A stretch of 64,000 nucleotides of DNA from a virus. Below, in pieces: positions 1 through 64,000 of this stretch (within the stretch, counting starts at the first letter, position 1; each line of letters starts with the position of its first letter). The position numbers were made by a program, and so were the translations under genes. Where the stretch lies: positions 1 through 64,000 of the IMG/VR virus record IMGVR_UViG_3300012979_000038; one strand, 5' to 3'. The notes beneath the pieces were generated by a model. It was given only the letters and a program-made list of their open reading frames with translations, did no database searches and was not told the DNA's origin.

Positions 1-1389
1 AATATCTTTAACAACTTTGTAAACATATTTTAAATTATATAGAGTAGCTTGGTTTTGAACGGTTGCACCATCGTCATTTAAATAACCATTTGTATGTTTA
101 CGATTATCTGTAACGAATGTATAACTTGTACCCATGTTATCATCAAGACCCATTACATAATAATCACCAGCAGCTTCTCTAATAGTTGCCCAATTAGCAA
201 TTAATGTATCAATAGAGTTAACTGTTCCAAGTGTGTCAACTGTAATAGTTTTATCAGTTGTATTATAAGCTAAACCACTTTCGTTTGCGATTTCTACCTT
301 TTCTAAGTAAATCTTATCAGTTGGAAGAGCAACTGCTACATAAGAATCATCTCCAGCATTATTTAATGCATATGTATTAGCAGCAATTTCCCAGATGTGG
401 TTATAAGAAACTGGAATAATTTGACCTTGTTGTAGACCTAAAATTTCAGCATAAATTCTATTTACTTCGCTATTAGTATATTCTTTAGCGAAATCCATAG
501 CATATGTTGTTCTAGCTGTAATGTATGACCATGTTTGTTTGTCATCAATGCTAATTACGTTTTTACCATTACGATAAACTTGTTCGTTTTTAGCATTAAA
601 TACACGAACATAGTGTGTCATTGACATTGGTTGGTCAGGATCTTTTGTCGTAGAAGCGTCCCAAGTAAAACCATTACTATCTGCTGGCTTAGCTTTACCT
701 TTAACCCATTCTACCATCTTACCGTTTTCACCTTCTTCAACATTTGAAGTATGACCATTTTCTTTGTTTTGTGCTAATCTTTCCCAACGGTATTCGTTTT
801 CACCTTTTTCCAAAGATACTGTGATACCAGAAGTAGCCCATTGACTATAAGTGGTGAATGGAATTTTTGCAGCTAATAATTTAGCTCTATCATCTTCTGT
901 AGCATTTAGATCAGTTACGTGTGCGTATGATCCATCCATTCTTTGGTCTAAAGTAGTATCATAGTCACCAATACCTCTAATTACGATTTTGTTAGAAGCA
1001 CCAATTTTTGTGTTCCATGCATTTTCTCCAGAAACTAGTGGAAGATCATTTTCACCAATACCTTGTGCAGTAGCCCAATCATCTTCACCCCAGTTAGCAT
1101 AAATGCCAGAAACCAAAGAAGATGTTAATGCAGTATTTAATGCATCGATTTTTTCGTGAGCTAAAACGGTATAAGCAGTTGTGATGTCATAAGCAGTCTT
1201 ACCAATACCTACGTATGTATTAGTTAATGGAGACCAGATTTGACCTTCATAACCTAAGAAGATTAAAGACTTCTTAAATTGATCAGCGATAGTTTGATTG
1301 ATAACACTACCGTGATAAGTATACGCAAACAATCTTTGACCAATGTTAGAAGTATACTTATTCATTAAAGTTTTATCTACGTTTGCCAT
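1..1389 (-). CDS. virion structural protein, N-terminal 463 aa; gene continues beyond window start
   Basis: Open frame on minus strand from ATG at 1389..1387 with no stop before position 1. No competing ORF >=60 aa in any frame. Translation starts MANVDKTLMNKYTSNIGQRLF. It lies 5' (in transcription order) of the tail-fibre-like genes. Confidence 0.5.
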   Translation of the reverse strand, partial: MANVDKTLMNKYTSNIGQRLFAYTYHGSVINQTIADQFKKSLIFLGYEGQIWSPLTNTYVGIGKTAYDITTAYTVLAHEKIDALNTALTSSLVSGIYANWGEDDWATAQGIGENDLPLVSGENAWNTKIGASNKIVIRGIGDYDTTLDQRMDGSYAHVTDLNATEDDRAKLLAAKIPFTTYSQWATSGITVSLEKGENEYRWERLAQNKENGHTSNVEEGENGKMVEWVKGKAKPADSNGFTWDASTTKDPDQPMSMTHYVRVFNAKNEQVYRNGKNVISIDDKQTWSYITARTTYAMDFAKEYTNSEVNRIYAEILGLQQGQIIPVSYNHIWEIAANTYALNNAGDDSYVAVALPTDKIYLEKVEIANESGLAYNTTDKTITVDTLGTVNSIDTLIANWATIREAAGDYYVMGLDDNMGTSYTFVTDNRKHTNGYLNDDGATVQNQATLYNLKYVYKVVKDI

Positions 1390-1452
1390 AAATTTATGTT
1401 ATAAATATATATATATTTGTTTTGTTTTTTGTTTTTCTAAACAAAATTATTT

Positions 1453-3084
1453 TTATTCGTCATATCCTAAGAATTGCCATGATGAGGCATATGTGTAAAT
1501 ATTACATATTGTCGAAATATCTGGAATACCAGGAACAGTAACTTCACCAGTTTCTGGGTTGAATGAAGAATGAATTGTTTCAATATGTATTGTTCTATTT
1601 GAATCTCCATTATATTCATCTGGTGATAAAGAAAGTTTTACATAAGATGAATATGTATTATCAACATGTAAATTATACAACATTGATGCTACGTCAGTAT
1701 TGATATTTCCTAATTCTTCTTGAATTTCTAAAATATCTTCTTCTGCATCTTCAATACGTTTTGTTAAACCTGTACCAGCAATGGAAGGTTCATTTATAAA
1801 GTACTGTGTTCCTTCTTCAAAGTTTTCAGTTATTTCGTTGTATTTTAATAAATCATTATCAAAATAATAGATTTTATTTCCATCGTTTTGATAAGTTGTT
1901 ATATCTTCAAAATTAATTTCAATCCATCCTCGTCCAACATATGAAGGTTGACCAACTGCAACATATGAAGAGTAAGCCATTCCATAAGCTAAATCAGCTT
2001 GAACATATCCTTCATAAGCCATGCCATAGGCAGTTTCTGCCATAACATAACCAGAATAAGCCATATCATATGCTATACCAGATTGTTCTAATGCTTCGTT
2101 AGCTGTATTTTCCGCTCTACTTGAAATTCTTAATGCTTCACTTGCTGTGGCATCAATTCGTTTTACATCTTGTTGGATTTGTTTAACGTCACCAAGTATA
2201 CCAGTATATGATAGTTCACCATACATGTTAGTGTATGAATAACCAACTGTTTCTTCTAATTTATCTACATCTTCGATAAGTTCTTTGATGTCAGTTAAAT
2301 AGTTTTCAAGCTTATAGTATTGAACAGAACCATCGGTAATAACATCTTCAACCTTTTCAACTTTAATGTATTTACCGGTTGCTTCATCTTTAGTAAAGAA
2401 TTCGTATTTTCCCCAGTTATCTATAACATATTGAGGTTCTACTGGTTCATATCTATTTTGTTCAAGAATCCAATCTGCAATTTCTTTTAAAGTATCGAAA
2501 GCTGAATCTGCACCGTTGATAACTTCATCGATTTTTTCTTTAGTTATTTCATAGATTTTATCAACAGTATCAGTTTTAGTATAATAGTTTGCTGTTATAT
2601 AGTTTTTGTATTCACCAAACTTGTAATTAGAAAGATAATTTTCTTCCAAAAATGCATATGTTGGAAGATTATATGTTGTGATAACGTTATTTGTTATTGT
2701 TATGTTATCACCTGCTATTAAAGTGTTTTGATAAGATGAAAGAATTTCACCTAAAATTGTATGTGTTATATATGAAGCTGTAATTTCATTAATTTGATTC
2801 CAAACTCTTTCTAAATCTTTATTAAGTTCGTCAACTCCACTATTTGCATTCAAATCATTTAATGCTTGAACTAAATCTTCAGTACTATTTAAATAAGTAT
2901 TTAAAGAGGAAACCCAAGCTCCATTCCAATCAATGTCAATGGCATCAAGAAGTCTGTAACCTTGACCATTTTTCTGATTAAGCTTACTAGCAATTAAAAT
3001 ACCATTGTATGAATACGTAGTTCCATCAAATGATATTTTATTAACGTTAGGAAAGATATTTTTGTTATATTGTAATTCTGCCAT
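1453..3084 (-). CDS. tail fibre-like structural protein with Tyr/Gly-rich AYGMAY repeats
   Basis: 543-aa ORF. Internal degenerate repeats AYSGYVMAETAYGMAYEGYVQADLAYGMAYSSYV. Asn/Tyr/Thr-rich, typical of fibres. Confidence 0.5.
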   Translation of the reverse strand: MAELQYNKNIFPNVNKISFDGTTYSYNGILIASKLNQKNGQGYRLLDAIDIDWNGAWVSSLNTYLNSTEDLVQALNDLNANSGVDELNKDLERVWNQINEITASYITHTILGEILSSYQNTLIAGDNITITNNVITTYNLPTYAFLEENYLSNYKFGEYKNYITANYYTKTDTVDKIYEITKEKIDEVINGADSAFDTLKEIADWILEQNRYEPVEPQYVIDNWGKYEFFTKDEATGKYIKVEKVEDVITDGSVQYYKLENYLTDIKELIEDVDKLEETVGYSYTNMYGELSYTGILGDVKQIQQDVKRIDATASEALRISSRAENTANEALEQSGIAYDMAYSGYVMAETAYGMAYEGYVQADLAYGMAYSSYVAVGQPSYVGRGWIEINFEDITTYQNDGNKIYYFDNDLLKYNEITENFEEGTQYFINEPSIAGTGLTKRIEDAEEDILEIQEELGNINTDVASMLYNLHVDNTYSSYVKLSLSPDEYNGDSNRTIHIETIHSSFNPETGEVTVPGIPDISTICNIYTYASSWQFLGYDE

Positions 3085-3099
3085 ATTCGAAGATTAAAA

Positions 3100-4197
3100 T
3101 TATTTTTTAGTTATTTTCCATTTCATATATCCAAGACCAGTTTGTTCTGTTCTATAAATATTATAAACTTCATTAAATGAATAGTTTTCAAAAGAACCAA
3201 TCTTTCTCCAACCACCAGTTAAATTTGTACTAACATCTATAAATTCGATAGCTATACTTTTATCGCCGCCAAACTTATCAGGACAAATAAAATATCCATA
3301 TTCCTCTCCGTTTTGCTCTATAATAATTGTTTTTGATGGGTTATCCATAGTAAGATATTTTTCAAAACCTGCATTTAAAATATCGTCTTTAACCGTCATT
3401 TCAGAATTTACTGAACTTCCGTATAAACATCCATAACCCCATTGTTGTACTGTAGTTCCTGATGTTCTCATTCTTGAATCTGATGCATTAACAGTAAATA
3501 ATACATCAGTATTTTCTGGAACGATTGCTGAAATACTTTGTGTAGTAGTTTCTTCTTCAACAATAATTTGAGGTTCTTCTGGTAATGCGGTTTTAGATAA
3601 AACTTCAAAATTCATAATACCGTTTCCACCAGAAATTGTAATAGGAATATAAAGTTTTTTATTGCCAGAATCATATTCTAACAAGTTTAAACCAGGTAAT
3701 GAAACTGATAATGGAGTATATTTTTCCATTTTAATTTGTCCATCAACAACATTTAAACTATAGAATGATTTTGCATCAATTTGAAATTCATCTTTGTTTA
3801 CTGCGCTTTCTAAATCATAATTAAATTTAATTTCATTTTCACCAGTATCTTCTTTATACTCTGCTGTTGCGTTTAAATGACCATCAGTTTTAATTGTTAA
3901 TTTTGATTTTGCGTGGTGTGCTGCAGTAGATGTTTTATTTCCATCTCCATCAATAGCTTCAAATTCAGTAAAATACAATAAATCAGCTTGGAAAATATCT
4001 CCACCAAAATATTTACCCTTTGCCCAAATTTTCTTAGTATCAGAAACGAAAATAATAGACCCGCTCGCATCTGCTAAACTCAAAATATACTCAAATGCTT
4101 CTGGAGTATACTTTGTAGAATCTATCATAACGAATTTTTTATTTAGAAAAAATCCGGTATCAATTAACTCTTGTTTTTGTATTAATTTTTCTGCCAT
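3100..4197 (-). CDS. structural (tail/fibre-associated) protein
   Basis: 365-aa ORF, tightly spaced with flanking fibre genes. Beta-rich Gly/Asn/Thr composition. Confidence 0.4.
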   Translation of the reverse strand: MAEKLIQKQELIDTGFFLNKKFVMIDSTKYTPEAFEYILSLADASGSIIFVSDTKKIWAKGKYFGGDIFQADLLYFTEFEAIDGDGNKTSTAAHHAKSKLTIKTDGHLNATAEYKEDTGENEIKFNYDLESAVNKDEFQIDAKSFYSLNVVDGQIKMEKYTPLSVSLPGLNLLEYDSGNKKLYIPITISGGNGIMNFEVLSKTALPEEPQIIVEEETTTQSISAIVPENTDVLFTVNASDSRMRTSGTTVQQWGYGCLYGSSVNSEMTVKDDILNAGFEKYLTMDNPSKTIIIEQNGEEYGYFICPDKFGGDKSIAIEFIDVSTNLTGGWRKIGSFENYSFNEVYNIYRTEQTGLGYMKWKITKK

Positions 4198-4201
4198 TGT
4201 C

Positions 4202-4558
4202 TTATACTAATTGCCAATCCATATATTTTACAACATAACTAAATGAATAACTTGAAATTGCTTTAGCTATACCACTTTCTTGAACATATGATTCAAGAAA
4301 TCTATCAGATACGTTTTCCAAATCCATTAGATTATTCCATGGCTCACCAATAGCTTGATCTAATGCATAAGTAGTATATGCTATAGCGTATGATGTTATA
4401 GCTCTAAGATTTATTGCAGCATTATGATACGAAGCTGTTCTGCTATTATACTGCGCAATTGGAAACCAAGTATTTTCTTGATGCTTAGTAACATAAGTTA
4501 ATTTCCTTAATTCGGAAATTTTCTTAGAGTCATTTATTGCATCTGTATTTAGTATCAT
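4202..4558 (-). CDS. hypothetical protein
   Basis: 118-aa ORF, 4-nt spacing from the upstream gene. Confidence 0.4.
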   Translation of the reverse strand: MILNTDAINDSKKISELRKLTYVTKHQENTWFPIAQYNSRTASYHNAAINLRAITSYAIAYTTYALDQAIGEPWNNLMDLENVSDRFLESYVQESGIAKAISSYSFSYVVKYMDWQLV

Positions 4559-4631
4559 ATTATAAAATATATGTAATCGTATTTTAATTAAAAATAAACA
4601 CAGATAAACGCGTAATTAAATATCATTCAGA

Positions 4632-4922
4632 TTATTGTACTAACAAGTTTTCATCTAAAATTTGTTCAATTTTAGCAATTTTTTCCATGATGTTAACATC
4701 AGAACCAGATCTTACATGTTGTGAAAGTTTAAGAACAATATCAGTTAGCTTTTTGTTTTGTGCAACTAACTCATTAATGCTTTCAACTAATTCATAAACA
4801 TCAATAACTTTTTTTCTTGAACATACTTCTTCATTTTCATTTACATAAAGTTCATTAACAACAATTAATGAATTTGTTTGCAGGTTATCTAATGGAGTAA
4901 TTTGTACGTTATTTAATTTCAT
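4632..4922 (-). CDS. hypothetical protein
   Basis: 96-aa ORF. Confidence 0.35.
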   Translation of the reverse strand: MKLNNVQITPLDNLQTNSLIVVNELYVNENEEVCSRKKVIDVYELVESINELVAQNKKLTDIVLKLSQHVRSGSDVNIMEKIAKIEQILDENLLVQ

Positions 4923-4935
4923 AATTCTTGTTTTT

Positions 4936-5259
4936 CTATTTTATATTTTTTGTAAAAAATGGATTCTGTAACATTGTCTTAAGAAGATTATTTGTTTCTT
5001 CGCAAATTTCAATAAAATGTGATACATCATAAGCATCCAAAGTAAACCATTCGTTTAACTCATGTTTACTTGAAAATTTAAAATGCAACATTTTTTCTAA
5101 TCTAAAAGGATAATCACATTGATAAGTATTAACAACATGAATTTCGGTAGAATTACCGGTCTGAAGTTTTTTAAAACGATTACTATTTAAATCTCTTGTG
5201 ACACCAATCTTGAAAGTGTCATTTGCTGGATCACAAACCAAATAGATATAACCTCCCAT
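4936..5259 (-). CDS. T5orf172 / GIY-YIG-like domain protein
   Basis: N-terminus GGYIYLVCDPANDTFKIGVTRDLNSNRFKKLQTG matches the GxIYlv...KIGxT...R..L signature of the T5orf172/GIY-YIG superfamily. Confidence 0.5.
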   Translation of the reverse strand: MGGYIYLVCDPANDTFKIGVTRDLNSNRFKKLQTGNSTEIHVVNTYQCDYPFRLEKMLHFKFSSKHELNEWFTLDAYDVSHFIEICEETNNLLKTMLQNPFFTKNIK

Positions 5260-5276
5260 TTAATTTCTGTATATAA

Positions 5277-5294
5277 TTTCTTTATATAAAAATA
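5277..5294 (-). promoter_or_regulatory. class B motif, 1-mismatch variant (minus sense TATTTTTATATAAAGAAA), 17 nt upstream of the 4936..5259 ATG
   Basis: Plus strand TTTCTTTATATAAAAATA versus three exact copies of TTTATTTATATAAAAATA elsewhere. Confidence 0.4.
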
Positions 5295-5316
5295 CTTAAA
5301 ATTTTTTATACTTTTA

Positions 5317-5366
5317 TTTGAAATTTTCATAATTTTTACTATTTTGTTTATGTAATTATTAAAAAG
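5317..5366 (+). promoter_or_regulatory. class A promoter-like motif TTTGAAATTTTCATAATTTTTACTATTTTGTTTATGTAATTATTAAAAAG
   Basis: One of 9 copies of a ~46-nt conserved motif. TTTG then 19 nt then TAnnTT, as in Bacteroidetes -33/-7 promoters. It lies upstream of the tRNA-like element and the plus-strand block. Confidence 0.55.
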
Positions 5367-5410
5367 CTGCAGATTGATAATAATTACAGGGACTGATTCG
5401 GTAATACAAA

Positions 5411-5487
5411 GAGAGGGTAGTTCGAATCTACAAATAAAATTTGGGTTCTCCTTTGTTCAGTGGGTTCAACTCCCACCTTTCCCACCA
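5411..5487 (+). tRNA. tRNA-like element; cloverleaf not fully resolved by eye
   Basis: 3' end reads GTGGG-TTCAACT-CCCAC (5-bp T stem, consensus T loop), then CTTTCCC, A, CCA. The 5' strand GAGAGGG can pair with CTTTCCC at 6 of 7 positions. A second T-arm-like hairpin GTAG-TTCGAAT-CTAC sits at 5417..5431. D and anticodon arms are not convincing. Divergent intergenic location just downstream of a class A promoter. Confidence 0.3.
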
Positions 5488-5501
5488 AACTTTAAAATTA
5501 A

Positions 5502-5687
5502 ATGATTATGACAGTAAAAGACGCTAAAGAAAAATTGCAAAATCTTGTTGATTCATTAAATGTATATAATGATGATGCAGAGTTCGATATAAATATATAT
5601 GATAACTGTGGAGGTTATTATACCACTGATTTTGATGAGTGGTTGTTAGATAACAGAACTGATAAAGTTGTTTTAACTATTGAATAA
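5502..5687 (+). CDS. hypothetical small acidic protein
   Basis: 61-aa ORF, first gene of the plus-strand block. Confidence 0.35.
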   Translation: MIMTVKDAKEKLQNLVDSLNVYNDDAEFDINIYDNCGGYYTTDFDEWLLDNRTDKVVLTIE

Positions 5688-5964
5688 AAAATATATGAAG
5701 AAAATTTATCTATTATTGAGTCTTTTGACTATTCTAAGCTTTTCAAGCTGTACAGAACAAGCTCGTGTTCGTGAGTTTGGTGGTAAAATGGATATTGAAG
5801 TTCCAGCTGGTTACAAGGTAACATCAGCAACATGGAAAGAAACGGAGTTGTTTTATTTCTTAGAGCCAATGGAAGAAGGTTATGTTCCAAAGGAGAAGAA
5901 GTTCGTAGAAAGTTCCAGTTATGGATTCTGGGAAAGTGAAGTAACATTTAAAGAGAAACGTTAA
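5680..5964 (+). CDS. lipoprotein
   Basis: MKKIYLLLSLLTILSFSSCTEQ: signal peptide plus lipobox Cys. Confidence 0.55.
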   Translation: MNKKYMKKIYLLLSLLTILSFSSCTEQARVREFGGKMDIEVPAGYKVTSATWKETELFYFLEPMEEGYVPKEKKFVESSSYGFWESEVTFKEKR

Positions 5965-5984
5965 CATTAAAAAATAGAAAAAAT

Positions 5985-6812
5985 ATGAAAAAGAGTTATT
6001 TGGGTTTGATGATCACCCTAATGATCACAGCATTGTTCGCAAGTTGTACTACAGTATCTCCTGATTATGGACAAGAGGCAGTTAAAATTCATAAGCCTTG
6101 GTTCTTCGGTCAAGGTGGTGTGGATATGGAACCAGTTGAGACAGGTCTGCAATACACATGGTTTTCTACAGATTATGTAATTGTTACTATGGTTCCTGTT
6201 AAGTATGATGAACCTCTTGATGATGTTACATCAAACGATAACACATTGTTGGATTTTAAAACACAGATTCAAATCCAGGTAGAGGATAATAAATCACCTA
6301 TTCTTATCAAGAATTATGGTATTCATTTTTATGAGAACGTTATTCAGGAGCAATATCGAAATACTGTACGAAGTTATATCTCTAAGTATGGTCCATTTGA
6401 TTTGATGAGTAACCGTGAGGTTTTGGATTCAATTAATATTGCTGTCAAGAATGATATGATTGCATATATTGATGAGTTGTCAGAACGCAGTGGTGAGCTA
6501 CCTATTATTGTACAAAACGTATTGGTTGGACGAGCTATTCCAAATGATATGCAAAAGGAGGAAATGAATCGTACAGCCGCAGCTACCCAAGCTAAACGTA
6601 CCGAGGAATCTCGTAAGGAAATGCTTATTGCTAAGGAGGCAGCAGAACGTCAACGAGCAATTGCAGATAAAGCATACCAACGAGAGCTTGGTCTAACGAC
6701 TGACCAATTTATTCAACTTAAAGCATGGGAGATTATTGCCGAGAAACAAGGAGCTAATATTGATGTCCTTTTCGAAACCGGTGCTAACAAAATGTGGAAC
6801 GTACGTCGATAA
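5985..6812 (+). CDS. lipoprotein with SPFH/band-7-like C-terminal region
   Basis: MKKSYLGLMITLMITALFASCTT lipobox. C-terminal charged coiled coil AKEAAERQRAIADKAYQRELG...LKAWEIIAEKQGANIDVLFETGAN resembles the prohibitin/HflC C-terminus. Confidence 0.45.
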   Translation: MKKSYLGLMITLMITALFASCTTVSPDYGQEAVKIHKPWFFGQGGVDMEPVETGLQYTWFSTDYVIVTMVPVKYDEPLDDVTSNDNTLLDFKTQIQIQVEDNKSPILIKNYGIHFYENVIQEQYRNTVRSYISKYGPFDLMSNREVLDSINIAVKNDMIAYIDELSERSGELPIIVQNVLVGRAIPNDMQKEEMNRTAAATQAKRTEESRKEMLIAKEAAERQRAIADKAYQRELGLTTDQFIQLKAWEIIAEKQGANIDVLFETGANKMWNVRR

Positions 6813-6845
6813 ATCTTTAATTAATCTTTAAATATCATTAACAAT

Positions 6846-7631
6846 ATGGCAGGCATAATTTACGATACAATGGATAAAGAAGATATTACAACAATGTTTG
6901 ATTATACTCTTGATCCAATGAGATTATTCAACGGCATTATGGCCCATTATCGAACCATTGAGGAACAAGAACGCCAAGCAAAACTTGTGAAAGCTCGTAA
7001 GAAATATGTTTACGGTTTCAAAGAAGTTGAGTTTGAAAAACTATTTGGAAAAAACGTCTTTGATTTGGATCATGGTTATGTTTGCTATGGATATTTGACC
7101 TTCAAAGATAAGGTTATTTCTGATTATCCTATACAACTTGGTAGAAACACACAAGGTTTCCTCGATAGGTTGAATAAGGATTATAATGAAGGCAAAAAAT
7201 ATCGTGTACAACATGTTTGGCAAGTTTTCTCAGTAAATGATGATGACGAAAAGAAATCATATGTTTGTGAGAAATGTATCGAGAACAAGAAAAAGAAATA
7301 TGTCAATGAAATAGAATATGTACTCGATATTCAAAATGGAGAATTTGTCTATAATGTAGGTAAACGTTCTGGAATCGGTACTCCTTATATTTATGATAAC
7401 ATCATACATTTTGACCACAAATACGTTCATATCCCAACAGGTAAAACCGTTATTGATGCATCTTATTTGGACCATGAGGTAAACGCCACAAATATTCATG
7501 ATTATTCTACGATAAATGTAGATAAATATATTATCTTCAGCGCTACCAAGTTTAAATGTTCATTTCATAATCGATACGAAGTAGCAGTTAAACTTGACAA
7601 AAGCACCGGTGAGGTAACTGAAATCGAATAA
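6846..7631 (+). CDS. hypothetical Cys-containing protein
   Basis: 261-aa ORF with CEKC and CYGY motifs; no confident family assignment. Confidence 0.4.
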   Translation: MAGIIYDTMDKEDITTMFDYTLDPMRLFNGIMAHYRTIEEQERQAKLVKARKKYVYGFKEVEFEKLFGKNVFDLDHGYVCYGYLTFKDKVISDYPIQLGRNTQGFLDRLNKDYNEGKKYRVQHVWQVFSVNDDDEKKSYVCEKCIENKKKKYVNEIEYVLDIQNGEFVYNVGKRSGIGTPYIYDNIIHFDHKYVHIPTGKTVIDASYLDHEVNATNIHDYSTINVDKYIIFSATKFKCSFHNRYEVAVKLDKSTGEVTEIE

Positions 7632-7671
7632 ATAAAATAATCAAATATTTTTTCATAAAACTTCATAGATT

Positions 7672-7717
7672 TTTGAAATTTATGAAGTTTTTTCTATATT
7701 GTATATGTAATTAAAAA
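7672..7717 (+). promoter_or_regulatory. class A promoter-like motif
   Basis: TTTGAAATTTATGAAGTTTTTTCTATATTGTATATGTAATTAAAAA, ending 11 nt before the ATG at 7728. Confidence 0.55.
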
Positions 7718-7727
7718 CATCATCAAT

Positions 7728-8084
7728 ATGAAACAGCTTTTAGTATTCGTTTACCGTAATGCAAATAATTGCGATTGTACAGCAAATGGAGTAACATCTA
7801 AGTACAAACAATTCACACTATTGTATGATTGCTCCTTTTATGAAGCTAAACAGTGGGTTGAGGAAAATGACCCGACAAAAATCGAAGAGTATTTGTATTC
7901 AAACCCACGAGTACTATGGGGTAAACCAGCACCTTATGCTGAACCTCTGCAAAAGAAACCTGGTGCAAATCAAATGTTCGCCGGTAATTTTGTTTACACA
8001 TCTGATTCACGTTTTCAAAACGCAACATACGGAATGGATGCTCCACTTAAAGTATTTGACCGTTTCGAACAATTTGAGTATTAA
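7728..8084 (+). CDS. hypothetical protein
   Basis: 118-aa ORF directly after a class A motif. Confidence 0.45.
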   Translation: MKQLLVFVYRNANNCDCTANGVTSKYKQFTLLYDCSFYEAKQWVEENDPTKIEEYLYSNPRVLWGKPAPYAEPLQKKPGANQMFAGNFVYTSDSRFQNATYGMDAPLKVFDRFEQFEY

Positions 8085-8104
8085 TTTAATAAAAACATAA
8101 ATAT

Positions 8105-8587
8105 ATGCAACTCTGTAAAGTAATAAGTAACGAACCAATTAAGAATTTTATTTGTGTTTACAAAGAAGAAAATGGTATTAAACATGCCCGAGTAGCGCAA
8201 AGAACTCTTTATCGTGCAAAATATTGCCAGTGTACAAAAAAGGAAATTGAAGACTTTTTTGAGAAGCAATGTTATACACACGTTGAGCAAATAAAAACTG
8301 ATTGTTGGATTATAGAGCGTATAAAAGATTGGAACCTTGCCACAATCTATTACCGCGAGGTTAACGGAGTAAAAGAAGTGTTTGATATTCACTATCATAA
8401 AAATGGTAATATCAATGGAAAACGAACGCAGGAGCAAGTAATTGCAGACACAAATGCTATTATTGAGGAATGCGGATTTAAGTTGAATCTTTTTATTGGA
8501 GAGTTTATGTGTAATAAAAAACGTCGTATGCGTAAAACAACTCCAATTAGAGAGAAACAATATACGAAAATTAAAGTCAATTCTTGA
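8105..8587 (+). CDS. hypothetical protein, possible HNH-like nuclease
   Basis: 160 aa. DIHYHKNGNINGKR resembles the HNH core H-x-N...N; Cys pairs CQC and C...C. Weak call. Confidence 0.3.
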   Translation: MQLCKVISNEPIKNFICVYKEENGIKHARVAQRTLYRAKYCQCTKKEIEDFFEKQCYTHVEQIKTDCWIIERIKDWNLATIYYREVNGVKEVFDIHYHKNGNINGKRTQEQVIADTNAIIEECGFKLNLFIGEFMCNKKRRMRKTTPIREKQYTKIKVNS

Positions 8588-8646
8588 TTAGACTTAAACA
8601 AATCAAGTGGTGGTTCATTTTTATAAATAAACTAAAACAAAAAATT

Positions 8647-10149
8647 ATGATTGAAAAGATTTTAACTTGTTCAGACAAAATGTCAAAGGAGTACTGCTGT
8701 ACTGTAGTTCAACTTGGTGAGATTCAAGAAATCCCAGGTGCAAATACTGTCGCAAAAACTCTTGTAAATGGTCGTACCATTGTTATTGGTAAAGAGCATA
8801 AGGAAGGTGAAATTATGTTGTATTGTTCAAATGAATCACAATTGAATTTCGACTTCTTGTCAGTAAATAATTTATTCTCAAAGGTTGAGCTTAACTGTAA
8901 TGCCGATGAGGTTAATGCTTGGTTAAATGAAAAAGTTGACCGTTCAGAAGACGAGGTTAAAGAATACTTGCGTACTCATCGTGGTTACTTCAACGAAAAG
9001 GGCCGTGTTCGTATGACTAAGCTTGCTGGTGAGATTTCAATGGGTTTCCTTTACGATTTCGAATTGCTTGCTAAGTGGTGTCCAAAATTGGCTGAGCTTA
9101 AGAATGAGCTTCCATCTATGGTTGGTAAAGACTTCGATACCGTTAATGGTGAGTTATTAGTTAAACCATACGTTCCAGAGTTGAAAGTACAAGATGGTGC
9201 TAAGAAGTCACGAGATTACCACCGTAATAAGAAATTGCGTAAGTTCAATCAAATGATTCCAGGTCAATTCTCATTCCACTATGATACTCAACAATTTGAG
9301 CGAATGATTAATACTTTCAAACCAGAAGATGTTGTAACTATTTCCAACAAGCTTCATGGTACAAGCTATATCATCGGTAATGTATTGACTAACAAGCCAA
9401 AGTACGGTGGTCTTTATTCTAAGTTGTTCTTGTACTTACCAAAGTGTTTACAATTCACTACTCCAAAGTATGATGTAATCTACTCATCTCGTTCAGTTAT
9501 TAAGAATGAGTTCATCAATAACGGTAAGACTGGTTTCAGTGCTGGTTTGGATAAGTGTTTCCATAAGTACTACGAATTACTTAAGGATTTCGTTCCAGAA
9601 GGTGTAACTCTTTATGGTGAGATTATTGGTTATGTTGAGGAATCTAACTCATTCATCCAAACTGTTGGTAAGGGTTATGACTACAAGTGTAAGCCAGGTG
9701 AGAACCAATTCATGATTTACCGAGTATCTTCATACATTGAGGAAACTGGTTATCGTAAAGAGTTGAATGTTCAAGAGGTTTACGATTTCACACTTGAATT
9801 GATTTCACGATTGACCGAGACTGGTCATGAGGATATTGCGAAGCGTATTCACCCAATTGATATTTACTATCATGGTGCATTGAAAGATTTGTACCCAGAT
9901 ATTGAAATCAACGATAAATGGCATGACAATTTCCTTGAGCGAATCAAGAACGATAAAGAGAACTTCGGTATGGAAATGAATGAGCCAATGTGCCGAAACT
10001 CAGTTCCTCGTGAAGGTATCGTTATTCGTAAGTACGATGACCCAATCAATGAAGCTTTCAAGCTTAAGTGTTTAAAGTTCCTTGGTAAAGAGGCAGCTGA
10101 AATGGATAAGGGTGTAACTACTGACATGGAAATGACAGAGCGTTACTAA
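8647..10149 (+). CDS. RNA ligase (Rnl2-type nucleotidyltransferase) with ~200-aa N-terminal extension
   Basis: Motif I KLHGTS (KxHGT, as in T4 Rnl2 KIHGTN), motif IV EGIVIR and motif V KLKCLKF near the C-terminus. The first ATG at 8584 overlaps the upstream gene, so the internal ATG at 8647 is preferred. Confidence 0.65.
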   Translation: MIEKILTCSDKMSKEYCCTVVQLGEIQEIPGANTVAKTLVNGRTIVIGKEHKEGEIMLYCSNESQLNFDFLSVNNLFSKVELNCNADEVNAWLNEKVDRSEDEVKEYLRTHRGYFNEKGRVRMTKLAGEISMGFLYDFELLAKWCPKLAELKNELPSMVGKDFDTVNGELLVKPYVPELKVQDGAKKSRDYHRNKKLRKFNQMIPGQFSFHYDTQQFERMINTFKPEDVVTISNKLHGTSYIIGNVLTNKPKYGGLYSKLFLYLPKCLQFTTPKYDVIYSSRSVIKNEFINNGKTGFSAGLDKCFHKYYELLKDFVPEGVTLYGEIIGYVEESNSFIQTVGKGYDYKCKPGENQFMIYRVSSYIEETGYRKELNVQEVYDFTLELISRLTETGHEDIAKRIHPIDIYYHGALKDLYPDIEINDKWHDNFLERIKNDKENFGMEMNEPMCRNSVPREGIVIRKYDDPINEAFKLKCLKFLGKEAAEMDKGVTTDMEMTERY

Positions 10150-10158
10150 TCAAAACAC

Positions 10159-10180
10159 GATTGGGGAGCAATCCCCAATC
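10159..10180 (+). terminator. GC-containing hairpin after the ligase gene
   Basis: GATTGGGGAGCAATCCCCAATC followed by an A/T-rich tract. Confidence 0.4.
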
Positions 10181-10196
10181 AATTAAAAACTAAAAA

Positions 10197-10403
10197 ATGA
10201 AACGTACATTAGATGAAGCTTTATTAATCACAATATTTGGTGGTTGGTTTGGTGCAGAGTTTTATTATGTAAGTAAAATGAAATGGGGAATATTATGTAC
10301 AATATTTTGGTGGACAGGTATTCCTACATTAATTTCACTTTACATGTTCTTTTATTGGTTGTATATAGGTAAGCAAAAGTTTAACTTAAAATATAATTCT
10401 TAA
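10197..10403 (+). CDS. TM2 domain membrane protein
   Basis: ITIFGGWFGAEFYYVSKMKWGILCTIFWWTGIPTLISLY matches the TM2 domain pattern: GG-WFG, aromatic-Y, then a second TM helix. Confidence 0.5.
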   Translation: MKRTLDEALLITIFGGWFGAEFYYVSKMKWGILCTIFWWTGIPTLISLYMFFYWLYIGKQKFNLKYNS

Positions 10404-10404
10404 T

Positions 10405-11265
10405 ATGAAGAGAGTAAATATAGATATTTTAATAGGTTTGCCAGGAAGTGGTAAAACTTATTATTGTGATGATATTCGCAAAAATTATAATGAAAACGTT
10501 TTATATTTGGATTTTGATGAATTACCATGTGTAGAATGTTTCAAATTACCTCAAAATGAAATAAATAACATTTTCAGATATAATGTTATAGATAGAATTT
10601 TGGTTGATGGTCTATTTACTACAATAGAAAGTCAAAATAAAATTGTTGAAAAGTTTGTTGAGTTACATAAACAACACAAAAATGATAAACGGCATGTAGC
10701 ATTCCATTTTAACTTCATTTACTTCAACGAAGACCGTGAAGCATGCTTACATAATGACAGTTTCCGTCCAGCAGAACGTTCTGCTAAAATATCTATTAAA
10801 AATCTTCCATTAGAGTGTCCTAATGTTCAAAACTTTAATAATGTTTACGGTGATGGTTTCCGTATTTCATTTGATTTGAAAAAGAAAGACATCCATAAAG
10901 TTACTGGTTATGAATTATTTGTAGAAAATAATAGAGATGATTTTTATTCACGTAAAACTGGTAAAAACATTATAGTTTCACAAGATTGGTGTCTTGGTGG
11001 TACAGTTGGATGTTGGGATGGAACTGTGTACGAATGTACTCCAGATCCTCAACCAGAAGACTTCGAAGAGTTAGATAAATTATTATCTGAGTATGCTCCA
11101 AAGATTTCTTTCTTAGAGTATAAGAAAATTAAAAAAGACGCAGTTAGAATCGAGGAAAATGTAGAGTATGATTATTACGGAGGCAAAGAAACTCGAAGAT
11201 ACTATGTATGTGATTTAGATGTTTTATTTGGACATTTAGTTGAACTTGGATATATTAATGCATAA
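10405..11265 (+). CDS. P-loop polynucleotide-kinase-like protein (kinase domain only)
   Basis: Walker A ILIGLPGSGKTYY, similar to the T4 Pnk N-terminus IGCPGSGKST. Adjacent to the RNA ligase. No DxDGT phosphatase motif seen. Confidence 0.5.
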   Translation: MKRVNIDILIGLPGSGKTYYCDDIRKNYNENVLYLDFDELPCVECFKLPQNEINNIFRYNVIDRILVDGLFTTIESQNKIVEKFVELHKQHKNDKRHVAFHFNFIYFNEDREACLHNDSFRPAERSAKISIKNLPLECPNVQNFNNVYGDGFRISFDLKKKDIHKVTGYELFVENNRDDFYSRKTGKNIIVSQDWCLGGTVGCWDGTVYECTPDPQPEDFEELDKLLSEYAPKISFLEYKKIKKDAVRIEENVEYDYYGGKETRRYYVCDLDVLFGHLVELGYINA

Positions 11266-11269
11266 TAAT

Positions 11270-11557
11270 ATGGATAATCGTCAAAAACAAATAGTTGATA
11301 ACTTTATTAGTATTTTTGCTAATTCTCATAAATCATCTGATGCATTTAATTTATTGGACATAGTATGTACAGGTGCATCATATGTATTAACTTATGGTGA
11401 ATTAATAGAAATACTTAATAAAGTTAAAAATGAGTTAAAAACTTTGATTGGAAAAGATAAGCCAAATGGTTATGGATTTAAATTTTCCGATGAAGATATT
11501 CTTTACTTTAAACGTGGAATTCAGCAAAAAATCAATATTCTAAAACAAATACAATAG
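11270..11557 (+). CDS. hypothetical protein
   Basis: ORF from the internal ATG 11270 chosen to avoid overlap with the kinase gene; alternative start at 11240. Confidence 0.35.
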   Translation: MDNRQKQIVDNFISIFANSHKSSDAFNLLDIVCTGASYVLTYGELIEILNKVKNELKTLIGKDKPNGYGFKFSDEDILYFKRGIQQKINILKQIQ

Positions 11558-11563
11558 TAAAAA

Positions 11564-11616
11564 TTTGAAATTTTCATATTTTGTTCTATATTAGTATTGT
11601 AATATTAATTTAAAAA
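11564..11616 (+). promoter_or_regulatory. class A promoter-like motif
   Basis: TTTGAAATTTTCATATTTTGTTCTATATTAGTATTGTAATATTAATTTAAAAA, ending 11 nt before the ATG at 11627. Confidence 0.55.
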
Positions 11617-11626
11617 CAAATACTTT

Positions 11627-12280
11627 ATGACAAAACGTACGAAATTTTTAATTGTTTTTGGAGTTATTTTTGTTTCATTAACTATAATCTTTCCAACAAT
11701 TTATAACAGTGTAAAAACACGTAAAGCAACATCTGAATATCCTTACATAGTTTATCGCGGTAATATGGAGCTTAAGCTTCAAGAGAGTAAAGGTCTTTTG
11801 GTAGATGAGGTTAATGCATATATTGCACGTATTGCTCCAACAAGTAACCTTAACGGTCGTATTCTTGTTGAGTTATGTGATGAATATAATATTGATATTA
11901 AGTTTGTTCTTGCGCAAGGTCAAATCGAATCACATTATGGTACTCGTGGGTTGGCATCAAAAACTAATTCAGTTTTCAATGTTTTAGCTTATGATGGTCA
12001 TTCTTATAACCAAATTTGTAAAAACGGAAAGTATTCTCATCCAGATCATTCCATTCGTCCTTATCTTCAATTGTTAGCAGATGATTACCTCGTAGATGGT
12101 AAAACTGAATATGATTTAATGGATGAATTTGTAAACAAAGACGGTAATAGATATGCCTCTGCAAAAGATTACGAAAATAAACTTAAGAGTACATATAACT
12201 CAATTTCAGATACAACAAACACAAATATTGATTATTTGATGAAACAATATAATCATTACAAAATTATAACAGGTAGTTGA
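11627..12280 (+). CDS. membrane-anchored glucosaminidase-like peptidoglycan hydrolase (lysin candidate)
   Basis: N-terminal TM helix. AQGQIESHYGTRGLASKTNSVFNV resembles the mannosyl-glycoprotein endo-beta-N-acetylglucosaminidase core AQAxLESGWG...NNLFG. Confidence 0.5.
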   Translation: MTKRTKFLIVFGVIFVSLTIIFPTIYNSVKTRKATSEYPYIVYRGNMELKLQESKGLLVDEVNAYIARIAPTSNLNGRILVELCDEYNIDIKFVLAQGQIESHYGTRGLASKTNSVFNVLAYDGHSYNQICKNGKYSHPDHSIRPYLQLLADDYLVDGKTEYDLMDEFVNKDGNRYASAKDYENKLKSTYNSISDTTNTNIDYLMKQYNHYKIITGS

Positions 12281-12334
12281 ATTTAGGTTCAACTATTTGC
12301 TATATTTTTTTAATACAACTAATATTTTTAACAG

Positions 12335-13585
12335 ATGGAATTTAGTCAAGATATACAGAAGTTTTTAGAAGAGAATTATCCGAACGTCGATATTTATAAT
12401 ATGACTTTGGAAGAATTGGAAGCATTCAAAACAGAGATTATTCAAAAACGCCAAGAATATGCGTTGTTGGAGAATGCTCAAAAGGTTTTAGCTAACGCAG
12501 CTTATGGTTCTTCTGCAAGTAATGTTTTCTATTTCTTTAACGTTAATTTGGCGGCGGATATTACTGGTGAATGTCGAGAATTAACAAAATCAATGTGGCA
12601 TAACTTGGAGAATTTCTTTCATGAAACTATTTGGGAACGTAAAGATTTGTGGGAACAGTTTGATTTTGCATTGGATGAAAGTAAACATGATTGGTATCGT
12701 CAACAGGTAGTATCTTGTTATAGTGATACTGACTCTGTTTATACAACTTATGAAAATTTCTTTAACTGTTTTACGGCTGAAGCTTTAGCTAAATATCCAA
12801 CAACTGAAGATAAGATTCATTGGATTTTGAAGTTTAATAAAGAGTTCCTTGATAAACAGAATAATAGATGGTGTGAGGAAATGTATAATCCTCGTCATGG
12901 TCAAAATGTTCATGAGTTCGAGTTGGAAACTGTTTGTGAATCTCAAATTATTCTTAAGAAAAAGAAATATCTTAAAGGTCTTCGTTATAATAAAGGTAAG
13001 TTCCTTGATAAACCAAAGATGTCAGGTACAGGTATTGAGATTATCAAATCAACAACTCCAAAACTTTGTCGAGAGATTTTGACAGATCTTACACGTATTT
13101 TAATGTTTGAGTTCTCCGAAGAAAACCGTGACGAATTTATTATGATGTTCAATAATAAAATTCAAGAGTATCGTAAAATTTTCTATAATGCACCAATTGA
13201 AGATATTTCGCAATCTGTAGGTGTTGGAGCTTATAAGAAATATATTATTGAGGATGAGGAACAATTGATTCTTGGTAAACAATGTCCAGTATCTGTACAT
13301 GCGATTGGAAGATTTAATTATTTGGCACATAAAAATGGTGAAGATTCTAAACGAACATATTCTGGAAAGATTAAGTATTATAACATCATAACAGGCAAGG
13401 AAGGTAAAAATCCGGTTATTGGTTACTTTGGTTTCCCAGCAGGTGAATTACCAGATTGGGCTCCACCAATGCATAAACAAACACAGTGGAAGAAAAACGT
13501 AATTGACCCAATTAACCGTTTCTTGGAAGTTATGAAAATTCCATTGGCAACATCTTCATCAGTAATTCAGTTGGACTTATTTTAA
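12335..13585 (+). CDS. family B DNA polymerase, C-terminal fragment (fingers/palm/thumb) as a stand-alone ORF
   Basis: Motif B KVLANAAYG (Kx3NSxYG-like), motif C YSDTDSVY, KKKKY (KKRY). No motif A (DxxSLYPS) and no exonuclease motifs. The gene upstream is a lysin, so the N-terminal half is encoded elsewhere. Confidence 0.7.
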   Translation: MEFSQDIQKFLEENYPNVDIYNMTLEELEAFKTEIIQKRQEYALLENAQKVLANAAYGSSASNVFYFFNVNLAADITGECRELTKSMWHNLENFFHETIWERKDLWEQFDFALDESKHDWYRQQVVSCYSDTDSVYTTYENFFNCFTAEALAKYPTTEDKIHWILKFNKEFLDKQNNRWCEEMYNPRHGQNVHEFELETVCESQIILKKKKYLKGLRYNKGKFLDKPKMSGTGIEIIKSTTPKLCREILTDLTRILMFEFSEENRDEFIMMFNNKIQEYRKIFYNAPIEDISQSVGVGAYKKYIIEDEEQLILGKQCPVSVHAIGRFNYLAHKNGEDSKRTYSGKIKYYNIITGKEGKNPVIGYFGFPAGELPDWAPPMHKQTQWKKNVIDPINRFLEVMKIPLATSSSVIQLDLF

Positions 13586-13598
13586 AATATAAAACATA

Positions 13599-14234
13599 AT
13601 GAACGATAAACTTAGAAATGCAATAACATTATACTTGGATATTCTTAATACTAATGATGAATTAGTAAAACGAGTTAATAACGCAGTTGTAGACGTAAAC
13701 GATGTTATAAGCAAAATTTGGGAAATAGATTTACCATATGTTTTTAGCGGACAGATTGTAGGTAGACTTGTTGAAACATGTTTGGCTAAACATATGATAA
13801 ATATAAATGGGTGTTGGTATAAACATGGTAATGAAAACTCCAGAGAAAAAGATTTTGAATGTGTAGCAGTTTTCAGTAAACTTAAATCATCCCCATATTT
13901 GAAAGATTTTTTAATATCTGTAGATAAAGACCCAGAAGATATCTATAATTTCGGTATTGAATTAAAATGTTCTGGTAGAGCAAATACACCAACCGGAAAC
14001 AAATCATATGCGATGGACACGACTGCCGAAAAAGATAAATCATCGTTCTATATATTTATAAGATATAAAGAAAACAAAAAAGAGTTTAATGGTAAGTCTT
14101 ATTTAAATAGTATAGAATTAAAGGGAGCTTGGTTTGGTTTCTTATCACAGTCTGATTGGAAAACATATAACTCTGGACAAAACGCGACAGTTTCTGCGCA
14201 AACAATGAAGAGTAATTTTATTAAGTTCATATAA
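13599..14234 (+). CDS. hypothetical protein
   Basis: 211-aa ORF. Confidence 0.4.
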   Translation: MNDKLRNAITLYLDILNTNDELVKRVNNAVVDVNDVISKIWEIDLPYVFSGQIVGRLVETCLAKHMININGCWYKHGNENSREKDFECVAVFSKLKSSPYLKDFLISVDKDPEDIYNFGIELKCSGRANTPTGNKSYAMDTTAEKDKSSFYIFIRYKENKKEFNGKSYLNSIELKGAWFGFLSQSDWKTYNSGQNATVSAQTMKSNFIKFI

Positions 14235-14238
14235 ACAA

Positions 14239-14266
14239 ATGCCGAAAATTTTCGGCATTTTATTTT
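14239..14266 (+). terminator. rho-independent terminator
   Basis: ATGCCGAAAATTTTCGGCAT hairpin followed by TTTATTTT. Confidence 0.6.
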
Positions 14267-14306
14267 GAAAATTTTTAGATTTTTACTATATTAAATATGT
14301 AATTAA
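14264..14306 (+). promoter_or_regulatory. class A promoter-like motif
   Basis: TTTGAAAATTTTTAGATTTTTACTATATTAAATATGTAATTAA, ending 19 nt before the ATG at 14325. Confidence 0.5.
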
Positions 14307-14324
14307 CACAAAATTTCAAAATAT

Positions 14325-14987
14325 ATGATTATCGAAATTGTTCCTGATTTAAGAAAAAAGATTTACAACACCAAGATTGGCTATAGTACTTATAACCTTG
14401 TAAATTGGTATGGTGATTTTTCAACAATGACAGAAGATGATTTTGTTGAAGGTTTTAAACAGTTCGCTGCAGCTATCTTCATAACTTACGAAAATTTTGT
14501 TACACCTGAACTTATTGAACGTGTAGAAAAGTGTAAGGAACGTCAAATGAATAATTGGATTAAGTTTGCTGACCAAAAATACAAACGTGAAAGTTCAAAA
14601 CAAAAATTTCTTGAGCGAAAACGCCAGGAAGTAGAAAACGATACTTACTTTAATCGAATTGATACCTATTTCTTCTTTGATGTTGATCCAACTCAAGATA
14701 CACAGAACGGAATTCCACAATGGGCAACAATTACCAAGGAACGTGTTAATGATGAATTGTGGTTGAGACATCTTTATCGATGTTTGATTGAAGAACCTTG
14801 GTTCCGTAAATCAACTATCTTGTCATTGTTTTATGAAGCTTCAAACGACACTAAGAAATTTTCTTTCCGTCCGCAAGTAAAATTCATTATGGATGAGGAT
14901 TCAATGATTGAACGAGATAAACAAGCTAGAAAATTGAGTGAAGATATAGCTCATTTTTATAGTGATTGCAGATACTGCGAAGATTAA
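14325..14987 (+). CDS. hypothetical protein
   Basis: 220-aa ORF. Confidence 0.4.
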   Translation: MIIEIVPDLRKKIYNTKIGYSTYNLVNWYGDFSTMTEDDFVEGFKQFAAAIFITYENFVTPELIERVEKCKERQMNNWIKFADQKYKRESSKQKFLERKRQEVENDTYFNRIDTYFFFDVDPTQDTQNGIPQWATITKERVNDELWLRHLYRCLIEEPWFRKSTILSLFYEASNDTKKFSFRPQVKFIMDEDSMIERDKQARKLSEDIAHFYSDCRYCED

Positions 14988-14996
14988 TTGAAACAT

Positions 14997-15278
14997 ATGA
15001 AAAACTTACAAGAATATATAACGGAATCATCTGCAAAAGTTGTTAGGAATCATAAGCTTAACAAACTTTTGAAACAGAATGGATTGGAAAAGATTCAACT
15101 ATGTAAAGGAAATGGTTATTTCTGGTTGACTAGCGAAGATGATGAAACATATCGGATTCTATCATCTTTAGAAACAACATCCATTTATACTAATTCATTT
15201 TCTGACCAGACACCAGAAGCATGGGTTGAAGAAATTAAAGAACTTTTAAAGGACACAGAACTTATACAAAACAAATAA
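14997..15278 (+). CDS. small protein with CTS-like N-terminus (MKNLQEYITES)
   Basis: Internal Met chosen (ORF opens at 14988 as MKHMKNL...). The leader resembles the MK[ST]L.xYI.E family described in findings. Confidence 0.4.
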   Translation: MKNLQEYITESSAKVVRNHKLNKLLKQNGLEKIQLCKGNGYFWLTSEDDETYRILSSLETTSIYTNSFSDQTPEAWVEEIKELLKDTELIQNK

Positions 15279-15283
15279 TCATT

Positions 15284-15610
15284 ATGGGAATTTTTATAGC
15301 AATATCGATGGGATTGGGATTTCTTTTATTCCTTTTAAATATTTTATTATTTGATACATTTGCATCAAACTTTAACAAAATCACATTTGGATTAATTTCA
15401 TTGATTCCAGTTTTTGGAGTTTTTATAATGCTTTTATCTATTGGGTGGGATGCTAGTCATTACAAACATTCAGGATTTGGAAGTAGTATTTATTCCAATG
15501 AAGTATATGTTAAACGAACTAAGCTCAATCGTTGGTTATTCAATGATATTAATTGGAAAGAATGGGACGAACATGTAGAACGATGTAAAAAATTTGATGA
15601 CCCAGAATAA
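15284..15610 (+). CDS. membrane protein (2 TM)
   Basis: Hydrophobic N-terminal half MGIFIAISMGLGFLLFLLNILLF...LISLIPVFGVFIMLL. Confidence 0.4.
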   Translation: MGIFIAISMGLGFLLFLLNILLFDTFASNFNKITFGLISLIPVFGVFIMLLSIGWDASHYKHSGFGSSIYSNEVYVKRTKLNRWLFNDINWKEWDEHVERCKKFDDPE

Positions 15611-15735
15611 AAGTTAAATAAGTTACATCTAAGACACTTAAATTCTTTTATAATATATTTTATTAAAAAGATTTATTAAATATCACCAGATGTAACGAGA
15701 TTAAACGAGGGAGAACATTTTAAACCGTTATAAAG

Positions 15736-15948
15736 ATGATATTTCATAATCTAAAAGATATAGTAGATATTTATAGTTCTACTCCTGATGGAAAATTAGA
15801 TTATACCTGGGATAAAGCTAAGATTACTGTTTGGAATCCTATTGAACAAAAGGAGATGGAACTACAATTTGTTGGTAGTCAAAGAAATGATGATCCAACT
15901 AAGTCAGAAATAAATTTTATTGTAACATATAAAGATGAGCAAGTTTAA
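15736..15948 (+). CDS. hypothetical protein
   Basis: 70-aa ORF. Confidence 0.3.
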   Translation: MIFHNLKDIVDIYSSTPDGKLDYTWDKAKITVWNPIEQKEMELQFVGSQRNDDPTKSEINFIVTYKDEQV

Positions 15949-16507
15949 AACCATTACAACAGCTATTGGAGAATTTTTCCTATATGACTTGAATTTTTAT
16001 AAAGTTCAAGATTTCTTTTATAATCTAAAATGGTTCTTTAGAAATCTTAAGAATTTTAGAAAACAATTATGGAATTTCCGTAGTTATGATTTTTCTTTTG
16101 CTATAGATATGTTGGTGTGTTGTTTACAACAACTAGCAGATTCTATTGAAAATGGACATGAGGAAGAACGTTCTGCTACAAAGAAAGTAGCAAAAATTCG
16201 TGAGCTTATAGACCTTTTACAACATGATATTGATGACGATATGTATAATGTCTATAGAACAATGAAAGATGAAGACATTGATAGTGCATTAATAAACAAA
16301 GAATGCAACAAGGTTTATCATGATTATTATAAAAAGATTTTCGATATTATTGAAGGTCAAAATACATATATTCTTTCAGAAAATGTTAACGAAATTCTAC
16401 AGAAAAAATATCCTGATAAAGAACTAAAAGATATACCTCATGAGGAATGGTATGATGAATGGGTTAATCAATTCGATGGATCTGGATATGGTGGTTGGTG
16501 GGATTAG
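15935..16507 (+). CDS. hypothetical protein
   Basis: 190-aa ORF ending at a convergent terminator. Confidence 0.4.
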   Translation: MSKFKTITTAIGEFFLYDLNFYKVQDFFYNLKWFFRNLKNFRKQLWNFRSYDFSFAIDMLVCCLQQLADSIENGHEEERSATKKVAKIRELIDLLQHDIDDDMYNVYRTMKDEDIDSALINKECNKVYHDYYKKIFDIIEGQNTYILSENVNEILQKKYPDKELKDIPHEEWYDEWVNQFDGSGYGGWWD

Positions 16508-16530
16508 AAAATATAAAAACTATAAAGAAA

Positions 16531-16560
16531 ATGGACTCCTATTGGAGTCCATTTTTATTT
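16531..16560. terminator. bidirectional rho-independent terminator between convergent blocks
   Basis: ATGGACTCCTATTGGAGTCCAT followed by TTTTTATTT; A-rich on the other side. Confidence 0.6.
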
Positions 16561-16848
16561 TAGTTTAATAGTTTTTTGTTCAATATTAAATAATGTTTGA
16601 TCATGCGGAACAAGCTTATATGTTATTTGAGAGATGCTTTTATTCCTGAATATATAATCTATTGACCCATCAGATCTATCATCTCTGGTGTACTCGAATT
16701 CAATTCTAGATAAATCTATATTTCTATATATATCATTACCAGAATCATCTATTCCACCAAAGAAAAATAGATGTATAAATTCATTCTCATCTCTATATAT
16801 ATTTACAAATCCAGGAAACATATTTAAGCCTTTCTTACTCTCCACCAA
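16555..16848 (-). CDS. hypothetical protein
   Basis: 97-aa ORF. Confidence 0.35.
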   Translation of the reverse strand: MVESKKGLNMFPGFVNIYRDENEFIHLFFFGGIDDSGNDIYRNIDLSRIEFEYTRDDRSDGSIDYIFRNKSISQITYKLVPHDQTLFNIEQKTIKLK

Positions 16849-17726
16849 ATATTATCAATTGTTTCCGAAACATAACCTTCTGGAACAAAATTAGTATTTG
16901 GTCCTTCTGAAGCGTTATCAGCTGGGTTAAAATCTAAAAACTCACCACCTCTAACTTCAACTGTTACATTATCTCTTTCTGCATCAAGAATATTTACTGC
17001 GCAACGTTTGTTTAATGTTCCTGGAACAGATTCATCTCTTAATGGTGCAATATATTTTCCTCCATTAATAATTATAGAAGAACCAGCTTTTGATGTATAA
17101 ATTAAATCTCCACTTGGATTGCTTGCATAATATTCTCCACCATTCAAAATAACTGAACCACCATATGCCCAAACAGGTATACCTTGGTTAGATCTTTCTG
17201 AAATAACCTTACCATTACCATTAATAGTTAGAATACCATTTGTATGAACAACAAAAACATTAGAAGATTCTCCACTTGGTGTTGGTCTATTTTTTGCAGT
17301 AATGTTATGACCATTAAGATTCAAAATAACTTCTCCTTTAACATTAATATGAGATTCTTTAAGAATTATATCTGTATCAAGAGTTATTTCTCCTCCATTT
17401 TCCATAATACTCATAAATTCTGCTAAATAATCTTGTGTAGCACTGTTAGAATCTATGATAGTAAAAACTTGTTTTAATTCTGGTTTTGATTCAATTTCTT
17501 CTTCAGAAAGATTAACCGTTTCAACTAAAGAATTCATAGCGGACGCATATTCTTTAGCAGGTTTTGAAGCTGCATTATTAAGTCTTGCACCACGTTGCAT
17601 CATCCAAGAAAATTTATCATAAAGATTTTTTCTCTCTTCGTCTGATTTACAACTGCATAAAATTTTATTTACATTAATATTTAAACCAGTAGCTTTTCTA
17701 AAATTTTCTGAAAATAAACTATACAT
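16824..17726 (-). CDS. parallel beta-helix repeat protein (possible tail spike/depolymerase-like)
   Basis: Repeated G-x-I-x-N-G / NGGxY motifs: ILNLNGHNITAK, GILTINGNGKVIS, GSVILNGGEYY, SIIINGGKYIA. Confidence 0.45.
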   Translation of the reverse strand: MYSLFSENFRKATGLNINVNKILCSCKSDEERKNLYDKFSWMMQRGARLNNAASKPAKEYASAMNSLVETVNLSEEEIESKPELKQVFTIIDSNSATQDYLAEFMSIMENGGEITLDTDIILKESHINVKGEVILNLNGHNITAKNRPTPSGESSNVFVVHTNGILTINGNGKVISERSNQGIPVWAYGGSVILNGGEYYASNPSGDLIYTSKAGSSIIINGGKYIAPLRDESVPGTLNKRCAVNILDAERDNVTVEVRGGEFLDFNPADNASEGPNTNFVPEGYVSETIDNIWWRVRKA

Positions 17727-17852
17727 ATTTTATTTTTAAATTTATTTTTATCATTTTTAAGACCATTTAAATTACATAATATTAAATACTATTAGACTAA
17801 TATTTAAGTTCATCTCGAATGAACAGTGTAATTCTAGAAGTCATGTTAAAAC

Positions 17853-18176
17853 TTATTCTTCAACATCAATTTCAGATAAATCTTCGTTTTCAGTAACTTC
17901 GTTTTCGTCATTTTCATCTTGACCAGGAACCAATTCATCATCATTTACATCTGGTGTTGGTTCTGGATCTGGTGTTGGTTCAACTGGAGTATCTGATAAC
18001 TCAGCAGTAATATCTGCAACTAAATCTTCTCTATCTGAATTTTTAAAAGCTGTTCCGGCTGGTAAATGCCAAAGAATATGATTAAGTAAATCATTTCTGT
18101 TTTCTTCTGTTGCGTTAGCAATCATTGATTCAATATCAATTCTTGTATGTGCTAAATTATAAAATCTGTTATTCAT
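17853..18176 (-). CDS. acidic hypothetical protein
   Basis: 107 aa with PEPTPDPEPTPD and an acidic C-terminus. Confidence 0.4.
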   Translation of the reverse strand: MNNRFYNLAHTRIDIESMIANATEENRNDLLNHILWHLPAGTAFKNSDREDLVADITAELSDTPVEPTPDPEPTPDVNDDELVPGQDENDENEVTENEDLSEIDVEE

Positions 18177-18204
18177 AGTTTAAATTAATTAAATAATATA
18201 TTTT

Positions 18205-18552
18205 TTACCACATATCATCTTCATCAACAATTGCATTTTCTTGCTGATATTCATCAGATAGTTCGTGGTTTTCTAATTCTTGAGGATTTATATAGTATTG
18301 TTTAATATGATATGTATTCATATCAAGAAGTATCTTATTACACATATCAGCAGTCTTTAAACAGTTATCTCTAAGTTGTTGAAAATACTCCATATCATAT
18401 TTATATTGTAAAGTATAAACTTCATATAAATCTGATTCTCTGTTCTTCATATTAGAAGGATTAATAATTCTGTTATAAAGAATACAAATATCATTAAGAT
18501 AATTCTTTAAACGTTTAACTATTGAAAAATTTATAATGTCTTTATATTTCAT
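18205..18552 (-). CDS. hypothetical protein
   Basis: 115-aa ORF with a class B motif 15 nt upstream. Confidence 0.4.
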   Translation of the reverse strand: MKYKDIINFSIVKRLKNYLNDICILYNRIINPSNMKNRESDLYEVYTLQYKYDMEYFQQLRDNCLKTADMCNKILLDMNTYHIKQYYINPQELENHELSDEYQQENAIVDEDDMW

Positions 18553-18567
18553 AAGTTTACGACATAC

Positions 18568-18585
18568 TTTTATTTATATAAAAAT
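18568..18585 (-). promoter_or_regulatory. class B motif (minus sense TATTTTTATATAAATAAA, contains TATAAATA)
   Basis: Exact 18-mer shared with 49511..49528 and 62522..62539. Confidence 0.5.
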
Positions 18586-18589
18586 AAAA

Positions 18590-18617
18590 ATGGAGAACCA
18601 AATAATTGATTCTCCAT
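18590..18617. terminator. hairpin terminator
   Basis: ATGGAGAACCAAATAATTGATTCTCCAT flanked by T/A runs. Confidence 0.5.
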
Positions 18618-18639
18618 TTCGTTTTTAACTCAAGGATAA

Positions 18640-19206
18640 TTATCTATGATTTTTTAAGAATGTAGAAATTTCATTCCAATCAATACTATCCTTTTGTTTT
18701 CTATTCTCATTTACGACCTTATTTATATGTTTTATCATATTTTCATATAAATCTGCAATTTCTTCATGAGAGTTAAATTCATAATAAATAGTTTTTCCGT
18801 TTTTAGAGAATTTTGCTGTTAATGGTAATACTCTATTTGAATCTTTTGTGCATACATACCAGTCAGAATAATTCTTTTGGTTTTCTGCGCTTAACCAAAC
18901 GTTATAACCGTTCCAAACAAAACCTCCTAATATCTTGTTTTTGGCTTTATCAGAATAATAATTCAAAATAACGGATTTGATTTTTTGAATTGTTACGTTT
19001 TTTGTATCAAAAGTTGTAAACTTAAAGGTGCCGGTACCGGTAGAAATTCTTCTACCGGTATTAACAAAGGCACTATTTTTGAATACTTTTTCATCTTTCA
19101 TTATTTCATTGAAATCCCAACATACTTTAATTGTAGATTCATTAAGACATTCGATTGATTTAAAATCATTTGGTTTACAACTTCCATTTAAAATCATTTG
19201 TTTCAT
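18640..19206 (-). CDS. hypothetical protein
   Basis: 188-aa ORF. Confidence 0.4.
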   Translation of the reverse strand: MKQMILNGSCKPNDFKSIECLNESTIKVCWDFNEIMKDEKVFKNSAFVNTGRRISTGTGTFKFTTFDTKNVTIQKIKSVILNYYSDKAKNKILGGFVWNGYNVWLSAENQKNYSDWYVCTKDSNRVLPLTAKFSKNGKTIYYEFNSHEEIADLYENMIKHINKVVNENRKQKDSIDWNEISTFLKNHR

Positions 19207-19236
19207 ATTATCTTTTTCTTTTACAATATTTTTTTA

Positions 19237-22200
19237 TTAGATTTCAATAAATGGTAAACTATTAAATGGTGTTTGATAAATTGCTTTAGTTGAGAATGAT
19301 ATTGCTAAAATTTCTGAGTTGTTAATTGTTAGAGCTACGTTTTCTCCATCAACTGCAGATTTTAGTGGAGCGAATGCTACAGGAGCAATAATACCTCCTA
19401 CAGTCAAATCTTCTTTTTGTTTAACATTTAATAGTGATGCAGTTAAAATGTAATTATTAACATTTGCAAGCATTTCATTGATTGATTGAATGATTGTTCC
19501 TTCTGGATCTTCACCTCTAAGTAATGCTACTGTATCTTTAATACTTTCAAGACCTTCAAGTAATAACAAGTATTCTTCTTTTGAACCAACGAAACATTTA
19601 AGAATTGAATTGATTCCTTCTACTTTAAATAAGTTTCTAAAGTATGGGATTGCCATTCTTAATGTACCAGAACCTGCGAGTGCTGGCCATTCTTTTTCTG
19701 CTAAACCATCGATGTCATTGAATGACCAGTTAGAAGGTTCGCCATTTGCGTTGTTTTTGTTATTATTTCTATTCCAGAATTCTGTTATCCATTCGTTACA
19801 GATTGCATTAGATAAGAATTTACCTGAAATCCAAGATTTTGTCAAGCATTCAGATTCTCCAGATGATTCAACGTTATAAGAACTAGCATATTTTGGATTA
19901 CCTGATGAAACTGAAACTTTATTTATTTCATCCAAATAATCTTTCAAACCTGAGCTAGCACCATAGTACATCTTTTTAATGTTAGCCAAGTTGTTATTAG
20001 CAGTATTCCAACCGTTGCAGAAATCATTAAGTAATTCCCAATCTTCTGTAGTTAAATCAGAACTTTCTACGTTAGGTAAGAAGCAATAATCATTTGTTCT
20101 TACATAATCTAAAGGAATTGCTATGTAATTAGGTTTAATAATTAAACCAGATTTTTGAATAGCTGCATGTTGTTCATTAATTGTAGCATCTGATGATTCA
20201 TATCCAATTACTTCTTTACCACCATTGCCAGTGAATTGTGCAATTGGTAAATGATTTTTTGGAATTGATGGTGAAACATAAAGAACACCAATTAATTTAC
20301 TTGAATCACCCATCTTATCAATAGCATCTAAATTGTAAATTAGACCATAGTTATCAATGAAATATGTTCCAGGATTACATTCTTTAGGACTTCCGTATGA
20401 TGCCAATGAAGAAACTGCTGTAAATTGAACGTCTTTTGTTACATTAATAACATCTGTTCCAACTTCGTATCTTGCTGCACAATGTAAAATAATAGATTGT
20501 TCTAAGTCAATTGTGCTTTCTCCAATATGAGGAATTACAATTCTTACTCTAGCATCTTGCCAATTATCATTATTAACATATTCTACAGAGAAACCTGATA
20601 TAGGAGCATTAGCTACTGTTGTAAATGTATTATCTGTAAAGTATTCAGGTACACAAGTGAATGTACATGGATAAGAAACATCTTCAGCAACAGATTGAGC
20701 AGTTAATGATACTTTGTATTCAATTACTTTTGAATCACCAGCTTCTGCAGCAAGTTTAGTTGGCATCTTAGATTCAATATTTTCATCTTTATCAACTGAA
20801 AGAATATTGATAACTTCAGGATAAACGATTTGAGAATCAATTGTACAATCTTTTATGAAATCATGAACACCATTTCCATTTTCTAATGTTGCATCACCAA
20901 GGTGTTTAATAGTTAATGTAAATTCATCTTCATCATTGAATGATAAGTATGTTTTACCAGATTTATTTGATCTAACTTTAACTACCATAGATAATGGATT
21001 GTTTTTATCGATTTCGATAGATGTTCTATTGTTAACATTTAAGTCATAATTACCAATAACTGATGATTCTACTGGAATATTATAGTAATATTCTCCCCAT
21101 ACTTCATAGTATTGAGTGTTATATGGTCTTACTGTGTAATTAAATGTTTTATCTGCTTCATTCAATAAGATTGTTTTATCTTCAACAACATTACCTTCAG
21201 CATCTAACAAATCAAATTCATTAGCGTAAATAGGATTTACAATGAATGTTACTTGTTTATTGATTGGACAACCTACACCCATCTTATTATCATATTCTGT
21301 ATCAAATAATACATAAATATTAGCAGTAATTGTTACTGTTTGAGGAATAAATGATGGAGTCAATGTGAAAGAACATTGTGTTAAATCTTTATTTACTACA
21401 GTTGAAACTTTTAGAGATGCGGAATCTGCTGGATCAAGAGTTACTCTAAACGTTTTAATAGGAACGTTAATAGTATTATTTGGTAATAATTCTATTGAGA
21501 ATTTATGATCTTTGTTATCTTCTAAAGAAACTGTATCAGATTCTAATGTTCCAATATGTTCATTATCACAAACTAATTTGAAATCTGTTACAACATGAAC
21601 TTCTTTTAATGTAATATAAATAGCGTTATCAGCATCTGTATCACCATTAATTACAGGATATAAAACGAAGATTTGTTGTCTATTACGTGTTGAGTTACCA
21701 TTGAATAATGATTTAAATGTACAAGAAGATGTATTAGAATCATATGTCAATTGTAAGCAAGGAACAGCAGGACCAGGGTTACCGGTTGCGTTATTAATAT
21801 TATGTGTTCCATTTACATAATTTAATTTAACAGGATTTCCACCATTTGCGGGAATGTACCAAGCTTCATACCACATTGTTTCACCTTCGTTTACAGGGAA
21901 CTTAGTACATTTGAAAGTATATTCAGTTTCATGAATACCTTCGTACCAACCTTCCGTACACATTGCTGGCATATGTTGTGGTTTGTTGTCTATATCGTCA
22001 TTCCATTCCATTGAAGATGACCAGAACATACCTTCATCAGCACTAAATCTTAATGCAGAACCAGTAGAGAATACGTTTGCACCATATTTTTCGACGATAG
22101 CATCGTATTGTTCTTTAGTTAATTGTCTATCTTCAATTGAACTAATTAATGATAATGTACCTGTGAAATTTAATAAGTTGAATTTATCAACTACATTCAT

Positions 22201-25200
22201 TACGAAATCAACAGGAACATTTTCACAAGTAATATTTTCTAATGTTAAGTTGCAAGATTTGTGTGGAACATTTGCTTCTGTAAGAGCTGCGTCCCAATCA
22301 TTAACAAACTTAACAATATCAATACCAGTTACATTTCTTAGAACTACATTCTTAAGAGCTGCATCTGGAGTATATTTAAATACTTCAGCAGTTTGTTCAG
22401 CTGCAGGAGTAAATGTAACGTTTCTTAATTCGATATCAGAAATACGGTTTACTGGTAATGAAACTTCGTTTAAGATAACACCTTCAGCTGGTTTAAATGT
22501 TGTAATTGAAGAACCAATTGCACGATAAACGTGTAAGCTTGCTAAGTTGTTAATCTTGAAATCACCTAAGTGATATTCTTCAGAATCATTAAAACAGTTA
22601 CGTATATCAACTTCCTCAAGAGTATTAAGGTCGTTCATATTACTTAATAATGCTACGTTACATCTTGTTGGACCAAGAATTTCTAATGATAAACCATCTG
22701 GAGCGTTTACTGCTTGTGGAGCATCGTAATATTCTCCAGCATTAATTGTTATTTCATTACCACCAACTGTCATAACTATTGCATTTTCAGTTTTGTTAGT
22801 ATAACGATAAACGTCTGAAGTTCTGAATTCGTCAGAGATACCGAATAACAATTTTGTCATCATTGTACCTTTTGATTTAATCCAGTTATTAGCAATATTA
22901 CCAATAAATTCTAGTTTACCGAATGAGTGACCAGCTTCAACAGCTTTTCTAAAGTCAAGAACTTTAATCTTATCAACACCCATTATAGAGAATGGAGAAG
23001 AAATACCGTTCCATGTTGAGTTTGTTGTCCATTCCCATGTACTATCTATTTCCATTTCTTTAGCCCAATGTTCAGGTACTGCACCATCTAAGTCGGAGTT
23101 AGTTAAACCGAATACATTTTGACGAGCTGCTGTAATAGAGAATATGTCTGTATAGATAGAAGCATTTTCATTCTTAATACCCATATAGAACTTAATAGTA
23201 TTTTGAGAATATTCTCCAGAGAACCATTTAGAATCGTATAAGTTGAAACGGTTAGTTACCCACCATGTACGGTGTTGTGTTCTAGAACCATGGATAAAGT
23301 TCAAATAACCTGCACCAGATGGTAAATATTTAATTGTTTCTTGAACGTTATACATTCTTTCTGGCCACCAAGCTGCTTGTTTGTTGTTATACATATCTAA
23401 CAATGCTTTTGAAGATAGTACACCAGAGTTATACATCGCTGTATCAAGTTGTTTTACTTTATTCATAAAGTCAGCGTCATTTTCTAACAAGTTCCAAAGA
23501 ACTGAAGTAGGACCTGCGTAAGCGAATTGACCTTTTGAATAATCGTAAGTATTTCTATCTACTGTCCAGTGGAATACGATGTGACCATCATTACGAACAC
23601 CAAGAGTTGTATCGTTATCATAGTTGATATAATAGTAGTGTAGTCCGTCTTCTGTTGTTAACATTGAGTTCTTAACAACTTGGTCAATACCAGCGAATCT
23701 CATCAAGTAGATATAGTATGCTGCCAATTTCCAAACATCGAAGTAATCATATTTCTTTTCAGAGAAATATTCCATATATGTTCTACCGGCGAAAGATTTA
23801 CCATCTTTATCAACTTCATAAGCATCTCTATCAACAGAACCAACGTATTGTTTTTGTTGACCGTAGTTATCAGTATAATTATACTTGTTACCACCAGCTG
23901 CTTCTAAGTAAACAGATACATAATAATCTTCTTCGAATGGTGAACCAGCGATTTTATCACCATAATTAACTTGTTCGCCATCACCTACTCTTTCATCATC
24001 GAATGCAATATCTTCTACGAATGTACCGTAAGTTGCATCGAATGAAGCTACTCTTCCTTTATAAATGTGGTTTTCGATTGTTTTTGTTGAAACTGTCTTA
24101 GATACATTTTCATAATCGATATTTGTTAACATTTTATAAACTGGAGCATTGGCTCTCAAGTCATCTGAATCTTTATATTCTAAGTTATTATAAACTTTAT
24201 TACCAGCTTCTTCTAATTGTCTTTGATCTAGTACGAATACTAAAAGACCATCTTCAACAGCTTTGTCATATTCAGCTTCTGGAATTTCTACGTATGGAGA
24301 AAGTGTATAACCATCCAATCCATCAACTAAATAATCAACGCCTGGTTTACAGAAGTGAACGAATCTCCACATTGACTCAATATTATGAGTGTGTGATACA
24401 AGATATTCATCACCATCAGGACCTTCAATTTCAACGTCTGGCCAACGTGGTTCATAATCTGACATTACGAAACGTGTACCCATGAAAGTATTTTCTTCTT
24501 CACCAGGTGCAGCATGAACGTCAGTAATTAAGTTAACACCTTGTCCAAATAATGAACCGTTGTTAGATGCTTCCCAACATTCTACCTTTTCTGCGCTAAA
24601 TATTTTATTACCATTTTCATCATAAATATCTTCGAAACCGAATAGAGGAGTAGAACCTTTATCTGTCATGATGTTGAATTGACCTACGAATTCAGCATTA
24701 CCATATTTGCGGAAGCCGTTTTCATCATATTGAACATTACCAGCTTCGTCTCTCACTAATGGACAAGCAAAAATAACGATTGGTTTACCATCACAAGATG
24801 TACGAATATCGATACCATCTGCAAGTTCACCCATACGTTGTTGAGCTAATGTTCTACATAGATAACCAGTTTTACCTGAATCATCAGTACCTTGAACCAT
24901 CTTCATTGCATTACCCCATAATCTACCAGCACCAGCATTATGCGTCATAGAAGATTCAGCGAAGTCAGTTTTTAATGTCCATCTGTTTGTCCAACCTGAT
25001 CCTTCATATTGTTTCCAACAAGCTTGATCTACATAATATGTTTTATCTTCCTTAAGTGCATTTTTACCTTTTAGTTTCTTAAATTCTGGAACATCATATT
25101 CAACACCAGTTACAGGGTTTTGAATTTTTGAATATCCATCAATTGAATAAAGAGTAGCACCTGAATAACGGAATTGTTTTACTGTTAACCAATCACGTAA

Positions 25201-27804
25201 TGGTTGATACATAGGAACATAATATTCATTAGTTGAACCATCACCATAAGAGCAAGGATAGAAATCACCTGTTGCTGATTTATAGTAAAGTAAATTACCT
25301 CTACTTTCTAGAACTTCAGCTTCTTGATGGTTATATAATTTATGATATTTATCTTCACAAGTTTTCTTATTACATTGGAATTGACCAAGTTTAGAATAGT
25401 CATTTAATTCACCATGTGTAAATTCACCTGCACGATAGAATTCTGTCCAGTATTTAGCAGAACCGTCTAATGTTTTACCATCATTAGTTTTACCGAAGTA
25501 TAAACGGAAGTTTTTCTTTGGATAGAACATTGATGATGTACCTTGACAAGATACCCAAGCACCTCTTGCATAGAAATCTAAGTTAGGATCTGTTGGATCA
25601 TAGAATTCTACGTCAAATTCAGCGTTATTACTCTTGTTTGTAGCAGTATTAAGAATGTTAACATCACCATACATAACCATTGTAGGAATAGTATTCTTAA
25701 CAATATCTAGAGAAATACTATTTGTACCTTCTACATAAATATTATTTCTATCATACATTTCCAATAGGTTATCTGATTCTGCAATGAAGTTTGTTAATTC
25801 ATCATCTAATGATAATGCTTTATTATAAACACGGATTGAACGAATCTTAACGCCAGCTTTACCGTTTGGATCACCAATAACGATACCAGGATTTTCAGGA
25901 TTATTCCATTTAATAGAACCACCGAAAGTAGTTGCTCTATCCAAAATACCATTCATGATAATGAATGTTTTATTAGCATATAAGTCAACCGTTTGGTCGT
26001 AATTTTCTTTATAGTTACCAACGATAAATGCAAGTTTCAATCTTTCATTATCTTTAAAGTTACCAGTTACTACACCAGATGGAGACATATCACCAACTGA
26101 ACAACCACAAGCTGAAACTTCAATATGTGATCTGTTAGATTTATCTCTTACTGATAAAATAACTGCGTTTTCATCTTGAACATTAAATGTTTCGAAATCA
26201 ACTTCAAATGTTAAACCTGAATTTGTATAGTTATCGAATACATTAAATGGAATAAATGCAGTAGCACCACTATTCAATACCAAAGCTTTTCCATCCCAAC
26301 CAGATGTATCATTCCAAAGTACGTTGTTAAATTGAACATTAACATTACGATAATTCCATGTTGCAGGATTTGGTTCTGAGTTACTTCTGTTTTGAGCTTC
26401 AAGATTCAATACTAAAGATTCTTTAGTTACTGCAATTTGCGCAGCAGATTTAGCAACTTCTACAACAATATGCATAGAATCCAAAGGATTACCATTTGTA
26501 TCTTTACTTAATGTAGTAATATTGATATCGATATTACCATAAGTTAAGAATACATATTCGAATAGTTGTTCTTCACCAGATGAAATAGAACGCATCATAG
26601 AAGCAACATTTTCTGTTGTTTCACCTTCAGTTTTTGTTAATGCAAATTCCAAAGTTGTTGCAGCACCTGATGTACTAAACAAACCATAATTAAATGATGT
26701 AGAAGAGTATTGTTGTGTTTTAAATGAAATTGTATCTTCTGGATTAAATAATGCACCTGAACCTAAATCTTGAGAATACAAGATATAAGTCATATTCATT
26801 GGTGTATTTTTATCAACGATAACAAAGTCATAATATTTTGTCATTGAATAAAGACGAGAACCATCTTTATTTTCTACATACATTCTAAATTGGATTGTGT
26901 TTTTACCCAAATTGAATATAGGATTAAGTTCACCTAAGTCGTTGGTTAGATAAATAGACATGTTTGAACTATATTCTGGGTTTTTAGAAGCCATATAACC
27001 ATCAGTTGCTGTAGTTGATAAAGCTCCGTATTCTTCTGGAACCCAAGATTGGTTCAATGGTTTACCATTTACGTACCATTCCATGTATTTTTCACCTTGA
27101 CCACTAATAGAGTAAGGAATTGTAAAGTAGTTGTCATCTAAACCTAATGCGCTATCAAATTCAACTCCCTTCTTATTATCAAATGAAGATTCCAAAAGAA
27201 GTTCAACAACTGTATAAACAAAGTTTAATGTTGTTGTAGCTTGAGTAGATACACCAGTAAGAGTTACTGTGATGTTGTTTGTACCAACAGTCAAGTAATT
27301 ATCAATATTGATGTATTTTGGAATACCGTCTTGATAATTGTCGAAGTCAACAGGGAAGTTTTGAATAACTTGTGTAATTGTACCACCATTATTGAATACG
27401 ATACGTGCTTGTACTGCTTCAGTAATAGGGTTTTGACCACTATCCTTAACAATATAACGGAAGTAAAGTTCTTGACCTTTTTCTGAAGAAAGTATTGTTA
27501 CCATTTGACGAGATGTTTCATCTACACTAATAGATGCAGGAGCAGGAGCATCGAAAGTTGCTAAAAGCAAACCAGCATGTTCACCTGTTGTGTCATTAGC
27601 ATATTTGTTATAATCATCTTCATCAGCAAATACATAATACTTCAACGCAGTACGGTCATAGTGTAAATAACCAAACTTTTTTGCCAAAGTGTCTTTAATG
27701 AACTTTTGAACGAACTGACCTGATACCGCAGCACCACCGGTTGAGTTATCACCACCCCAGTCAACGGTTTTGTCAATCTCTTGTTCCCAAAGTTTTTCTG
27801 CCAT
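19237..27804 (-). CDS. giant virion structural protein (2855 aa), fibre/receptor-binding-like
   Basis: Uninterrupted 8.5-kb ORF in beta-rich N/T/Y/G composition. It leads a co-directional fibre gene cluster. Confidence 0.6.
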   Translation of the reverse strand: MAEKLWEQEIDKTVDWGGDNSTGGAAVSGQFVQKFIKDTLAKKFGYLHYDRTALKYYVFADEDDYNKYANDTTGEHAGLLLATFDAPAPASISVDETSRQMVTILSSEKGQELYFRYIVKDSGQNPITEAVQARIVFNNGGTITQVIQNFPVDFDNYQDGIPKYINIDNYLTVGTNNITVTLTGVSTQATTTLNFVYTVVELLLESSFDNKKGVEFDSALGLDDNYFTIPYSISGQGEKYMEWYVNGKPLNQSWVPEEYGALSTTATDGYMASKNPEYSSNMSIYLTNDLGELNPIFNLGKNTIQFRMYVENKDGSRLYSMTKYYDFVIVDKNTPMNMTYILYSQDLGSGALFNPEDTISFKTQQYSSTSFNYGLFSTSGAATTLEFALTKTEGETTENVASMMRSISSGEEQLFEYVFLTYGNIDINITTLSKDTNGNPLDSMHIVVEVAKSAAQIAVTKESLVLNLEAQNRSNSEPNPATWNYRNVNVQFNNVLWNDTSGWDGKALVLNSGATAFIPFNVFDNYTNSGLTFEVDFETFNVQDENAVILSVRDKSNRSHIEVSACGCSVGDMSPSGVVTGNFKDNERLKLAFIVGNYKENYDQTVDLYANKTFIIMNGILDRATTFGGSIKWNNPENPGIVIGDPNGKAGVKIRSIRVYNKALSLDDELTNFIAESDNLLEMYDRNNIYVEGTNSISLDIVKNTIPTMVMYGDVNILNTATNKSNNAEFDVEFYDPTDPNLDFYARGAWVSCQGTSSMFYPKKNFRLYFGKTNDGKTLDGSAKYWTEFYRAGEFTHGELNDYSKLGQFQCNKKTCEDKYHKLYNHQEAEVLESRGNLLYYKSATGDFYPCSYGDGSTNEYYVPMYQPLRDWLTVKQFRYSGATLYSIDGYSKIQNPVTGVEYDVPEFKKLKGKNALKEDKTYYVDQACWKQYEGSGWTNRWTLKTDFAESSMTHNAGAGRLWGNAMKMVQGTDDSGKTGYLCRTLAQQRMGELADGIDIRTSCDGKPIVIFACPLVRDEAGNVQYDENGFRKYGNAEFVGQFNIMTDKGSTPLFGFEDIYDENGNKIFSAEKVECWEASNNGSLFGQGVNLITDVHAAPGEEENTFMGTRFVMSDYEPRWPDVEIEGPDGDEYLVSHTHNIESMWRFVHFCKPGVDYLVDGLDGYTLSPYVEIPEAEYDKAVEDGLLVFVLDQRQLEEAGNKVYNNLEYKDSDDLRANAPVYKMLTNIDYENVSKTVSTKTIENHIYKGRVASFDATYGTFVEDIAFDDERVGDGEQVNYGDKIAGSPFEEDYYVSVYLEAAGGNKYNYTDNYGQQKQYVGSVDRDAYEVDKDGKSFAGRTYMEYFSEKKYDYFDVWKLAAYYIYLMRFAGIDQVVKNSMLTTEDGLHYYYINYDNDTTLGVRNDGHIVFHWTVDRNTYDYSKGQFAYAGPTSVLWNLLENDADFMNKVKQLDTAMYNSGVLSSKALLDMYNNKQAAWWPERMYNVQETIKYLPSGAGYLNFIHGSRTQHRTWWVTNRFNLYDSKWFSGEYSQNTIKFYMGIKNENASIYTDIFSITAARQNVFGLTNSDLDGAVPEHWAKEMEIDSTWEWTTNSTWNGISSPFSIMGVDKIKVLDFRKAVEAGHSFGKLEFIGNIANNWIKSKGTMMTKLLFGISDEFRTSDVYRYTNKTENAIVMTVGGNEITINAGEYYDAPQAVNAPDGLSLEILGPTRCNVALLSNMNDLNTLEEVDIRNCFNDSEEYHLGDFKINNLASLHVYRAIGSSITTFKPAEGVILNEVSLPVNRISDIELRNVTFTPAAEQTAEVFKYTPDAALKNVVLRNVTGIDIVKFVNDWDAALTEANVPHKSCNLTLENITCENVPVDFVMNVVDKFNLLNFTGTLSLISSIEDRQLTKEQYDAIVEKYGANVFSTGSALRFSADEGMFWSSSMEWNDDIDNKPQHMPAMCTEGWYEGIHETEYTFKCTKFPVNEGETMWYEAWYIPANGGNPVKLNYVNGTHNINNATGNPGPAVPCLQLTYDSNTSSCTFKSLFNGNSTRNRQQIFVLYPVINGDTDADNAIYITLKEVHVVTDFKLVCDNEHIGTLESDTVSLEDNKDHKFSIELLPNNTINVPIKTFRVTLDPADSASLKVSTVVNKDLTQCSFTLTPSFIPQTVTITANIYVLFDTEYDNKMGVGCPINKQVTFIVNPIYANEFDLLDAEGNVVEDKTILLNEADKTFNYTVRPYNTQYYEVWGEYYYNIPVESSVIGNYDLNVNNRTSIEIDKNNPLSMVVKVRSNKSGKTYLSFNDEDEFTLTIKHLGDATLENGNGVHDFIKDCTIDSQIVYPEVINILSVDKDENIESKMPTKLAAEAGDSKVIEYKVSLTAQSVAEDVSYPCTFTCVPEYFTDNTFTTVANAPISGFSVEYVNNDNWQDARVRIVIPHIGESTIDLEQSIILHCAARYEVGTDVINVTKDVQFTAVSSLASYGSPKECNPGTYFIDNYGLIYNLDAIDKMGDSSKLIGVLYVSPSIPKNHLPIAQFTGNGGKEVIGYESSDATINEQHAAIQKSGLIIKPNYIAIPLDYVRTNDYCFLPNVESSDLTTEDWELLNDFCNGWNTANNNLANIKKMYYGASSGLKDYLDEINKVSVSSGNPKYASSYNVESSGESECLTKSWISGKFLSNAICNEWITEFWNRNNNKNNANGEPSNWSFNDIDGLAEKEWPALAGSGTLRMAIPYFRNLFKVEGINSILKCFVGSKEEYLLLLEGLESIKDTVALLRGEDPEGTIIQSINEMLANVNNYILTASLLNVKQKEDLTVGGIIAPVAFAPLKSAVDGENVALTINNSEILAISFSTKAIYQTPFNSLPFIEI

Positions 27805-27879
27805 ATTAAAGATTTTTTAAAATATATTTATTATGAATTTATTCTGTCTAGAATACTTTTAATTTATTAAAAATAAAAA

Positions 27880-27913
27880 AGAAGACCAATAACGATTTCG
27901 TTATCAGTCTTCT
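27880..27913 (-). terminator. hairpin terminator after the 804-aa gene
   Basis: AGAAGACCAATAACGATTTCGTTATCAGTCTTCT; a T-run follows on the minus strand. Confidence 0.5.
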
Positions 27914-27942
27914 CATTACACAAACTTTTATTTTAAATTTAA

Positions 27943-30357
27943 TTATTCTTCTTCATTAATTTCTGGAATTTCTTCGTTACTTACAGGTTCTAAAGATTCA
28001 ATATTTGCTTTCCATTCGAAATCATATCCTGTCATTTGTGAAATCTTTGTAATATCTTCAAATTTACCAAGTCTTATATAATTTGTGTTAATATTTGTTG
28101 AATTTTTTGTTACGATAATTAATTGATTCAAATTATACAATAAAACATCACCAACTTCTAATTGTTTAGGTTTTTCAGATTTTTGATTCATTTCAAATTT
28201 ATGATCTAAAGTAGCAACTAAACCAATTTTTTGTTTATTATCGTTCTTATAATCTGTAAATTTCAAACCTTCCGTTTTGTTATCTTGTAAATAATCTAAA
28301 AGTGAATTTCCTGTCAAATCATCGTTAATTGTACAAACTAAAGAATCGTACAAAACATCTTCTTCGGTTGTTGTAGTTTCTCCAAATTCATCAGTAGTTT
28401 TATTAATTTGTTTCTTTATAATATCCATTTTAATGTTAAATGCATTTGGATCTAAAGTCATATCAATATATAAGTTACTATCTTCTTTAACAATATCTTC
28501 TCCATAAAGATTCAAAAGTTTTCTATAGTCTCTACGTTCAATAATTTCACTACCTAAATCATGTACTTTAATTCTACCTGTGATTTCGTTTAATTCAATA
28601 TCTTTTAATTGATACAACAATCTTAAATCTGCATTTTGCCAATCAATTCCATTTAAGTTAACATAATTAACTAAACCAGAATTTAATTTATCGGCCTTAA
28701 TTAACTCTTCTATCCAATTACTTACAAAACTATAAATAGTATCATCTGATGTTTCATTATAATTGTTTATAGTTACATTATTTAATTCTAATGTAGTTAA
28801 ATCTGCTGTTGGTGTGTATTGTAATGAATCTATAACATTTTCATTTAATACTAAAGAATTGATAGCAGTATTCAAAATTGTTAAGTTATTTAATTCTGCT
28901 TTATTAGCTAATTTAACTGATGATAAGTTTGTTCCATCAATAACCAAATTATTTAAGTTTTCTAATGTAGTAAAATCAATATCATTAGAAAGTTTTTTAC
29001 AATTCTTCAATGAAACTGATTTTAAATTAGTCAAATCAGAAATACCGTAAATGTTGGTTACTTCGCATTCATCTTCATTTCCTAAGATAAATTCTTCCAA
29101 AGTATGACCTTTTTCATCATTCCAACATGTACTTACTGTATCTTGATAATTAATCTTTTTATCATAATTTGGATTTAAATCAATAGTATCATATAAATAA
29201 GAAGAAAGTAAACTTAAATCTAATTTGGCTATTTTATGAGGAGCCATAATTCTAACTCCTTCCATAGATTCATTAGATAACGTGTTAACACTTACGAGCT
29301 CATCTGATGAACCGAAATTATGTGCTTTATTATCTAATAACGTTTCGTTTTCGTTCACTGTCACGTCAATTGGATGACTTTCTGACATTCTTACTATGAA
29401 TGAATTAGTTGATTCTGGAGTTAAACCTTTAAGATTTAATCTAATTGAGTTATTGTACCAGTTATTAAATTCTCCATCATAGTTTACTAACATATTTAAG
29501 TCAGTTTTACCGAATGAATATGTAGATGCTACAAATGAAACTTTGTTATTTAATTCATACAAGTAATAAGCAGCCATATCACCATATTGTTCAATATGAC
29601 GAGTTGCTGCTGCATTAACTTTATCAGCTAAAACAGTATATAATGAATCAAGATATTTTAATGAATATTTCGTTGTCATAACTGGTGTTTGTGTTTCGTT
29701 TCCAGTTTCTGGATCAATCTTAGTTTCAAATTGAGGAATATAAGATTGTGTTAATTCATCCCAAACTTCTGCTTGTACTGAATGTGCGTTCATTTCGTAA
29801 GATACAAAATCAGCTCCAATGTTATGAACAGCTCCAGTAAAAGTTTCTTCTAAAACAGAACCTTCACCATACCAATAATATTTTACACCATTATGTGTAA
29901 TATAATCTAATTCATTGTTATTAACATAAAATCTTTGCTTGTTATACATACTATTGTTTATAGAACGTAATCCAAGTTTTAAATCTTCTAATGCAAATAC
30001 TTTAGCATTTTCAATATTTGATGAAAGATCACCTTCATATGAATATTTAAAGTTCATATGATTAGTTGAATCTAAATAGTATTCGCTTTGTGGTTTAGCA
30101 ACAGATTTTGTAATAATGTATGAATAACCATTAACATATAAATCTGTTAAGTCATTATATTTTGGAGTTGTTTCAACAAAAACTTCTTTAGACAAATTAC
30201 TCCAAACGGAATCATTTGTTAAAGTTTTTGTTAAAACTCCAAGATATTCATCTTCATAATTATATTCACGATTTTCTAAAGCTAAAGCAGTATCTAATGA
30301 ATTACTTCCTGTGAAAATCATGATTGATGATGTGTCTTTTATATCGATTGTTTTCAT
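27943..30357 (-). CDS. leucine-rich-repeat tail fibre-like protein
   Basis: 804 aa. LRR-like segment LENLNNLVIDGTNLSSVKLANKAELNNLTILNTAINSLVLNEN. Confidence 0.5.
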   Translation of the reverse strand: MKTIDIKDTSSIMIFTGSNSLDTALALENREYNYEDEYLGVLTKTLTNDSVWSNLSKEVFVETTPKYNDLTDLYVNGYSYIITKSVAKPQSEYYLDSTNHMNFKYSYEGDLSSNIENAKVFALEDLKLGLRSINNSMYNKQRFYVNNNELDYITHNGVKYYWYGEGSVLEETFTGAVHNIGADFVSYEMNAHSVQAEVWDELTQSYIPQFETKIDPETGNETQTPVMTTKYSLKYLDSLYTVLADKVNAAATRHIEQYGDMAAYYLYELNNKVSFVASTYSFGKTDLNMLVNYDGEFNNWYNNSIRLNLKGLTPESTNSFIVRMSESHPIDVTVNENETLLDNKAHNFGSSDELVSVNTLSNESMEGVRIMAPHKIAKLDLSLLSSYLYDTIDLNPNYDKKINYQDTVSTCWNDEKGHTLEEFILGNEDECEVTNIYGISDLTNLKSVSLKNCKKLSNDIDFTTLENLNNLVIDGTNLSSVKLANKAELNNLTILNTAINSLVLNENVIDSLQYTPTADLTTLELNNVTINNYNETSDDTIYSFVSNWIEELIKADKLNSGLVNYVNLNGIDWQNADLRLLYQLKDIELNEITGRIKVHDLGSEIIERRDYRKLLNLYGEDIVKEDSNLYIDMTLDPNAFNIKMDIIKKQINKTTDEFGETTTTEEDVLYDSLVCTINDDLTGNSLLDYLQDNKTEGLKFTDYKNDNKQKIGLVATLDHKFEMNQKSEKPKQLEVGDVLLYNLNQLIIVTKNSTNINTNYIRLGKFEDITKISQMTGYDFEWKANIESLEPVSNEEIPEINEEE

Positions 30358-30381
30358 AATTTAATTCTCAGTATATATTTG

Positions 30382-33300
30382 TTATTCATTAGGTTGTTCT
30401 TCTGGTGCTTCTTCTACAATTTTATCAACAACTGTTACAGAAATAGTTTTTGAAACATTTGAACCGTCTGTTGATGTTACTGTAATAATAGCTTCACCTA
30501 ATTTTTTAGCTCTAATTAAACCATTATCTTCTACTTCAACTATTTCTGGATCTGATGAAATCCATTTTAAAATTTGATTTGTAGTATCTGCAGGTTTAAC
30601 TTCTGCCATGATATAATCAGTGTTATCTAAAATAATAGTTATATTTTCTGAACCATCATGTAAAATGATTTCTTCAGTTTTAATAGAAACTGATAATAGA
30701 ATTGAAATAGTTACCGCTGCAGAGTCTTTTGATGTAGCAGAAATAATTGTTTTACCTTCTGCTCTACAAGAAATACGACCGTTAGCATCAATTGTAGCAA
30801 CTGATAAGTTAGAGCTATTCCATGTTACTTCTTGTACAGATGGATTATCTTCTCCATAAACTATCTTCATTGGAATAATATCTCCAACGAATCCAGACAT
30901 ATTAAACTTATCTACATATCCTTCAAAGTTCATATCATTAACAGGAATAGTAATTAACATATCGTTAGATGAATAAACATTTGTACCATCTTCTGCAATA
31001 AATGATATTGTTGTTGAACCAGAAGCAATAGCTTTAACATAACCAGTATATTTATTTGTTGTTCCTTCAACCAATTGTGGTGTTGAATATTCAACAACTG
31101 ATGTATCAGAAACGTTCATTAAAATTCTCTTATTATCAGCATTTTCTGGAAGTACTTCAACTTCATAGTTATTAGTTAAACCAATATCAAGTTTAGAATC
31201 CAAACCAGTAACGTTAATAGAATTAACACCAACTTCAACTTTAACATCAATAGAATCTGAAAGGTTTGTACCGTCAATTGTTGTAGCTGTTAATGTTACA
31301 GTACCGCTAGCCTTAGGAGTATACTCTCCATTTGGTTGAATATCAATGATTGAAGTATCTGAAGAAGTATAAATTAATTTTTGTTCTGTTGCATTTTCTG
31401 GAAGAATGATACAATTCAATTTATCTTTAATACCGATAAATCCGTAATTCTTAGAATTGATTTGAATTGATTCAACAGGAATAGCAATAAGAACATCTAT
31501 AGTTTTTCTTGCATCAAATCCATCGTTTGCGATTGCTGAAATTGTACATGTACCAGTTTTATAATTTCCTTTATCATCTTTCTTAGGAGTTACTAATCCA
31601 TTAGCATCAATGTTAACCATTTCATTATCGGATGCTTCCCAAGTAATAGAACCATCAGAAACTACTTCAGGAACTGTTGTATAATCTAATTGGAATGAAC
31701 CTCCTGGATATAAGTTTATAACATTAGTATTTGTATTAATTTGTTCAACTGGAGTAACAATTTTTAATCTTAATGTATCTGAAACTCTATTATTTTGTTT
31801 AGATGTAAGTTTAATTGAAGTTTCTGTTGTTATTTCATTAGAATTAACTGCAGCAATTCTTCCATCTTCGAAAACAGTAATAACAGAATCATCGTATTCC
31901 ATAGTCATATCAAATACGTTTGCATTTGATGGACTATAATTTAGCTTAATATTTTTAACAGTATTTTTCTTTAATACGATGTTATTATCTTCAAATTCAA
32001 TTGATGATAAATAAATAGGATCTACTGTTTCAACTTCTGATTTTTCTATATCATTAAAAATAAGAAGAATAGTTTCATCTTCATTAATTGTAATATATTC
32101 AGCTTCAACCCAGAATGGAACATTAATTCTAGTATATTCATAGTCCCAAACTTCGTTGCCATCTTCTCCAACTGAACTAACCATTCGTCTAGTATAATAT
32201 TGACGATTATCGTCATAAATATAATAAATAATAGAGAAGTTATTTAATGATTCAGAAGTAGATGCGTAGAATTCGTCACGTACAGTTTTTACATGAGTAT
32301 AATGTGTAAAAGTATTAACGTTTGAACCTTTATCGTATTCTACAACGATATATTCTTCGAACGAATCTGTATCAATATCTTCTAAACTATTTACTTCTAC
32401 CCATAGTCCTGATTCATTTTTAAAATATCTTATAGGTTTCTTTTCTAAGAATGCTTCTATATTATCTATATAAACATATTCTCCATTTACTAATGTATAA
32501 TACATTGTAAATCCTGAGAAATCAATATCGTTTTTATCTAAAATTCTTTTATATTCATCAGAACCAATTTGTGCATATACATTAAGAGCTAATTCTGAAG
32601 CATCTAAATTATAATCGTAAGTTTTTGTGATTTTATCCCAATAAACTTTAACGTCGCAATCTGCATCATTTAAATGATATGTAAATGTTCTGTTACCAGT
32701 TCCATCTACTGTAATTAAATCATAATTTTCTCCATTCTTAACATAAAGAGGAGAACCATCTGTTAATTGCGCAGATGTTGCTTCAAAATAACCTGCTAAT
32801 GCGCCAAGATAAATATCGTTCCATAAGTCGCAATAAATAGAATCGTAAGCACCGCTGAAGTGATTCAAAACAAAATATTCCGTAGAACCTGATGATTCAT
32901 ATGTCCAATATTTTAAATAAAGTTTATGAATAGCTGGATCTGCGTTAAATAAAAGAACTTCTTGATTATCTTCTTCTGAAATAAATTCTGCATCAATAAA
33001 AATCATATTTCTGAATAAAAGTTGATACTTTTCATCAGTCATATAAGTTTCAGTCATTTCTTTTAATACATTTTCTATTTCAATACCTTGTTGAGCTGAT
33101 AATACTTTTTCAGCATCATCTGTATCAGTATCATTAACAATCATAAGGTATTTTTCTGATCTATTATAATCAAGAGCAGGAGCATCACCTTTATCTCCTC
33201 TAATACCCTTTTCTCCTTGTACACCTTTATCACCTTGAGGACCGTTAAAAACTCCCAAAACTAATGAAGAACCATCTTTTAAAACAACTTCAAATAATTG

Positions 33301-33480
33301 TGGTTTATTATCTTCAAAAGTTTCTGTTTGAATAATATTTTCAATTCTTGTTTGATTAATATTATCCAAAGAAGTTTTATAGTTTTTCTTATTGTGAGCT
33401 AATAATACTTGGGCATTAGAAAGCAGACCTGGCAATGTAGATAAATCTGTTATCTTTGTGATTTTATTATAATTTGCCAT
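30382..33480 (-). CDS. collagen-like / Big_2 (Ig-like) repeat fibre protein
   Basis: 1032 aa. G-x-y run GPQGDKGVQGEKGIRGDKGD. Several Big_2-like repeats near the C-terminus, for example LGEAIITVTSTDGSNVSKTISVTVV. Confidence 0.6.
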   Translation of the reverse strand: MANYNKITKITDLSTLPGLLSNAQVLLAHNKKNYKTSLDNINQTRIENIIQTETFEDNKPQLFEVVLKDGSSLVLGVFNGPQGDKGVQGEKGIRGDKGDAPALDYNRSEKYLMIVNDTDTDDAEKVLSAQQGIEIENVLKEMTETYMTDEKYQLLFRNMIFIDAEFISEEDNQEVLLFNADPAIHKLYLKYWTYESSGSTEYFVLNHFSGAYDSIYCDLWNDIYLGALAGYFEATSAQLTDGSPLYVKNGENYDLITVDGTGNRTFTYHLNDADCDVKVYWDKITKTYDYNLDASELALNVYAQIGSDEYKRILDKNDIDFSGFTMYYTLVNGEYVYIDNIEAFLEKKPIRYFKNESGLWVEVNSLEDIDTDSFEEYIVVEYDKGSNVNTFTHYTHVKTVRDEFYASTSESLNNFSIIYYIYDDNRQYYTRRMVSSVGEDGNEVWDYEYTRINVPFWVEAEYITINEDETILLIFNDIEKSEVETVDPIYLSSIEFEDNNIVLKKNTVKNIKLNYSPSNANVFDMTMEYDDSVITVFEDGRIAAVNSNEITTETSIKLTSKQNNRVSDTLRLKIVTPVEQINTNTNVINLYPGGSFQLDYTTVPEVVSDGSITWEASDNEMVNIDANGLVTPKKDDKGNYKTGTCTISAIANDGFDARKTIDVLIAIPVESIQINSKNYGFIGIKDKLNCIILPENATEQKLIYTSSDTSIIDIQPNGEYTPKASGTVTLTATTIDGTNLSDSIDVKVEVGVNSINVTGLDSKLDIGLTNNYEVEVLPENADNKRILMNVSDTSVVEYSTPQLVEGTTNKYTGYVKAIASGSTTISFIAEDGTNVYSSNDMLITIPVNDMNFEGYVDKFNMSGFVGDIIPMKIVYGEDNPSVQEVTWNSSNLSVATIDANGRISCRAEGKTIISATSKDSAAVTISILLSVSIKTEEIILHDGSENITIILDNTDYIMAEVKPADTTNQILKWISSDPEIVEVEDNGLIRAKKLGEAIITVTSTDGSNVSKTISVTVVDKIVEEAPEEQPNE

Positions 33481-33510
33481 TTGTATAATATTGTTAAATT
33501 ATTTTTGTGT

Positions 33511-33684
33511 TTAGTTAGCCCATCCGTTATTATTTGACCAAGACTTATCGTTTATCCAATAACCACGACCAAAACATGAACGAACGTATTGCCAAATAAG
33601 TTTAGTACCTTGATAGATGGTAGCTAAATGTCTTTTTCCTTTATAAATGGTATTAATAACTCTATCTTTTACATATAATGCCAT
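33511..33684 (-). CDS. small Trp-rich hypothetical protein (57 aa)
   Basis: ORF MALYVKDRVINTIYKGKRHLATIYQGTKLIWQYVRSCFGRGYWINDKSWSNNNGWAN fills an otherwise empty 230-nt gap; below the 60-aa threshold of the ORF track. Confidence 0.3.
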   Translation of the reverse strand: MALYVKDRVINTIYKGKRHLATIYQGTKLIWQYVRSCFGRGYWINDKSWSNNNGWAN

Positions 33685-33709
33685 AATTTAAAATTAAAAG
33701 ATATATTTG

Positions 33710-34255
33710 TTATTCTCCCTCCTCAAAAATCATGTATTTAACATTATCTTTGATTTTACCATCTGCTAATAATGCGTCGTATTCAGCTTGACTGTTTAGA
33801 TAAACTTCTTCAAGTTCTTCAAGCTTATTACCAAGTATTACACCTTGAGCTGCACTCAAGATTAATTGAGATAATTCATCAGAAGACAATTCTCCAGCTT
33901 CCAATGAATTATAAATTAAATCGTTTACATCAGTATTATAAATAGCTATACCAGTGTCACCTTTAACACCTTTATCACCTTGTTCACCTTTATCACCGGT
34001 AGAACCTTTTGAACCATTATAAACTGAAAATTCGTAATTTACTTCTTCTTCACCAGTACCAACTGTAAATGTGATAGGATTGTTTTTACCATCACCTGGA
34101 TTTAACTTCTGTTGAATATTCTTGATTGCATTACCTGTCAATGCAGATACTGGAACTTTATAAGATTTTCCATTATAAGCAACCATGATAAATTCTTCAC
34201 CAGAAAAGTTATTTAACACTGGGAAAGAAGATATTTTTCTTCCTACTAAAGCCAT
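33710..34255 (-). CDS. collagen-like repeat protein
   Basis: GSKGSTGDKGEQGDKGVKGDTG G-x-y repeats. Confidence 0.5.
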   Translation of the reverse strand: MALVGRKISSFPVLNNFSGEEFIMVAYNGKSYKVPVSALTGNAIKNIQQKLNPGDGKNNPITFTVGTGEEEVNYEFSVYNGSKGSTGDKGEQGDKGVKGDTGIAIYNTDVNDLIYNSLEAGELSSDELSQLILSAAQGVILGNKLEELEEVYLNSQAEYDALLADGKIKDNVKYMIFEEGE

Positions 34256-34292
34256 AATTAAATTTTTAAAATATTTTTATCGTTTGTGTGTT

Positions 34293-34499
34293 TTAATCTT
34301 CATAATCTACATATTCCATTACAATAACGGAATCCTTTTCTTCATTGGTTAAAAAACCATTGTTATCCTCTGTAAAAACAAGAATTTTATCTGATTCATT
34401 GGCTTGCATCCAATTGTCAAGAATTTGTTCTTGTTTTTCTAAACTTCTATTTTCTTCTCTATATATAAATACAGGATTTATCGTAATTTTTTTAGCCAT
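34293..34499 (-). CDS. hypothetical protein
   Basis: 68-aa ORF. Confidence 0.35.
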   Translation of the reverse strand: MAKKITINPVFIYREENRSLEKQEQILDNWMQANESDKILVFTEDNNGFLTNEEKDSVIVMEYVDYED

Positions 34500-34584
34500 G
34501 AGTGTGAACGTATATTAATTTATTAAAAATAAAATTATAGGCAAATGATAAAAATGATTTTTTGTTTAATTTTTTTATTTTATT

Positions 34585-34632
34585 TTTGAAATCATTTTTT
34601 TAGCTTACTATATTACTTTATTAGTTATAAAA
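34585..34632 (+). promoter_or_regulatory. class A promoter-like motif upstream of the sigma factor gene
   Basis: TTTGAAATCATTTTTTTAGCTTACTATATTACTTTATTAGTTATAAAA. Confidence 0.5.
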
Positions 34633-34635
34633 CTC

Positions 34636-34666
34636 GTCTGGGCAGTTTGCGCCCTTTGGCATAGAC
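34636..34666 (+). promoter_or_regulatory. GC-rich hairpin in the sigma-factor leader
   Basis: GTCTGGGCAGTTTGCGCCCTTTGGCATAGAC in a ~30% GC genome, between the promoter motif and the ATG at 34696. Confidence 0.4.
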
Positions 34667-34695
34667 CATAAATATATGAGTTGTAAAAAACTAAA

Positions 34696-35901
34696 ATGGC
34701 AAGAAAAAGTGTAACTTTAAGTAAAACATCAGAAAAGAAACTAGTATCGTTTTTAAAACACAATCAAGAATATATAACTGAAGAATTTGAAACAAAATTT
34801 AGGGAACAAGTTATATATGACATTAAAAATATTAGAGAATGCTCCGAAAAGAAAATCGTTGATTTTTATTGTGAAGTAGCAAAATCAATGTTAGAATCTG
34901 GAGAAGTCAATTTCAATGACGAATTCTTTAATACTCTCAAAAATAAAGTTAGATCTAAATTATCTCAAGTTTATACATCAGGTAAAACATTCGATAATAA
35001 TATCGACATTTATTTTAATGAGGTAAAATCTATCTATATTAAAAATCCTCAAAACGAATCAGATGGACTTGAGTTTATTCCAGAAAACAGAGACATTTTC
35101 ATTAAAAACAATTTGAAGTTAGTTATTGAATGTGCTAAACGTTATCGTGATCTCGGTTTACCATTCGAAGATTTAATTCAAGTTGGAAATTATGGTTTAT
35201 TAATTGCATTTGATAAATTTGATACTGATAGAGCAAATTTACGTATTGCGATTATGAACGATATTAAAAATTCAGCTACAGAAACATTTACTAAATTAGA
35301 AGCTGAAGAAATCATTCGCAAAAATTTCACTTATTCTAAAAACTTAGAACAAACAATAAATTCTATTCCAGAAAATGGATTTGAATCAAAGGAAAAATTT
35401 ATTGAGTGGTCTAAGGTAAATATCAAAACAGCAGTATTCGCTTCAGTGGCTTTCCAATGGATTAGAGCAAATATCATTATTGAGCTCAATAAATATGGAA
35501 AGATCTTAAAAATTCCAAATTCAGTTAAAAATGATTTAGGTGCAGCGTCAATCATAAGATTGGATTCGTTGAACCCATATACTGATGATTGTTATCATGA
35601 TAATCAAATTTCAGATTACATTAATAATGAATTTAAAACTGAATATGAATTATATGATGAACAAGAACAAGAAGAATTATACAAAGAAACTGTAGAAGAT
35701 CTTTTATCTATTTTAAACAATCAAGAACGTCGTATTATTAAAAAGAAGTTTGGAATAGATTATCCGTATGAAATGAGTCCTAATGATATTGCAGAGAACG
35801 AAGGATTACCTGTTAATAAAGTAAAACAGATAATTAATTCATCAATGAAAAAATTATCTAACGAAGCTAATAGAAGCGGAAAGAAATCTATCTTTTCGTA
35901 A
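34696..35901 (+). CDS. sigma-70 family RNA polymerase sigma factor
   Basis: Region 2.2 DLIQVGNYGLLIAFDKFD, region 2.4 FQWIRANII, region 4 HTH ERRIIKKKFGIDYPYEMSPNDIAENEGLPVNKVKQI. Confidence 0.8.
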   Translation: MARKSVTLSKTSEKKLVSFLKHNQEYITEEFETKFREQVIYDIKNIRECSEKKIVDFYCEVAKSMLESGEVNFNDEFFNTLKNKVRSKLSQVYTSGKTFDNNIDIYFNEVKSIYIKNPQNESDGLEFIPENRDIFIKNNLKLVIECAKRYRDLGLPFEDLIQVGNYGLLIAFDKFDTDRANLRIAIMNDIKNSATETFTKLEAEEIIRKNFTYSKNLEQTINSIPENGFESKEKFIEWSKVNIKTAVFASVAFQWIRANIIIELNKYGKILKIPNSVKNDLGAASIIRLDSLNPYTDDCYHDNQISDYINNEFKTEYELYDEQEQEELYKETVEDLLSILNNQERRIIKKKFGIDYPYEMSPNDIAENEGLPVNKVKQIINSSMKKLSNEANRSGKKSIFS

Positions 35902-35948
35902 TCAAAAATTTATATTTTTAAATAAGAAATAAAGTTTAATTAAACAAT

Positions 35949-37751
35949 ATGGTTTTTGGAAATTTTAATGATGTGATGGAAGGTGAAAAACAATTATATG
36001 AAGCTTTGCAAGATAATTTATTCACCAATTCAATAAGAAATTCACAGATATCCGTAAATAATAAGAAACAATCTGCTTGGTCAAAACTATTAAACCTTTT
36101 ATCTCAATACGGTATGAATTATGATGACCAAGTATTAAGAAATATGTCTGCTATTCCAGCGGATAAAGCTCTTCAAAATAAAGAGGATGTAATGTTACAA
36201 AACTCTATGTATGGAGCTTTAAATAACTGGAAGGTTAAGGCGGAAGAAGACAAGGCATTTTCAGAAAAGACGTTGGAACAACGTCGTCAAATGTTAAGAA
36301 AGCTTTCACAAGCAACAGAACTTGAAGATATTCTTGACGTTATGGCAAATGAATGTATTGTTTATGATGATGACGAATCATATATTGGACAACCATTTAT
36401 TGATACTGGTTTAACACAAGATTTAACAGAAAAATCTACAGAAGAAATTCGTAACTGTGTTAACATGGCATTCTATAAATTGTATATGTTATTAGGATGG
36501 AAAACTTCTGCATGGGACGATTTTAAACGATTCCTAATCGATGGTGTATTAGCATATGAAATTGTTTATGATGATTTGGAACATCCAAAAACAATCATCG
36601 GTATTATTGATGTTGACCCAGTAACATTAACAAAAGAAGTTAAAGACGGTACAACAACATGGGTACAATATAAAGGTGTACAAGGACGTGAAAGAGTTTT
36701 ATTGGATGCTCAAATAATTTATATTAAATATGAAGATTCTGGTGTATCTGAAAGACAATCGTATCTTGAACGTTTAATTCGTCCATTTAATTTGTACCGT
36801 ATTGTAGAACAAGCACAAATTATTTGGACAGTAACTCAAGCATCATTTAAAACTTTGTTCACAATACCTATTAGTGGTATGAATAAAGCTAAGGGTATGC
36901 AAACGCTTTCTCAAGCAATGAATAGATATCGTGAAGATATTTCATTCAATGGAGAAACTGGTGAACTTCAAATTAATGGTAAAACTAATCTTCCATTTAA
37001 CAAAGAATATTGGATGCCAGAAAATGAAAATGGTAAACCAGAAATCGAAACACTTGTAGATAATGGTCCACAACTTAATGATTCTGACCAAATCAAGTAT
37101 TTTGAGGCAAAACTTTATAAAATGTCAAAAATTCCAAGTTCACGTTTTGATAAAGAAGCACAAACAACTTGGTTTGGATCAGATGCAACTCAACAAATGA
37201 GAGATGAAATTAACTTTGGACGTTTTGTATCTCGTTTAAGAAATACTTTCGTACAAATTATTCTTAAACCTTTACGTATTCAAGTTGCATTAACAGTTCC
37301 AGATATTAAGAATGATAAACGTATTCTTGATGCTATTTCATTTAGATTCAATACTTACAATCAGTTTACTGAAATGATGGATATTGAAATAATGACAAAA
37401 CGAGTTGAATTTATTGGAACAATGAAAGATTCATTAACTGTAATTGATTCTGATGGTGAAGAAAAACCATTCTTCTCACCAAAATTCTTAATTATTAAGT
37501 ATTTGAAGATGTCAGAAGCTGATTTAGAATTGAACGAAAAATATAAACTAGAAGAAAAAATTGCTTCCCAAAAGAGTGGAGATTCTGAATCAGAAGGAGA
37601 TGAAGGAGGAGACGATACTGATTTAATGGGAGGAGATGAAGGAGGAGATGAAGGAGGTTCTCCTGAAAAAGAAACTGATGGTGGAGGTGATTTAGATTCA
37701 GAAATGTTAGGAGACGTTCAACCAGAATCTACAGAAACTACAGAAGCTTAA
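35949..37751 (+). CDS. portal protein (T4 gp20-like)
   Basis: Segment YRIVEQAQIIWTVT...NKEYWMPENENGKPEIETLVDNGPQLND parallels T4 gp20 YRITRAPDRRVWYVDT...[24 protein letters not shown]. Acidic Gly/Asp/Glu-rich C-terminal tail as in gp20. Confidence 0.65.
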   Translation: MVFGNFNDVMEGEKQLYEALQDNLFTNSIRNSQISVNNKKQSAWSKLLNLLSQYGMNYDDQVLRNMSAIPADKALQNKEDVMLQNSMYGALNNWKVKAEEDKAFSEKTLEQRRQMLRKLSQATELEDILDVMANECIVYDDDESYIGQPFIDTGLTQDLTEKSTEEIRNCVNMAFYKLYMLLGWKTSAWDDFKRFLIDGVLAYEIVYDDLEHPKTIIGIIDVDPVTLTKEVKDGTTTWVQYKGVQGRERVLLDAQIIYIKYEDSGVSERQSYLERLIRPFNLYRIVEQAQIIWTVTQASFKTLFTIPISGMNKAKGMQTLSQAMNRYREDISFNGETGELQINGKTNLPFNKEYWMPENENGKPEIETLVDNGPQLNDSDQIKYFEAKLYKMSKIPSSRFDKEAQTTWFGSDATQQMRDEINFGRFVSRLRNTFVQIILKPLRIQVALTVPDIKNDKRILDAISFRFNTYNQFTEMMDIEIMTKRVEFIGTMKDSLTVIDSDGEEKPFFSPKFLIIKYLKMSEADLELNEKYKLEEKIASQKSGDSESEGDEGGDDTDLMGGDEGGDEGGSPEKETDGGGDLDSEMLGDVQPESTETTEA

Positions 37752-37757
37752 TAAAAT

Positions 37758-38339
37758 ATGAAAACACTTAAAGATTACATATTAGAGAAAAGTTGGGATA
37801 AATATCAACAAGGTGTTTATCCCGACGATTCTATTAAAAGCGCTATTTATGATTATGTAAGTGGTATGACAAGCGGAGTAAATTATGACCTCCGAAAAGG
37901 AAATACCAGAGGTTCTAAAAAAGTTATTGATAAATTGGATTCTGCTTTTAAAGATGCAAACTATGCAGATGGTAAAATATTAAATGTTTGGAGAACTGTT
38001 GACTGGGATTATATGAAAAATATATACGGTGCAACTAGAGAAAACATAAAAGATTTTGTTGGAAAAACTTTTGAGAATAAAGGTTATATGTCAACAACGA
38101 AGAAGTTTGGTTCACCTTGGGGTAAAAGTTGGATGAAAGATGATTTGGTTATGCATATTACTTCAAAAGATCCTTATCCAGTTTTAGATATAAATAGAAT
38201 TTTTAAATCATCTGAAATAGATTGTGCTGACCAAGAAGAGTATTTATTACCAAGAAGTACTAAATTGGTTTTGAAAAAAATATCTTATCATAGAAATAAA
38301 CATAAAACCATCGAATTAGAGATGGAAATTGAATCATGA
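37758..38339 (+). CDS. mono-ADP-ribosyltransferase (C3/Alt-like) with CTS-like N-terminus
   Basis: R-S-E triad: YDLRKG (Arg), GYMSTTK (STS motif), QEEYLLPRST (Q-x-E followed by LLPR as in C3 exoenzyme QLEMLLPR). N-terminus MKTLKDYILEK. Confidence 0.75.
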   Translation: MKTLKDYILEKSWDKYQQGVYPDDSIKSAIYDYVSGMTSGVNYDLRKGNTRGSKKVIDKLDSAFKDANYADGKILNVWRTVDWDYMKNIYGATRENIKDFVGKTFENKGYMSTTKKFGSPWGKSWMKDDLVMHITSKDPYPVLDINRIFKSSEIDCADQEEYLLPRSTKLVLKKISYHRNKHKTIELEMEIES

Positions 38340-39016
38340 AATTTAGTGAAACAGAATTATTACCAGGTGTTGTTATAGATGTAGATGATCCAAAAATGTT
38401 AGGAAGAGTTAAGGCAACTGTTCCAACTTTATTTGATGAAAGCGTAATGAGTAAAGATGGAATGCCTTGGATTTATCCATTAACTATGATAGGTTATCAG
38501 GGATTTTCTAAATTACAAAAAGGTTCAAAAATCTGGGTGTTTAAACAAAAAGGTAAAAATCGTGAATTTTGGTATATTCCAATGTTTGAACTTAATAAAA
38601 ACACCAGAGATGTTGTTGAAAATTATAAAGAGCCAGAAGTTTTAATATCAAGATCTGCTGGTTCTGAATCAGTATATATTTATTATAATGACGTTGATGG
38701 AATTCAATTAAAGATTGGTTCAGAAAATTATGTAAATATTAAACCAGATTCATCAATAACATTAAAATCTGGTAATGCTAGAGTAGACTTAAAAGAAGGA
38801 AAAATTTATATAGGTGATGGAAACGCAATAGAACCATCAATACTTGGAAATAAACTTTTTGATGCTTTATCAAATTTATCTAAAAATCTTGGCGCCATTG
38901 CTGGTATGTGTTCAAATCCATTTACATTACCATTAGCTACAACTTTCCAACAAGCATCAACTATGTTAAGTCAAGATATACAAAATATACGCTGCGACAA
39001 CACATTCATTAATTAA
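38336..39016 (+). CDS. gp5 N-terminal-like OB-fold (Phage_base_V/gpV-like) baseplate hub/spike domain protein
   Basis: LPGVVIDVDDPKMLGRVKATVP versus T4 gp5 FVGVVEDVMDPKFMGRVRVRV; DGMPWIYPL versus DLPWAHVL. Confidence 0.6.
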   Translation: MKFSETELLPGVVIDVDDPKMLGRVKATVPTLFDESVMSKDGMPWIYPLTMIGYQGFSKLQKGSKIWVFKQKGKNREFWYIPMFELNKNTRDVVENYKEPEVLISRSAGSESVYIYYNDVDGIQLKIGSENYVNIKPDSSITLKSGNARVDLKEGKIYIGDGNAIEPSILGNKLFDALSNLSKNLGAIAGMCSNPFTLPLATTFQQASTMLSQDIQNIRCDNTFIN

Positions 39017-39018
39017 TT

Positions 39019-40461
39019 ATGGCAGAAAAAAAATCAGTAAACGAAGTTGTTAAACCTAAAGAAGAAAAAAAGGAGAAAAAACAGGAAGAAACCATTTTGT
39101 CATTATCTAAAACTCCAGATGAAGAGTTAGTGAAAATTATTGTGCATGAAAATGTAATGCTAACTAATGCATTACAAAGCGCCAGAAAAGATTCTCGCAA
39201 GTTGAAAAAAGATTATGTTCTTAAAGAAATAAAAGAAGAAGAAATAGTAGAAGGAGAAGAAAAAAAAGGAGAAGAGAAAAAAGACGAAGATACTCCAAGA
39301 CCAAAATATCGAGTTACATTAACATTATTAAAAAAGACTATAGTTATTTCTGGAAAAGAACAAGGAGATTCAAAACGTGAAAAACAATTACAAGATTTTG
39401 CAAAAACCAAAGCTGAATACGTTTTCGATAATAATTTAATATCAAGGGATAATTTTAAATTAGATACAGACAAATTTATTCCAAATGTAAAAGGAACTGA
39501 AACAGAATGGGAATATAAAGCAGTTTATAAATGTTCAGTTAAAGATACCTTTAAAGATTTAGGTGGTATTTTAAGCGAAGAAACCATTAAACAAGCAGCT
39601 GCAGCTGAAAAGAAAAGTGGAGATGATTTCTTAGCTGGTAAGCCATCTTCACCATTTGGTCCAGCAATGACATCAAAATCACTTGGAGAATTTCAAGCAA
39701 ATGTTGTTGGCGGATTGACACAGGCTACAGTTAATGGAGTTACGCAAGTTGCTGGCTCGACTCTCGGTGTTGCTGGTGCAGCTGCTGGTGTTGTTGGTTC
39801 AGCGGCAGAAACCGCTTTATTATGCACTAATATTGTTACTGAAGCATTTTCATATATTTCAAAAGAATTAATTGCTTATTGTACGGCTGTAGCTGTCGAT
39901 TTAGCAACATTAGATATTTCTCCAGTGGCTAAAAAAATTGGTGAAATATTAACTAATGGTTTACAAACTCCGGATGAAATGCTTAAAGAATTAATGACCA
40001 ATGCAGAAAAAGCTTTAGAAGATGCCCAAAAGGCAGCGGAAGATGAATTAAAAAACGATAAAATACAGGAAATGAAAATTAAAGCAGAGGAATTCAAAAC
40101 CAAAATGGATGATACATTAAATATGGTTAAAGAAAAAATTGATTCAGTAACTGCTTATATAGAAGCTGGACCTGATTGGTTAGAAGAAAAAATTGATGAT
40201 TTATCATATAAATGTTTTGAGCAAATTGGTATACAGGCAGGTAAAGCTACATATACTTTCAATGAAAAGAAACAAGAATTTATAGATAAAATAGCTGAAA
40301 ATATAGCCGAACCAAAAGCCAGAACAATAAACGAAAAGGCAAAAGAAGCACAAAAGAAAACAATGGACAAAGCTAACGCCCAAATAAAAAAATTAGCAGC
40401 TATGGCTGCGGCATTGGTAGCAAAAGCTATGATGTTGTTAGCATCTTTATTAGGAGGATAA
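39019..40461 (+). CDS. Lys/Glu-rich virion-associated protein (scaffold- or internal-protein-like) with Gly/Ala-rich hydrophobic segment
   Basis: 480 aa. N-terminus KEEKKEKKQEE. Central GVAGAAAGVVGSAAETALL. C-terminal helical Lys/Glu/Ala-rich region. It follows the portal, ADP-ribosyltransferase and gp5-like genes. Confidence 0.4.
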   Translation: MAEKKSVNEVVKPKEEKKEKKQEETILSLSKTPDEELVKIIVHENVMLTNALQSARKDSRKLKKDYVLKEIKEEEIVEGEEKKGEEKKDEDTPRPKYRVTLTLLKKTIVISGKEQGDSKREKQLQDFAKTKAEYVFDNNLISRDNFKLDTDKFIPNVKGTETEWEYKAVYKCSVKDTFKDLGGILSEETIKQAAAAEKKSGDDFLAGKPSSPFGPAMTSKSLGEFQANVVGGLTQATVNGVTQVAGSTLGVAGAAAGVVGSAAETALLCTNIVTEAFSYISKELIAYCTAVAVDLATLDISPVAKKIGEILTNGLQTPDEMLKELMTNAEKALEDAQKAAEDELKNDKIQEMKIKAEEFKTKMDDTLNMVKEKIDSVTAYIEAGPDWLEEKIDDLSYKCFEQIGIQAGKATYTFNEKKQEFIDKIAENIAEPKARTINEKAKEAQKKTMDKANAQIKKLAAMAAALVAKAMMLLASLLGG

Positions 40462-40490
40462 ACAGTTTATGAAAATATATTAAAAAATAA

Positions 40491-40521
40491 AGAACCTCAT
40501 TGAGGTTCTTTTTTATTTTTT
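40491..40521. terminator. bidirectional terminator between convergent genes
   Basis: AGAACCTCATTGAGGTTCT followed by TTTTTTATTTTTT. Confidence 0.6.
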
Positions 40522-41259
40522 CTTCTTTCTATAAATTTTAGAAACAACTTTCTTTATTTCTTCTAAAGGTTTACCGATAATGTTGTCATTATAAAATGCC
40601 GGATTAACAATATTATGTTGTGCATGAGCATGTTTATAATTATAAACAAACATCGTTTTTATTGTATTCATGAATTTTGCACCTTTAAAATACATTCTCC
40701 ATAAAGCTGCATTAAGTTCACATCCATCTTTAAGTTCTTGTTTACACATTTCTCCATCAGCAAATATTTTATCTAAAGTAGATTTTCTAAACATACAAGA
40801 TTTTGGAAAACAAATAAAATCTAATAGAGCATTATTTTCTACTAACTTCTTAATATCTTTATATGAATGTTCTACGAATGTATCACCTACTCCAAATTGT
40901 TCATCTGTTATTGTTGAACAACTGATAACATCAATGTTAGGATTTTCATCAAGTAATTTGGTTTGAATTTCAAATCGTGAATCTACCATGGCGTCATCAT
41001 CATCAAAAAATACTACATATTCACCCTTTGCGTATTGTAAACCAAGATTTCTAGCATCTACTATATTTCCGGTATGTGGCAAATGTTCAATTGCTCCCTG
41101 GCAATACATTGTTACTAACATATTGTGAGTATCATCTTGAGAATCACCCTCAACAACAATAAGCTCCCAATCTTTAAATGATTGAGAAATACAATTTTTT
41201 ATTGCATTCTTTAGTAATTCATATCTATTTTTAGTACAAAGAATAATTGATAATTTCAT
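40513..41259 (-). CDS. family 2 glycosyltransferase (GT-A fold)
   Basis: LSIILCTKNRYELLKNAIKNCISQSFKDWELIVVEGDSQDDT and FFDDDDAMV (DxD) are the typical GT2 N-terminal signature. Confidence 0.7.
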   Translation of the reverse strand: MKLSIILCTKNRYELLKNAIKNCISQSFKDWELIVVEGDSQDDTHNMLVTMYCQGAIEHLPHTGNIVDARNLGLQYAKGEYVVFFDDDDAMVDSRFEIQTKLLDENPNIDVISCSTITDEQFGVGDTFVEHSYKDIKKLVENNALLDFICFPKSCMFRKSTLDKIFADGEMCKQELKDGCELNAALWRMYFKGAKFMNTIKTMFVYNYKHAHAQHNIVNPAFYNDNIIGKPLEEIKKVVSKIYRKKKK

Positions 41260-41288
41260 ATATTACGTTTATGTTTTTATATATAAAT

Positions 41289-41321
41289 AAAAATAGAAAA
41301 AACATATTGTCTTTTTCAAAC
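41289..41321 (-). terminator. perfect 11-bp hairpin terminator after the 113-aa gene
   Basis: AAAACATATTG-loop-CAATATGTTTT; a T-run follows in minus sense. Confidence 0.5.
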
Positions 41322-41354
41322 AATATGTTTTCTATTTATGATAAAAATTACGTT

Positions 41355-41696
41355 TTAATAATTACAATACATTTCTTTAACAAAATGTTCAACTACTTGT
41401 TTATTCGATATTTTCTTAAATAGATAAGCATAATCATAACCAAAATCCAGTAATGTATTTCGCATATGTGTATTTGTTACGATTGGAATAATTTCTTTTA
41501 TTGAACCTTGTGCAGATAATGTCTGTCCAATTGCATTATAATGATGTTTTGAACCATCCGTAAACATTAATACATAAGGCCAATCTGTAGATGCAGAAAT
41601 ATATTCATAAACAAAACATATTTCATCGTAATTTGTTTTTAATGCTTGACCTATTTCTAATTCTGATAAATCAATATTCATATCATTAAAATCCAA
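41355..41696 (-). CDS. hypothetical protein
   Basis: 113-aa ORF. Confidence 0.4.
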   Translation of the reverse strand: MDFNDMNIDLSELEIGQALKTNYDEICFVYEYISASTDWPYVLMFTDGSKHHYNAIGQTLSAQGSIKEIIPIVTNTHMRNTLLDFGYDYAYLFKKISNKQVVEHFVKEMYCNY

Positions 41697-42498
41697 TAGT
41701 TAAACCAATATTCCATAAAATGGTTTCATTATATCCAAAGTAAGAAATATCTGTTAAGTTAAATATCAAATCTGCATAAAAATCAATATAACTATAATTT
41801 CCAATTTCCCACTTTTTTGTTACATTTAACTGAACGTTGTTAAATGCGAACTTTTTATCTGGCCCAGTGTAATAACCTTTCCAAGGACTCATACCAACTA
41901 TTGGAGTTAATGACCAACCACTTTCACCAAAATCTATTGGATAACTTACTTCTAAATATGATGAATAAGGTCTATCTTTACATTTATCATTCCACCATTC
42001 GCTTGCATCTTCTCCTCCAATAATTGTTCCCCAGAAAATTGTCAAAGGAAATCCTTCAGAAACACAAAGCTGAGCATAAACTTCTGTTTGTGTAGAACTA
42101 AAAGAACCATTATTAGCAAAATAGAACATTGGTGAACCATCACAATAATACATATGATTTAAACCAATAGAGATAATATCTTTATGAGCATACTCAATAA
42201 ATAAATCTACCTCTCCATAAGGTTTATCATGAAAATTAAATTGACAGAATACACAGTGTTCATTTAGAGGGTCACTAAGTGTTCCCCAGGCACCCACACT
42301 AATTGAGTTACCATATTTATCACCATAACCAAATGAAAGCTCTGGTTGAATCGAGAGACCTGCTACACGTTCACCACGATAAATATAATTAGCTGATGCA
42401 GTAACTGAAAAATCTACAAATGCACCTTGTTTAAAATCATATGCAAATGAGCTCAGTGATGCAAAGACAAGTAATATTGTGAATAAAATTTTCTTCAT
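41686..42498 (-). CDS. outer-membrane beta-barrel-like protein with signal peptide
   Basis: MKKILFTILLVFASLSSFAYD signal. Alternating aromatic/hydrophobic beta-strand pattern. C-terminal LTIGF ends in Phe like OMP beta-barrels. Confidence 0.5.
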   Translation of the reverse strand: MKKILFTILLVFASLSSFAYDFKQGAFVDFSVTASANYIYRGERVAGLSIQPELSFGYGDKYGNSISVGAWGTLSDPLNEHCVFCQFNFHDKPYGEVDLFIEYAHKDIISIGLNHMYYCDGSPMFYFANNGSFSSTQTEVYAQLCVSEGFPLTIFWGTIIGGEDASEWWNDKCKDRPYSSYLEVSYPIDFGESGWSLTPIVGMSPWKGYYTGPDKKFAFNNVQLNVTKKWEIGNYSYIDFYADLIFNLTDISYFGYNETILWNIGLTIGF

Positions 42499-42512
42499 TT
42501 TTTGTTAAGTTT

Positions 42513-42764
42513 TTATTTTTCAAATTGCGCTAATACGTCTACATAAATATCTCCAAGATATTCGGCATCCACACCAAATAGATATGGATAAAGCATACTC
42601 ATTAATTCACTAACGGTTGCATCCAAATCCCAGTTGTTTTCATCGCATTTACCCAATACAATTTCAATCATGAATTGTAAAGATGGAGTGTCTAAACCAC
42701 CAATAAATGGAGTAAGCTTCTTTACATAAGCTTCCAAAAAATCATTAAACATTTCTCGTTTCAT
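42513..42764 (-). CDS. hypothetical protein
   Basis: 83-aa ORF, 17 nt downstream of a class A motif. Confidence 0.4.
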   Translation of the reverse strand: MKREMFNDFLEAYVKKLTPFIGGLDTPSLQFMIEIVLGKCDENNWDLDATVSELMSMLYPYLFGVDAEYLGDIYVDVLAQFEK

Positions 42765-42780
42765 ATTCTTTTCTTTTTTA

Positions 42781-42825
42781 AAAAATTACATAAATAAAAT
42801 AGTAAAAAATATGAAAAATTCAAAT
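42781..42825 (-). promoter_or_regulatory. class A promoter-like motif (minus sense)
   Basis: Minus-sense TTTGAATTTTTCATATTTTTTACTATTTTATTTATGTAATTTTTT. Confidence 0.55.
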
Positions 42826-42826
42826 T

Positions 42827-43267
42827 TTATTTAAGTATTTCTAAACATTTTTTAATTGCTGCATCTTGTGCATCTTCAAATGTTTCAAAATCTTCACCAT
42901 AAATACCATCTTCTAATTGTTGACGAGGTTTCGTTATCCTAAACATCCAAGATTCCTGTGAAGATGAGAAAATAGTTATATGTAATTTATGAACTTCTCT
43001 TAACCAACGTTGAACTACATCAAGAGTAGGTGCAGAAATACATTCTATTTCTTCATCATTTTCAGTTATATATGCATGAAATAAATTATCACTTCCATAT
43101 TTCTCATATAAATCTCTTGCCATATTCCAATTAAAAGGACTGTGATACATATAAACTTCAGCGTCCTTTTCATTTACTTTGTAACATGTTGGTATATCCC
43201 AATCAAAACCAAGTTGCTTCAATAATGAAGCATCTGCAAAATCTATAAAAAATTCAAATATTGACAT
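42827..43267 (-). CDS. hypothetical protein
   Basis: 146-aa ORF. Confidence 0.4.
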   Translation of the reverse strand: MSIFEFFIDFADASLLKQLGFDWDIPTCYKVNEKDAEVYMYHSPFNWNMARDLYEKYGSDNLFHAYITENDEEIECISAPTLDVVQRWLREVHKLHITIFSSSQESWMFRITKPRQQLEDGIYGEDFETFEDAQDAAIKKCLEILK

Positions 43268-43276
43268 GTTTATGTA

Positions 43277-43537
43277 TTAATAAATTAATTTATCCATTTC
43301 TAACTTTTGTATTCTATATCTATAACACCATTTATAACCATCTGTATATGAAAATGATTCTTCATCTTCTTGTTCAAAATCTGGTTTATTTTTCGATGCT
43401 TCTAATTCTTTATTGAATAACTCTAATACTTTACTTTCATTAGTACTTACAAAAATTGGTCTAAAATCTGCTCCGTAATATGGGTCATCCATTTCATAAC
43501 CAGTATATTCTAGAAAATATATGTAATTGCTATTCAT
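43277..43537 (-). CDS. hypothetical protein
   Basis: 86-aa ORF. Confidence 0.35.
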   Translation of the reverse strand: MNSNYIYFLEYTGYEMDDPYYGADFRPIFVSTNESKVLELFNKELEASKNKPDFEQEDEESFSYTDGYKWCYRYRIQKLEMDKLIY

Positions 43538-43547
43538 AATACTATTC

Positions 43548-44069
43548 TTATATTGTTTTTATTATTCTTACATCTCTTCTGGCCCCATAAATATCATGTG
43601 GGTTTCCATAATGACACATTCCGTCATAAAAGGTAGTTGTCCAACAAATTACGCTTCCACATGAAGCTATAATATTTTGTTTATACTTTAATAATTCATC
43701 ACGTGAAGGGATATGCCAACCATTATTAAATTTTAATGACAATGCATATTCTCTTGAGCACCAATGATAAGGTGGTTCAAGATTTAAAGGTAATACATCA
43801 GAAAGCCATGCACAAGGTTCACCAAATTCATTAACATCAATAACTGTACATTTTACATCATCAATTATTACCTTTTCACCAATTGGTGGTACAATATCAG
43901 TTTTATCAGTATTTTGTTCAACTGTGTTATTAGTATTTTGTTCAATCTGTTTTGTATTGTCTAAATTTTGACTTTGCAGTCTATTACTTAAGTACTCTAA
44001 AAATTCAGGCAAACAACATATAATTGCCAAAACAAACATACATGCTAATATAATTCCAAATAAACTCAT
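43548..44069 (-). CDS. membrane-anchored hypothetical protein
   Basis: N-terminal TM helix LFGIILACMFVLAIICCL. Confidence 0.4.
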   Translation of the reverse strand: MSLFGIILACMFVLAIICCLPEFLEYLSNRLQSQNLDNTKQIEQNTNNTVEQNTDKTDIVPPIGEKVIIDDVKCTVIDVNEFGEPCAWLSDVLPLNLEPPYHWCSREYALSLKFNNGWHIPSRDELLKYKQNIIASCGSVICWTTTFYDGMCHYGNPHDIYGARRDVRIIKTI

Positions 44070-44075
44070 AATATT

Positions 44076-44348
44076 TTATTTATTAGTTTTATTAAATTTT
44101 TCTTTAATCCATTGAATTGGTGTTTTCATTTTTACCCATTCATAATGGTCAATTGGACATAAAAACGCAAGCATATTCGAAATAGAATTATTTCCTATAT
44201 CTCTTCCAACAGGTACTTTCTTTTGCCACGTAAATAAACCATATAAAAAATCTTTAATCTCTGGAATCCAGAACAATATAAATGCTCCAATAAAAGCTAA
44301 ACCAAGCATTGATACAAAGATCAATCCCATTATTTCTAAAAAATTCAT
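44076..44348 (-). CDS. small membrane protein
   Basis: GLIFVSMLGLAFIGAFILFWI TM segment. Confidence 0.35.
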   Translation of the reverse strand: MNFLEIMGLIFVSMLGLAFIGAFILFWIPEIKDFLYGLFTWQKKVPVGRDIGNNSISNMLAFLCPIDHYEWVKMKTPIQWIKEKFNKTNK

Positions 44349-44360
44349 AATACTTATATT

Positions 44361-44672
44361 TTAATATTCAAATACACCATCTTCCCAGGTGAGTTTATCA
44401 CCGAAGTTTCTCTCAATAAATCCATCATAAACATATATCATATCATTTTCAATTATTGTGTCTGGATCATTAGGTAACCAATATCCCTCCGGCATTCTAA
44501 TAGGTTCTGCATCACTATAAAGCAAAACTTCTTGGCCATCTTTATTGATAGCAAGCCACATTTGTTTCCCTAAATATCTTTGTTTCTTTTTGTCTACTTT
44601 TAAAATATAGACACAATACCAAAGATATAATTTTACAAAAAATCTTCTAATTGGGTTCATAGTTTTTACCAA
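44361..44672 (-). CDS. hypothetical protein
   Basis: 103-aa ORF. Confidence 0.35.
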   Translation of the reverse strand: MVKTMNPIRRFFVKLYLWYCVYILKVDKKKQRYLGKQMWLAINKDGQEVLLYSDAEPIRMPEGYWLPNDPDTIIENDMIYVYDGFIERNFGDKLTWEDGVFEY

Positions 44673-44679
44673 GTTCTTA

Positions 44680-45051
44680 TTACTTCAATTCTTTTAACAA
44701 ATTTTCTAAGTATTTGATTAATTCAAATTTATCAGCAGGAACCTCTTCTATATACTTAACATGATACCATGTAGTAGAATCATAAGGATCAGCTGCATCT
44801 CTATACTCATACCACACTTTATATGTTTTATCGTCTTCAATTTTTTCTTCAACACCATTAGGATAACGCCAATAAGTTGGGTCGCTATATTTTTCAATAC
44901 GTGTTTTAATAAATTTTCCTTTACTAATATCGGTGCTTAAATAACGTAATTCATATAATGTTGGTTTGTCCATTAATGGAGTATTCTGAAGATTCAACTC
45001 ATTAACTAAACCTTTTATTTGTTCTATTGTATTTTCCATTTTATTCTTCAA
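44680..45051 (-). CDS. hypothetical protein
   Basis: 123-aa ORF. Confidence 0.4.
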   Translation of the reverse strand: MKNKMENTIEQIKGLVNELNLQNTPLMDKPTLYELRYLSTDISKGKFIKTRIEKYSDPTYWRYPNGVEEKIEDDKTYKVWYEYRDAADPYDSTTWYHVKYIEEVPADKFELIKYLENLLKELK

Positions 45052-45330
45052 TTTTTATTTGTTCACCAACTGATTTGTCTTTATAAATTTCTTTATAAAC
45101 ATCTGAATTAACCCATTGTTCGTATAATTTTCGATATTATTTTTGTTTATTTTCTTCAAATATTTGAATATCATTATGTAGTGTGTTTTTATCTATTGGC
45201 ATATTACTTTTTATTTTTTATGATTATATCCAGGATTTATTCCAGGATTTATTAAAGCATATTCAATATGTGTTTGTTTTAATGAATTATAATCAGGTGC
45301 ACTTGTTATTGATATTTCCATAATAGTTTT

Positions 45331-45495
45331 CTATAAATTTTTTAACTTATTTGCTAAGCTATAAACCTTATCTGATTTTTGTGAGAAAAGCTCAATCTCT
45401 TCTCCAGCTTCATAATTTTGTATAAGTGTTTCTAAAATTTCAATTAATAACTTATACTCAGTATTATTCAATTCTATATTAATCTTTGGTGTCAT
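45331..45495 (-). CDS. small hypothetical protein (54 aa)
   Basis: ORF MTPKINIELNNTEYKLLIEILETLIQNYEAGEEIELFSQKSDKVYSLANKLKNL in a 600-nt stretch with no ORF >=60 aa. Confidence 0.25.
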   Translation of the reverse strand: MTPKINIELNNTEYKLLIEILETLIQNYEAGEEIELFSQKSDKVYSLANKLKNL

Positions 45496-45647
45496 ATTAT
45501 ATTTAATTTATTTTGTAATTCTTCGATTTGTGACATTAACATATCAAAATCACCTTCATTAACTCTCAAAACTTTTTTCTTATATGTTAATGCATATATT
45601 ATTACATTATCTTCTTCTGTTAAATCCTTTTCTACATTTAATAAAAT

Positions 45648-45842
45648 TCATTTACCAATATTTAAATATGCATCAATTATTTGGTCATTTTCTAATGCTA
45701 TATAACATGCGGTATGATAAATAGAATTTAACTTTTCCAAAAATGGAAGTAACACTAATTTAGTATCAATGTCAATAGATAATTCATTTATCGTTTCATC
45801 TAAATTATCTAAATTGTCAATATCTATTATCTTCTTATTCAT
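45648..45842 (-). CDS. hypothetical protein; in-frame TGA separates it from a 52-codon downstream ORF
   Basis: 64-aa ORF. The frame stays open for 52 more codons after the TGA at 45650..45648. Confidence 0.3.
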   Translation of the reverse strand: MNKKIIDIDNLDNLDETINELSIDIDTKLVLLPFLEKLNSIYHTACYIALENDQIIDAYLNIGK

Positions 45843-46110
45843 TATTATTTATTTCGTCCCAAATTGATTTAAACGATTCAGGTATTTCTTTTAATAGATT
45901 CCATATCGCTTTGAAAAAATTAACTAAACCTTTTTTGAAAAACAAAACCAATAATGCAAATATAACATAAATCAATGTTAAAACAACATTAATTGGCCAA
46001 AAGATTAGTTTTATCCAATCTTCTGTAGATTCTGGTGTATCTGTACAAAATATAAGTACACAAATACAAAAATGAAAAAATATGTATAAACTTAATCCTA
46101 AACTTAACAT
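45835..46110 (-). CDS. small membrane protein (2 TM)
   Basis: Hydrophobic helices LSLYIFFHFCICVLIF and VVLTLIYVIFALLVLFF. Confidence 0.4.
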   Translation of the reverse strand: MLSLGLSLYIFFHFCICVLIFCTDTPESTEDWIKLIFWPINVVLTLIYVIFALLVLFFKKGLVNFFKAIWNLLKEIPESFKSIWDEINNNE

Positions 46111-46126
46111 AATTATTATTTATTTG

Positions 46127-46693
46127 TTAAACATTTCCATATGTTGCTAATGCAAGTCTATATGCGTAATCAAACATTGGTAAAGAGAATTTTTCAAATG
46201 GGTTTTTACATTCTGATATTTCACTGCAATGTTTTGCTGGGCACGCATCATAATTACAAAATCTTCCTGGTTGAAGATAAGATAATCTTTGAAGACAATC
46301 GTATAGATACTCATCAGGTTCCATAACTATCCAGTTTTCCCCGATTAATCTATTATCATTTTCGTTTAACCATTTTTCCCAGTTATTCATTTGCATATCA
46401 ATGAAATTCTGAGTATTACCACGTTGTTCATAACGTTTTTTGAAATCTTCTTTAGCCCAGATAGGTGGAACAATAGTTACACGTTCATCAAATGGAACAT
46501 TATCCACTATTAATTGGCGTATATCTTTATGACATGATACTAAAACTATAAAACCTTGATTACTGTAATGCATAGCACATTTCAAATATCTATCCCAATC
46601 TTTTTCGAAAGGAGTAGATTCTAAGTCAATAACACCAGGAAAAAATTTAGCTAAATGGCTTTTTCCTATGCCAGCATATCCACAAACTATCAT
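46127..46693 (-). CDS. P-loop NTPase with Cys-rich C-terminal region
   Basis: Walker A CGYAGIGKSHL; C-terminal CNYDACPAKHCSEISEC. Confidence 0.45.
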   Translation of the reverse strand: MIVCGYAGIGKSHLAKFFPGVIDLESTPFEKDWDRYLKCAMHYSNQGFIVLVSCHKDIRQLIVDNVPFDERVTIVPPIWAKEDFKKRYEQRGNTQNFIDMQMNNWEKWLNENDNRLIGENWIVMEPDEYLYDCLQRLSYLQPGRFCNYDACPAKHCSEISECKNPFEKFSLPMFDYAYRLALATYGNV

Positions 46694-46800
46694 ATATCTA
46701 AATTTATTAAATCGTAAATTTCTGAATTTGATTTTTCTTTTCTTTCTTCATATGATGCACACTCACATCCATCATAATATGCTTCTTGTAATATTGTATA

Positions 46801-46843
46801 GAAATTTCTTATCATATATAAATATAGTACAAAAGCTTAAAAA
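46801..46843 (-). promoter_or_regulatory. class A promoter-like motif (minus sense)
   Basis: Minus-sense TTTGAAATTTTTAAGCTTTTGTACTATATTTATATATGATAAG, immediately after the nrdD terminator. Confidence 0.5.
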
Positions 46844-46849
46844 TTTCAA

Positions 46850-46869
46850 ATAAAAAAGAGGAACTTTCG
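46850..46869 (-). terminator. rho-independent terminator of nrdD
   Basis: AGAGGAACGAAAGTTCCTCT hairpin followed by a T-run in minus sense. Confidence 0.6.
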
Positions 46870-46903
46870 TTCCTCTTTAAAATATATTATGTTACAATAA
46901 ATT

Positions 46904-49144
46904 TTAACCTTGAATGTGTTTAACTCTGTCCTTAACTTCACATTGTTTTCCATAATTAAATGCTGATTTATAGTCTCCAGTCAAATATCCGCAAACTCTT
47001 CTTAGTCGTTTAATATTTGTTCCACCACATTTTGGGCATTCATCTCCAGGAATTTCATCTTCATAACCACAGTTTGGACAATAATCGATAGGAACATTTA
47101 TAGCAAAATATGGAATATCTTTATCCATTGCATATTTAACTAATTGTTCTAATGCATCAATATTATTCTTAGCAGAGCTTGGAAGTTCTACATAAGTTAT
47201 ACAACCAGCATTTGAATATCCAGTCAATTGTGATTCAATATCAATTTTCTCAAATGGATTCATATTATGCCATACTGGAACGTGCATAGAATTTGTAAAG
47301 TATTCGTGGTCAGAAACATTTGGAATAACTCCATATTTTTTGGTGAAGTTTTTCATTGCGGTATAACATAAGTTTTCTGCAGGAGTATAATAAACACCAA
47401 AATTAAGTTTCAAATTACTCTTAAATTCTTTACATCTAGTATTGAATAAACTTTCAATCTCTTTTGCAAGATTCATACCTTCTTCAGATGTATGGTCACA
47501 TCCAACAAGAATTTGTAAAGTCTCTGCCAAACCAAGTTGTCCAATAACAAGAGTACCATGTTTAAGGGCTGAAATGATTCCTTCCTCTTTCTTATATCCT
47601 CTCATTGTTAAATTTTCATACATGAACTTTGCAGATTCCATTGGTTGTTTACACATATGATTGAAACGTTCCAATAACATATCCTTTGCTTCATTAATTT
47701 TTGTGTCCAATAACTTCATAAAGGTTTCGATGATATCTGTTCCAGTTTTTTCAGATTTTTCTTTAGCAATCATAGCGACAGTTGGTAAGATAATTGTTAC
47801 TGGTGCCAAGTTACCTCTACCATCTTTCTTTTGTGGATTAACTCCTGGTTCTGCATTAATATCTACACCATTATAAGTACGACAACCCATTGTACTCATG
47901 TATGTTTCTGGATCATTTCTATCATAACCAGCGTTAACACTCCAGTCAACGTTACAATAATTAGGATAAATACGTTGTGCAGTTGATTTTAATGCTAATC
48001 TATAAAGATCATAGTTTGGTGTACCTGGTGCATCATTTACACCTTTCATATATTGGAAAATTAAACATGGGAAGATTGATGTTATGCCATGTTTACCGAG
48101 ACCTTTGATACATACATCCAAAATAGCTTTAGTAATCATACGACCACCAACTTCTGTACATGTACCAAAGTTAATACTTGAGAATGGTAATTGATTTCCA
48201 CTACGTGATTGTAAAGTATTAAGATTATGGAACAATCCTTCAACAGCTTGATATGTTTCACGCTCTGTCATCTTTAATGCGTAATTATAAACCTTTTCGT
48301 ATTTTTTATAACGTGGAGAATCAATAGGTAATTCAGAAATAAAACAATCTTTTAATAATTCTGAACTTGTTAGTTTTTCAATTTCCTTATCGTTTAGATT
48401 TTTGATAAAACGTAATCCATCTATATAATGTTTCCAGAATGATTTACGAACATATGGTACCATTGAGTGGTCAATATGACTAGCAGCAACACCACCAAAT
48501 TGTTGTAATGATTGAATTTGGAAAAGAACTGCAACTAATTGCATAGCGGTATTTACTGAATTAGCTCCTCTAACATCAGTTTGTCTTGTATTAAAACCAT
48601 TTTTTAATAAATCATCAATAGGAACTGTTAAACAATTGTGCATACCTGCTGCATAACTATCCAAATCATGTACATAAATAATGTTATTTTCATGATTCTT
48701 TCTAGCCATCTTTGACATAACGTTCTTTAATGCTGCATTCTTTGTTACAATTCTTGCTGCTTCACCAATACGTCCACCAAATGACATTTCATCTAAGTTA
48801 GCATTTTGATTCTCAATATTTGTACCATTAAGCTTTGCTTGAATTTGTTTAATCAAATCAGATTTATTTTCACGAATCTCTGCATGACGATTACGATATA
48901 GAATAAATGATTCAGCAACCTCATACTTATTTCGTTTAATAAATTCCTTTTGTATAATGTCTTGAATTTCTTCTACTGAAATAATATCTTTCTTTGTAAA
49001 ATATTTGTCAAATGTTTCTTTAAGTTGTTCAATAAATTTTTCAGGAATTTCTTGATTTACTGATGAAAATGCTTTAGCTAAAACATCATTAATCTTTTCA
49101 AAATTAAAATCCTGAATGCTTTCATCCCTTTTTACTACTTTCAT
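46904..49144 (-). CDS. nrdD: anaerobic ribonucleoside-triphosphate reductase (class III RNR large subunit)
   Basis: C-terminal glycyl-radical motif RVCGYLTG preceded by the zinc ribbon CPNCGYEDEIPGDECPKCGG. N-terminal ATP-cone-like region. Confidence 0.85.
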   Translation of the reverse strand: MKVVKRDESIQDFNFEKINDVLAKAFSSVNQEIPEKFIEQLKETFDKYFTKKDIISVEEIQDIIQKEFIKRNKYEVAESFILYRNRHAEIRENKSDLIKQIQAKLNGTNIENQNANLDEMSFGGRIGEAARIVTKNAALKNVMSKMARKNHENNIIYVHDLDSYAAGMHNCLTVPIDDLLKNGFNTRQTDVRGANSVNTAMQLVAVLFQIQSLQQFGGVAASHIDHSMVPYVRKSFWKHYIDGLRFIKNLNDKEIEKLTSSELLKDCFISELPIDSPRYKKYEKVYNYALKMTERETYQAVEGLFHNLNTLQSRSGNQLPFSSINFGTCTEVGGRMITKAILDVCIKGLGKHGITSIFPCLIFQYMKGVNDAPGTPNYDLYRLALKSTAQRIYPNYCNVDWSVNAGYDRNDPETYMSTMGCRTYNGVDINAEPGVNPQKKDGRGNLAPVTIILPTVAMIAKEKSEKTGTDIIETFMKLLDTKINEAKDMLLERFNHMCKQPMESAKFMYENLTMRGYKKEEGIISALKHGTLVIGQLGLAETLQILVGCDHTSEEGMNLAKEIESLFNTRCKEFKSNLKLNFGVYYTPAENLCYTAMKNFTKKYGVIPNVSDHEYFTNSMHVPVWHNMNPFEKIDIESQLTGYSNAGCITYVELPSSAKNNIDALEQLVKYAMDKDIPYFAINVPIDYCPNCGYEDEIPGDECPKCGGTNIKRLRRVCGYLTGDYKSAFNYGKQCEVKDRVKHIQG

Positions 49145-49174
49145 ATTTTGCTTTAATTTATATAGATATATTTT

Positions 49175-49396
49175 TTAACAATCTGGTTCTGTATAAACTT
49201 TGTTATCTTCAATTTTGACAACCTTAAAAATTGTACCACCGGCATACCAGCCTTTGCCAACTTGTGGTTTCTTTTTCCAATTCTTTGCCCATTCTGTGAA
49301 GTTATCATCAAGCTTATTACTTACATAAACTTCCCATGGTTCTCCGTTTTCAGCTTTAACAGCTTCACTAATTATATAGTTTTGTAATGTTTTCAT
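49175..49396 (-). CDS. small protein with CTS-like N-terminus (MKTLQNYIISE)
   Basis: 73-aa ORF. Its leader matches the MK[ST]L.x[YH]I.E family. Confidence 0.4.
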   Translation of the reverse strand: MKTLQNYIISEAVKAENGEPWEVYVSNKLDDNFTEWAKNWKKKPQVGKGWYAGGTIFKVVKIEDNKVYTEPDC

Positions 49397-49457
49397 ATGT
49401 TTTATAAAAATGTATATTTAATTTAATATAGTAAAATGTTAATAAACAAAACAAAAA

Positions 49458-49499
49458 ATGCTGAACAAAACCTATCTTTCGATAGATTTCATTCAGCAT
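49458..49499 (-). promoter_or_regulatory. long hairpin in the leader between class B motif and the 49396 ATG
   Basis: ATGCTGAA...TTCAGCAT outer stem with inner ATCTATC/GATAGAT stem. Confidence 0.35.
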
Positions 49500-49510
49500 G
49501 TATGTTAGTT

Positions 49511-49528
49511 TTTATTTATATAAAAATA
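49511..49528 (-). promoter_or_regulatory. class B motif (exact)
   Basis: TTTATTTATATAAAAATA on the plus strand. Confidence 0.5.
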
Positions 49529-49536
49529 AACTAAAA

Positions 49537-50337
49537 CTATAAATTCGATTTAGATCGTAAACTAAAAAAATCAGTCGAATTTTCTAATTTTTTTAAATTA
49601 TTATCCTTACAATATGTTTTTCTTACATTAATAATGCTACCGAAATTTTCTGAGTGCATACATAAATCGTAACCATCAAAAAAGACACAACCATTACAAT
49701 ATTCAGATTGATAAACATCAGCTTTATTTTCAGAAAAATCTTTGTTTATTTCAGAAAAATCTTTGTTTAATTTCTTTTTTACTTCTTCTACAATATAATT
49801 AACTGCCTCTGTATTTTGTAATTCAGTATAATCTATATCATAAGTGTGTAAAATATTTTTGATATCCGAATCAATCATTTCTGATTCTTCCAATGTTTGC
49901 ATTCTACCTTCAGATTGGTATGTTTCACCACGTTTAATAAAATACATCAAGTTATTGAATGTATGATATTGTTCTACTACCAAATTATTGAAGTGGTTAG
50001 AAGGCATGTTATTATAATGTATAGATATAATGAGAGGTGAATCGGTGATAATTACATCAACTTTATTCTTTAGTCTAAATAACTTATGATATTGTTTTCC
50101 AAAAACATAAAGTTGATCACTTAAAACGTTATATGATTCTTCCCAAACTTTATCTTTAGCAAATTCAAGAGATAACTCACAATTTATACCTAATTTCTTT
50201 AACTCATAAAAAATGCCACTTGCACATGTTGATTTACCACTACCTGGTCCACCAATGAGATTAATTACTAATGTTTCTTTCGTAATAACATTTTCATGTG
50301 GTCCACATATTAGATTATTTACTAATATTTCTTCCAT
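49537..50337 (-). CDS. P-loop nucleotide kinase-like protein with Cys-rich C-terminus
   Basis: Walker A LIGGPGSGKSTCA; C-terminal YCNGCVFFDGYDLC...YCKD. Confidence 0.5.
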   Translation of the reverse strand: MEEILVNNLICGPHENVITKETLVINLIGGPGSGKSTCASGIFYELKKLGINCELSLEFAKDKVWEESYNVLSDQLYVFGKQYHKLFRLKNKVDVIITDSPLIISIHYNNMPSNHFNNLVVEQYHTFNNLMYFIKRGETYQSEGRMQTLEESEMIDSDIKNILHTYDIDYTELQNTEAVNYIVEEVKKKLNKDFSEINKDFSENKADVYQSEYCNGCVFFDGYDLCMHSENFGSIINVRKTYCKDNNLKKLENSTDFFSLRSKSNL

Positions 50338-50344
50338 ATTTACA

Positions 50345-50623
50345 TTATTTAAACATATTTAAAATATCTTTAATAGGATAATCATATCCAGGGAATGGAT
50401 TGTATGTTGGTTCGATACCTAAATCTTGCATTGTACAAATTATATGAGTAATGTTAAACATTAATCCTTCGCAATTTACTTCACAATACGCATCGTCATA
50501 TTCTTTATTATATGCTTCAATATCGTATCCTTGTGCTCCACCTTCTCCTTTATATGTTTTTATTTCTATTTCTTTAAACCCGTAATTAACAAGTAATAAA
50601 GTTAAAACATCTTTTCCTGTCAT
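50345..50623 (-). CDS. hypothetical protein
   Basis: 92-aa ORF. Confidence 0.4.
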   Translation of the reverse strand: MTGKDVLTLLLVNYGFKEIEIKTYKGEGGAQGYDIEAYNKEYDDAYCEVNCEGLMFNITHIICTMQDLGIEPTYNPFPGYDYPIKDILNMFK

Positions 50624-50624
50624 A

Positions 50625-51626
50625 TTAAAGTTGTTTTGATTTAAGTATTTTTAAGAATTTTGATTCTGAAATTGTACAACCAGCTGCACCTTTATGACCT
50701 CCACCTTTATACTTTGATTTAAGATATTCTCCACAATGGAAATCGTCCCAATCATTTACGTTATATAATGAAACTGTCCAGTCACCAGTAGGAGTACGTT
50801 TAAAAACGATTCCATTTTGGTTATTACCGTTTCGTAATTCTTTAAACATTAATGAATTTGATGGACCTTGAATAAATAATGCGCATGCATTTCTATCACC
50901 ATCTAGTTTCCATCCAAAATCACCATTGTTATAGATTAATTGGTAATTGTTAAAATTATCATAATCAATCAATGTTTTACCGATATCATATAATTCCTTG
51001 ATAGTTTTCTCACCATACTTACGAATGAAACACACCGAATCATGAATAAATAACCAATCAATAAAATCAAATGCAAAATTAACATCTAATGATAAACCAA
51101 CCGTAACTGCTTTATTAACACATTGACAAAACTCATTAGTATATCCTTCTCTTTCAAATGACCAAGAATCCCATCCAGAAAGAATTCTCAAAATCTCTGG
51201 AACTTTTTTGTCATTGTATTTTTCATTAAACGGATCAAAAAGATATTGATAAACACAAAGGATTGCAGATTTACTAGTATCTCTAACACCATTTACATCA
51301 TCAAATCCTAATCTAAATGATTCATCAATAATAGGTTTATGATGGTCACACCAAACAAACTTTGGTCCAAACATTTTTTTGAGTTTCAACATTTGTTTAG
51401 CATTATTAAATGAAATGTCAACCATTATAATATTTTCATATTCATTCTGAAGATTATCGATTTCTTCATCTGTTAATCTGTTTAATGTAGTATAATCAGC
51501 TGGCATCATAGTAATTGATGGACCTTCCACACGCATACGTTTAGTCAAATGATAGTAAACTAAAGCTGCTGAAATAATACCGTCATTATCTTCTTTATGA
51601 TAAATAACTAAATATTTTGTATTCAT
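50625..51626 (-). CDS. DHH/DHHA1 family phosphoesterase (NrnA/RecJ-like)
   Basis: Motif I HKEDNDGIISAA (D-x-D), motif III CDHHKP (DHH), DHHA1 GGGHKGAAG. Confidence 0.7.
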   Translation of the reverse strand: MNTKYLVIYHKEDNDGIISAALVYYHLTKRMRVEGPSITMMPADYTTLNRLTDEEIDNLQNEYENIIMVDISFNNAKQMLKLKKMFGPKFVWCDHHKPIIDESFRLGFDDVNGVRDTSKSAILCVYQYLFDPFNEKYNDKKVPEILRILSGWDSWSFEREGYTNEFCQCVNKAVTVGLSLDVNFAFDFIDWLFIHDSVCFIRKYGEKTIKELYDIGKTLIDYDNFNNYQLIYNNGDFGWKLDGDRNACALFIQGPSNSLMFKELRNGNNQNGIVFKRTPTGDWTVSLYNVNDWDDFHCGEYLKSKYKGGGHKGAAGCTISESKFLKILKSKQL

Positions 51627-51640
51627 ATATTCTTTAAATT

Positions 51641-52783
51641 TTAAAATTGTTCACAAAGTTTAAATGCTGATTCAATAGTATCTGATATTGAATAATTTCT
51701 GTATTCTGCTCGTTTTCCGCATAATAACATATTCGGATAATCTTTCTTTAATAACTCAAGATATCTTCCATAAAGACCGATTGAACGAGTATCTCTAATT
51801 AAATCAATTGGTTCTGCGCCAATCTCCCATTCTTTATAATATTTATAAATTGCTATTGTGTGTTCATCAAATTCTTTAGATTTTCCAATTTTCCAAGGTG
51901 TTAACCACTTAAACTCTGTTATTTTATACCATTTTACTTTTTTATCCAAATAATTAACAACTGGGCATCCTAATAAATTTGTTGTGTTTGCTGATTCATC
52001 TCTAATTACATAATCTGCAGCAGTCCATTCTAACTTACCAATGCAATAATTAAATAGTCTATCAATTTCACCAGTATAAATAACTCTATCTGCTAAAGAT
52101 GAATAAGATTTTGGTTTTTCTAAAAAATTTGTATCAAGTATTATTGATATATCATCTCCAATGATATTTTCTATAAGTTTAGTATATCCATTTTCTGGAA
52201 TTCCTTGATAGATCTCTTTGTAAAATCTGGCATCAGAAAAAAGTAATGTGTTATAAATTCGTTGATGAACATTAGCTGGTAAATTTTCGGGATCTTTGTT
52301 ATAAATCTTAGTATAATATTTTCTATAAATAGTTTCGTAAATTGTTTCACCGTATTTATAAATCAAATATTCCTTAAGATTATTAAACTCTTCATTTTCC
52401 ATAAATTTATCATCACGTAATCTTCTTTCAAATTGATATGGATAAGTTTCACCATAAATATCATAACACATTTGTAAATCATCAGAAAAAAGATAACGGT
52501 TTTTGTCGTCAACTAAATATTCATTATAAACTGTTGGTACGATATTGTCATATTTCTTAAGAAAATTCCAAACATCTTTATTATTTGTATGAATAATGTG
52601 CGTATCAAATAGATGAATTTGAATATCATATTTAAAATCATTCGCACAATTTCCTCCAACAAATGGACGTTCTTCTATTATAACAACAGAATATCCTTTA
52701 TCTTTAAGCAGACGAGCACAAGTGGCACCAGCAAAGCCGGCGCCAACTATCATAAAATCATATTTGTTTTTATTAGCGTGCAT
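51641..52783 (-). CDS. glf: UDP-galactopyranose mutase-like flavoenzyme
   Basis: N-terminal FAD Rossmann [42 protein letters not shown] and ~380-aa length are typical of Glf. Confidence 0.65.
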
Positions 52784-53048
52784 CAGTTAAACCTTCGTAT
52801 TTTCCAGATTCTAAGCAACAGTTCTTATATTTCTTTCCAGAACCACATGGACATGAATCATTTCTACGAATCTTAGGATATTCTCGAACTTGTTGTTTTG
52901 GACGTTGATAACGCATCATAAGTTGTTGCATTTTAGAAGGAGAAGCATCCAATGCTGATTGCATCGCTTCCATAGCATTTTGATTGTCTTCAAATTGGAT
53001 GTTTGTTACGCCATCCATAATCATTCCTGTTTCGATGTTAGTATTCAT
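52773..53048 (-). CDS. SEC-C motif protein
   Basis: C-terminal [13 protein letters not shown] metal-binding SEC-C motif. Confidence 0.55.
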
Positions 53049-53066
53049 AAGTTATTATTATCTTAT

Positions 53067-53115
53067 TTTTATATCTATTTAAATATAGATTTTTACTTTA
53101 TAGATTTTCAATTAA
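53067..53115 (+). promoter_or_regulatory. degenerate class A/B-like promoter region upstream of first DUF285 gene
   Basis: TATTTTTATAT (first 11 nt of class B), then TTTTTACTTTATAGATTTTCAATTAAA resembling the 3' half of class A. Confidence 0.3.
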
Positions 53116-53160
53116 ACTTAAACTTTATTTTTATTTAATAGAAATTAAAATTTAACTAAT

Positions 53161-54114
53161 ATGAAGTCATTAAATCAATACATAAACGAGAAACTTGTTT
53201 TGAAGTCTAATAGCAAAATTAGAAAACATCAAGAATATAATTATCATCCTAAAACAAATGAGGAATTAAGAACGTTAGTTAATGAACTCATTGAAGAACG
53301 TGGTATTGAAGCTGATTTAAACGACATTGATACATCAAAAATTGATGATATGTCACATGTATTTGAAAACAAAAAATTTGATGGAGATATTTCAGACTGG
53401 GACGTTTCTAATGTAAGATATATGGGACATATGTTTTTATATAATTTTGATTTTACCGGAAAAAACACAGATTTTAGTAACTGGGATGTATCAAACGTTT
53501 ATCATGCCGATGGAATGTTTGCTGGATGTCAAAAGTTTGAAGGTAAAGGATTGGAAAACTGGAAATTGAAATCGTTAGGAGTAGCAAAAGAAATGTTCGC
53601 CAATTGTCATGAGTTAAATTTCGACATAACAAATTGGGATATTTCTAATATAGAATACTTTGAATCGATGTTTATAAATTGTAAAAAATTCAATCAAGAT
53701 TTATCTAACTGGAAATTCAATCATAATGTTAGAAATTTAACTGGTTTATTTATGGGGTGTGAAAGTTTCGAAGGAAAGGGATTGGAAAATTGGGATGTTA
53801 GTAAAATAACAAATATGAGAAGTATGTTTGCTGGCTGTGCAAAATTTAATGCCGATATAACTAAATGGGATGTTTATTCAGTTATTGGCATGTGTAATAT
53901 GTTTCATGGATGTAAAGAATTTAATCAGGATTTATCTAATTGGAATGTAAAAAATCTTATGGATATTACTGAAATGTTTAGGGATTCTGGTATGACATAT
54001 AATTTAGCAAAATGGGCACCTAAGCTTCACAATAAATGTAAAATAAAAAATGCATTAACTAATACACCGGTAACTAAATCAAAACGTCAACCTTTCTGGT
54101 ACTTTAGAAAATAA
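53161..54114 (+). CDS. DUF285-repeat protein, paralog 1, with CTS-like N-terminus
   Basis: Tandem ~22-aa repeats F.GDIS.WDVSNV..M..MF typical of DUF285 (Mycoplasma-type repeat). N-terminus MKSLNQYINEKLVLKSNSKIRK shared with 4 paralogs. Confidence 0.7.
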   Translation: MKSLNQYINEKLVLKSNSKIRKHQEYNYHPKTNEELRTLVNELIEERGIEADLNDIDTSKIDDMSHVFENKKFDGDISDWDVSNVRYMGHMFLYNFDFTGKNTDFSNWDVSNVYHADGMFAGCQKFEGKGLENWKLKSLGVAKEMFANCHELNFDITNWDISNIEYFESMFINCKKFNQDLSNWKFNHNVRNLTGLFMGCESFEGKGLENWDVSKITNMRSMFAGCAKFNADITKWDVYSVIGMCNMFHGCKEFNQDLSNWNVKNLMDITEMFRDSGMTYNLAKWAPKLHNKCKIKNALTNTPVTKSKRQPFWYFRK

Positions 54115-54119
54115 TATAA

Positions 54120-54150
54120 AAGGGGAACATTTAGTTCCCCTTATTTTTTT
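54120..54150. terminator. bidirectional terminator
   Basis: AAGGGGAACATTTAGTTCCCCTT followed by a T-run. Confidence 0.6.
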
Positions 54151-54520
54151 CATATTCTCTTTTTGAAATGATTGTAAATGTCTCTTGAAGTTCATTAATA
54201 CTTCCTTCCCAAATATTCCTTAATTTATCTTTAGAGATTTCATAAATCAAAAATACTTGACCCGCCTTAACTTTGATTTCTATGCATTTGATATATGAAT
54301 AATCCAAAAACTGTTCGGAAGGTGTATATGAAACAGCTACCAAATATTTAAGATACTTTCCTTCATAAACATTCTTAAGAAATGCTTCAATGCTAAGATT
54401 TAACATTTTATACTCTTGCATCATTTCATTAAGTTGTCTTTTATATGAATCTCTTTCGTTTTCTCGTAGAGCAATTTTAGATTCTAATAATGATACTTTC
54501 TTTTTGTTAAATAAATCCAT
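54131..54520 (-). CDS. coiled-coil hypothetical protein
   Basis: 129-aa ORF. Confidence 0.4.
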   Translation of the reverse strand: MDLFNKKKVSLLESKIALRENERDSYKRQLNEMMQEYKMLNLSIEAFLKNVYEGKYLKYLVAVSYTPSEQFLDYSYIKCIEIKVKAGQVFLIYEISKDKLRNIWEGSINELQETFTIISKREYEKNKGN

Positions 54521-54524
54521 ATTC

Positions 54525-55076
54525 TTAGTTTATTTTGTTTATTTGGTCTACCATCAAATTAAGATATTGCTTCAAATTTTTTGTGAAATTTTCAATATCG
54601 TACATTTTATCATGGTCAAAAATTCGCAAATATGCATAAGTTGAAAATTTTTCAAAATGATAATCATCATGAATTTTAACAAGTTTTATGCAATCATTAG
54701 TAAGACTGCAACAATCAATCGTTAATGATTTTTCGAATGGATTAAACAATACAGTCAACTCTGTTGATGCAATTACGCCTTCATATTCACGGTGAAGTTT
54801 TATATTCGTATAATGATGATGATTTAATTTATCGGTTTTACACATTATATAGTTATTAAGATTGTTACCAAGCGTTATAAATGGTACTTTACCAGTAAGA
54901 CCATGTTCATCCATAAAATCGCAAGTTCCAAGAATATCTTTTGCTTGTTCCAAATGTTTCAAACAATTGTCTAACATCTGACACAAATTATCCTTGTATG
55001 CCTTTTGTGTTTGATTACGTTCTTCTTCTCGTTTTTTTGCAACTTCGAGAATTCCTAATTCATTGATAATTGTCAT
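54525..55076 (-). CDS. hypothetical protein
   Basis: 183-aa ORF. Confidence 0.4.
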   Translation of the reverse strand: MTIINELGILEVAKKREEERNQTQKAYKDNLCQMLDNCLKHLEQAKDILGTCDFMDEHGLTGKVPFITLGNNLNNYIMCKTDKLNHHHYTNIKLHREYEGVIASTELTVLFNPFEKSLTIDCCSLTNDCIKLVKIHDDYHFEKFSTYAYLRIFDHDKMYDIENFTKNLKQYLNLMVDQINKIN

Positions 55077-55081
55077 AATAT

Positions 55082-55303
55082 TTAAGCTTCGTTAATACGG
55101 ATAAGTGATTTTTCCAAAAATTCCAAAACTTTATCGTCACGATAGAAACAATCTACTCCATCGATAAACTGTACCTGACGAGCTACTCCATAGTGCTCCT
55201 CAATATAGTTAAAAACGAATTGTCCAAAACGAATATAATCTGGACGTGATTGTGAGGCAGTTACAACCTCTTGTGTCAATTCTTCAATTTTCATATTATT
55301 CAT
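55082..55303 (-). CDS. hypothetical protein
   Basis: 73-aa ORF. Confidence 0.35.
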   Translation of the reverse strand: MNNMKIEELTQEVVTASQSRPDYIRFGQFVFNYIEEHYGVARQVQFIDGVDCFYRDDKVLEFLEKSLIRINEA

Positions 55304-55311
55304 TTTTTGTT

Positions 55312-56538
55312 TTAAGCGATTTTTTGATAAGTTGTTTTAGGTGCTTTTGAAAGACGACCTTTTGTGTAAATAATCTCTTTACGATTTGATACGCAACCTA
55401 CATTTACTATGAATGAATATCCAATCTCATCGTTAACATAGAACTTCTTGATGGTGTCGCTCTTAACCATGAAAAGTAAACCAGATTTTGTATCGCGGAT
55501 GTAATATTCTGTATATTGAGCAGGTGCCCAATATGGAAAATAACCATCTTCGTCATAATTATCAACTAATTGAGTATACTCAATTTTACCAGTTACATTG
55601 TACTTAACACCGTATTCAATACCGTTTGCTTGTACAGCTGGAGTAAAAGTATCTACTTTCATTGAATCGTCGTACATCTTAAGTGCGAAGAATACCTTAG
55701 AAACTTCATAAAGGTTAATGTACTCAGCTTCGAATGCTTGTTTGATTTCTTTTACAAAATCTGTTTTTGCTTCCAAGTTCTTTACGAAATCAAATATGGT
55801 TTTGTTGTATTGCTCATTAACTGGGTATTCGGAGATATTGCGGAGCATTACTGCAATATGGTCAGTACTTCCAGGAACTTTCTCTGAACCATAAGGAGTT
55901 TGTTCGTAACATACCTTAACCCAATTTTGTTGTGTTTTACGATACTCTGCAACAACTGGAATGATTGCATTGATGTTAACTGCTTGTGAAAAGATGTTAA
56001 TTGATTTACCTCCACACCATACTCCAAGATTTTCCGAGTAACATCCGTCATATACTTTAATGATTTTATCTACTTTGTAAATAAAAGATGAAAGATACTT
56101 ACCATCATTCAACATTTTGTTAACACATGCAGTACCGACTTGCATCCATTGATTTGTATTTGGATTATAAACTACATGTGATTCTGTTCTTGCTATATGT
56201 GATTTTCCACAATAGTCACATTTTGTGTAATTGAGACCAAACTCTTTTGGCATATTTTTGAAGTACTCATCTGAAACTTTGGTGACGATTCCATCACGGT
56301 GATAAATACTTGCTACCAAAACCCACTCGTTTGCTACTACATAATCAATATTAACTTCAATAAGATCTAATGTATAACGATTACAATAAGACCCTTCATA
56401 TTCAACGATATATCTCGTGCAATCTACCGGTTTAGGTTGACTGAACGTAATAGTTGGTTTAACGGTGAAGTGTTTAACCATTGCATTAAGTTTGTTTTCA
56501 ACTTGCTTACGATTTGCTGGTAGAATGTAGAAGTTCAT
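55312..56538 (-). CDS. hypothetical protein with CxxC pair
   Basis: 408-aa ORF with CDYCGKSH; preceded by a class A motif. Confidence 0.45.
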   Translation of the reverse strand: MNFYILPANRKQVENKLNAMVKHFTVKPTITFSQPKPVDCTRYIVEYEGSYCNRYTLDLIEVNIDYVVANEWVLVASIYHRDGIVTKVSDEYFKNMPKEFGLNYTKCDYCGKSHIARTESHVVYNPNTNQWMQVGTACVNKMLNDGKYLSSFIYKVDKIIKVYDGCYSENLGVWCGGKSINIFSQAVNINAIIPVVAEYRKTQQNWVKVCYEQTPYGSEKVPGSTDHIAVMLRNISEYPVNEQYNKTIFDFVKNLEAKTDFVKEIKQAFEAEYINLYEVSKVFFALKMYDDSMKVDTFTPAVQANGIEYGVKYNVTGKIEYTQLVDNYDEDGYFPYWAPAQYTEYYIRDTKSGLLFMVKSDTIKKFYVNDEIGYSFIVNVGCVSNRKEIIYTKGRLSKAPKTTYQKIA

Positions 56539-56549
56539 ATTGAAATATT

Positions 56550-56594
56550 TTTTAATTACAAATACAATATAGTAAAAAATATGAAAATTTCAAA
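56550..56594 (-). promoter_or_regulatory. class A promoter-like motif (minus sense), near-identical to consensus
   Basis: Minus-sense TTTGAAATTTTCATATTTTTTACTATATTGTATTTGTAATTAAAAAA, 12 nt before the ATG at 56538. Confidence 0.55.
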
Positions 56595-56604
56595 ATTTTA
56601 AAAC

Positions 56605-56626
56605 TTTATTTTTATATATAAATATG
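56605..56626 (+). promoter_or_regulatory. class B-like variant (TTATTTTTATATATAAATATG) upstream of the DUF285 operon
   Basis: Contains TATAAATA; differs from class B by a TA insertion. 14 nt before the ATG at 56640. Confidence 0.35.
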
Positions 56627-56639
56627 AATATACATTTTT

Positions 56640-57632
56640 ATGAAAAGTTTAACCCAACATATAACAGAGAAACTTGTATTAACTAATAAATCAAAAATAC
56701 GAGGAAAACATACATATAATTATTTTCCAAAAGATTTGAATGAATTACGTGACATCATGTATAAATTAATTGATGAACGAGGAAATAAAGCAAACTTGAA
56801 CGATATTGATGTTTCTAATATAACAACATTAGAAGGATTATTTAGAGAGTTTGATGAGTTTAACGGTGATATTTCGCAATGGGACGTTAGTAATGTTTTG
56901 ATTATGACAGATACATTTGCTGTATCTGAATTTACTGGTGATATTTCTCAGTGGGATGTTTCTAGTGTTACTAATATGCAACGCATGTTTCATGATTCAG
57001 AATTTGATGGAGATATTTCAGATTGGAACGTTCGTAATGTAGAGAATATGATTGATATGTTTAATGGCAGCAAATTTACTGGTGATTTAAATAAATGGGA
57101 TGTTAGTAAAGTAAAAGATATGTCAGGTATGTTTGGTGAATCTATATTTGAAGGTAATATTTCTGATTGGAACACGAAAGCAGTTGAGCGTATGGATTGC
57201 ATGTTTGAAGATAATTTGGTATGGAATGGCGATATATCTAAATGGGATGTTTCTAATGTTATTTCAATGATACGTATGTTTCATTATTCAGGATTTACCG
57301 GTAAACATGGTTCATTAAAAAATTGGAATGTTGAAAAGGTAATAGATGCACAATTAATGTTTGCCGAAACTGAGTTTAACGGTGATCTATCTGGTTGGAA
57401 ACTTAAAAGCGCAAAAACTATTAGATCCATGTTTTTACGTTCATCTTTTAATAATGACAGTATTAAAGATTGGAATAAATATTTAAACAGTGTAAGAAAT
57501 ATGAATTTCATGTTTTCTGAAACCAAATTTTCACAAGATTTATCTCATTGGACTATTGATAAACGATGCGACTTTGTTGGAATGTTTGATGATTGTCCTA
57601 TAAAAGAAGAATATAAACCAAAATTTAAATAA
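56640..57632 (+). CDS. DUF285-repeat protein, paralog 2
   Basis: N-terminus MKSLTQHITEKLVLTNKSKIRG; repeats GDISQWDVSNV; C-terminus CPIKEEYKPKFK. Confidence 0.7.
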   Translation: MKSLTQHITEKLVLTNKSKIRGKHTYNYFPKDLNELRDIMYKLIDERGNKANLNDIDVSNITTLEGLFREFDEFNGDISQWDVSNVLIMTDTFAVSEFTGDISQWDVSSVTNMQRMFHDSEFDGDISDWNVRNVENMIDMFNGSKFTGDLNKWDVSKVKDMSGMFGESIFEGNISDWNTKAVERMDCMFEDNLVWNGDISKWDVSNVISMIRMFHYSGFTGKHGSLKNWNVEKVIDAQLMFAETEFNGDLSGWKLKSAKTIRSMFLRSSFNNDSIKDWNKYLNSVRNMNFMFSETKFSQDLSHWTIDKRCDFVGMFDDCPIKEEYKPKFK

Positions 57633-57633
57633 T

Positions 57634-58332
57634 ATGAAAAGTCTAACACAACATATAACAGAAAAACTTGTACTAAACTCCAATTCAAAGATTAGAAAAA
57701 ACAAAGAATATAATTATCATCCTAAAACAAGAGCTGAACTAAAAAAACTAATAGAACAACTTATTAAAGAACGTGGTTATGAAGCAGATTTAAACGATAT
57801 CGATACATCTTTAATAACAGATATGTCAAGTTTATTTTTTGGATCGTATTTTAATGGAAATATATCTGAATGGGATGTAAGTAATGTTGATAATATGGAT
57901 GGAATGTTCAATGGATGTAAATTTACAGGCGAAAATGGAGATATATCTGGATGGAATGTAAATAATGTAGAAGATATGAGTTTTATGTTTAGTGATTCTG
58001 AATTTAACGGTGATATATCTGATTGGAATGTATGTAAAGTACAGAACATGACATGTATGTTTTTAAACTCAAAATTTAATGGAGATTTATCTAAATGGAA
58101 TGTTGGCAATGTAAAATATATGACAAGTATGTTTAAAGAATCTGAATTTACTGGAGAAAATGGAGATATATCTAATTGGGATTTACACAGTATATCTATG
58201 ATTGATGAGATTTTTAAACAAACAAAATTCAATAAAGATATATCTAAATGGAATATTAATAAAAATTGCTCAACAGTAGATATGTTTAAGGAATGTCCTA
58301 TAAAAGAAGAATATAAACCTAAGCTTAAATGA
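57634..58332 (+). CDS. DUF285-repeat protein, paralog 3
   Basis: N-terminus MKSLTQHITEKLVLNSNSKIRK; C-terminus CPIKEEYKPKLK. Confidence 0.7.
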   Translation: MKSLTQHITEKLVLNSNSKIRKNKEYNYHPKTRAELKKLIEQLIKERGYEADLNDIDTSLITDMSSLFFGSYFNGNISEWDVSNVDNMDGMFNGCKFTGENGDISGWNVNNVEDMSFMFSDSEFNGDISDWNVCKVQNMTCMFLNSKFNGDLSKWNVGNVKYMTSMFKESEFTGENGDISNWDLHSISMIDEIFKQTKFNKDISKWNINKNCSTVDMFKECPIKEEYKPKLK

Positions 58333-58334
58333 TT

Positions 58335-59156
58335 ATGAAAACATTAAACCAATATATAGAAGAGAAACTTGTTTTGAATTCTAATTCAAAGATTAGGAAA
58401 CAACATTATAATTATCATCCCAAAACAAGAGATGAGCTAAAAGAAATAGTTAAAAAACTTATTGAAGAAAGAGGTAATGAAGCTAACTTAAACGATATTA
58501 ACACATCTTCAATAACAGATATGTCAAATATGTTTGAAAATATAAAATTTGTAGGTGATATTTCAGGCTGGGATGTTAGCAACGTTACTAATATGAGTTG
58601 GATGTTTTATAAATCTGAATTCAATGGAGATATATCTAAATGGGATGTTAGTAATATTGAAGTCATGTATTGTATGTTTGCACGTTCAAAGTTTAACGGC
58701 GACATATCTGATTGGGATGTAAGAAAAGTTAAAGATGTATCAGGGATGTTTGAAGAATCTAAATTTAATATGGATATATCTAAATGGGATGTTAGAAACG
58801 TAGAAAACATGTCACATATGTTTCATAAATCTGAATTTAATGGAGATATATCGCAATGGGATGTTAGTAGTGTTACTAAAATGACTGCTATGTTTAATAC
58901 GTCTTCTTTTAACGGAGATATTTCTAAATGGAAAGTTGACTCAGTTAAAGATATGGGATATATGTTTTATGAATCTAAATTCAATGGAGATATATCCAAA
59001 TGGAATGTGGATAAAGTAGAAGATATGAGGGCAATGTTTAAAAAATCAAAATTTAATAAAGATATATCTGGTTGGAATATTTTGATGATGTGTGATATTG
59101 CGAATATGTTTAAACAATGTCCTATAAAAGAAGAATATAAACCTAAGTTTAAATAA
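58335..59156 (+). CDS. DUF285-repeat protein, paralog 4
   Basis: MKTLNQYIEEKLVLNSNSKIRK taken as the start; the ORF opens 2 codons earlier with ATGA overlap. C-terminus CPIKEEYKPKFK. Confidence 0.7.
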   Translation: MKTLNQYIEEKLVLNSNSKIRKQHYNYHPKTRDELKEIVKKLIEERGNEANLNDINTSSITDMSNMFENIKFVGDISGWDVSNVTNMSWMFYKSEFNGDISKWDVSNIEVMYCMFARSKFNGDISDWDVRKVKDVSGMFEESKFNMDISKWDVRNVENMSHMFHKSEFNGDISQWDVSSVTKMTAMFNTSSFNGDISKWKVDSVKDMGYMFYESKFNGDISKWNVDKVEDMRAMFKKSKFNKDISGWNILMMCDIANMFKQCPIKEEYKPKFK

Positions 59157-59157
59157 T

Positions 59158-60201
59158 ATGAAAACATTAAAGCAATATATAGTAGAGAAACTCGTTTTAA
59201 CTAACAATACAAAGATTAGAAAACGAGAATATAATTATCATCCAGAAACGAAAGATGAGTTAAAAAAATTAGTTAAAAAACTCATAGAAGAACGAGGAGA
59301 TAATGCAGATTTAAATGATATTGACGTTTCAGAAATAACTGATATGTCTAGCTTATTTAGTTTTTCTCATTTTAACGGAGATATATCTGGTTGGGACGTT
59401 AGTAATGTTAAAGATATGTCCCATATGTTTTCAAGTAGTTATAAGTTTAACGGTGATATATCAAATTGGGATGTTGGTAATGTAACTAATATGAGTTGGA
59501 TGTTTAATTTTTCTAAATTTGATGGTGATATATCTAGATGGGATGTTAGTAATGTTACTAACATGGACGGTATGTTTAATGATTCACATTTTATGGGAGA
59601 TATATCTAAATGGGACACAAGTAAATGCAAATCTATGATTATTATGTTTGAATCTTCAAGTTTCGATGGAGATATTTCTAAGTGGAATGTAAGTTCTGTT
59701 GAAAATATGGGCTCTATGTTTAAGAAGTCACAATTCAATGGAGACATATCTGAATGGGATGTAAGTTCAGTCAAAAATATGGGTTGGATGTTTGAAGAAT
59801 CAAAATTTAATGGTGATTTATCTAAATGGAATGTGAGTTCTGTAGAAAAAATGACAAATATGTTCCATAGTTCTAAATTCAATGGAGATATATCAAAATG
59901 GAATGTCGGTAAAGTTACTGACATGTCCGGTATGTTTACTAAAACTAATTTTAATGGAGATATAAGTAAATGGGATGTTAGTAATGTTACTGACATGCTA
60001 TGTATGTTTGGTTGGTCTAAATTCAATGGAGATATAAGTAAATGGAATGTTAGAAATGTTGAAAATATGGAATCAATGTTTAACAAAACTGAATTCAACA
60101 GAGATATATCTAAATGGGACGTAACATCTGTTAAAACATTTAATAATATATTCTATGAATGTCCAATAAAAGAAGAATATAAACCAAAGTTTAAAAAATA
60201 A
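59158..60201 (+). CDS. DUF285-repeat protein, paralog 5 (longest repeat array)
   Basis: N-terminus MKTLKQYIVEKLVLTNNTKIRK; about 12 repeats; C-terminus CPIKEEYKPKFKK. Confidence 0.7.
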   Translation: MKTLKQYIVEKLVLTNNTKIRKREYNYHPETKDELKKLVKKLIEERGDNADLNDIDVSEITDMSSLFSFSHFNGDISGWDVSNVKDMSHMFSSSYKFNGDISNWDVGNVTNMSWMFNFSKFDGDISRWDVSNVTNMDGMFNDSHFMGDISKWDTSKCKSMIIMFESSSFDGDISKWNVSSVENMGSMFKKSQFNGDISEWDVSSVKNMGWMFEESKFNGDLSKWNVSSVEKMTNMFHSSKFNGDISKWNVGKVTDMSGMFTKTNFNGDISKWDVSNVTDMLCMFGWSKFNGDISKWNVRNVENMESMFNKTEFNRDISKWDVTSVKTFNNIFYECPIKEEYKPKFKK

Positions 60202-60204
60202 AAA

Positions 60205-60240
60205 AGAGTTACAGAAAATCTGTAACTCTTTGTTTTATAA
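60205..60240. terminator. bidirectional terminator
   Basis: AGAGTTACAGAAAATCTGTAACTCT followed by TTGTTTTAT. Confidence 0.6.
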
Positions 60241-60257
60241 TATCTCTATTCTAAAAA

Positions 60258-61355
60258 TTAGAATGGAAGATCTGTATCATCGTCATCTGCACCAAAACTA
60301 TCGAAAGTTGCAGTTGAACCACCATGAACTTGAGTAGGTTCTGGAGCAGTAGTTTGCTCTGTCAAAGCCGCTGGTGCAGAATTAACTGTTGCAGGATTAT
60401 TACCGTTAAGAACTACTTCAATCCAACGATTTACACGTTCTTTCAATTCGTCGTTCCACTCCTTGTAACCAAGGTGCTCAGTAAGATTTGGACATACAGT
60501 CTTAATGTTATCCAAAACTCGTTTGTAGATTTTCTTAAGAGCTGCTGTGTTTGGATCTGCATTTACTTCTTCCAATAATGCTGTACGAGTTTCAGCATCC
60601 TTAGATTTCCAAACCTTATTCATCTTTGTTACATAAGTATCAAGTACTTCAGTTTCGTCATCATTCAACATTGATGAACCATCTGGGTTTACACAAGATA
60701 CTACTTCATCGCTAAACTCACCAACATACTTGGTTTCACGAGTATAACGTTCTTCACCTGGTTTACCTGGACCTGGTTGAACCTCAAGTTCAATTGCTCT
60801 ACCGAACAAGAAATCCATAACTGGAATTGATGCTTTCTTTGCATCAGATGGATTCATCTTTGCATTGATAATATCCCAAATTGACTTAGGAAGCTTCCAG
60901 AAAAGATACTTACCTACCAAATCAGGTTTGTTCTCATCTTCCAATACTTGGATAGTTACATAACGAGTAAATCGCTTGTCGAACATTTGGTTACCACCCT
61001 TGTCTGCACCTGCTTGTTGTTTCCACAATGCTGAACCCTCATCTGCATAACGGCATTTCTTCCATGCCTTAAAGATAGGACAATTGGTGTCATTTACAGT
61101 AAGTGAAGATACTGCTTGGAACCAACCCTTCTCATCTTGCATAGAATAAGCTTGTTGCTCGATAACTGAGTTCTTTAGATCAAATGGATTGTAAATTACT
61201 TTAATGGTAGCACGATATACACCATCTTCTGCAACTGAATCTGCAGGACGTGGACGATAGATTAGTGGGTCCGCGTTAGAAGTTTTTTGTTCTGTTTGGT
61301 TAAAAACTGTTAATTGTGAGGGATCAAAGCCCAATACGTCATTTTCTGTCATCAT
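60258..61355 (-). CDS. single-stranded DNA-binding protein (T4 gp32-like)
   Basis: KYLFWKLPKSIWDIINAKM versus T4 gp32 KVFKWLMPKPLWDKINAM. Acidic C-terminal tail FGADDDDTDLPF as in gp32. Confidence 0.65.
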   Translation of the reverse strand: MMTENDVLGFDPSQLTVFNQTEQKTSNADPLIYRPRPADSVAEDGVYRATIKVIYNPFDLKNSVIEQQAYSMQDEKGWFQAVSSLTVNDTNCPIFKAWKKCRYADEGSALWKQQAGADKGGNQMFDKRFTRYVTIQVLEDENKPDLVGKYLFWKLPKSIWDIINAKMNPSDAKKASIPVMDFLFGRAIELEVQPGPGKPGEERYTRETKYVGEFSDEVVSCVNPDGSSMLNDDETEVLDTYVTKMNKVWKSKDAETRTALLEEVNADPNTAALKKIYKRVLDNIKTVCPNLTEHLGYKEWNDELKERVNRWIEVVLNGNNPATVNSAPAALTEQTTAPEPTQVHGGSTATFDSFGADDDDTDLPF

Positions 61356-61471
61356 AATTTCAAATGTTTGTTAAATAAATTTTTAATTAAAATGTTAAAC
61401 TAAATTGTTAAACTAACTTGTTAAATATTTGATAAATTAATATAGTCTTGTTAAAAGACATATTTCAAATC
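61356..61471 (-). promoter_or_regulatory. SSB leader with five TGTTAAA repeats (mRNA sense UUUAACA) and a 5' hairpin: candidate translational operator
   Basis: TGTTAAA at about 61369, 61393, 61406, 61419 and 61449. Hairpin GTCTT-GTTAAA-AGAC at 61445..61459. Confidence 0.45.
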
Positions 61472-61765
61472 TTATGAAAAATATTTTGCTAAAAATTCAA
61501 AATAGTCTTTTAACATTTTTGTTCGTTTACTTTTCTTAGTCTTTGCCAAATTTTGCATTTTATCGTTTTCGCATCTTTCCAAAAGTTGTTTACCGATATT
61601 GTCCCAGCAACCCATAAAAATTGCTTGTAATTCTACAAATATATCCTCAACTTCCTTTTCAGTTTTATAATCAAGATTTTCTGCATTTTCTTTACACCAA
61701 TTCTTAACTAATTCTGAAACTGAGTTTTTAGATTCTAACAATATTTTATCCTTAAGTGTTTTCAT
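61472..61765 (-). CDS. small protein, N-terminus MKTLKDKILLES (CTS-like)
   Basis: 97-aa ORF. Confidence 0.4.
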   Translation of the reverse strand: MKTLKDKILLESKNSVSELVKNWCKENAENLDYKTEKEVEDIFVELQAIFMGCWDNIGKQLLERCENDKMQNLAKTKKSKRTKMLKDYFEFLAKYFS

Positions 61766-61767
61766 TT

Positions 61768-62106
61768 TTACATAATTCCAAGTGTATTTGGTACAGCTCC
61801 TGCTATAGGATTACCTAAATTTGTTCCGGGTGGTATAACGGCTTGTTGAGCTACCGGCGAACCTGTAGTTAAAATCACCCCGTAAATACAACCGCATTTT
61901 ATGTAATAATCTATTGCAGACGATAATTGTTCAGCCCATGATTCAGAAACTAAATCGCAAAATGTTTGACCAAATTCTTTAGCCTTTTCTTTTCCAATTT
62001 CAGATGAACCAGGAAACAATCCTAAAAGTGATTGTTCAAATGCATCAGGAATAGTTTGATCAAAACAATCTTTTATTTTTTGTTTAAGACTTGCTTGATT
62101 TAACAT
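61768..62106 (-). CDS. hypothetical protein
   Basis: 112-aa ORF. Confidence 0.4.
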   Translation of the reverse strand: MLNQASLKQKIKDCFDQTIPDAFEQSLLGLFPGSSEIGKEKAKEFGQTFCDLVSESWAEQLSSAIDYYIKCGCIYGVILTTGSPVAQQAVIPPGTNLGNPIAGAVPNTLGIM

Positions 62107-62111
62107 TTACA

Positions 62112-62504
62112 TTATTTGTTGTTATACAACCATTTTGTATACTCAACAAGAGATATTTTTATATTATCACGTTGTTTTTGGCTCAAATATGAAGTATCAT
62201 ATCTTTTAAGATATTCATTAACAATAGTTTCAACTTTATCTTCTAAAGATACTTCTTCATCATTTTGTTTATTATTTGCTAATGCTTCTGCTTCATCTAA
62301 TTGAGCTTTCACTGTTGCCAAATCAGCACCAATTAATGAATTCATCCAAATAGACAAAAATGGATTATCTGATGTCATTTCTTCAAAGTTATTAAGTAAT
62401 TCTTTACATTTACGAATTGCTTCTGGATTTGTTAAATCCAATTCTTTCATATTACCATTTTCATCCATGAAATATGATAAATTCTCTAGCATGTTATTAA
62501 TCAT
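62112..62504 (-). CDS. hypothetical protein
   Basis: 130-aa ORF with a class B motif 18 nt upstream. Confidence 0.4.
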   Translation of the reverse strand: MINNMLENLSYFMDENGNMKELDLTNPEAIRKCKELLNNFEEMTSDNPFLSIWMNSLIGADLATVKAQLDEAEALANNKQNDEEVSLEDKVETIVNEYLKRYDTSYLSQKQRDNIKISLVEYTKWLYNNK

Positions 62505-62521
62505 TTCTCTATATATAAAAG

Positions 62522-62539
62522 TTTATTTATATAAAAATA
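62522..62539 (-). promoter_or_regulatory. class B motif (exact)
   Basis: TTTATTTATATAAAAATA on the plus strand. Confidence 0.5.
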
Positions 62540-62555
62540 TTATTTTTCAGTTATT

Positions 62556-63230
62556 TTATTCAATTTTTGTAATATATTCTTCTGCTATATGTGCAAAAAC
62601 TGTTGGGTTTTCTACATAACTTGATACAGGTACATACTCCTTTTTATAGAATAAATTAACTTTAGAAGTATCTATCGTGTAGTTTTCAATGCATTCATAA
62701 ACTTCTTCTTCACCTTCAAACAATGTGTGAACCTTTTTGTATTCGTTTAGCTTTAACATTTTTGCTAGTCGTTGCCAAACCATCAAATCTTCAAAACTCA
62801 TACGAGATACATAAGAACCTTGTTGTTCGTCAGGGAAAAACATTCGAGAGAAATTCCAAACACCATTGTCATCTTTATATGCAACTACTTCTTTGTATTT
62901 CTTTAATTCTTCATAAGATATAATATTCTCTTGATTAATAAATTCGAAAAATACGTCAAGAGGATTAATATCTGTTGTATTTAAAGAAAAACCTGCAATA
63001 GTGAAGAAACTAAACTTCATTTGGTCATATATACATTGATTGATATCGCGAGCAGTGAACTCACAACGGTCAGGATCTAACTTCATACGTTCATATGAAT
63101 AACGAACAATATCTTCTGCATGTGAATGAGAAGCAATTGTATGACGTCCTATTGCATATCGATAAGACATCCAAATCAACGTTTCTTCATAAGAAGATAA
63201 CGGTTCTAATTTTTGTTGTTTTCTTGCCAT
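62556..63230 (-). CDS. hypothetical protein (replication-region gene)
   Basis: 224-aa ORF near the SSB gene. Confidence 0.4.
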   Translation of the reverse strand: MARKQQKLEPLSSYEETLIWMSYRYAIGRHTIASHSHAEDIVRYSYERMKLDPDRCEFTARDINQCIYDQMKFSFFTIAGFSLNTTDINPLDVFFEFINQENIISYEELKKYKEVVAYKDDNGVWNFSRMFFPDEQQGSYVSRMSFEDLMVWQRLAKMLKLNEYKKVHTLFEGEEEVYECIENYTIDTSKVNLFYKKEYVPVSSYVENPTVFAHIAEEYITKIE

Positions 63231-63616
63231 GTTGCTATATTTAATAAAGTTTTCATTTCATTAACTAATCTCATAGAATTTTCCAAAAAATCATTTACTG
63301 GAATAACTATAATTGTTTCCTTTTTATCAGTCGAATACGCATTAGAATAAACGGTTACATAAATATATGTGTCATTATAGCTTTCAGAAAAATTAATTCC
63401 GGATGCATCACCGTTATTGGTTATTTCACTAAAAAATGTCATGTCATCATATGCAATTGTTCCATTTCTATACTGGTATATTTGATAAAACAATGGTAGG
63501 TTTTCGGTTATACAATTATTTAAAAATGATAAAACAAATTCATGTATAGCCAAATCAATTTCACATTTAGTTTTCATAAATGCTTTAAACATATCCTTAT
63601 TGACTTTCGAAATCAT
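63206..63616 (-). CDS. hypothetical protein
   Basis: 136-aa ORF. Confidence 0.4.
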   Translation of the reverse strand: MISKVNKDMFKAFMKTKCEIDLAIHEFVLSFLNNCITENLPLFYQIYQYRNGTIAYDDMTFFSEITNNGDASGINFSESYNDTYIYVTVYSNAYSTDKKETIIVIPVNDFLENSMRLVNEMKTLLNIATWQENNKN

Positions 63617-63945
63617 ATCAAATTTGTGTTTAAAATGTAAAGTAATGAAGTTTCTAGTGTTCTATAAAAGGAATCACCTATACCTTTGAAATATTCATGT
63701 GGCATTCCATCTTCATCTTTAGTATAAATCGTTACATTAAACTTTTCACCTAAGTGTTTATCTGGTGCTGGAAAAATTGAAATATAAATATGTTTTTTAT
63801 CTCTCAACCATTCTTCTAAAACATCAGCATCAGGTGTATATCGTTTTTCATTATCATAAGTTTTAAATTGTGAATCTGACCACTCATAAAAACCTGCTTC
63901 AATTAATTTATCTACAGTTTCTTTAGAATAATAGTTTGCTATCAT
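63613..63945 (-). CDS. hypothetical protein
   Basis: 110-aa ORF. Confidence 0.4.
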   Translation of the reverse strand: MIANYYSKETVDKLIEAGFYEWSDSQFKTYDNEKRYTPDADVLEEWLRDKKHIYISIFPAPDKHLGEKFNVTIYTKDEDGMPHEYFKGIGDSFYRTLETSLLYILNTNLI

Positions 63946-64000
63946 TATTTATTCAAATTTTCGTATTTAACATCAAGATTAACATTACCTTCAACTAAAT

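Follow-up and report, generated by a model that had tools for sequence, protein, structure and literature searches.

The window analysed here (the whole stretch of 64,000 nt of viral DNA) carries a repeated motif of about 46 nt on both strands, class A, as had been claimed in a sequence-only reading of this DNA. That class A is a real promoter family is strongly supported, because its anatomy, position, orientation, coupling to terminators and conservation across a phage clade all point to promoter function. As an element it is of an ordinary kind, a promoter family in front of early and DNA-metabolism genes. We tentatively interpret it as a sigma-70-type family for the pre-replicative genes of a T4-like jumbo phage, and the host primary sigma factor is slightly preferred as its reader.

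The copies were found where they had been reported; the minus-strand spans are 42779-42824, 46805-46850, 56549-56594 and 53067-53112, and the positions reported for these copies are their low-coordinate ends, at most 4 nt off. Eight strong copies had been counted. Six of them share all 46 nt (5317, 7672, 11564 and 14264 on the plus strand, 42824 and 56594 on the minus strand) and are called A1, with a mean pairwise identity of 76% versus about 29% expected at the composition of the window. The copies at 34585 and 46801/46850 are core-only: they have just TTTGAAA and CTATATT in common with the others, the spacer is 1 nt longer and TGTAA is lacking. Likewise, the weak copy at 53067/53112 consists of the two core boxes with a longer spacer, and three further core-only copies (61439, 12276 and 49425) were absent from the earlier list. 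The copies were scored with an independent two-block matrix whose training set was 129 sites from other phage contigs only. The full copies reached 38.9-44.3 bits, while 60 Markov-1 random sequences gave at most 19.5 bits (mean maximum 13.2). The core-only copies, called A2, do not exceed this level: four score 12.7-17.7 bits, those at 34585 and 46850 lying at the random maximum, and two candidates score 7.0 or are unscored, so all six rest on context. The site 41290-41320(-) also fits the regular expression, but a terminator hairpin plus a class B motif is the better reading of it.

Table 1. Class A copies in the window and the phage sigma gene.
Feature	Coordinates	Strand	Score and context
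A1, full 46 nt; predicted start G5352	5317..5362	+	38.9 bits; divergent junction
A1 before 118-aa ORF 7728-8084 and RNA-ligase operon	7672..7717	+	42.9 bits
A1 before glucosaminidase gene 11627-12280	11564..11609	+	40.4 bits
A1 before 220-aa ORFan 14325-14987	14264..14309	+	40.4 bits; directly after terminator hairpin 14239-14258
A1 before 83-aa ORFan 42513-42764, within hyperplastic ORFan region	42779..42824	-	40.0 bits
A1 nearest to consensus (1 mismatch), before 408-aa gene 55312-56538	56549..56594	-	44.3 bits; back-to-back with class B motif 56604-56625(+)
A2 core-only, phage sigma gene promoter, TTGAAA-N17-TATATT, without TGTAA	34585..34614	+	14.9 bits; same layout in relatives L168-L171
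A2 core-only, directly after NrdD terminator hairpin 46857-46876	46821..46850	-	17.7 bits
A2 core-only, 18-bp spacer with hairpin, before gp32-like SSB gene 60258-61355	61439..61469	-	12.7 bits
Weak A2 variant ATTGAAA-N17-CTATATT before SEC-C-motif gene 52773-53048	53082..53112	-	13.8 bits
Candidate A2 variant GTTGAAT-N17-CTATATT before DNA-polymerase gene 12335-13585	12276..12306	+	hairpin over -35 box
Candidate A2 variant TTTGTTT-N17-CTATATT before 49175-49396 and NrdD operon	49425..49455	-	7.0 bits; supported by context; follows terminator hairpin
Gene of the 401-aa phage sigma-70-family factor, a candidate alternative reader of class A	34696..35901	+	

The motif is composed of TTGAAA, a T-rich spacer of 16 bp, C-TATATT, 5 nt and TGTAA. 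TTGAAA and TATATT each match five of the six positions of the sigma-70 hexamers, giving the two-box layout of a sigma-70-type promoter. All six A1 copies have a spacer of 16 bp, and the A2 copies have one of 17-18 bp; the two forms are distinguished by spacer length and by the sequence at the start (Fisher p = 7.5e-5). Among 52 unselected sites with a 16-bp spacer, 29 have TG exactly 5 nt past the -10 box; at other offsets TG is almost never seen. At that distance from the -10 box, start-site selection by RNA polymerase is expected to favour a pyrimidine at -1 and a purine at +1, and G36 of the motif, 7 nt after the -10 box, is the predicted transcription start. In the proposed mechanism, a bacterial core RNA polymerase with a sigma-70-family sigma factor would bind TTGAAA, the T-rich spacer and an extended -10 element, T-n-C-TATATT, and would start at T(-1)G(+1) of TGTAA. 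The mRNAs would then carry leaders of a predicted 21-28 nt, A-rich and without a Shine-Dalgarno sequence. The family would comprise two sub-classes, A1 with the 16-bp spacer and TGTAA start, and A2 with 17-18 bp and no TG start.

All copies are intergenic, as had been noted, within the approximately 5-7% of the window that is non-coding, and each is co-oriented with its downstream gene. The gap of 11-20 nt previously given between the motif and the start codon is close to the 10-18 nt found at 7672, 11564, 14264, 42824, 56594 and 53112; it does not apply to 46850, where the motif ends 29 nt before the ATG of a 22-codon ORF and 112 nt before that of a 188-aa ORF. For the tRNA-like element described after 5317, no tRNA was called at default settings, and relaxed settings gave a degenerate tRNA-like fold; this RNA region is followed by small ORFs. 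The 34585 copy is followed by a structured leader of 80 nt.

The same motif recurs in related phage contigs of 100-435 kb, belonging to a clade of uncultivated giant T4-like jumbo phages from rumen and gut. It is not equally frequent in coding DNA, an outcome considered in the sequence-only reading: 87% of the 141 unique clade sites are intergenic, where only about 18% of the sequence is non-coding. An ATG on the same strand lies within 60 nt in 99 of 123 clade sites, and the median distance from TGTAA to ATG is 20 nt. When upstream regions were anchored on TTTGAA alone, C at position 23 and TATWTT at position 24 reappeared unselected. Conservation of class A is concentrated at the -35, -10 and +1 positions.

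The genes behind class A comprise ORFans and genes for RNA ligase, DNA polymerase, gp32, NrdD/Nrd, thymidylate kinase (dTMP kinase) and a RecJ/DHH protein. A1 copies mostly precede ORFans and accessory genes, and A2 copies precede the sigma, gp32, DNA-polymerase and Nrd genes. The structural operon and one paralogue family carry not class A but the class B motif TTATTTTTATATAAATAA, which resembles a T4 late promoter: the T4 late -10 element TATAAATA, which is read by gp55 and has no -35 box, is present in class B and absent from class A. The earlier suggestion of an early or middle promoter class fits these downstream genes, the structural genes having a different motif, and we infer that class A serves pre-replicative (early/middle) genes.

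The motif had also been said to match the Bacteroidetes -33/-7 architecture rather than the -35/-10 of E. coli. The -33 element is there, with TTTG at positions 1-4 and TA at 24-25 (N19), and the same bases form the T plus the TTG of the -35 box. However, the diagnostic TTTG of TAnnTTTG is absent from class A, and shortening TAnnTTTG to TAnnTT drops exactly T-6 and G-5, so the preference for Bacteroidetes over E. coli is unsupported. In Bacteroidota promoters (F. johnsoniae) T-6 and G-5 are nearly invariant, and the primary sigma needs TAnnTTTG (PMC6847099). At -6/-5 (positions 30 and 31) class A has G/A and T/G/A in the window copies, and A (71%) and T (70%) across 132 clade sites. The pattern TAHHTTTG was not enriched in non-coding DNA, which holds 5 of its 63 occurrences, none correctly placed, and canonical Bacteroidota promoters are essentially absent from the clade. 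Class A reads at least as well as TTGAAA-N16-18-TATATT with canonical spacing.

Compared with Bacteroidota sigma-ABfr promoters (PMC6847099), class A shares TTTG 19 nt upstream of TA, the bases T-12, A-11, T-8 and T-7, and A-rich downstream leaders without a Shine-Dalgarno sequence; it differs in having A/G and T for T-6 and G-5. By contrast, the cultured Bacteroidota jumbo phage Tenacibaculum phage PTm1 has the full TATATTTG box, with 23 perfect TTTG-N19-21-TATATTTG promoters in 150 kb; it has no class A copy and no detectable homologue of the phage sigma. With sigma-70/sigma-A promoters (TTGACA-N17-TATAAT) class A shares, besides the hexamers, the 16-18 bp spacer and a predicted purine start 7 nt past the -10 box. 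Unlike them, it prefers a spacer of 16 bp over 17, its extended -10 element is T-n-C and not TGn, T replaces A at -8, and TGTAA at the start is strongly conserved. Three features (an invariant C at -13, a spacer fixed at 16 bp, and TGTAA) have no counterpart in any known host consensus; throughout the clade they are found together with the phage sigma. A Shine-Dalgarno sequence precedes only 2 of 76 phage genes and the -3/-2 positions are A-rich, which points to a Bacteroidota host.

The phage sigma factor is a derived RpoD-like protein with an insertion of about 65 aa between regions 2.2 and 2.3. It carries V, Q, A and I at the positions of E. coli sigma-70 Y430, W433, Q437 and T440, lacks the canonical aromatic residues that read the -10 box, and also differs in residues of region 4.2. 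Its gene stands behind a class-A-like promoter, always of the A2 form, in the window and in all four relatives (L168-L171), and has a structured, conserved leader. The 2855-aa ORF showed no match to RNA polymerase. Known phage-sigma systems (SPO1 gp28 and gp33/34; phiEco32 gp36; the RpoD-like sigmas of group 2 jumbo phages, PMC7824862) resemble this phage in lacking an RNA polymerase, in having a sigma with regions 2 and 4, and in a uniform phage-specific promoter class before replication genes. However, promoters of known phage sigmas clearly depart from the -35/-10 consensus, whereas class A resembles it.

Whether the host or the phage sigma reads class A is, on these sequence comparisons, a roughly even question. 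In the slightly preferred reading, the host primary sigma would read class A as it does T4 early promoters, and the conservation of all 46 nt may reflect selection of strong early promoters over the whole RNA polymerase footprint. The class-A-like promoter of the sigma gene itself argues for the host sigma and against the phage sigma, and the loss of the canonical -10-reading residues argues against recognition by the phage protein. No other sigma-70-like promoter class was found in the window or in 836 clade upstream regions, which also counts for the host sigma. Two further points count for the host sigma: a Paludibacteraceae chromosomal island that has no proteins in common with the phage keeps a class-A1-like promoter, and jumbo phages of this group have no RNA polymerase of their own (PMC7824862). 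The absence of T-6/G-5 next to Bacteroidota-like translation signals, the contrast with PTm1 and the features outside any host consensus are observations on the opposite side.

The main alternative, which we regard as possible though short of even, is that A1 is the cognate promoter of the derived RpoD-like phage sigma and serves middle or delayed-early transcription. The host RNA polymerase would first transcribe the sigma gene from the long-spacer A2 promoter or an overlapping TATTTTTG box, the phage sigma would then redirect the host core polymerase to the many A1 promoters, and a separate late system would read the TATAAATA-like class B motif. In characterised phages with a sigma of their own (SPO1 gp28, phiEco32 gp36), that sigma drives the replication genes, which is in favour of such a programme. 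The sigma gene is moreover a conserved core gene of exactly those contigs that are rich in A1 copies (e.g., those of 376 kb and 118 kb), and it always has the A2 form while A1 and A2 differ in spacer and start. PTm1, without a sigma homologue, uses canonical TTTG/TATATTTG promoters, which are essentially absent from the clade, and the TTTG of the Bacteroidota -7 box is missing from class A despite Bacteroidota-like translation signals (PMC6847099). However, the -10 box (T-12, A-11, T-7) and the -35 box look canonical, and the phage sigma has lost the residues that read them; the same two boxes stand before its own gene, and the analysis found no separate promoter class of host type from which the programme could begin. 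Moreover, the Bacteroidota consensus may not be that of the host, so the mismatch may be irrelevant. In its full form, which we hold with less than even confidence, A1 would be the recognition sequence of a clade-specific sigma that moved Bacteroidota RNA polymerase from TTTG/TAnnTTTG to a private TTGAAA-16 bp-C-TATATT-TGTAA grammar, with the sigma gene bootstrapped from the long-spacer variant and controlled via its structured leader.

The closest known analogue of class A is the T4-type early promoter/PeSL cassette (PMC2839356, PMC4122927). Terminator hairpins adjoin the copies at 7672, 14264 and 46850. The hairpin 7657-7691 overlaps the -35 box of the 7672 copy and is followed by a T run (-13.7 kcal/mol, z = -3.0), those upstream of 14264 and 46850 have z = -3.5 and z = -2.3, and the 61469 copy has a significant hairpin within its spacer. 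No significant hairpin was found at 5317, 11564, 42824 and 56594, two of which are divergent junctions. When the gene upstream has the same orientation, a terminator hairpin often lies just before or over the -35 box, which would make each unit an insulated cassette as in T4-type PeSLs. Further features that appear to be shared are many near-identical copies of a strong sigma-70-like promoter whose conservation reaches far outside the hexamers, AT-rich sequence upstream, stem-loop terminators in varied places (before the boxes, over them or between them), and an intergenic setting in hyperplastic, ORFan-rich regions and beside nrdD; the phage itself is T4-like (T4 portal, gp32, gp23-group jumbo phages). 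Unlike in T4-type PeSLs, the leader is A-rich and has no Shine-Dalgarno sequence, the hairpins are rich in AT and not of the GGGG/CCCC kind, and no more than about half of the copies have one. Class A also differs in its C-TATATT -10 box and conserved TGTAA start, synteny breakpoints relative to L170 fall outside the motif, and the phage also encodes an RpoD-like sigma.

PeSLs are documented to act in recombination in T4-type phages (PMC2839356, PMC4122927), and the 46-nt repeat could likewise be mainly a PeSL-linker-like mobility element shuffling ORFan cassettes, or a regulator operator (TGAAATTTTCA dyad), with promoter activity secondary; we consider this improbable. A1 copies do lie in and around the hyperplastic region 42513-46693, which holds A1/A2 copies and where 12 ORFs are replaced by 8 unrelated ORFs in L170 while a near-identical A1 copy is kept, and at unselected positions identity is higher within contigs (0.63) than between them (0.51). 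However, this excess is small, and the breakpoints relative to L170 do not coincide with the motif. Strict orientation and a fixed distance of 20-30 nt to start codons are promoter properties, and conservation is centred on -35, -10 and +1 instead of being evenly spread.

That the matches are chance products of an AT-rich genome has a negligible probability: the loose core pattern with one mismatch per box does give many coding-region matches, and scattered AT-rich bacterial genomes match once each, but with the independently trained matrix the six full copies lie some 20 bits higher than any random sequence, the exact consensus has no expected matches in shuffles, and the bias in position and orientation is extreme. 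A chance origin of the six A1 copies is thereby refuted, and the concern remains only for the lowest-scoring A2 candidates, 12276 and 49455.

The promoter model (-35 box, 16-bp spacer, C-extended -10 box and TGTAA start) is usable for a widespread clade with contigs of up to 435 kb, and with it operon boundaries and temporal classes can be annotated from the sequence alone. Should the host sigma be the reader of A1, class A would simply be this clade's equivalent of the T4 early promoters. If it is the phage sigma, sigma and promoter would form an orthogonal system for Bacteroidota, and the RpoD-like sigmas of T4-like jumbo phages would have their first assigned promoter.

The class A motif, a promoter-like sequence of ~46 nt, was scored with a two-block matrix trained solely on 129 sites of other phage contigs in order to avoid circularity. 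The sequence-only reading had listed nine copies, eight of them as strong; the motif is present at all nine positions, but only six copies carry the whole 46 nt (subclass A1). These six have a mean pairwise identity of 76% and scored 38.9-44.3 bits; 60 Markov-1 randomisations of the window reached at most 19.5. The copies at 34585, 46850 (46801 in the sequence-only reading) and 53112 (53067, its weak copy) have only TTTGAAA and CTATATT in common, with a spacer 1-2 nt longer and TGTAA absent, and their scores of 14-18 bits are not significant alone. Three further copies with the two core boxes only (subclass A2), which the earlier reading did not list, were also identified. A regex match at 41320(-) was rejected as a class A copy, being better read as a terminator hairpin running into a motif of the T4-late-like class B.

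Features of the window and of related loci (minus-strand class A copies given singly are named by their high coordinate; L170 is the relative with 83% sigma identity)
Feature	Location	Strand	Remark
A1 copy	5317	+	
A1 copy	7672	+	
A1 copy	11564	+	
A1 copy	14264	+	
A1 copy	42824	-	
A1 copy	56594	-	
Core-only copy	34585	+	
Core-only copy	46850	-	
Core-only copy	53112	-	
Core-only copy, newly listed	61439-61469	-	before gp32-like gene
Core-only copy, newly listed	12276-12306	+	before DNA-polymerase gene
Core-only copy, newly listed	49425-49455	-	before NrdD operon
Class B, intergenic	18570-18595	-	
Class B, intergenic	49512-49531	-	
Class B, intergenic	62523-62537	-	
Class B, intergenic	56604-56625	+	
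Class B, intergenic	5278-5292	-	
Class B, intergenic	8613-8629	+	
Class B, weaker	27867-27884	-	
Class B, weaker	34523-34540	-	
Class B, weaker	53123-53134	+	
Class B, weaker	35905-35930	+	
Degenerate tRNA-like element	5411-5491	+	3' of the 5317 promoter
Structural operon	16555-34499		
2855-aa ORF	19237-27804	-	in structural operon; sole match phrog_14959, function unknown
Canonical Bacteroidota -7 box	34581-34588	+	TATTTTTG; overlaps -35 box of sigma gene promoter
Sigma mRNA 5' leader	34620-34695	+	nested outer stems UUAGUU/AACUAA and AACUCGU/AUGAGUU
Phage sigma gene	34696-35901	+	
ADP-ribosyltransferase gene (PF03496)	37758-38339	+	directly 3' of portal gene; order kept in L170
Hyperplastic region	42513-46693	-	between conserved 270-aa gene and NrdD; 12 small ORFs
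Paralogous genes (phrog_17273 / phrog_3649 repeats)	53161-54114; 56640-60201	+	five; tandem array and one dispersed copy
Sigma leader of L170	L170:9925-10000		
Hyperplastic interval of L170	L170:17085-19658		8 unrelated ORFs, one with Macro domain
'Romboutsia' MAG contigs	L173, L180, L188, L192, L233, L242		several class A copies each
'Erysipelotrichales HAN091' contigs	L204, L215, L225, L237, L245, L250		several class A copies each
Paludibacteraceae/Bacteroidales MAGs	L181:6011-6049; L211, L213, L239, L246		identical A1-like promoter TTTGAAATTTTTTATTTTTGAACTATATTATATGTGTAA

Each copy in the window lies between genes, as the sequence-only reading had claimed for its nine, and is directed at the next gene. 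The short distance to the start codon that it described held for six copies (10-18 nt from motif end to ATG), but not for 46850, which lies 29 nt from a 22-codon ORF. Downstream of the A1 copies lie a tRNA-like RNA region accompanied by small ORFs, the RNA-ligase operon together with a 118-aa ORFan, a glucosaminidase gene and ORFans of 220, 83 and 408 aa; A2 copies also precede the sigma gene and the region after NrdD. The "tRNA-like element" reported behind 5317 amounts to no more than a T-arm and an acceptor-like end, and ARAGORN at default settings finds no tRNA there. Its T-arm (GTGGGTTCAACTCCCAC) is good, its acceptor-like stem has 7 bp, and CCA is encoded; an ARAGORN call needs relaxed thresholds, Rfam matches the T-arm only, and another T-arm-like hairpin, GTAGTTCGAATCTAC, is found immediately 5' of the element. 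No RNA elements were detected by Rfam at gathering thresholds or by ARAGORN at default.

When the first T of TTTG is taken as position 1, class A consists of TTGAAA at 2-7, a T-rich spacer at 8-23 whose final C is invariant, TATATT at 24-29 (TATTTT in two copies) and TGTAA at 35-39, followed by A-rich sequence up to the ATG. Judged by its bases, the motif reads as a sigma-70-type promoter with five of six matches in the -35 box, a 16-bp spacer and five of six in the -10 box. The predicted start would place T35/G36 at -1/+1, exactly 7 nt past the -10 hexamer, with leaders of 21-28 nt. Stable hairpins with T runs occur just 5' of 14264 and 46850, across the -35 box of 7672 and inside the spacer of 61469; most copies that lack one lie where divergent genes meet.

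The assignment of class A to the Bacteroidetes rather than the E. coli architecture is not supported. The formula TTTG-N19-TAnnTT is literally correct, but it leaves out the defining part of the -7 box: T-12, A-11, T-8, T-7, T-6 and G-5 are nearly invariant in F. johnsoniae (PMC6847099), whereas the window copies have G/A at -6 and T/G/A at -5, and the clade, among the matches listed, has A (71%) and T (70%). TAHHTTTG shows no non-coding enrichment in the window (5 of 63 non-coding, none correctly placed before a gene), and the two-box Bacteroidota pattern was found in 2/301 and 0/535 upstream regions of the clade. The positive control, 150 kb of the Tenacibaculum phage PTm1, whose Bacteroidota host is known, contained 23 coding-strand matches to TTTG-N18-21-TAHHTTTG, mostly TATATTTG at ~20-30 nt 5' of an ATG, and no class A core. 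Given the mismatch at -6/-5, the lack of non-coding enrichment of TAHHTTTG and the contrast with PTm1, class A is not a canonical Bacteroidota promoter; judged by sequence only, it is closer to TTGACA-N17-TATAAT.

The window has a G+C content of ~30% and belongs to an 80.9-kb metagenomic contig (ENA ERZ27246411 k141_1621455), which was reached via the sigma protein. It encodes a T4-type portal, a gp32-like SSB, NrdD, RNA ligase, a DNA-polymerase gene, thymidylate kinase, an ADP-ribosyltransferase, large Ig-domain structural proteins and a 401-aa sigma-70-family protein. By analogy with T4 Alt, the ADP-ribosyltransferase may be an injected modifier of RNA polymerase. Megablast with 25 kb of the window found no close DNA relatives among GenBank phages, and an exact 45-mer search of IMG/VR gave no match. 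The closest GenBank relatives of the portal (31-41% identity) are uncultured "huge phages", Sphingomonas phage PAU, Tenacibaculum phages PTm1/PTm5 and Prevotella Lak phages, and IMG/VR holds 48 related loci with portal identity of 40-72% on contigs of up to 410 kb. The phage fits "group 2" of the T4-like jumbo phages, whose members are without their own RNA polymerase and have sigma factors of minimal and RpoD-like types (PMC7824862). Its genes are without Shine-Dalgarno sequences (4-mer core before 2 of 76 window genes vs 6.7% of random 17-mers) and have A at -3 in 68% and at -2 in 64%, a translation-initiation style known from Bacteroidota (PMC6847099).

The IMG/VR scan with the pattern TTTGAAW-N15-CTATWTT-N5-TGTAA returned at least 117 stretches, and many of the matches listed are on the same large contigs that hold the related portal or sigma. 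At least 13 distinct copies were counted in the stretches fetched from the 376-kb contig 3300031994_002305, and at least nine on a 158-kb contig. Against equal frequency inside coding regions, 87% of the 141 unique sites among the matches listed are intergenic in DNA that is ~18% non-coding; in the same set, of the 123 sites followed by a gene on the same strand, 99 are no more than 60 nt from it, counted from TGTAA (median 20 nt), and positions outside the selection (T8-T10, T21, A30-T31-A32 and the A-rich leader) are conserved as well. When TTTGAA was the sole anchor in upstream regions, C23 occurred in 45% of portal-derived loci and 29% of other unselected sites (background ~8%), and the first base of TATWTT fell on position 24 in 32 cases, on 25 in five and on 26 in nine. 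At sites outside the pattern selection, TG lies exactly 5 nt past the -10 box in 29 of 52 with a 16-bp spacer vs 4 of 32 with 17-18 bp (Fisher p = 7.5e-5), which divides the family into A1 (16 bp, TGTAA start) and A2 (17-18 bp, no TG start). Identity of the window copies at free positions is 0.63 within and 0.51 between contigs; since this excess is only slight, conservation over 46 nt mostly reflects clade-wide constraint and not recent duplication. Promoter conservation was compared orthologue by orthologue for the sigma gene only, for want of relatives of other downstream genes (the 408-aa protein led to no related loci, the RNA ligase to one).

The structural operon, the portal and a five-member paralogue family carry TTATTTTTATATAAATAA (class B), not class A; this motif includes the T4 late-promoter core TATAAATA and is probably the late promoter class. 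All five phrog_17273 / phrog_3649 paralogues are preceded by it. Class A and class B stand back to back at three divergent junctions, and this pattern, together with the split of genes between the two classes, supports class A as a pre-replicative (early/middle) class. The evidence for the suggested early or middle promoter is indirect but strong, with class A before RNA ligase, DNA polymerase, gp32, NrdD and ORFans, and class B at structural genes.

Within the clade the phage sigma is conserved at 52-100% identity, also on the contigs with the most A1 copies; neither PTm1 nor any other cultured phage has a detectable homologue beyond generic region-2 similarity. Only regions 2.1-2.2 and region 4 align with solved SigA/RpoD structures in HMMER. 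A conserved insertion of ~65 aa, at 180-247, follows FDKFDTDR, between region 2.2 and the 2.3/2.4-like segment FASVAFQWIRANIIIEL, in which V, Q, A and I occupy the places of what we take to be Y430, W433, Q437 and T440 of E. coli sigma-70; the recognition helix of region 4.2 differs as well. For a sigma with both regions 2 and 4, an architecture with this insertion and residue loss is unusual. In the window, as in four relatives (53-83% identity), the sigma gene has a class-A-like promoter with a long spacer. The outer stems of the sigma leader are kept in L170, where the inner hairpin is in the same place with a different sequence, and the leader may serve autoregulation or the control of translation. 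TATTTTTG is the only canonical Bacteroidota -7 box of the window on the same strand and within ~110 nt of a gene start, too far upstream for a correctly placed -7 box; it is also found in L170 just before its TTTGAAA, is absent in two other relatives (L168 and L169), and may offer host sigma a point of entry.

Reading of class A by the host sigma is the interpretation we tentatively prefer, giving it close to an even chance. The boxes are canonical, whereas the residues that canonically read them are gone from the phage sigma; the sigma gene itself lies behind the long-spacer promoter; and there is no other candidate host-type promoter class. Moreover, TTTGAAATTTTTTATTTTTGAACTATATTATATGTGTAA is conserved 48 nt 5' of a 225-aa ORFan in a mosaic chromosomal ORFan island, 90-95% identical among five Paludibacteraceae/Bacteroidales MAGs, with no Pfam matches and no protein similarity to the phage; this promoter may hint at a host. 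Most other matches listed from bacterial genomes are single and come from AT-rich genomes of many phyla. The "Romboutsia" and "Erysipelotrichales HAN091" contigs were rejected as host evidence, as they have 26-31% GC and resemble mis-binned jumbo-phage contigs.

Recognition by the phage's own sigma, as the sequence-only reading proposed, is almost as likely, and we place it only slightly lower. The Bacteroidota -7 box is missing despite Bacteroidota-like translation signals, and PTm1 is the reverse case, without such a sigma and with canonical host promoters. Clade-wide conservation extends to C-13, the 16-bp spacer and TGTAA, A1 differs from A2, and the sigma gene is always associated with A2. 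There is also precedent in characterised phages with their own sigma, in which it drives the replication genes. The idea that a crAss-like virion RNA polymerase reads the motif was dropped, as the 2855-aa ORF has neither a Pfam nor a PDB sequence match.

Reading by the host sigma is also in direct analogy with T4 early promoters and PeSLs. The PeSLs of T4-type phages are repeated strong sigma-70-like early promoters with a stem-loop upstream of, over or between the boxes; they cluster near nrdD and in hyperplastic regions rich in ORFans, and bring about modular shuffling (PMC2839356, PMC4122927). Class A closely resembles them. In the hyperplastic interval, L170 retains a near-identical A1 copy, TTTGAAATTTCATATTTTTTGTCTATATTGTATTTGTA; the synteny breakpoints vs L170 lie outside the motif and thus lend no support to PeSL-type recombination at it. 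The literature searches turned up no account of the class A motif, nor of any promoter that a jumbo-phage RpoD-like sigma reads. Class A belongs with the phage promoter families, especially T4-type early promoters and PeSLs, and its interest would rise if the phage sigma were its reader.

Follow-up and report, generated by a model that had tools for sequence, protein, structure and literature searches.

A Stand-Alone Gene for the C-Terminal Part of a Fingertip-Split Family B DNA Polymerase in an IMG/VR Virus

The Polymerase Gene and Its Product

The DNA analysed here, referred to as the window, is a stretch of 64,000 nucleotides from the IMG/VR virus record IMGVR_UViG_3300012979_000038 (positions 1 to 64,000). 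An open reading frame on its plus strand (12335..13585; ATG start, 416 aa) encodes a piece of a family B DNA polymerase (polB). The reading frame covers the second finger helix with motif B (KVLANAAYG, residues 50-58, nt 12482-12508), the palm with motif C (YSDTDS, residues 129-134, nt 12719-12736), which holds the catalytic aspartates, and the thumb; a primer-terminus binding motif of the KKRY type is present as KKKKY (residues 208-212, nt 12956-12970). The Pfam family DNA_pol_B (PF00136, E=8e-11) is matched from profile position 146 of 453 onward only, and phrog_262, the PHROG family of full-length T4-type polB, is matched only at its positions 499-846. The profile of phrog_1918 ("DNA polymerase") has just 382 positions, approximately the length of this C-terminal half (C-half), and is matched end to end with E=6e-45. 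Reading frame, Pfam, PHROG and motif positions therefore agree with the initial annotation, which had described a C-terminal polB fragment carrying motifs B and C and a KKRY-type motif, and the restricted profile matches equally uphold its statement that motif A and the exonuclease motifs are missing. Its estimate of a start about 45 residues before motif B holds with a small adjustment, Met1 lying 49 residues ahead of the motif.

The catalytic and DNA-binding residues of the C-half show no variation in an alignment of 21 diverse homologues, in which K50, N54, Y57 and G58 of motif B and K209, K210, K211 and Y212 of KKKKY are invariant. The dN/dS ratio is 0.075 between the window gene and its 85%-identical relative in locus L141, and 0.068 between two other members of the family (L035 and L037). 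These values of 0.07-0.08 exclude, as far as this can be tested, the degenerate duplicate that the initial annotation had considered. An AlphaFold model of the C-half (pLDDT 79) displays the layout of second finger helix with motif B, palm and thumb, and its best structural matches are the gp43 polymerases of RB69 and T4, with a TM-score of 0.6 over the query; the match spans the whole query and around 30% of the target.

Upstream Region, Assembly and Expression

The gene immediately upstream (11627-12280, a 654-nt ORF) encodes a glucosaminidase-family protein (PF01832, E=5e-12), which confirms its earlier description as a glucosaminidase-like lysin. Four in-frame stop codons lie between 12281 and 12334, and a terminator-like hairpin (12270..12299, plus strand) with a T-rich tail behind it overlaps the lysin stop codon. 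The stop codons together with the hairpin rule out that a simple frameshift or read-through joins the two reading frames, and the hairpin would separate the polB fragment from the upstream transcription unit. That the upstream ORF shares its frame with the polB fragment is a coincidence, given the four intervening stops. The gene order glucosaminidase, C-half, ScaI-like nuclease and 220-aa ORF is repeated in L142, from an independent JGI sample with 95% nucleotide identity, and also, for the part covered by locus L143, in the ENA contig k141_1621455, whose fetched overlap with the window (24.5 kb) shows 99.8-99.99% identity. An assembly frameshift, which had been named as a possible source of the truncation, is thus excluded as far as testable by the same local gene order in two independent assemblies.

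The ATG of the C-half is preceded, at a distance of 35 nt, by a CTATATT element (12300..12306, plus strand) that several other genes also have, 34-41 nt ahead of their start. Upstream homology with the 85%-identical relative L141 is confined to 40 nt, and the element falls inside this conserved stretch. In the window, a T-run followed by CTATATT is found 34-41 nt before ATGs at 7694, 11586, 12300 and 14286 on the plus strand and at 56572 on the minus strand; the total count of CTATATT is not above chance (25 observed, about 36 expected), and a sigma-70 promoter scan performed no better on the window than on shuffled sequence. CTATATT might conceivably be a promoter element, and the element and the upstream hairpin would be compatible with an expression unit of its own for the C-half gene. 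A Shine-Dalgarno sequence is missing from all 29 gene starts that were inspected in the window, and their leaders are A/T-rich, so the A/T-rich leader of the C-half is typical for this genome. A/T-rich leaders without Shine-Dalgarno sequences are characteristic of translation initiation of the Bacteroidota type. Related contigs, however, bear MAG binning labels of Clostridia and Erysipelotrichaceae, which leaves more than one candidate host group.

Phage Context

Other genes of the window encode a T4-type portal, a gp32-like protein, NrdD and a sigma factor. By portal sequence, the nearest phages are huge uncultured phages (LR7565xx), Sphingomonas phage PAU, Tenacibaculum phage PTm1 and the Lak megaphages; PTm1 and Lak have been placed in "group 2.2" of the jumbo phages (PMC7824862). 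Goat and rumen MAG collections contain related contigs, and the virus is best explained as a jumbo, distantly T4-like myovirus of the ruminant gut.

Several further features accompany the polymerase gene. The gene directly downstream of it (13599-14234, plus strand) has a product of 211 aa in which a ScaI-type restriction-endonuclease domain is recognised (PF09569, E=1e-11). The 95%-identical L142 has this gene too, but neither L003 nor L141 has it beside the C-half, and its product may be a nuclease of the mobile or free-standing kind. A giant ORF of 2,855 aa occupies 19237-27804 on the minus strand and is followed on the same strand by ORFs of 804 and 1,032 aa. On the plus strand, the T4-type portal gene is closely preceded by a gene for a sigma-70-like factor (regions 2 and 4), and an ADP-ribosyltransferase (PF03496, E=1e-12) lies between the portal gene and a baseplate-hub-like gene (34696-35901 and 37758-38339, respectively). 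An array of five paralogous DUF285 genes (BspA-like leucine-rich repeats) is found at 53161-54114 and 56640-60201 (plus strand), and similar arrays adjoin the polB N-half in L027 and L135. The window contains no tRNA genes.

Position of the Break

Through a continuous relative (L004), the break can be mapped to about residues 505-510 of RB69 gp43, between ...EALHNPN and LSVDEP.... This is the variable fingertip loop between the two long finger helices, past motif A and ahead of motif B. The N-terminus of the window protein, MEFSQDI (12335..12355, plus strand), is the conserved start of stand-alone C-halves, and it aligns to ...HIT-FHQDI... inside continuous relatives, directly past the column at which stand-alone N-terminal halves (N-halves) end. 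The ORF is the intact and strongly conserved gene of a gp43B-like C-terminal subunit of a fingertip-split family B polymerase.

Search for the N-Terminal Half

With two distant full-length polB sequences as queries, no exonuclease or motif A sequence was detected in any of the six frames of the window; the same queries do detect the C-half, with E of about 1e-16. Neither the N-halves of relatives whose C-halves are 62-66% identical to that of the window nor an N-half profile HMM gave a match in the window. The portal region of the window, where an N-half was expected because it lies beside the T4-like portal in L020-L025, contains none. The source contig, recovered through exact matches of the terminal genes of the window, is 80.9 kb long (ENA k141_1621455, 80,883 bp), and its 16.9 kb beyond the window hold no N-half either. 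With none on the 80.9-kb contig, an N-half of this genome would have to be over 20 kb upstream or over 59.6 kb downstream of the C-half. The earlier proposal that the N-terminal part is not adjacent and is encoded elsewhere is supported by the matching stand-alone N-halves of relatives and by two related contigs that carry both halves. From these relatives, this genome would be expected to have an N-half as well.

Split and Continuous Relatives

A large protein database yielded 566 relatives of the C-half; among the 120 best, almost every one is a stand-alone protein of 411-425 aa with 58-85% identity, and the contigs reach 473 kb. A comparable number of N-half relatives (614) was found, and nearly all of the best 120 of them have 506-535 aa and match only the exonuclease domain of Pfam (PF03104). 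Within IMG/VR, stand-alone C-halves like that of the window are present in L003, L032, L034-L039 and L041, and stand-alone N-halves of 506-516 aa in L016, L018-L025, L027 and L029; continuous polB genes of 926-928 aa, the C-terminal part of which is 63-67% identical to the window ORF, are present in L004-L007, L009-L013, L015, L017, L030, L033 and L042. When the two sets are aligned jointly, the last residues of the N-halves (...EIDRLIKEKEAA, followed by the stop codon) and the first of the C-halves (MEFS.DI...) meet at one column, give or take one or two residues. The lengths fit accordingly, as N-half and C-half (511-516 plus 416 aa) add up to 926-932 aa, against 926-928 aa in the continuous relatives. 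The N-halves of relatives keep motif A (DFASLYPS) and the first finger helix.

Two contigs link the halves physically. The 223-kb IMG/VR contig 3300045988_118233 carries both on the same strand, 35,903 bp apart. In JGI Ga0310690_10000452 (88.9 kb; 88,924 bp), the one linked pair obtained by cross-matching the C-half and N-half protein lists, they are 2,856 bp apart with three genes between them, and the C-half is 67% identical to that of the window. No partner half was present within the fetched flanks (up to 10 kb per side, shorter at contig ends) of nine C-half and eleven N-half IMG/VR loci of the clade, and a scan of GTDB genomes returned four N-half loci only and no linked pair. On the 170-kb contig of L003, two pattern sets reported no N-half, a pattern-based scan being able to miss one, and the N-half of L003 may lie on a 66-kb contig of the same sample. 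None of the contigs examined has a continuous polB plus a separate half. On the 223-kb contig with both halves, 16 tRNA genes lie 3-9 kb downstream of the stand-alone N-half (L027:14700-20717).

Beyond this clade, loci L067-L122 (about 30% identity), taken to be largely from aquatic samples, have in nearly every case both halves on one strand with 3-9 kb between them. This interval contains ribonucleotide reductase genes and, directly upstream of the C-half, a conserved ORF of about 250 aa; both the small and the large reductase subunit are found there in L069 (11556-15320), and the large subunit in L067. By this wider survey, the split is both old and widespread. Loci L049-L054 encode distant stand-alone C-halves (24-27% identity, 453-473 aa) whose first residue lies about 30 aa ahead of motif B, with no N-half in the fetched flanks (up to 10 kb), and they may represent a second lineage with a dispersed fingertip split.

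Inteins and Introns

It had been suggested that the two halves might be joined by an intron or intein. No intein residues are present at the fingertip junction, where the end of the N-half and the start of the C-half are flush with continuous homologues. No Rfam intron or ribozyme was found in window positions 11000-14500 at E<=1, that is, within 1.3 kb of the junction, and no Rfam intron in L003, L020, L027 or L039 at gathering thresholds. With lengths that sum without extra residues and no intron or ribozyme matches at the junction, the suggestion finds no support.

Intein Pfam matches do occur in the polB family at motif C only (PF14890 in P0027, P0099 and others), so that the motif C site conserved in the window gene is also an intein insertion site in several relatives. 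A fractured intein at motif C (YxDTD/S...HN/S), in which one ORF ends with an intein half and the next begins with the other, was observed in L008/L014, L028/L040, L055 and PTm1 (L126:3696-6502). The intein halves are separated by a gap of about 1.2 kb in L008 and L040 and, in PTm1, by ORF-240, a free-standing gene for a VSR-type endonuclease; the PTm1 polymerase is consequently in three pieces, the fractured motif C intein coming on top of the fingertip split. In L046/L047 (6397-8286, 9941-10891), polB is continuous across the fingertip and bears a 1.65-kb insertion just before motif C.

Homing Endonucleases and the Origin of the Split

The genes between the halves in Ga0310690_10000452 are a 186-aa ORF and two DUF7487 proteins, which match PHROG homing-endonuclease families (E=5e-17 to 1e-8). 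A DUF7487 gene is located directly upstream of the C-half in L141, L131, L138 and PTm1. The window has no DUF7487 gene, and the link to endonucleases is therefore drawn from relatives; the window lineage has lost this neighbour, and the lysin gene stands in its place. In L131 (4056-6037), two GIY-YIG/NUMOD homing-endonuclease genes 4-6 kb upstream of a stand-alone C-half are a further sign of mobile nuclease traffic at this locus.

When either half is analysed in a neighbour-joining tree, the continuous genes group as one clade (90-99% bootstrap) nested in a grade of split genes, and the nesting holds whether the root is placed on the continuous group of about 30% identity or on deeper near-split groups. 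A continuous clade inside a split grade hints at secondary restoration of an intact gene in the manner of homing-endonuclease gain and loss; simple distance trees with long branches cannot settle between restoration and a single split. That the continuous genes of the L004 type (926-928 aa) and of the L043-48 group are secondary, regained from a split ancestor, is a speculative possibility that we regard as rather doubtful. If it were true, the intact gene would have been regained by precise loss of a fingertip endonuclease cassette or by recombination with an uninterrupted allele, and the fingertip would cycle between an intact state, a near-split state (N-half, homing-endonuclease gene, C-half) and an irreversibly dispersed state. 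The window would then stand for a dead end, with each subunit gene on its own and regulated separately. Gene order around polB, compared between continuous and split genomes, does not reveal the rearrangement, as the flanks have diverged too far and only a lysin gene stays close to polB. With a single essential gene present in continuous, near-split and widely dispersed form at 55-85% identity, the clade offers a good natural series for endonuclease-driven gene splitting and its reversibility.

A Two-Subunit Polymerase and Its Alternatives

The best explanation, to which we give a probability of roughly 85%, is a two-subunit polB split at the fingertip, whose N-terminal subunit is encoded elsewhere and assembles non-covalently with the product of the window gene. 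An ancestral polB would have been severed in the variable fingertip loop. Its first part would survive as an N-subunit, of about 511-516 aa to judge by relatives, that holds the 3'-5' exonuclease together with the N-terminal domain, motif A of the palm and the first of the two finger helices; the window gene would supply the rest as the C-subunit, with motif B on the second finger helix, motif C in the palm, KKKKY and the thumb. With a start codon for each, the subunits would be translated separately and would assemble 1:1 through the antiparallel finger helices and a shared palm sheet, with neither protein nor RNA splicing; non-covalent assembly is the most likely mode given that the junction shows no intein residues and no intron or ribozyme signal. 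The partner gene would be located beyond the ends of the 80.9-kb contig. The split is probably linked to the free-standing, homing-endonuclease-like DUF7487 genes, and a later genome rearrangement may have separated the halves in the window lineage. By analogy with published precedents, and from the purifying selection on the C-half, the two halves are predicted to form an active enzyme.

Four other explanations deserve consideration. The seemingly independent expression of the C-half, far from any N-half, would suit a protein that has acquired its own function or another partner and no longer needs a polB N-half, and other split polymerase modules have been described in this phage group by Iyer et al. 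(PMC7824862). However, lacking motif A and its catalytic aspartate, the C-half alone cannot form a polymerase active site, yet motifs B, C and KKKKY are under the strict constraint of a working polymerase, and N- and C-halves co-occur in related genomes, which makes such independence quite unlikely. It is still harder to regard the ORF as a decaying remnant or partial duplicate with a full-length polymerase elsewhere doing the work. The genome beyond the contig could hold such a copy, but the low dN/dS, the invariant catalytic residues of the 21 homologues, the length and start shared by nearly all of the best 120 relatives, the about equal abundance of stand-alone N-halves with their exact fit to the C-halves, and the failure to find a continuous gene together with a separate half on any examined contig all point the other way, and we consider a remnant very improbable.

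Joining of the halves after expression, by a split intein acting in trans as in the PolB of Nanoarchaeum or by trans-splicing of intron halves, can draw on the inteins that exist in the polB family. These inteins sit at motif C, however, whereas the fingertip junction is flush with no added intein-half sequence on either side, the window and four related loci yielded no match to group I or group II introns or other ribozymes, and the C-half begins with an ordinary ATG in a genome-typical A/T-rich leader; such joining is accordingly given very little credence. A truncation created by sequencing or assembly, through a frameshift or a chimeric join in a continuous gene, has nothing in its favour and a next to negligible chance of being correct: the upstream 654-nt ORF is a bona fide glucosaminidase gene, separated from the ATG by four stops and a hairpin, the gene order recurs in L142 (95% nucleotide identity) and k141_1621455, and no frame contains sequence resembling an N-half.

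The two-subunit reading has consequences for annotation, since stand-alone proteins of 410-430 aa labelled "DNA_pol_B" and of 506-516 aa labelled "DNA_pol_B_exo1" in these jumbo phages of the gut would have to be treated as the two subunits of one replicase rather than as fragments or pseudogenes. For enzymology, many natural sequences of fingertip-split polymerases are added.

Comparison with Known Split Polymerases

A bicistronic gp43 (43A/43B) cut at the fingertip is reported for the T4-like phages 44RR, 25, 31, 65 and 133 in the passages of PMC3061061 and PMC2988022 that summarise Petrov et al. (2006, 2010). The likeness to the window gene extends to the RB69/T4-type polymerase, the fingertip cut between motifs A and B, and, as predicted for the window phage, two separately translated subunits without splicing. 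In Aeromonas phage 25, 43A and 43B co-purify and polymerise DNA (PMC2988022). The cistrons of phage 25 have a free-standing homing endonuclease gene between them, resembling the DUF7487 genes in the near-split relatives of the window clade, whereas the group I intron of its 43B cistron has no counterpart at the window junction, where no intron signal is found. The 43A and 43B cistrons of these phages are 2 bp to 3 kb apart, compared with more than 20 kb for the partner of the window gene and 35.9 kb in its relative; an adjacency of this kind is absent from the window and present in Ga0310690_10000452 (2.86 kb), and it describes the known examples rather than being a mechanistic requirement. 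The lineages also differ, as the window belongs with the PTm1/PAU/Lak-like jumbo phages of the ruminant gut and its polymerase is only about 25% identical to those of the T4 group.

Tenacibaculum phage PTm1 and Chryseobacterium phage MA9V-1 are among the closest cultured phages (the PTm1 portal is 36% identical; N-half identity is 27-30% for either phage), and they too have a split polB, encoded by ORF-236, ORF-239 and ORF-241 in PTm1 (AP019524) and by MA9V1_135 and MA9V1_138 in MA9V-1 (OR050627). Their N-halves have about 495 aa, and their C-halves start about 40 aa before motif B. The halves lie about 2.2 kb apart with two genes between them, whereas the partner in the window genome is more than 20 kb off, and the DUF7487 gene upstream of the C-half and the fractured motif C intein of PTm1 are both missing from the window gene. 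GenBank already annotates these genes as separate polymerase pieces, the annotations of cultured relatives including "intein-containing split DNA polymerase precursor" and "DNA polymerase subunit A".

For Rhodothermus phage RM378, a distant T4-like phage, the relevant passage of PMC3061061 describes a polB in two genes, cut between the N-terminal/exonuclease part and the palm. The family of the window, in contrast to this exo/pol split, keeps motif A and the first finger helix with the exonuclease half: the window ORF is without motif A, and the N-halves of relatives have it. The claim of the initial annotation that the break point differs from those described in T4-like phages is not supported: the break does differ from that of RM378 but falls in the same fingertip region as those of 44RR, 25, 31, 65 and 133.

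Polymerases encoded by two separate genes are themselves already known from PhiKZ and Methanothermobacter thermautotrophicus. The family B polymerase of the jumbo phage PhiKZ consists of DNAP-N (gp82), which has motif A, and DNAP-C (gp50), which has motif C; the two are encoded separately and pair 1:1 (PMC13648687). The PhiKZ break lies in a lineage-specific palm insertion, leaving both finger helices on the C chain, and not at the fingertip as in the window; moreover, this polymerase belongs to a very divergent clade with extra domains and an Rhc accessory subunit. In M. thermautotrophicus, two genes 85 kb apart encode one family B polymerase (PMC3061061), an archaeal enzyme broken in the palm, about 83 residues C-terminal to the split site of Pfu. 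Pfu polymerase split near the fingertip by engineering forms a wild-type-like, fully active 1:1 complex, and the split relaxes its discrimination against gamma-phosphate-modified nucleotides (PMC3061061); artificial as it is, the active split Pfu indicates that a break at this position is tolerated. Set against these systems, in which T4-like and jumbo phages already exhibit the fingertip split, the only unusual point of the window polymerase is the distance of more than 20 kb to its partner gene.

Follow-up and report, generated by a model that had tools for sequence, protein, structure and literature searches.

ADP-ribosyltransferases (ARTs) encoded beside phage portal genes, and likely to be packaged, have already been described (Iyer et al. 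2022, PMC9503650), so that the locus reported here leaves current concepts on portal-adjoining phage ARTs and their likely packaging unchanged. About 44% of phage ARTs occur in contexts implying head packaging, often adjoining the portal gene (PMC9503650). In phage T4, the ART Alt is processed by gp21 and injected (PMC9026906; PMC9503650). For the T4 capsid-targeting sequence (CTS), the first 10 residues are enough for packaging, with residues 4 and 7 serving targeting and residues 8 and 10 serving processing (PMC9026906).

The locus lies within a 64,000-nucleotide stretch of viral DNA (positions 1 to 64,000 of IMG/VR record IMGVR_UViG_3300012979_000038), referred to below as the window. The original prediction had placed a C3/Alt-like mono-ADP-ribosyltransferase with a CTS-like leader directly after the portal gene. 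The corresponding ORF was read from the window sequence at 37758–38339 (+ strand), with an ATG start, 193 codons and a stop; its start is unambiguous, since only a single codon separates the ATG from the preceding in-frame stop. As judged from profile matches and the predicted structure, the product is a single-domain, NAD+-dependent R-S-E class mono-ADP-ribosyltransferase of the C3/VIP2/Alt family with its catalytic residues intact. Our preferred reading, held with modest confidence, is that this catalytically intact ART with a CTS-like leader is packed in the phage head, has its leader cut off, and is injected, modifying a host macromolecule early in infection.

The family assignment was obtained from both the HMM search and the fold prediction. 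The Pfam profile PF03496 (ADPrib_exo_Tox) matched with E 1.4e-12 and 47.8 bits (cut-off 23.4), spanning residues 23–188 of the protein and profile positions 17–190 of 196. PHROG 3895 matched at E 1.2e-6, and all of the metagenomic homologues (17/17) also carry PF03496. The nearest relatives come from metagenomes only, and tblastn against 50,697 phage records yielded no match at E ≤ 1e-3. Searches of NCBIfam and PADLOC likewise gave no match, which indicates that the ART is not a recognised defence-system component.

The AlphaFold (AF2) model was confident (pLDDT 88.8, pTM 0.84) and showed an ART fold. When it was compared with the PDB by Foldseek, the top ranks were taken by C3bot1 (the best match, E 3e-10), C3lim, Certhrax, C3stau2 and Plx2A, with E-values from 3e-10 to 4e-9 and TM scores of 0.64–0.68. 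A total of 142 matches was obtained at E ≤ 0.001, and the best 50 of these 142 were all ART structures. Foldseek against BFVD found phage VIP2-like, Alt-like, MuF-ART and portal-ART proteins, while a profile built from 18 family members matched C3stau2 (2.6e-8), Lmo0066 (1e-5) and also C3larvin. The label C3/Alt-like was a fair one, since T4 Alt is itself a member of PF03496 (match at 5.8e-36).

The original prediction had listed YDLRKG, GYMSTT and QEEYLLPRS as the complete R-S-E signature. All three motifs were present, at Y43-D-L-R46-K-G, G109-Y-M-S112-T-T114 and Q159-E-E161-Y-L-L-P-R-S, but the canonical R is R79 and not R46 of YDLRKG. The R of the triad sits on the first core strand (PMC7827354), and Arg79 (NVWRTV; 37992–37994, + strand) lies on that strand, predicted at residues 76–81, and aligns with Arg85 of C3stau2. 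The second conserved arginine, Arg46 (37893–37895, + strand), is helical (helix 41–46 of the model) and aligns with Arg48 of C3stau2. Residues R46, R79, S112, T113, Q159 and E161 are invariant among homologues of 48–90% identity.

The S-T-S/T motif, Ser112-Thr113-Thr114 (38091–38099, + strand), is located on strand 111–114 of the model and aligns with FMSTT of Lmo0066; Y110, M111, S112 and T113 are invariant in the family. The ARTT loop, as defined in PMC7827354, corresponds to I154-D-C156-A-D-Q159-E-E161 (38217–38240, + strand) and aligns with GQQEVLLPR of C3stau2. Here I154, D155, Q159 and E161 are invariant and C156 is found in at least 90% of the family. By family comparison, Gln159 would be the specificity position and Glu161 the catalytic residue, with Cys156 at a position that is usually aromatic. 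All catalytic positions are invariant across 18 sequences, down to 48% identity, which, together with the ARTT signature I-D-C-x-x-Q-x-E, points to selection on substrate recognition and NAD+ binding.

Gln or Glu at the ARTT specificity position has been used as a rule for acceptor specificity (PMC7827354), and this rule is an empirical guide that does not determine the target. Given the invariant Gln at this position and the Cys in place of the aromatic ARTT residue, the acceptor is probably not arginine, in contrast to that of T4 Alt, ModA and ModB; possible acceptors are an amide side chain (Asn/Gln) and an amino group of the guanine type.

The clostridial and staphylococcal C3 exoenzymes (C3bot1, C3lim, C3stau2 and C3cer) and the Paenibacillus toxins C3larvin/Plx2A resemble the ART in being single-domain PF03496 proteins of ~200 aa, and all have in common with it the two arginines, the S-T-S/T motif and a Q-x-E followed by LLPR. 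However, C3 exoenzymes use the aromatic residue at ARTT position 3 to contact RhoA (PMC7827354), whereas the ART has Cys156 there and is thus not a typical C3. They are secreted with a signal peptide, whereas the N-terminus of the ART, MKTLKDYILEKSWDKYQQGVYPDD, has no hydrophobic core (read by eye). In addition, they target Rho GTPases, whereas the ART gene lies in a phage structural operon and the host is a bacterium without Rho GTPases. From these differences, a target unlike that of the C3 exoenzymes is expected.

T4 Alt, a packaged ADP-ribosyltransferase of RNA polymerase, is phage-encoded like the ART, and its N-terminus, MELITELFDE, consists of 10 residues ending in hydrophobic-x-E, as does the leader of the ART. 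Pairwise similarity between the two proteins was marginal (BLASTP E 0.006 over 75 residues). In Alt, which has 682 aa, the ART domain is found at 374–614 after an N-terminal region of ~370 aa, whereas here the domain fills the 193-aa protein. The alt gene adjoins tail and ligase genes, whereas the ART gene adjoins portal and hub genes. Alt also carries E574-M-E576, of the arginine-specific type, in place of Q159-E-E161, and the Q-x-E of the ART argues against the arginine specificity of Alt.

MuF-ART fusions and polyvalent injected proteins share with the ART the enzyme family, the portal or head linkage and the presumed delivery with DNA (PMC9503650). The MuF-ART proteins are fused to a structural domain, whereas targeting of the ART would be by a short cleavable leader. 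The reading as a MuF fusion was ruled out, as PF03496 is the sole Pfam domain within the 193-aa protein.

Codons 1–10 of the ART (37758–37787, + strand) encode MKTLKDYILE, the proposed capsid-targeting and processing peptide, which would be cleaved after Glu10. The CTS-like character suggested for it originally was borne out at the sequence level by comparison with MKTYQEFIAE of T4 IPII/IPIII. The leader is equal in length to the CTS of T4 IPI, IPII and IPIII and has in common with it M1, K2, T3, a hydrophobic residue at position 4, an aromatic residue at position 7, I8 and E10. Almost all ART homologues retain it, at least 90% of them with E10, and one family member begins MKTYNEFVSE.

The pattern MK.[LFIMY]..[YFH][ILV].E occurred 7 times in the six-frame translation of the window, each time at an ORF start, compared with a mean of 0.06 and a maximum of 1 in shuffled sequence (200 shuffles). 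Its carriers are of mutually unrelated kinds: the ART, a 93-aa ORF (14997–15278, + strand; leader MKNLQEYITE; no Pfam match) and five DUF285/BspA-like repeat proteins. One of the latter is located at 53161–54114 (+ strand; leader MKSLNQYINE; PF03382, E 3.8e-68), and four are tandem paralogues at 56640–60201 (+ strand; PF03382, E 2.7e-46 to 1.6e-164), each headed by a leader and starting at 56640, 57634, 58335 and 59158, respectively. On related contigs, the leader was also observed on a HAD-like phosphatase and on other ORFs. The leader codons differ synonymously between the ORFs, which indicates that selection acts on the peptide.

As here, the internal-protein leader of T-even phages heads rapidly evolving proteins that have no relationship otherwise (PMC3012670). 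The N-termini of T4 gp22, gp24, Alt and gp21 also consist of about 10 residues closing in hydrophobic-x-E. The T4 internal proteins, among them restriction inhibitors, are small and basic and are not ART-like enzymes, whereas here the putative cargo is an ART together with BspA-like repeat proteins, joined in relatives by a HAD-like phosphatase. Taken together, the match to the T4 CTS at key positions, the restriction to N-termini and the sharing by unrelated proteins make a common targeting or processing step hard to avoid.

In the family profile alignment, residues 2–16 of the ART, which take in the leader, pair with the helix at the N-terminus of mature C3stau2, and the corresponding helix supports catalysis in C3larvinA (PMC7789906). 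Cutting off the leader might therefore harm enzyme function and not simply set the protein free.

The placement of the ART directly after the portal gene was confirmed, with 6 nt between the portal stop and the ART ATG. The same-strand cluster begins with a sigma-70 family gene (34696–35901, + strand; Sigma70_r2 and r4; phrog_351, E 1.9e-24; TIGR02937, 69 bits against a cut-off of 42.9), followed by the T4 gp20-type portal gene (35949–37751, + strand; PF07230, E 1.2e-74; phrog_213; tblastn with T4 gp20, E 9e-26) and the ART. The ART stop overlaps, as ATGA, with the start of a gp5/VgrG-like baseplate hub OB-domain gene (38336–39016, + strand; PF04717, E 5.6e-5, at the cut-off; phrog_430, E 3e-11). 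The last gene is a 480-aa ORF (39019–40461, + strand) with a coiled coil and Ala/Gly-rich hydrophobic stretches and no significant family match.

After this fifth gene, a bidirectional terminator-like hairpin (40489–40511; 10-bp stem, T runs on both strands) closes the cluster and is the sole strong terminator-like site on the ART strand. Sigma-70-type promoter matches in the region showed no excess over shuffled expectation (43 compared with 46.6). As the gene layout shows, the ART gene belongs to a structural operon and is transcribed together with those for the portal and the baseplate hub. Since the gene adjoins the tail-hub gene as much as the portal gene, position alone does not tell head from tail.

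The portal–ART arrangement was kept in one of five homologue loci (L011, but not L001, L003, L005 or L010). Conserved synteny was rejected, with counterparts of the portal, hub, 480-aa and sigma genes absent within 10 kb of the ART in L001, L003 and L005. Neighbours of the ART homologues included RimK-like, gp13-like and HAD-like phosphatase genes.

Searches of the window and of both contig extensions with T4 gp21, gp22, gp23 and gp24 and with the protease and capsid proteins of LR756500 and PTm1 found no gene for a prohead protease, a scaffold or a major capsid protein, either in the window or elsewhere on the 80,883-bp source contig. The relationship of the phage to T4 is distant (portal identity 23%). 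The closest phages by portal, LR756500 and Tenacibaculum PTm1, encode gp21-like protease-scaffold fusions with E about 1e-10 to T4 gp21, and it is from these relatives that the required protease would have to be assumed.

Under the preferred reading, the leader would act as the CTS of a T4 internal protein, docking the enzyme on the prohead scaffolding core. [quoted passage not shown] There, right at the onset of infection, it would attach ADP-ribose to a macromolecule of the host. Delivery of the ART through the virion is plausible, and an injected host-takeover role is what we infer from the operon position, the leader and published generalisations.

Alternatively, an active ART could be made late, stay unpackaged and work in the infected cell, where it might modify host or phage proteins in assembly, for example to keep host immunity from acting on the portal or terminase, or contribute to late host shut-down; the leader would then have another role, for example in expression level, in folding or in binding a shared partner. 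The enzyme evidence (profile, invariant residues, model and Foldseek) fits this equally well, the source contig bears no protease or scaffold gene, and the countering of immunity against the packaging apparatus has been raised for the ART–portal linkage (Iyer et al., PMC9503650). We nevertheless regard it as unlikely, because the leader matches the T4 CTS at key positions and occurs at N-termini only, on unrelated carriers. The same leader bears on the possibility that the ART is tail-tip cargo, carried on or inside the gp5/VgrG-like hub spike and freed at envelope puncture. The overlap of the ART stop with the start of the hub OB-domain gene would suit such an arrangement, and in type VI secretion, effectors are attached to VgrG. 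However, the leader was also found on genes far from the tail genes (14997; 53161–60201), it resembles a head-targeting signal and no known tail adaptor, and the ART homologues adjoin unrelated genes; tail-tip carriage therefore appears improbable.

Two further readings concern the enzyme itself. It could have an ART fold that is degenerate or lacks catalysis, or act as an NADase alone, its role being structural or the depletion of NAD+; many ART-fold proteins are NAD+ glycohydrolases in vitro. The invariance of the catalytic positions and the conserved signature of the ARTT loop speak against this, and we consider it very improbable. It could also be a phage-carried exotoxin of the C3 type, a conversion factor secreted by the host against eukaryotic Rho GTPases: the top structural and profile matches are C3 exoenzymes, Q-x-E is present, and C3bot is phage-encoded. 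Yet the N-terminus, MKTLKDYILEKSWDKYQQ, is hydrophilic and has no signal-peptide core, the aromatic ARTT residue that docks RhoA is replaced by Cys, identity to C3 proteins is only 16–24%, and the gene lies within the structural operon of a large phage carrying replication and nucleotide-metabolism genes. The secreted-toxin reading was rejected on these sequence grounds and is scarcely credible.

Starting from the packaged ART, a broader reading can be put forward, although it is doubtful and we hold it only tentatively: MK(T/S)L..(Y/F)I.E would be a portable T4-type capsid-targeting and cleavage tag surviving in an uncultivated clade of large phages distant from T4, and the bacterial target of the ART would be modified on an acceptor other than arginine or on a nucleic-acid base. 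If so, the set of injected proteins could be read straight from sequence, comprising the Q-x-E ART with its Cys loop and the five BspA-like proteins, and in relatives the HAD-like phosphatase and possibly a kinase-like protein. This would be a specificity that has yet to be reported for any phage ART delivered by the virion.

Should the leader function in the way proposed, the T4 capsid-targeting mechanism would be far older than the T-even phages and extend well beyond them, and a simple sequence rule would be at hand for finding injected effectors in metagenomic phage genomes. A short natural tag of this kind might also help to load cargo into other phages. With the ART, the phage first-strike modifiers would gain a Gln-type, probably non-arginine enzyme, whose target could bring to light a new step in the takeover of the host.

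As to the class of target, ARTs are abundant in jumbo phages that lack an RNA polymerase of their own (PMC7824862). No RNA polymerase gene was present among the Pfam families listed for the window, and since the phage has its own sigma factor, the host transcription or translation machinery would be the most likely target class, although this is speculative. In the Pfam overview of the 58 further window ORFs, no protease, macro or ADP-ribosylhydrolase domain appeared among the 25 families listed out of 30.

A 15-bp hairpin was also observed within the ART gene at 37792–37826. Its folding was good (z −5.65), and the consensus structure across six homologues was weak (−3.1 kcal/mol). It was set aside as an RNA element and is treated as a by-product of the W-D-K and Y-P codons.

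The open reading frame at 37758-38339 (+) encodes an intact enzyme of the R-S-E class, located in a structural operon and bearing a recurrent N-terminal leader. It comprises 193 codons and begins MKTLKDYILEKSW...; the start is unambiguous, as the preceding stop and the ATG have a single in-frame codon between them. Nearly the whole Pfam profile ADPrib_exo_Tox (PF03496) was spanned (E 1.4e-12, 47.8 bits against a cut-off of 23.4), and the PHROGs family 'ADP-ribosyltransferase exoenzyme toxin' was matched with E 1.2e-6. Seventeen homologues of about 182-209 aa (48-90% identity) were retrieved from the protein database, all carrying PF03496. The profile of their alignment with the ADP-ribosyltransferase (ART) matched C3stau2 (1ojq, E 2.6e-8), the Listeria ART Lmo0066 (8za7, E 1e-5) and C3larvin, and the AlphaFold2 model obtained from it was confident (pLDDT 88.8, pTM 0.84). 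Foldseek placed C3bot1 first in the PDB, together with C3lim, Certhrax, C3stau2, Plx2A, C3cer, ExoT and the iota/C2 enzymatic components (E 3e-10 to 1e-8, TM 0.58-0.68), while among predicted viral structures phage VIP2-like, Alt-like, MuF-ART and portal-ART proteins were returned. T4 Alt matches PF03496 as well (E 5.8e-36). These profile, fold and homologue matches justify the label C3/Alt-like ART of the original prediction, and there is very little doubt that the frame encodes an ADP-ribosyltransferase.

The motifs quoted in that prediction for the R-S-E signature were all present (Y43-D-L-R46-K-G, G109-Y-M-S112-T-T114 and Q159-E-E161-Y-L-L-P-R-S), but its arginine had to be reassigned. The arginine of the triad is located on the first core strand (PMC7827354). 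R79 (N-V-W-R-T-V) lies in predicted strand 76-81 and is the counterpart of C3stau2 Arg85, whereas R46 is helical in the model and corresponds to C3stau2 Arg48; the triad arginine is R79, and R46 is a second conserved arginine. Across the 18 aligned sequences, R46, R79, Y110-M-S-T113, Q159, E161 and R166 were invariant.

By definition an ARTT loop follows the pattern X-X-aromatic-X-X-E/Q-X-E; in C3, iota toxin and ScARP its aromatic residue touches the substrate (PMC7827354). The loop here reads I154-D-C156-A-D-Q159-E-E161, and the signature common to the family is [E/D]-I-D-C-x-x-Q-x-E. The proposed likeness to C3 therefore held for the Gln of Q-x-E but not for the substrate-docking residue, which is replaced by Cys156. 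A Gln to Glu exchange shifts C3 from asparagine to arginine specificity (PMC7827354), and the invariant Gln159, as a sequence criterion, argues against arginine as the acceptor. In contrast, T4 Alt (682 aa) carries E574-M-E576, and its pairwise similarity to the 193-aa protein was marginal (E 0.006).

As predicted, the gene directly follows the portal gene, its start codon lying 6 nt 3' of the stop of a T4 gp20-type portal (35949-37751; PF07230 E 1.2e-74; phrog_213). It is the third of five same-strand genes: those for a sigma-70 family protein and the portal precede it, and those for a gp5/VgrG-like hub OB domain and a 480-aa protein come after it. The ART stop overlaps the next start codon as ATGA, and a bidirectional terminator-like hairpin (40489-40511) ends the cluster. 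This placement indicates that the enzyme is made along with virion parts. The sigma-70 family protein (regions 2 and 4; 34696-35901 (+)) is encoded 48 nt 5' of the portal gene. The 480-aa protein after the hub gene (39019-40461 (+)) gave no family match. Its N-terminus is rich in Lys and Glu, and it contains coiled-coil stretches as well as two hydrophobic segments rich in Ala and Gly; a role as a tape-measure-like or membrane-active ejection protein is conceivable. A 15-bp hairpin within the ART coding region just past the leader (37792-37826 (+); RNA fold z -5.65) found weak support among the homologues and is probably incidental to the W-D-K and Y-P codons.

The phages closest by portal were the 462-kb uncultured phage LR756500 (41% identity), Sphingomonas phage PAU, Tenacibaculum phages PTm1 and PTm5 and Lak megaphages; identity to T4 gp20 was 23%. 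Further products encoded in the window (G+C 29.7%) are NrdD, a family B DNA polymerase, gp32, Big_2-rich fibre-like proteins and a Band_7/SPFH protein. A UDP-galactopyranose mutase accompanies glycosyltransferases, a ScaI-like restriction endonuclease domain is present, and lipoprotein-like signal peptides occur at 5695-5964 and 5985-6812. A 2855-aa ORF without a called domain lies upstream of an 804-aa and a 1032-aa Big_2-rich ORF (19237-27804 (-) and 30382-33480 (-)); these are presumably tail-fibre or adhesin-like proteins. An 80,883-bp metagenomic contig (ENA ERZ27246411) contains the identical ART sequence, which was also found in other samples.

Portal-ART order was retained in one homologue (L011, 69% identity). 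In the others the preceding gene encodes a HAD-like phosphatase or a RimK-like ligase, is gp13-like, or is an unrelated 618-aa ORF; their loci had no neighbours in common, so the gene is mobile within these genomes and its post-portal place is not a defining feature. RimK/ATP-grasp peptide-ligase genes occur near homologues on three related contigs (L003 8337-9998, directly upstream of the homologue; L005 1290-2957; L001 14283-15752).

The leader, MKTLKDYILE, was confirmed as resembling the T4 capsid targeting sequence. Like MKTYQEFIAE of T4 IPII and IPIII, it starts with M-K-T and has Ile8 and Glu10, and positions 4 and 7 are again hydrophobic and aromatic, respectively. The T4 leader suffices to bring foreign proteins into the head, with residues 4 and 7 serving targeting and residues 8 and 10 serving cleavage by gp21, whose sites come after L/I-x-E (PMC9026906). 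Other T4 prohead-core proteins likewise run about ten residues to hydrophobic-x-E (Alt MELITELFDE, gp24 MAKINELLRE, gp22 MLKEQLIAE).

When all six frames of the window were scanned with MK.[LFIMY]..[YFH][ILV].E, seven matches were obtained, every one at the first Met of an ORF, against an average of 0.06 in shuffles. Besides the ART, a 93-aa ORF (14997) and five repeat proteins of the DUF285/BspA-like type (53161-60201; PF03382, E 2.7e-46 to 1.6e-164) carried it; degenerate copies were seen on two minus-strand ORFs (49175-49396 and 61472-61765). Leader codons varied synonymously from gene to gene, indicating conservation at the peptide level. The leader persisted in nearly all ART homologues, E10 being present in at least 90%; one homologue begins MKTYNEFVSE. 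From the T4 DNA examined the pattern retrieved IPII and IPIII; apart from these, a small PTm1 ORF gave the sole Met-preceded N-terminal match, the few remaining matches being internal or across stop codons.

The five leucine-rich-repeat paralogues (53161-54114 and 56640-60201 (+), four in tandem) each continue with a conserved EKLVL.(S/N)N(S/T)KIR..YNYHP segment and are candidate abundant internal or ejected proteins. On related contigs other proteins bear the leader, such as a HAD-superfamily phosphatase-like protein (L010 4093-4737 (+); MKRIIEYITEA) directly 5' of and overlapping the ART homologue P0002. An ORF at L003 11905-12495 (+), without a Pfam match, opens with two tandem copies, MKTLKDFVVESFISESVE and next MKSLLTYILEG; the glycine-rich segment after them, GAGSSGTAYDLGNGFVRK, recalls a kinase loop.

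Delivery through the virion is somewhat favoured, and injection is plausible, though unproven. The leader would dock the ART onto the prohead core and be removed by a cut after Glu10; the enzyme would then be ejected with the DNA and modify a host macromolecule, at an acceptor other than arginine. Neither the window nor the 17 kb of the source contig beyond it yielded a gp21-type protease, scaffold or capsid gene. In LR756500 and PTm1, which are relatives by portal, the portal gene is followed by one for a fused protease and scaffold akin to T4 gp21 (E about 1e-10), so that by analogy a T4-type maturation protease would be expected in this lineage. In the alignment profile, residues 2-16 of the ART align with the first helix of mature C3stau2, and the first helix of C3larvinA aids catalysis (PMC7789906); the proposed cut after Glu10 may activate the enzyme, weaken it or leave it unaffected.

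An enzyme made late and acting in the cytoplasm is a distinctly less probable reading than virion delivery. Cargo of the tail hub, whose gp5/VgrG-like gene comes next in the cluster, is improbable, and an ART fold lacking transferase activity, or an NADase, is slightly more so given the invariant catalytic residues. A secreted toxin of the C3 type, the class closest in fold, is hardly credible. For virion delivery, host transcription or translation machinery is a reasonable if speculative target, since the phage encodes a sigma factor and the Pfam families listed for the window include no RNA polymerase domain.

The general idea has already been published: phage ARTs are enriched in myoviruses, often adjoining terminase, portal and capsid genes, with an estimated 44% or so in settings that imply packaging into the head (Iyer et al. 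2022, PMC9503650), and are common in jumbo phages, especially those without their own RNA polymerase (Iyer et al. 2021, PMC7824862). Less ordinary are the presence, in a lineage distant from T4, of a T4-style leader on both an ART and BspA-like repeat proteins, and the family's own I-D-C-x-x-Q-x-E substrate loop. A non-exhaustive literature search yielded no description of the leader outside T-even phages. An unusual multi-ART architecture was also observed in P0036, a 2201-aa protein from the representative search, with nine tandem PF03496 domains (E 1.5e-124).
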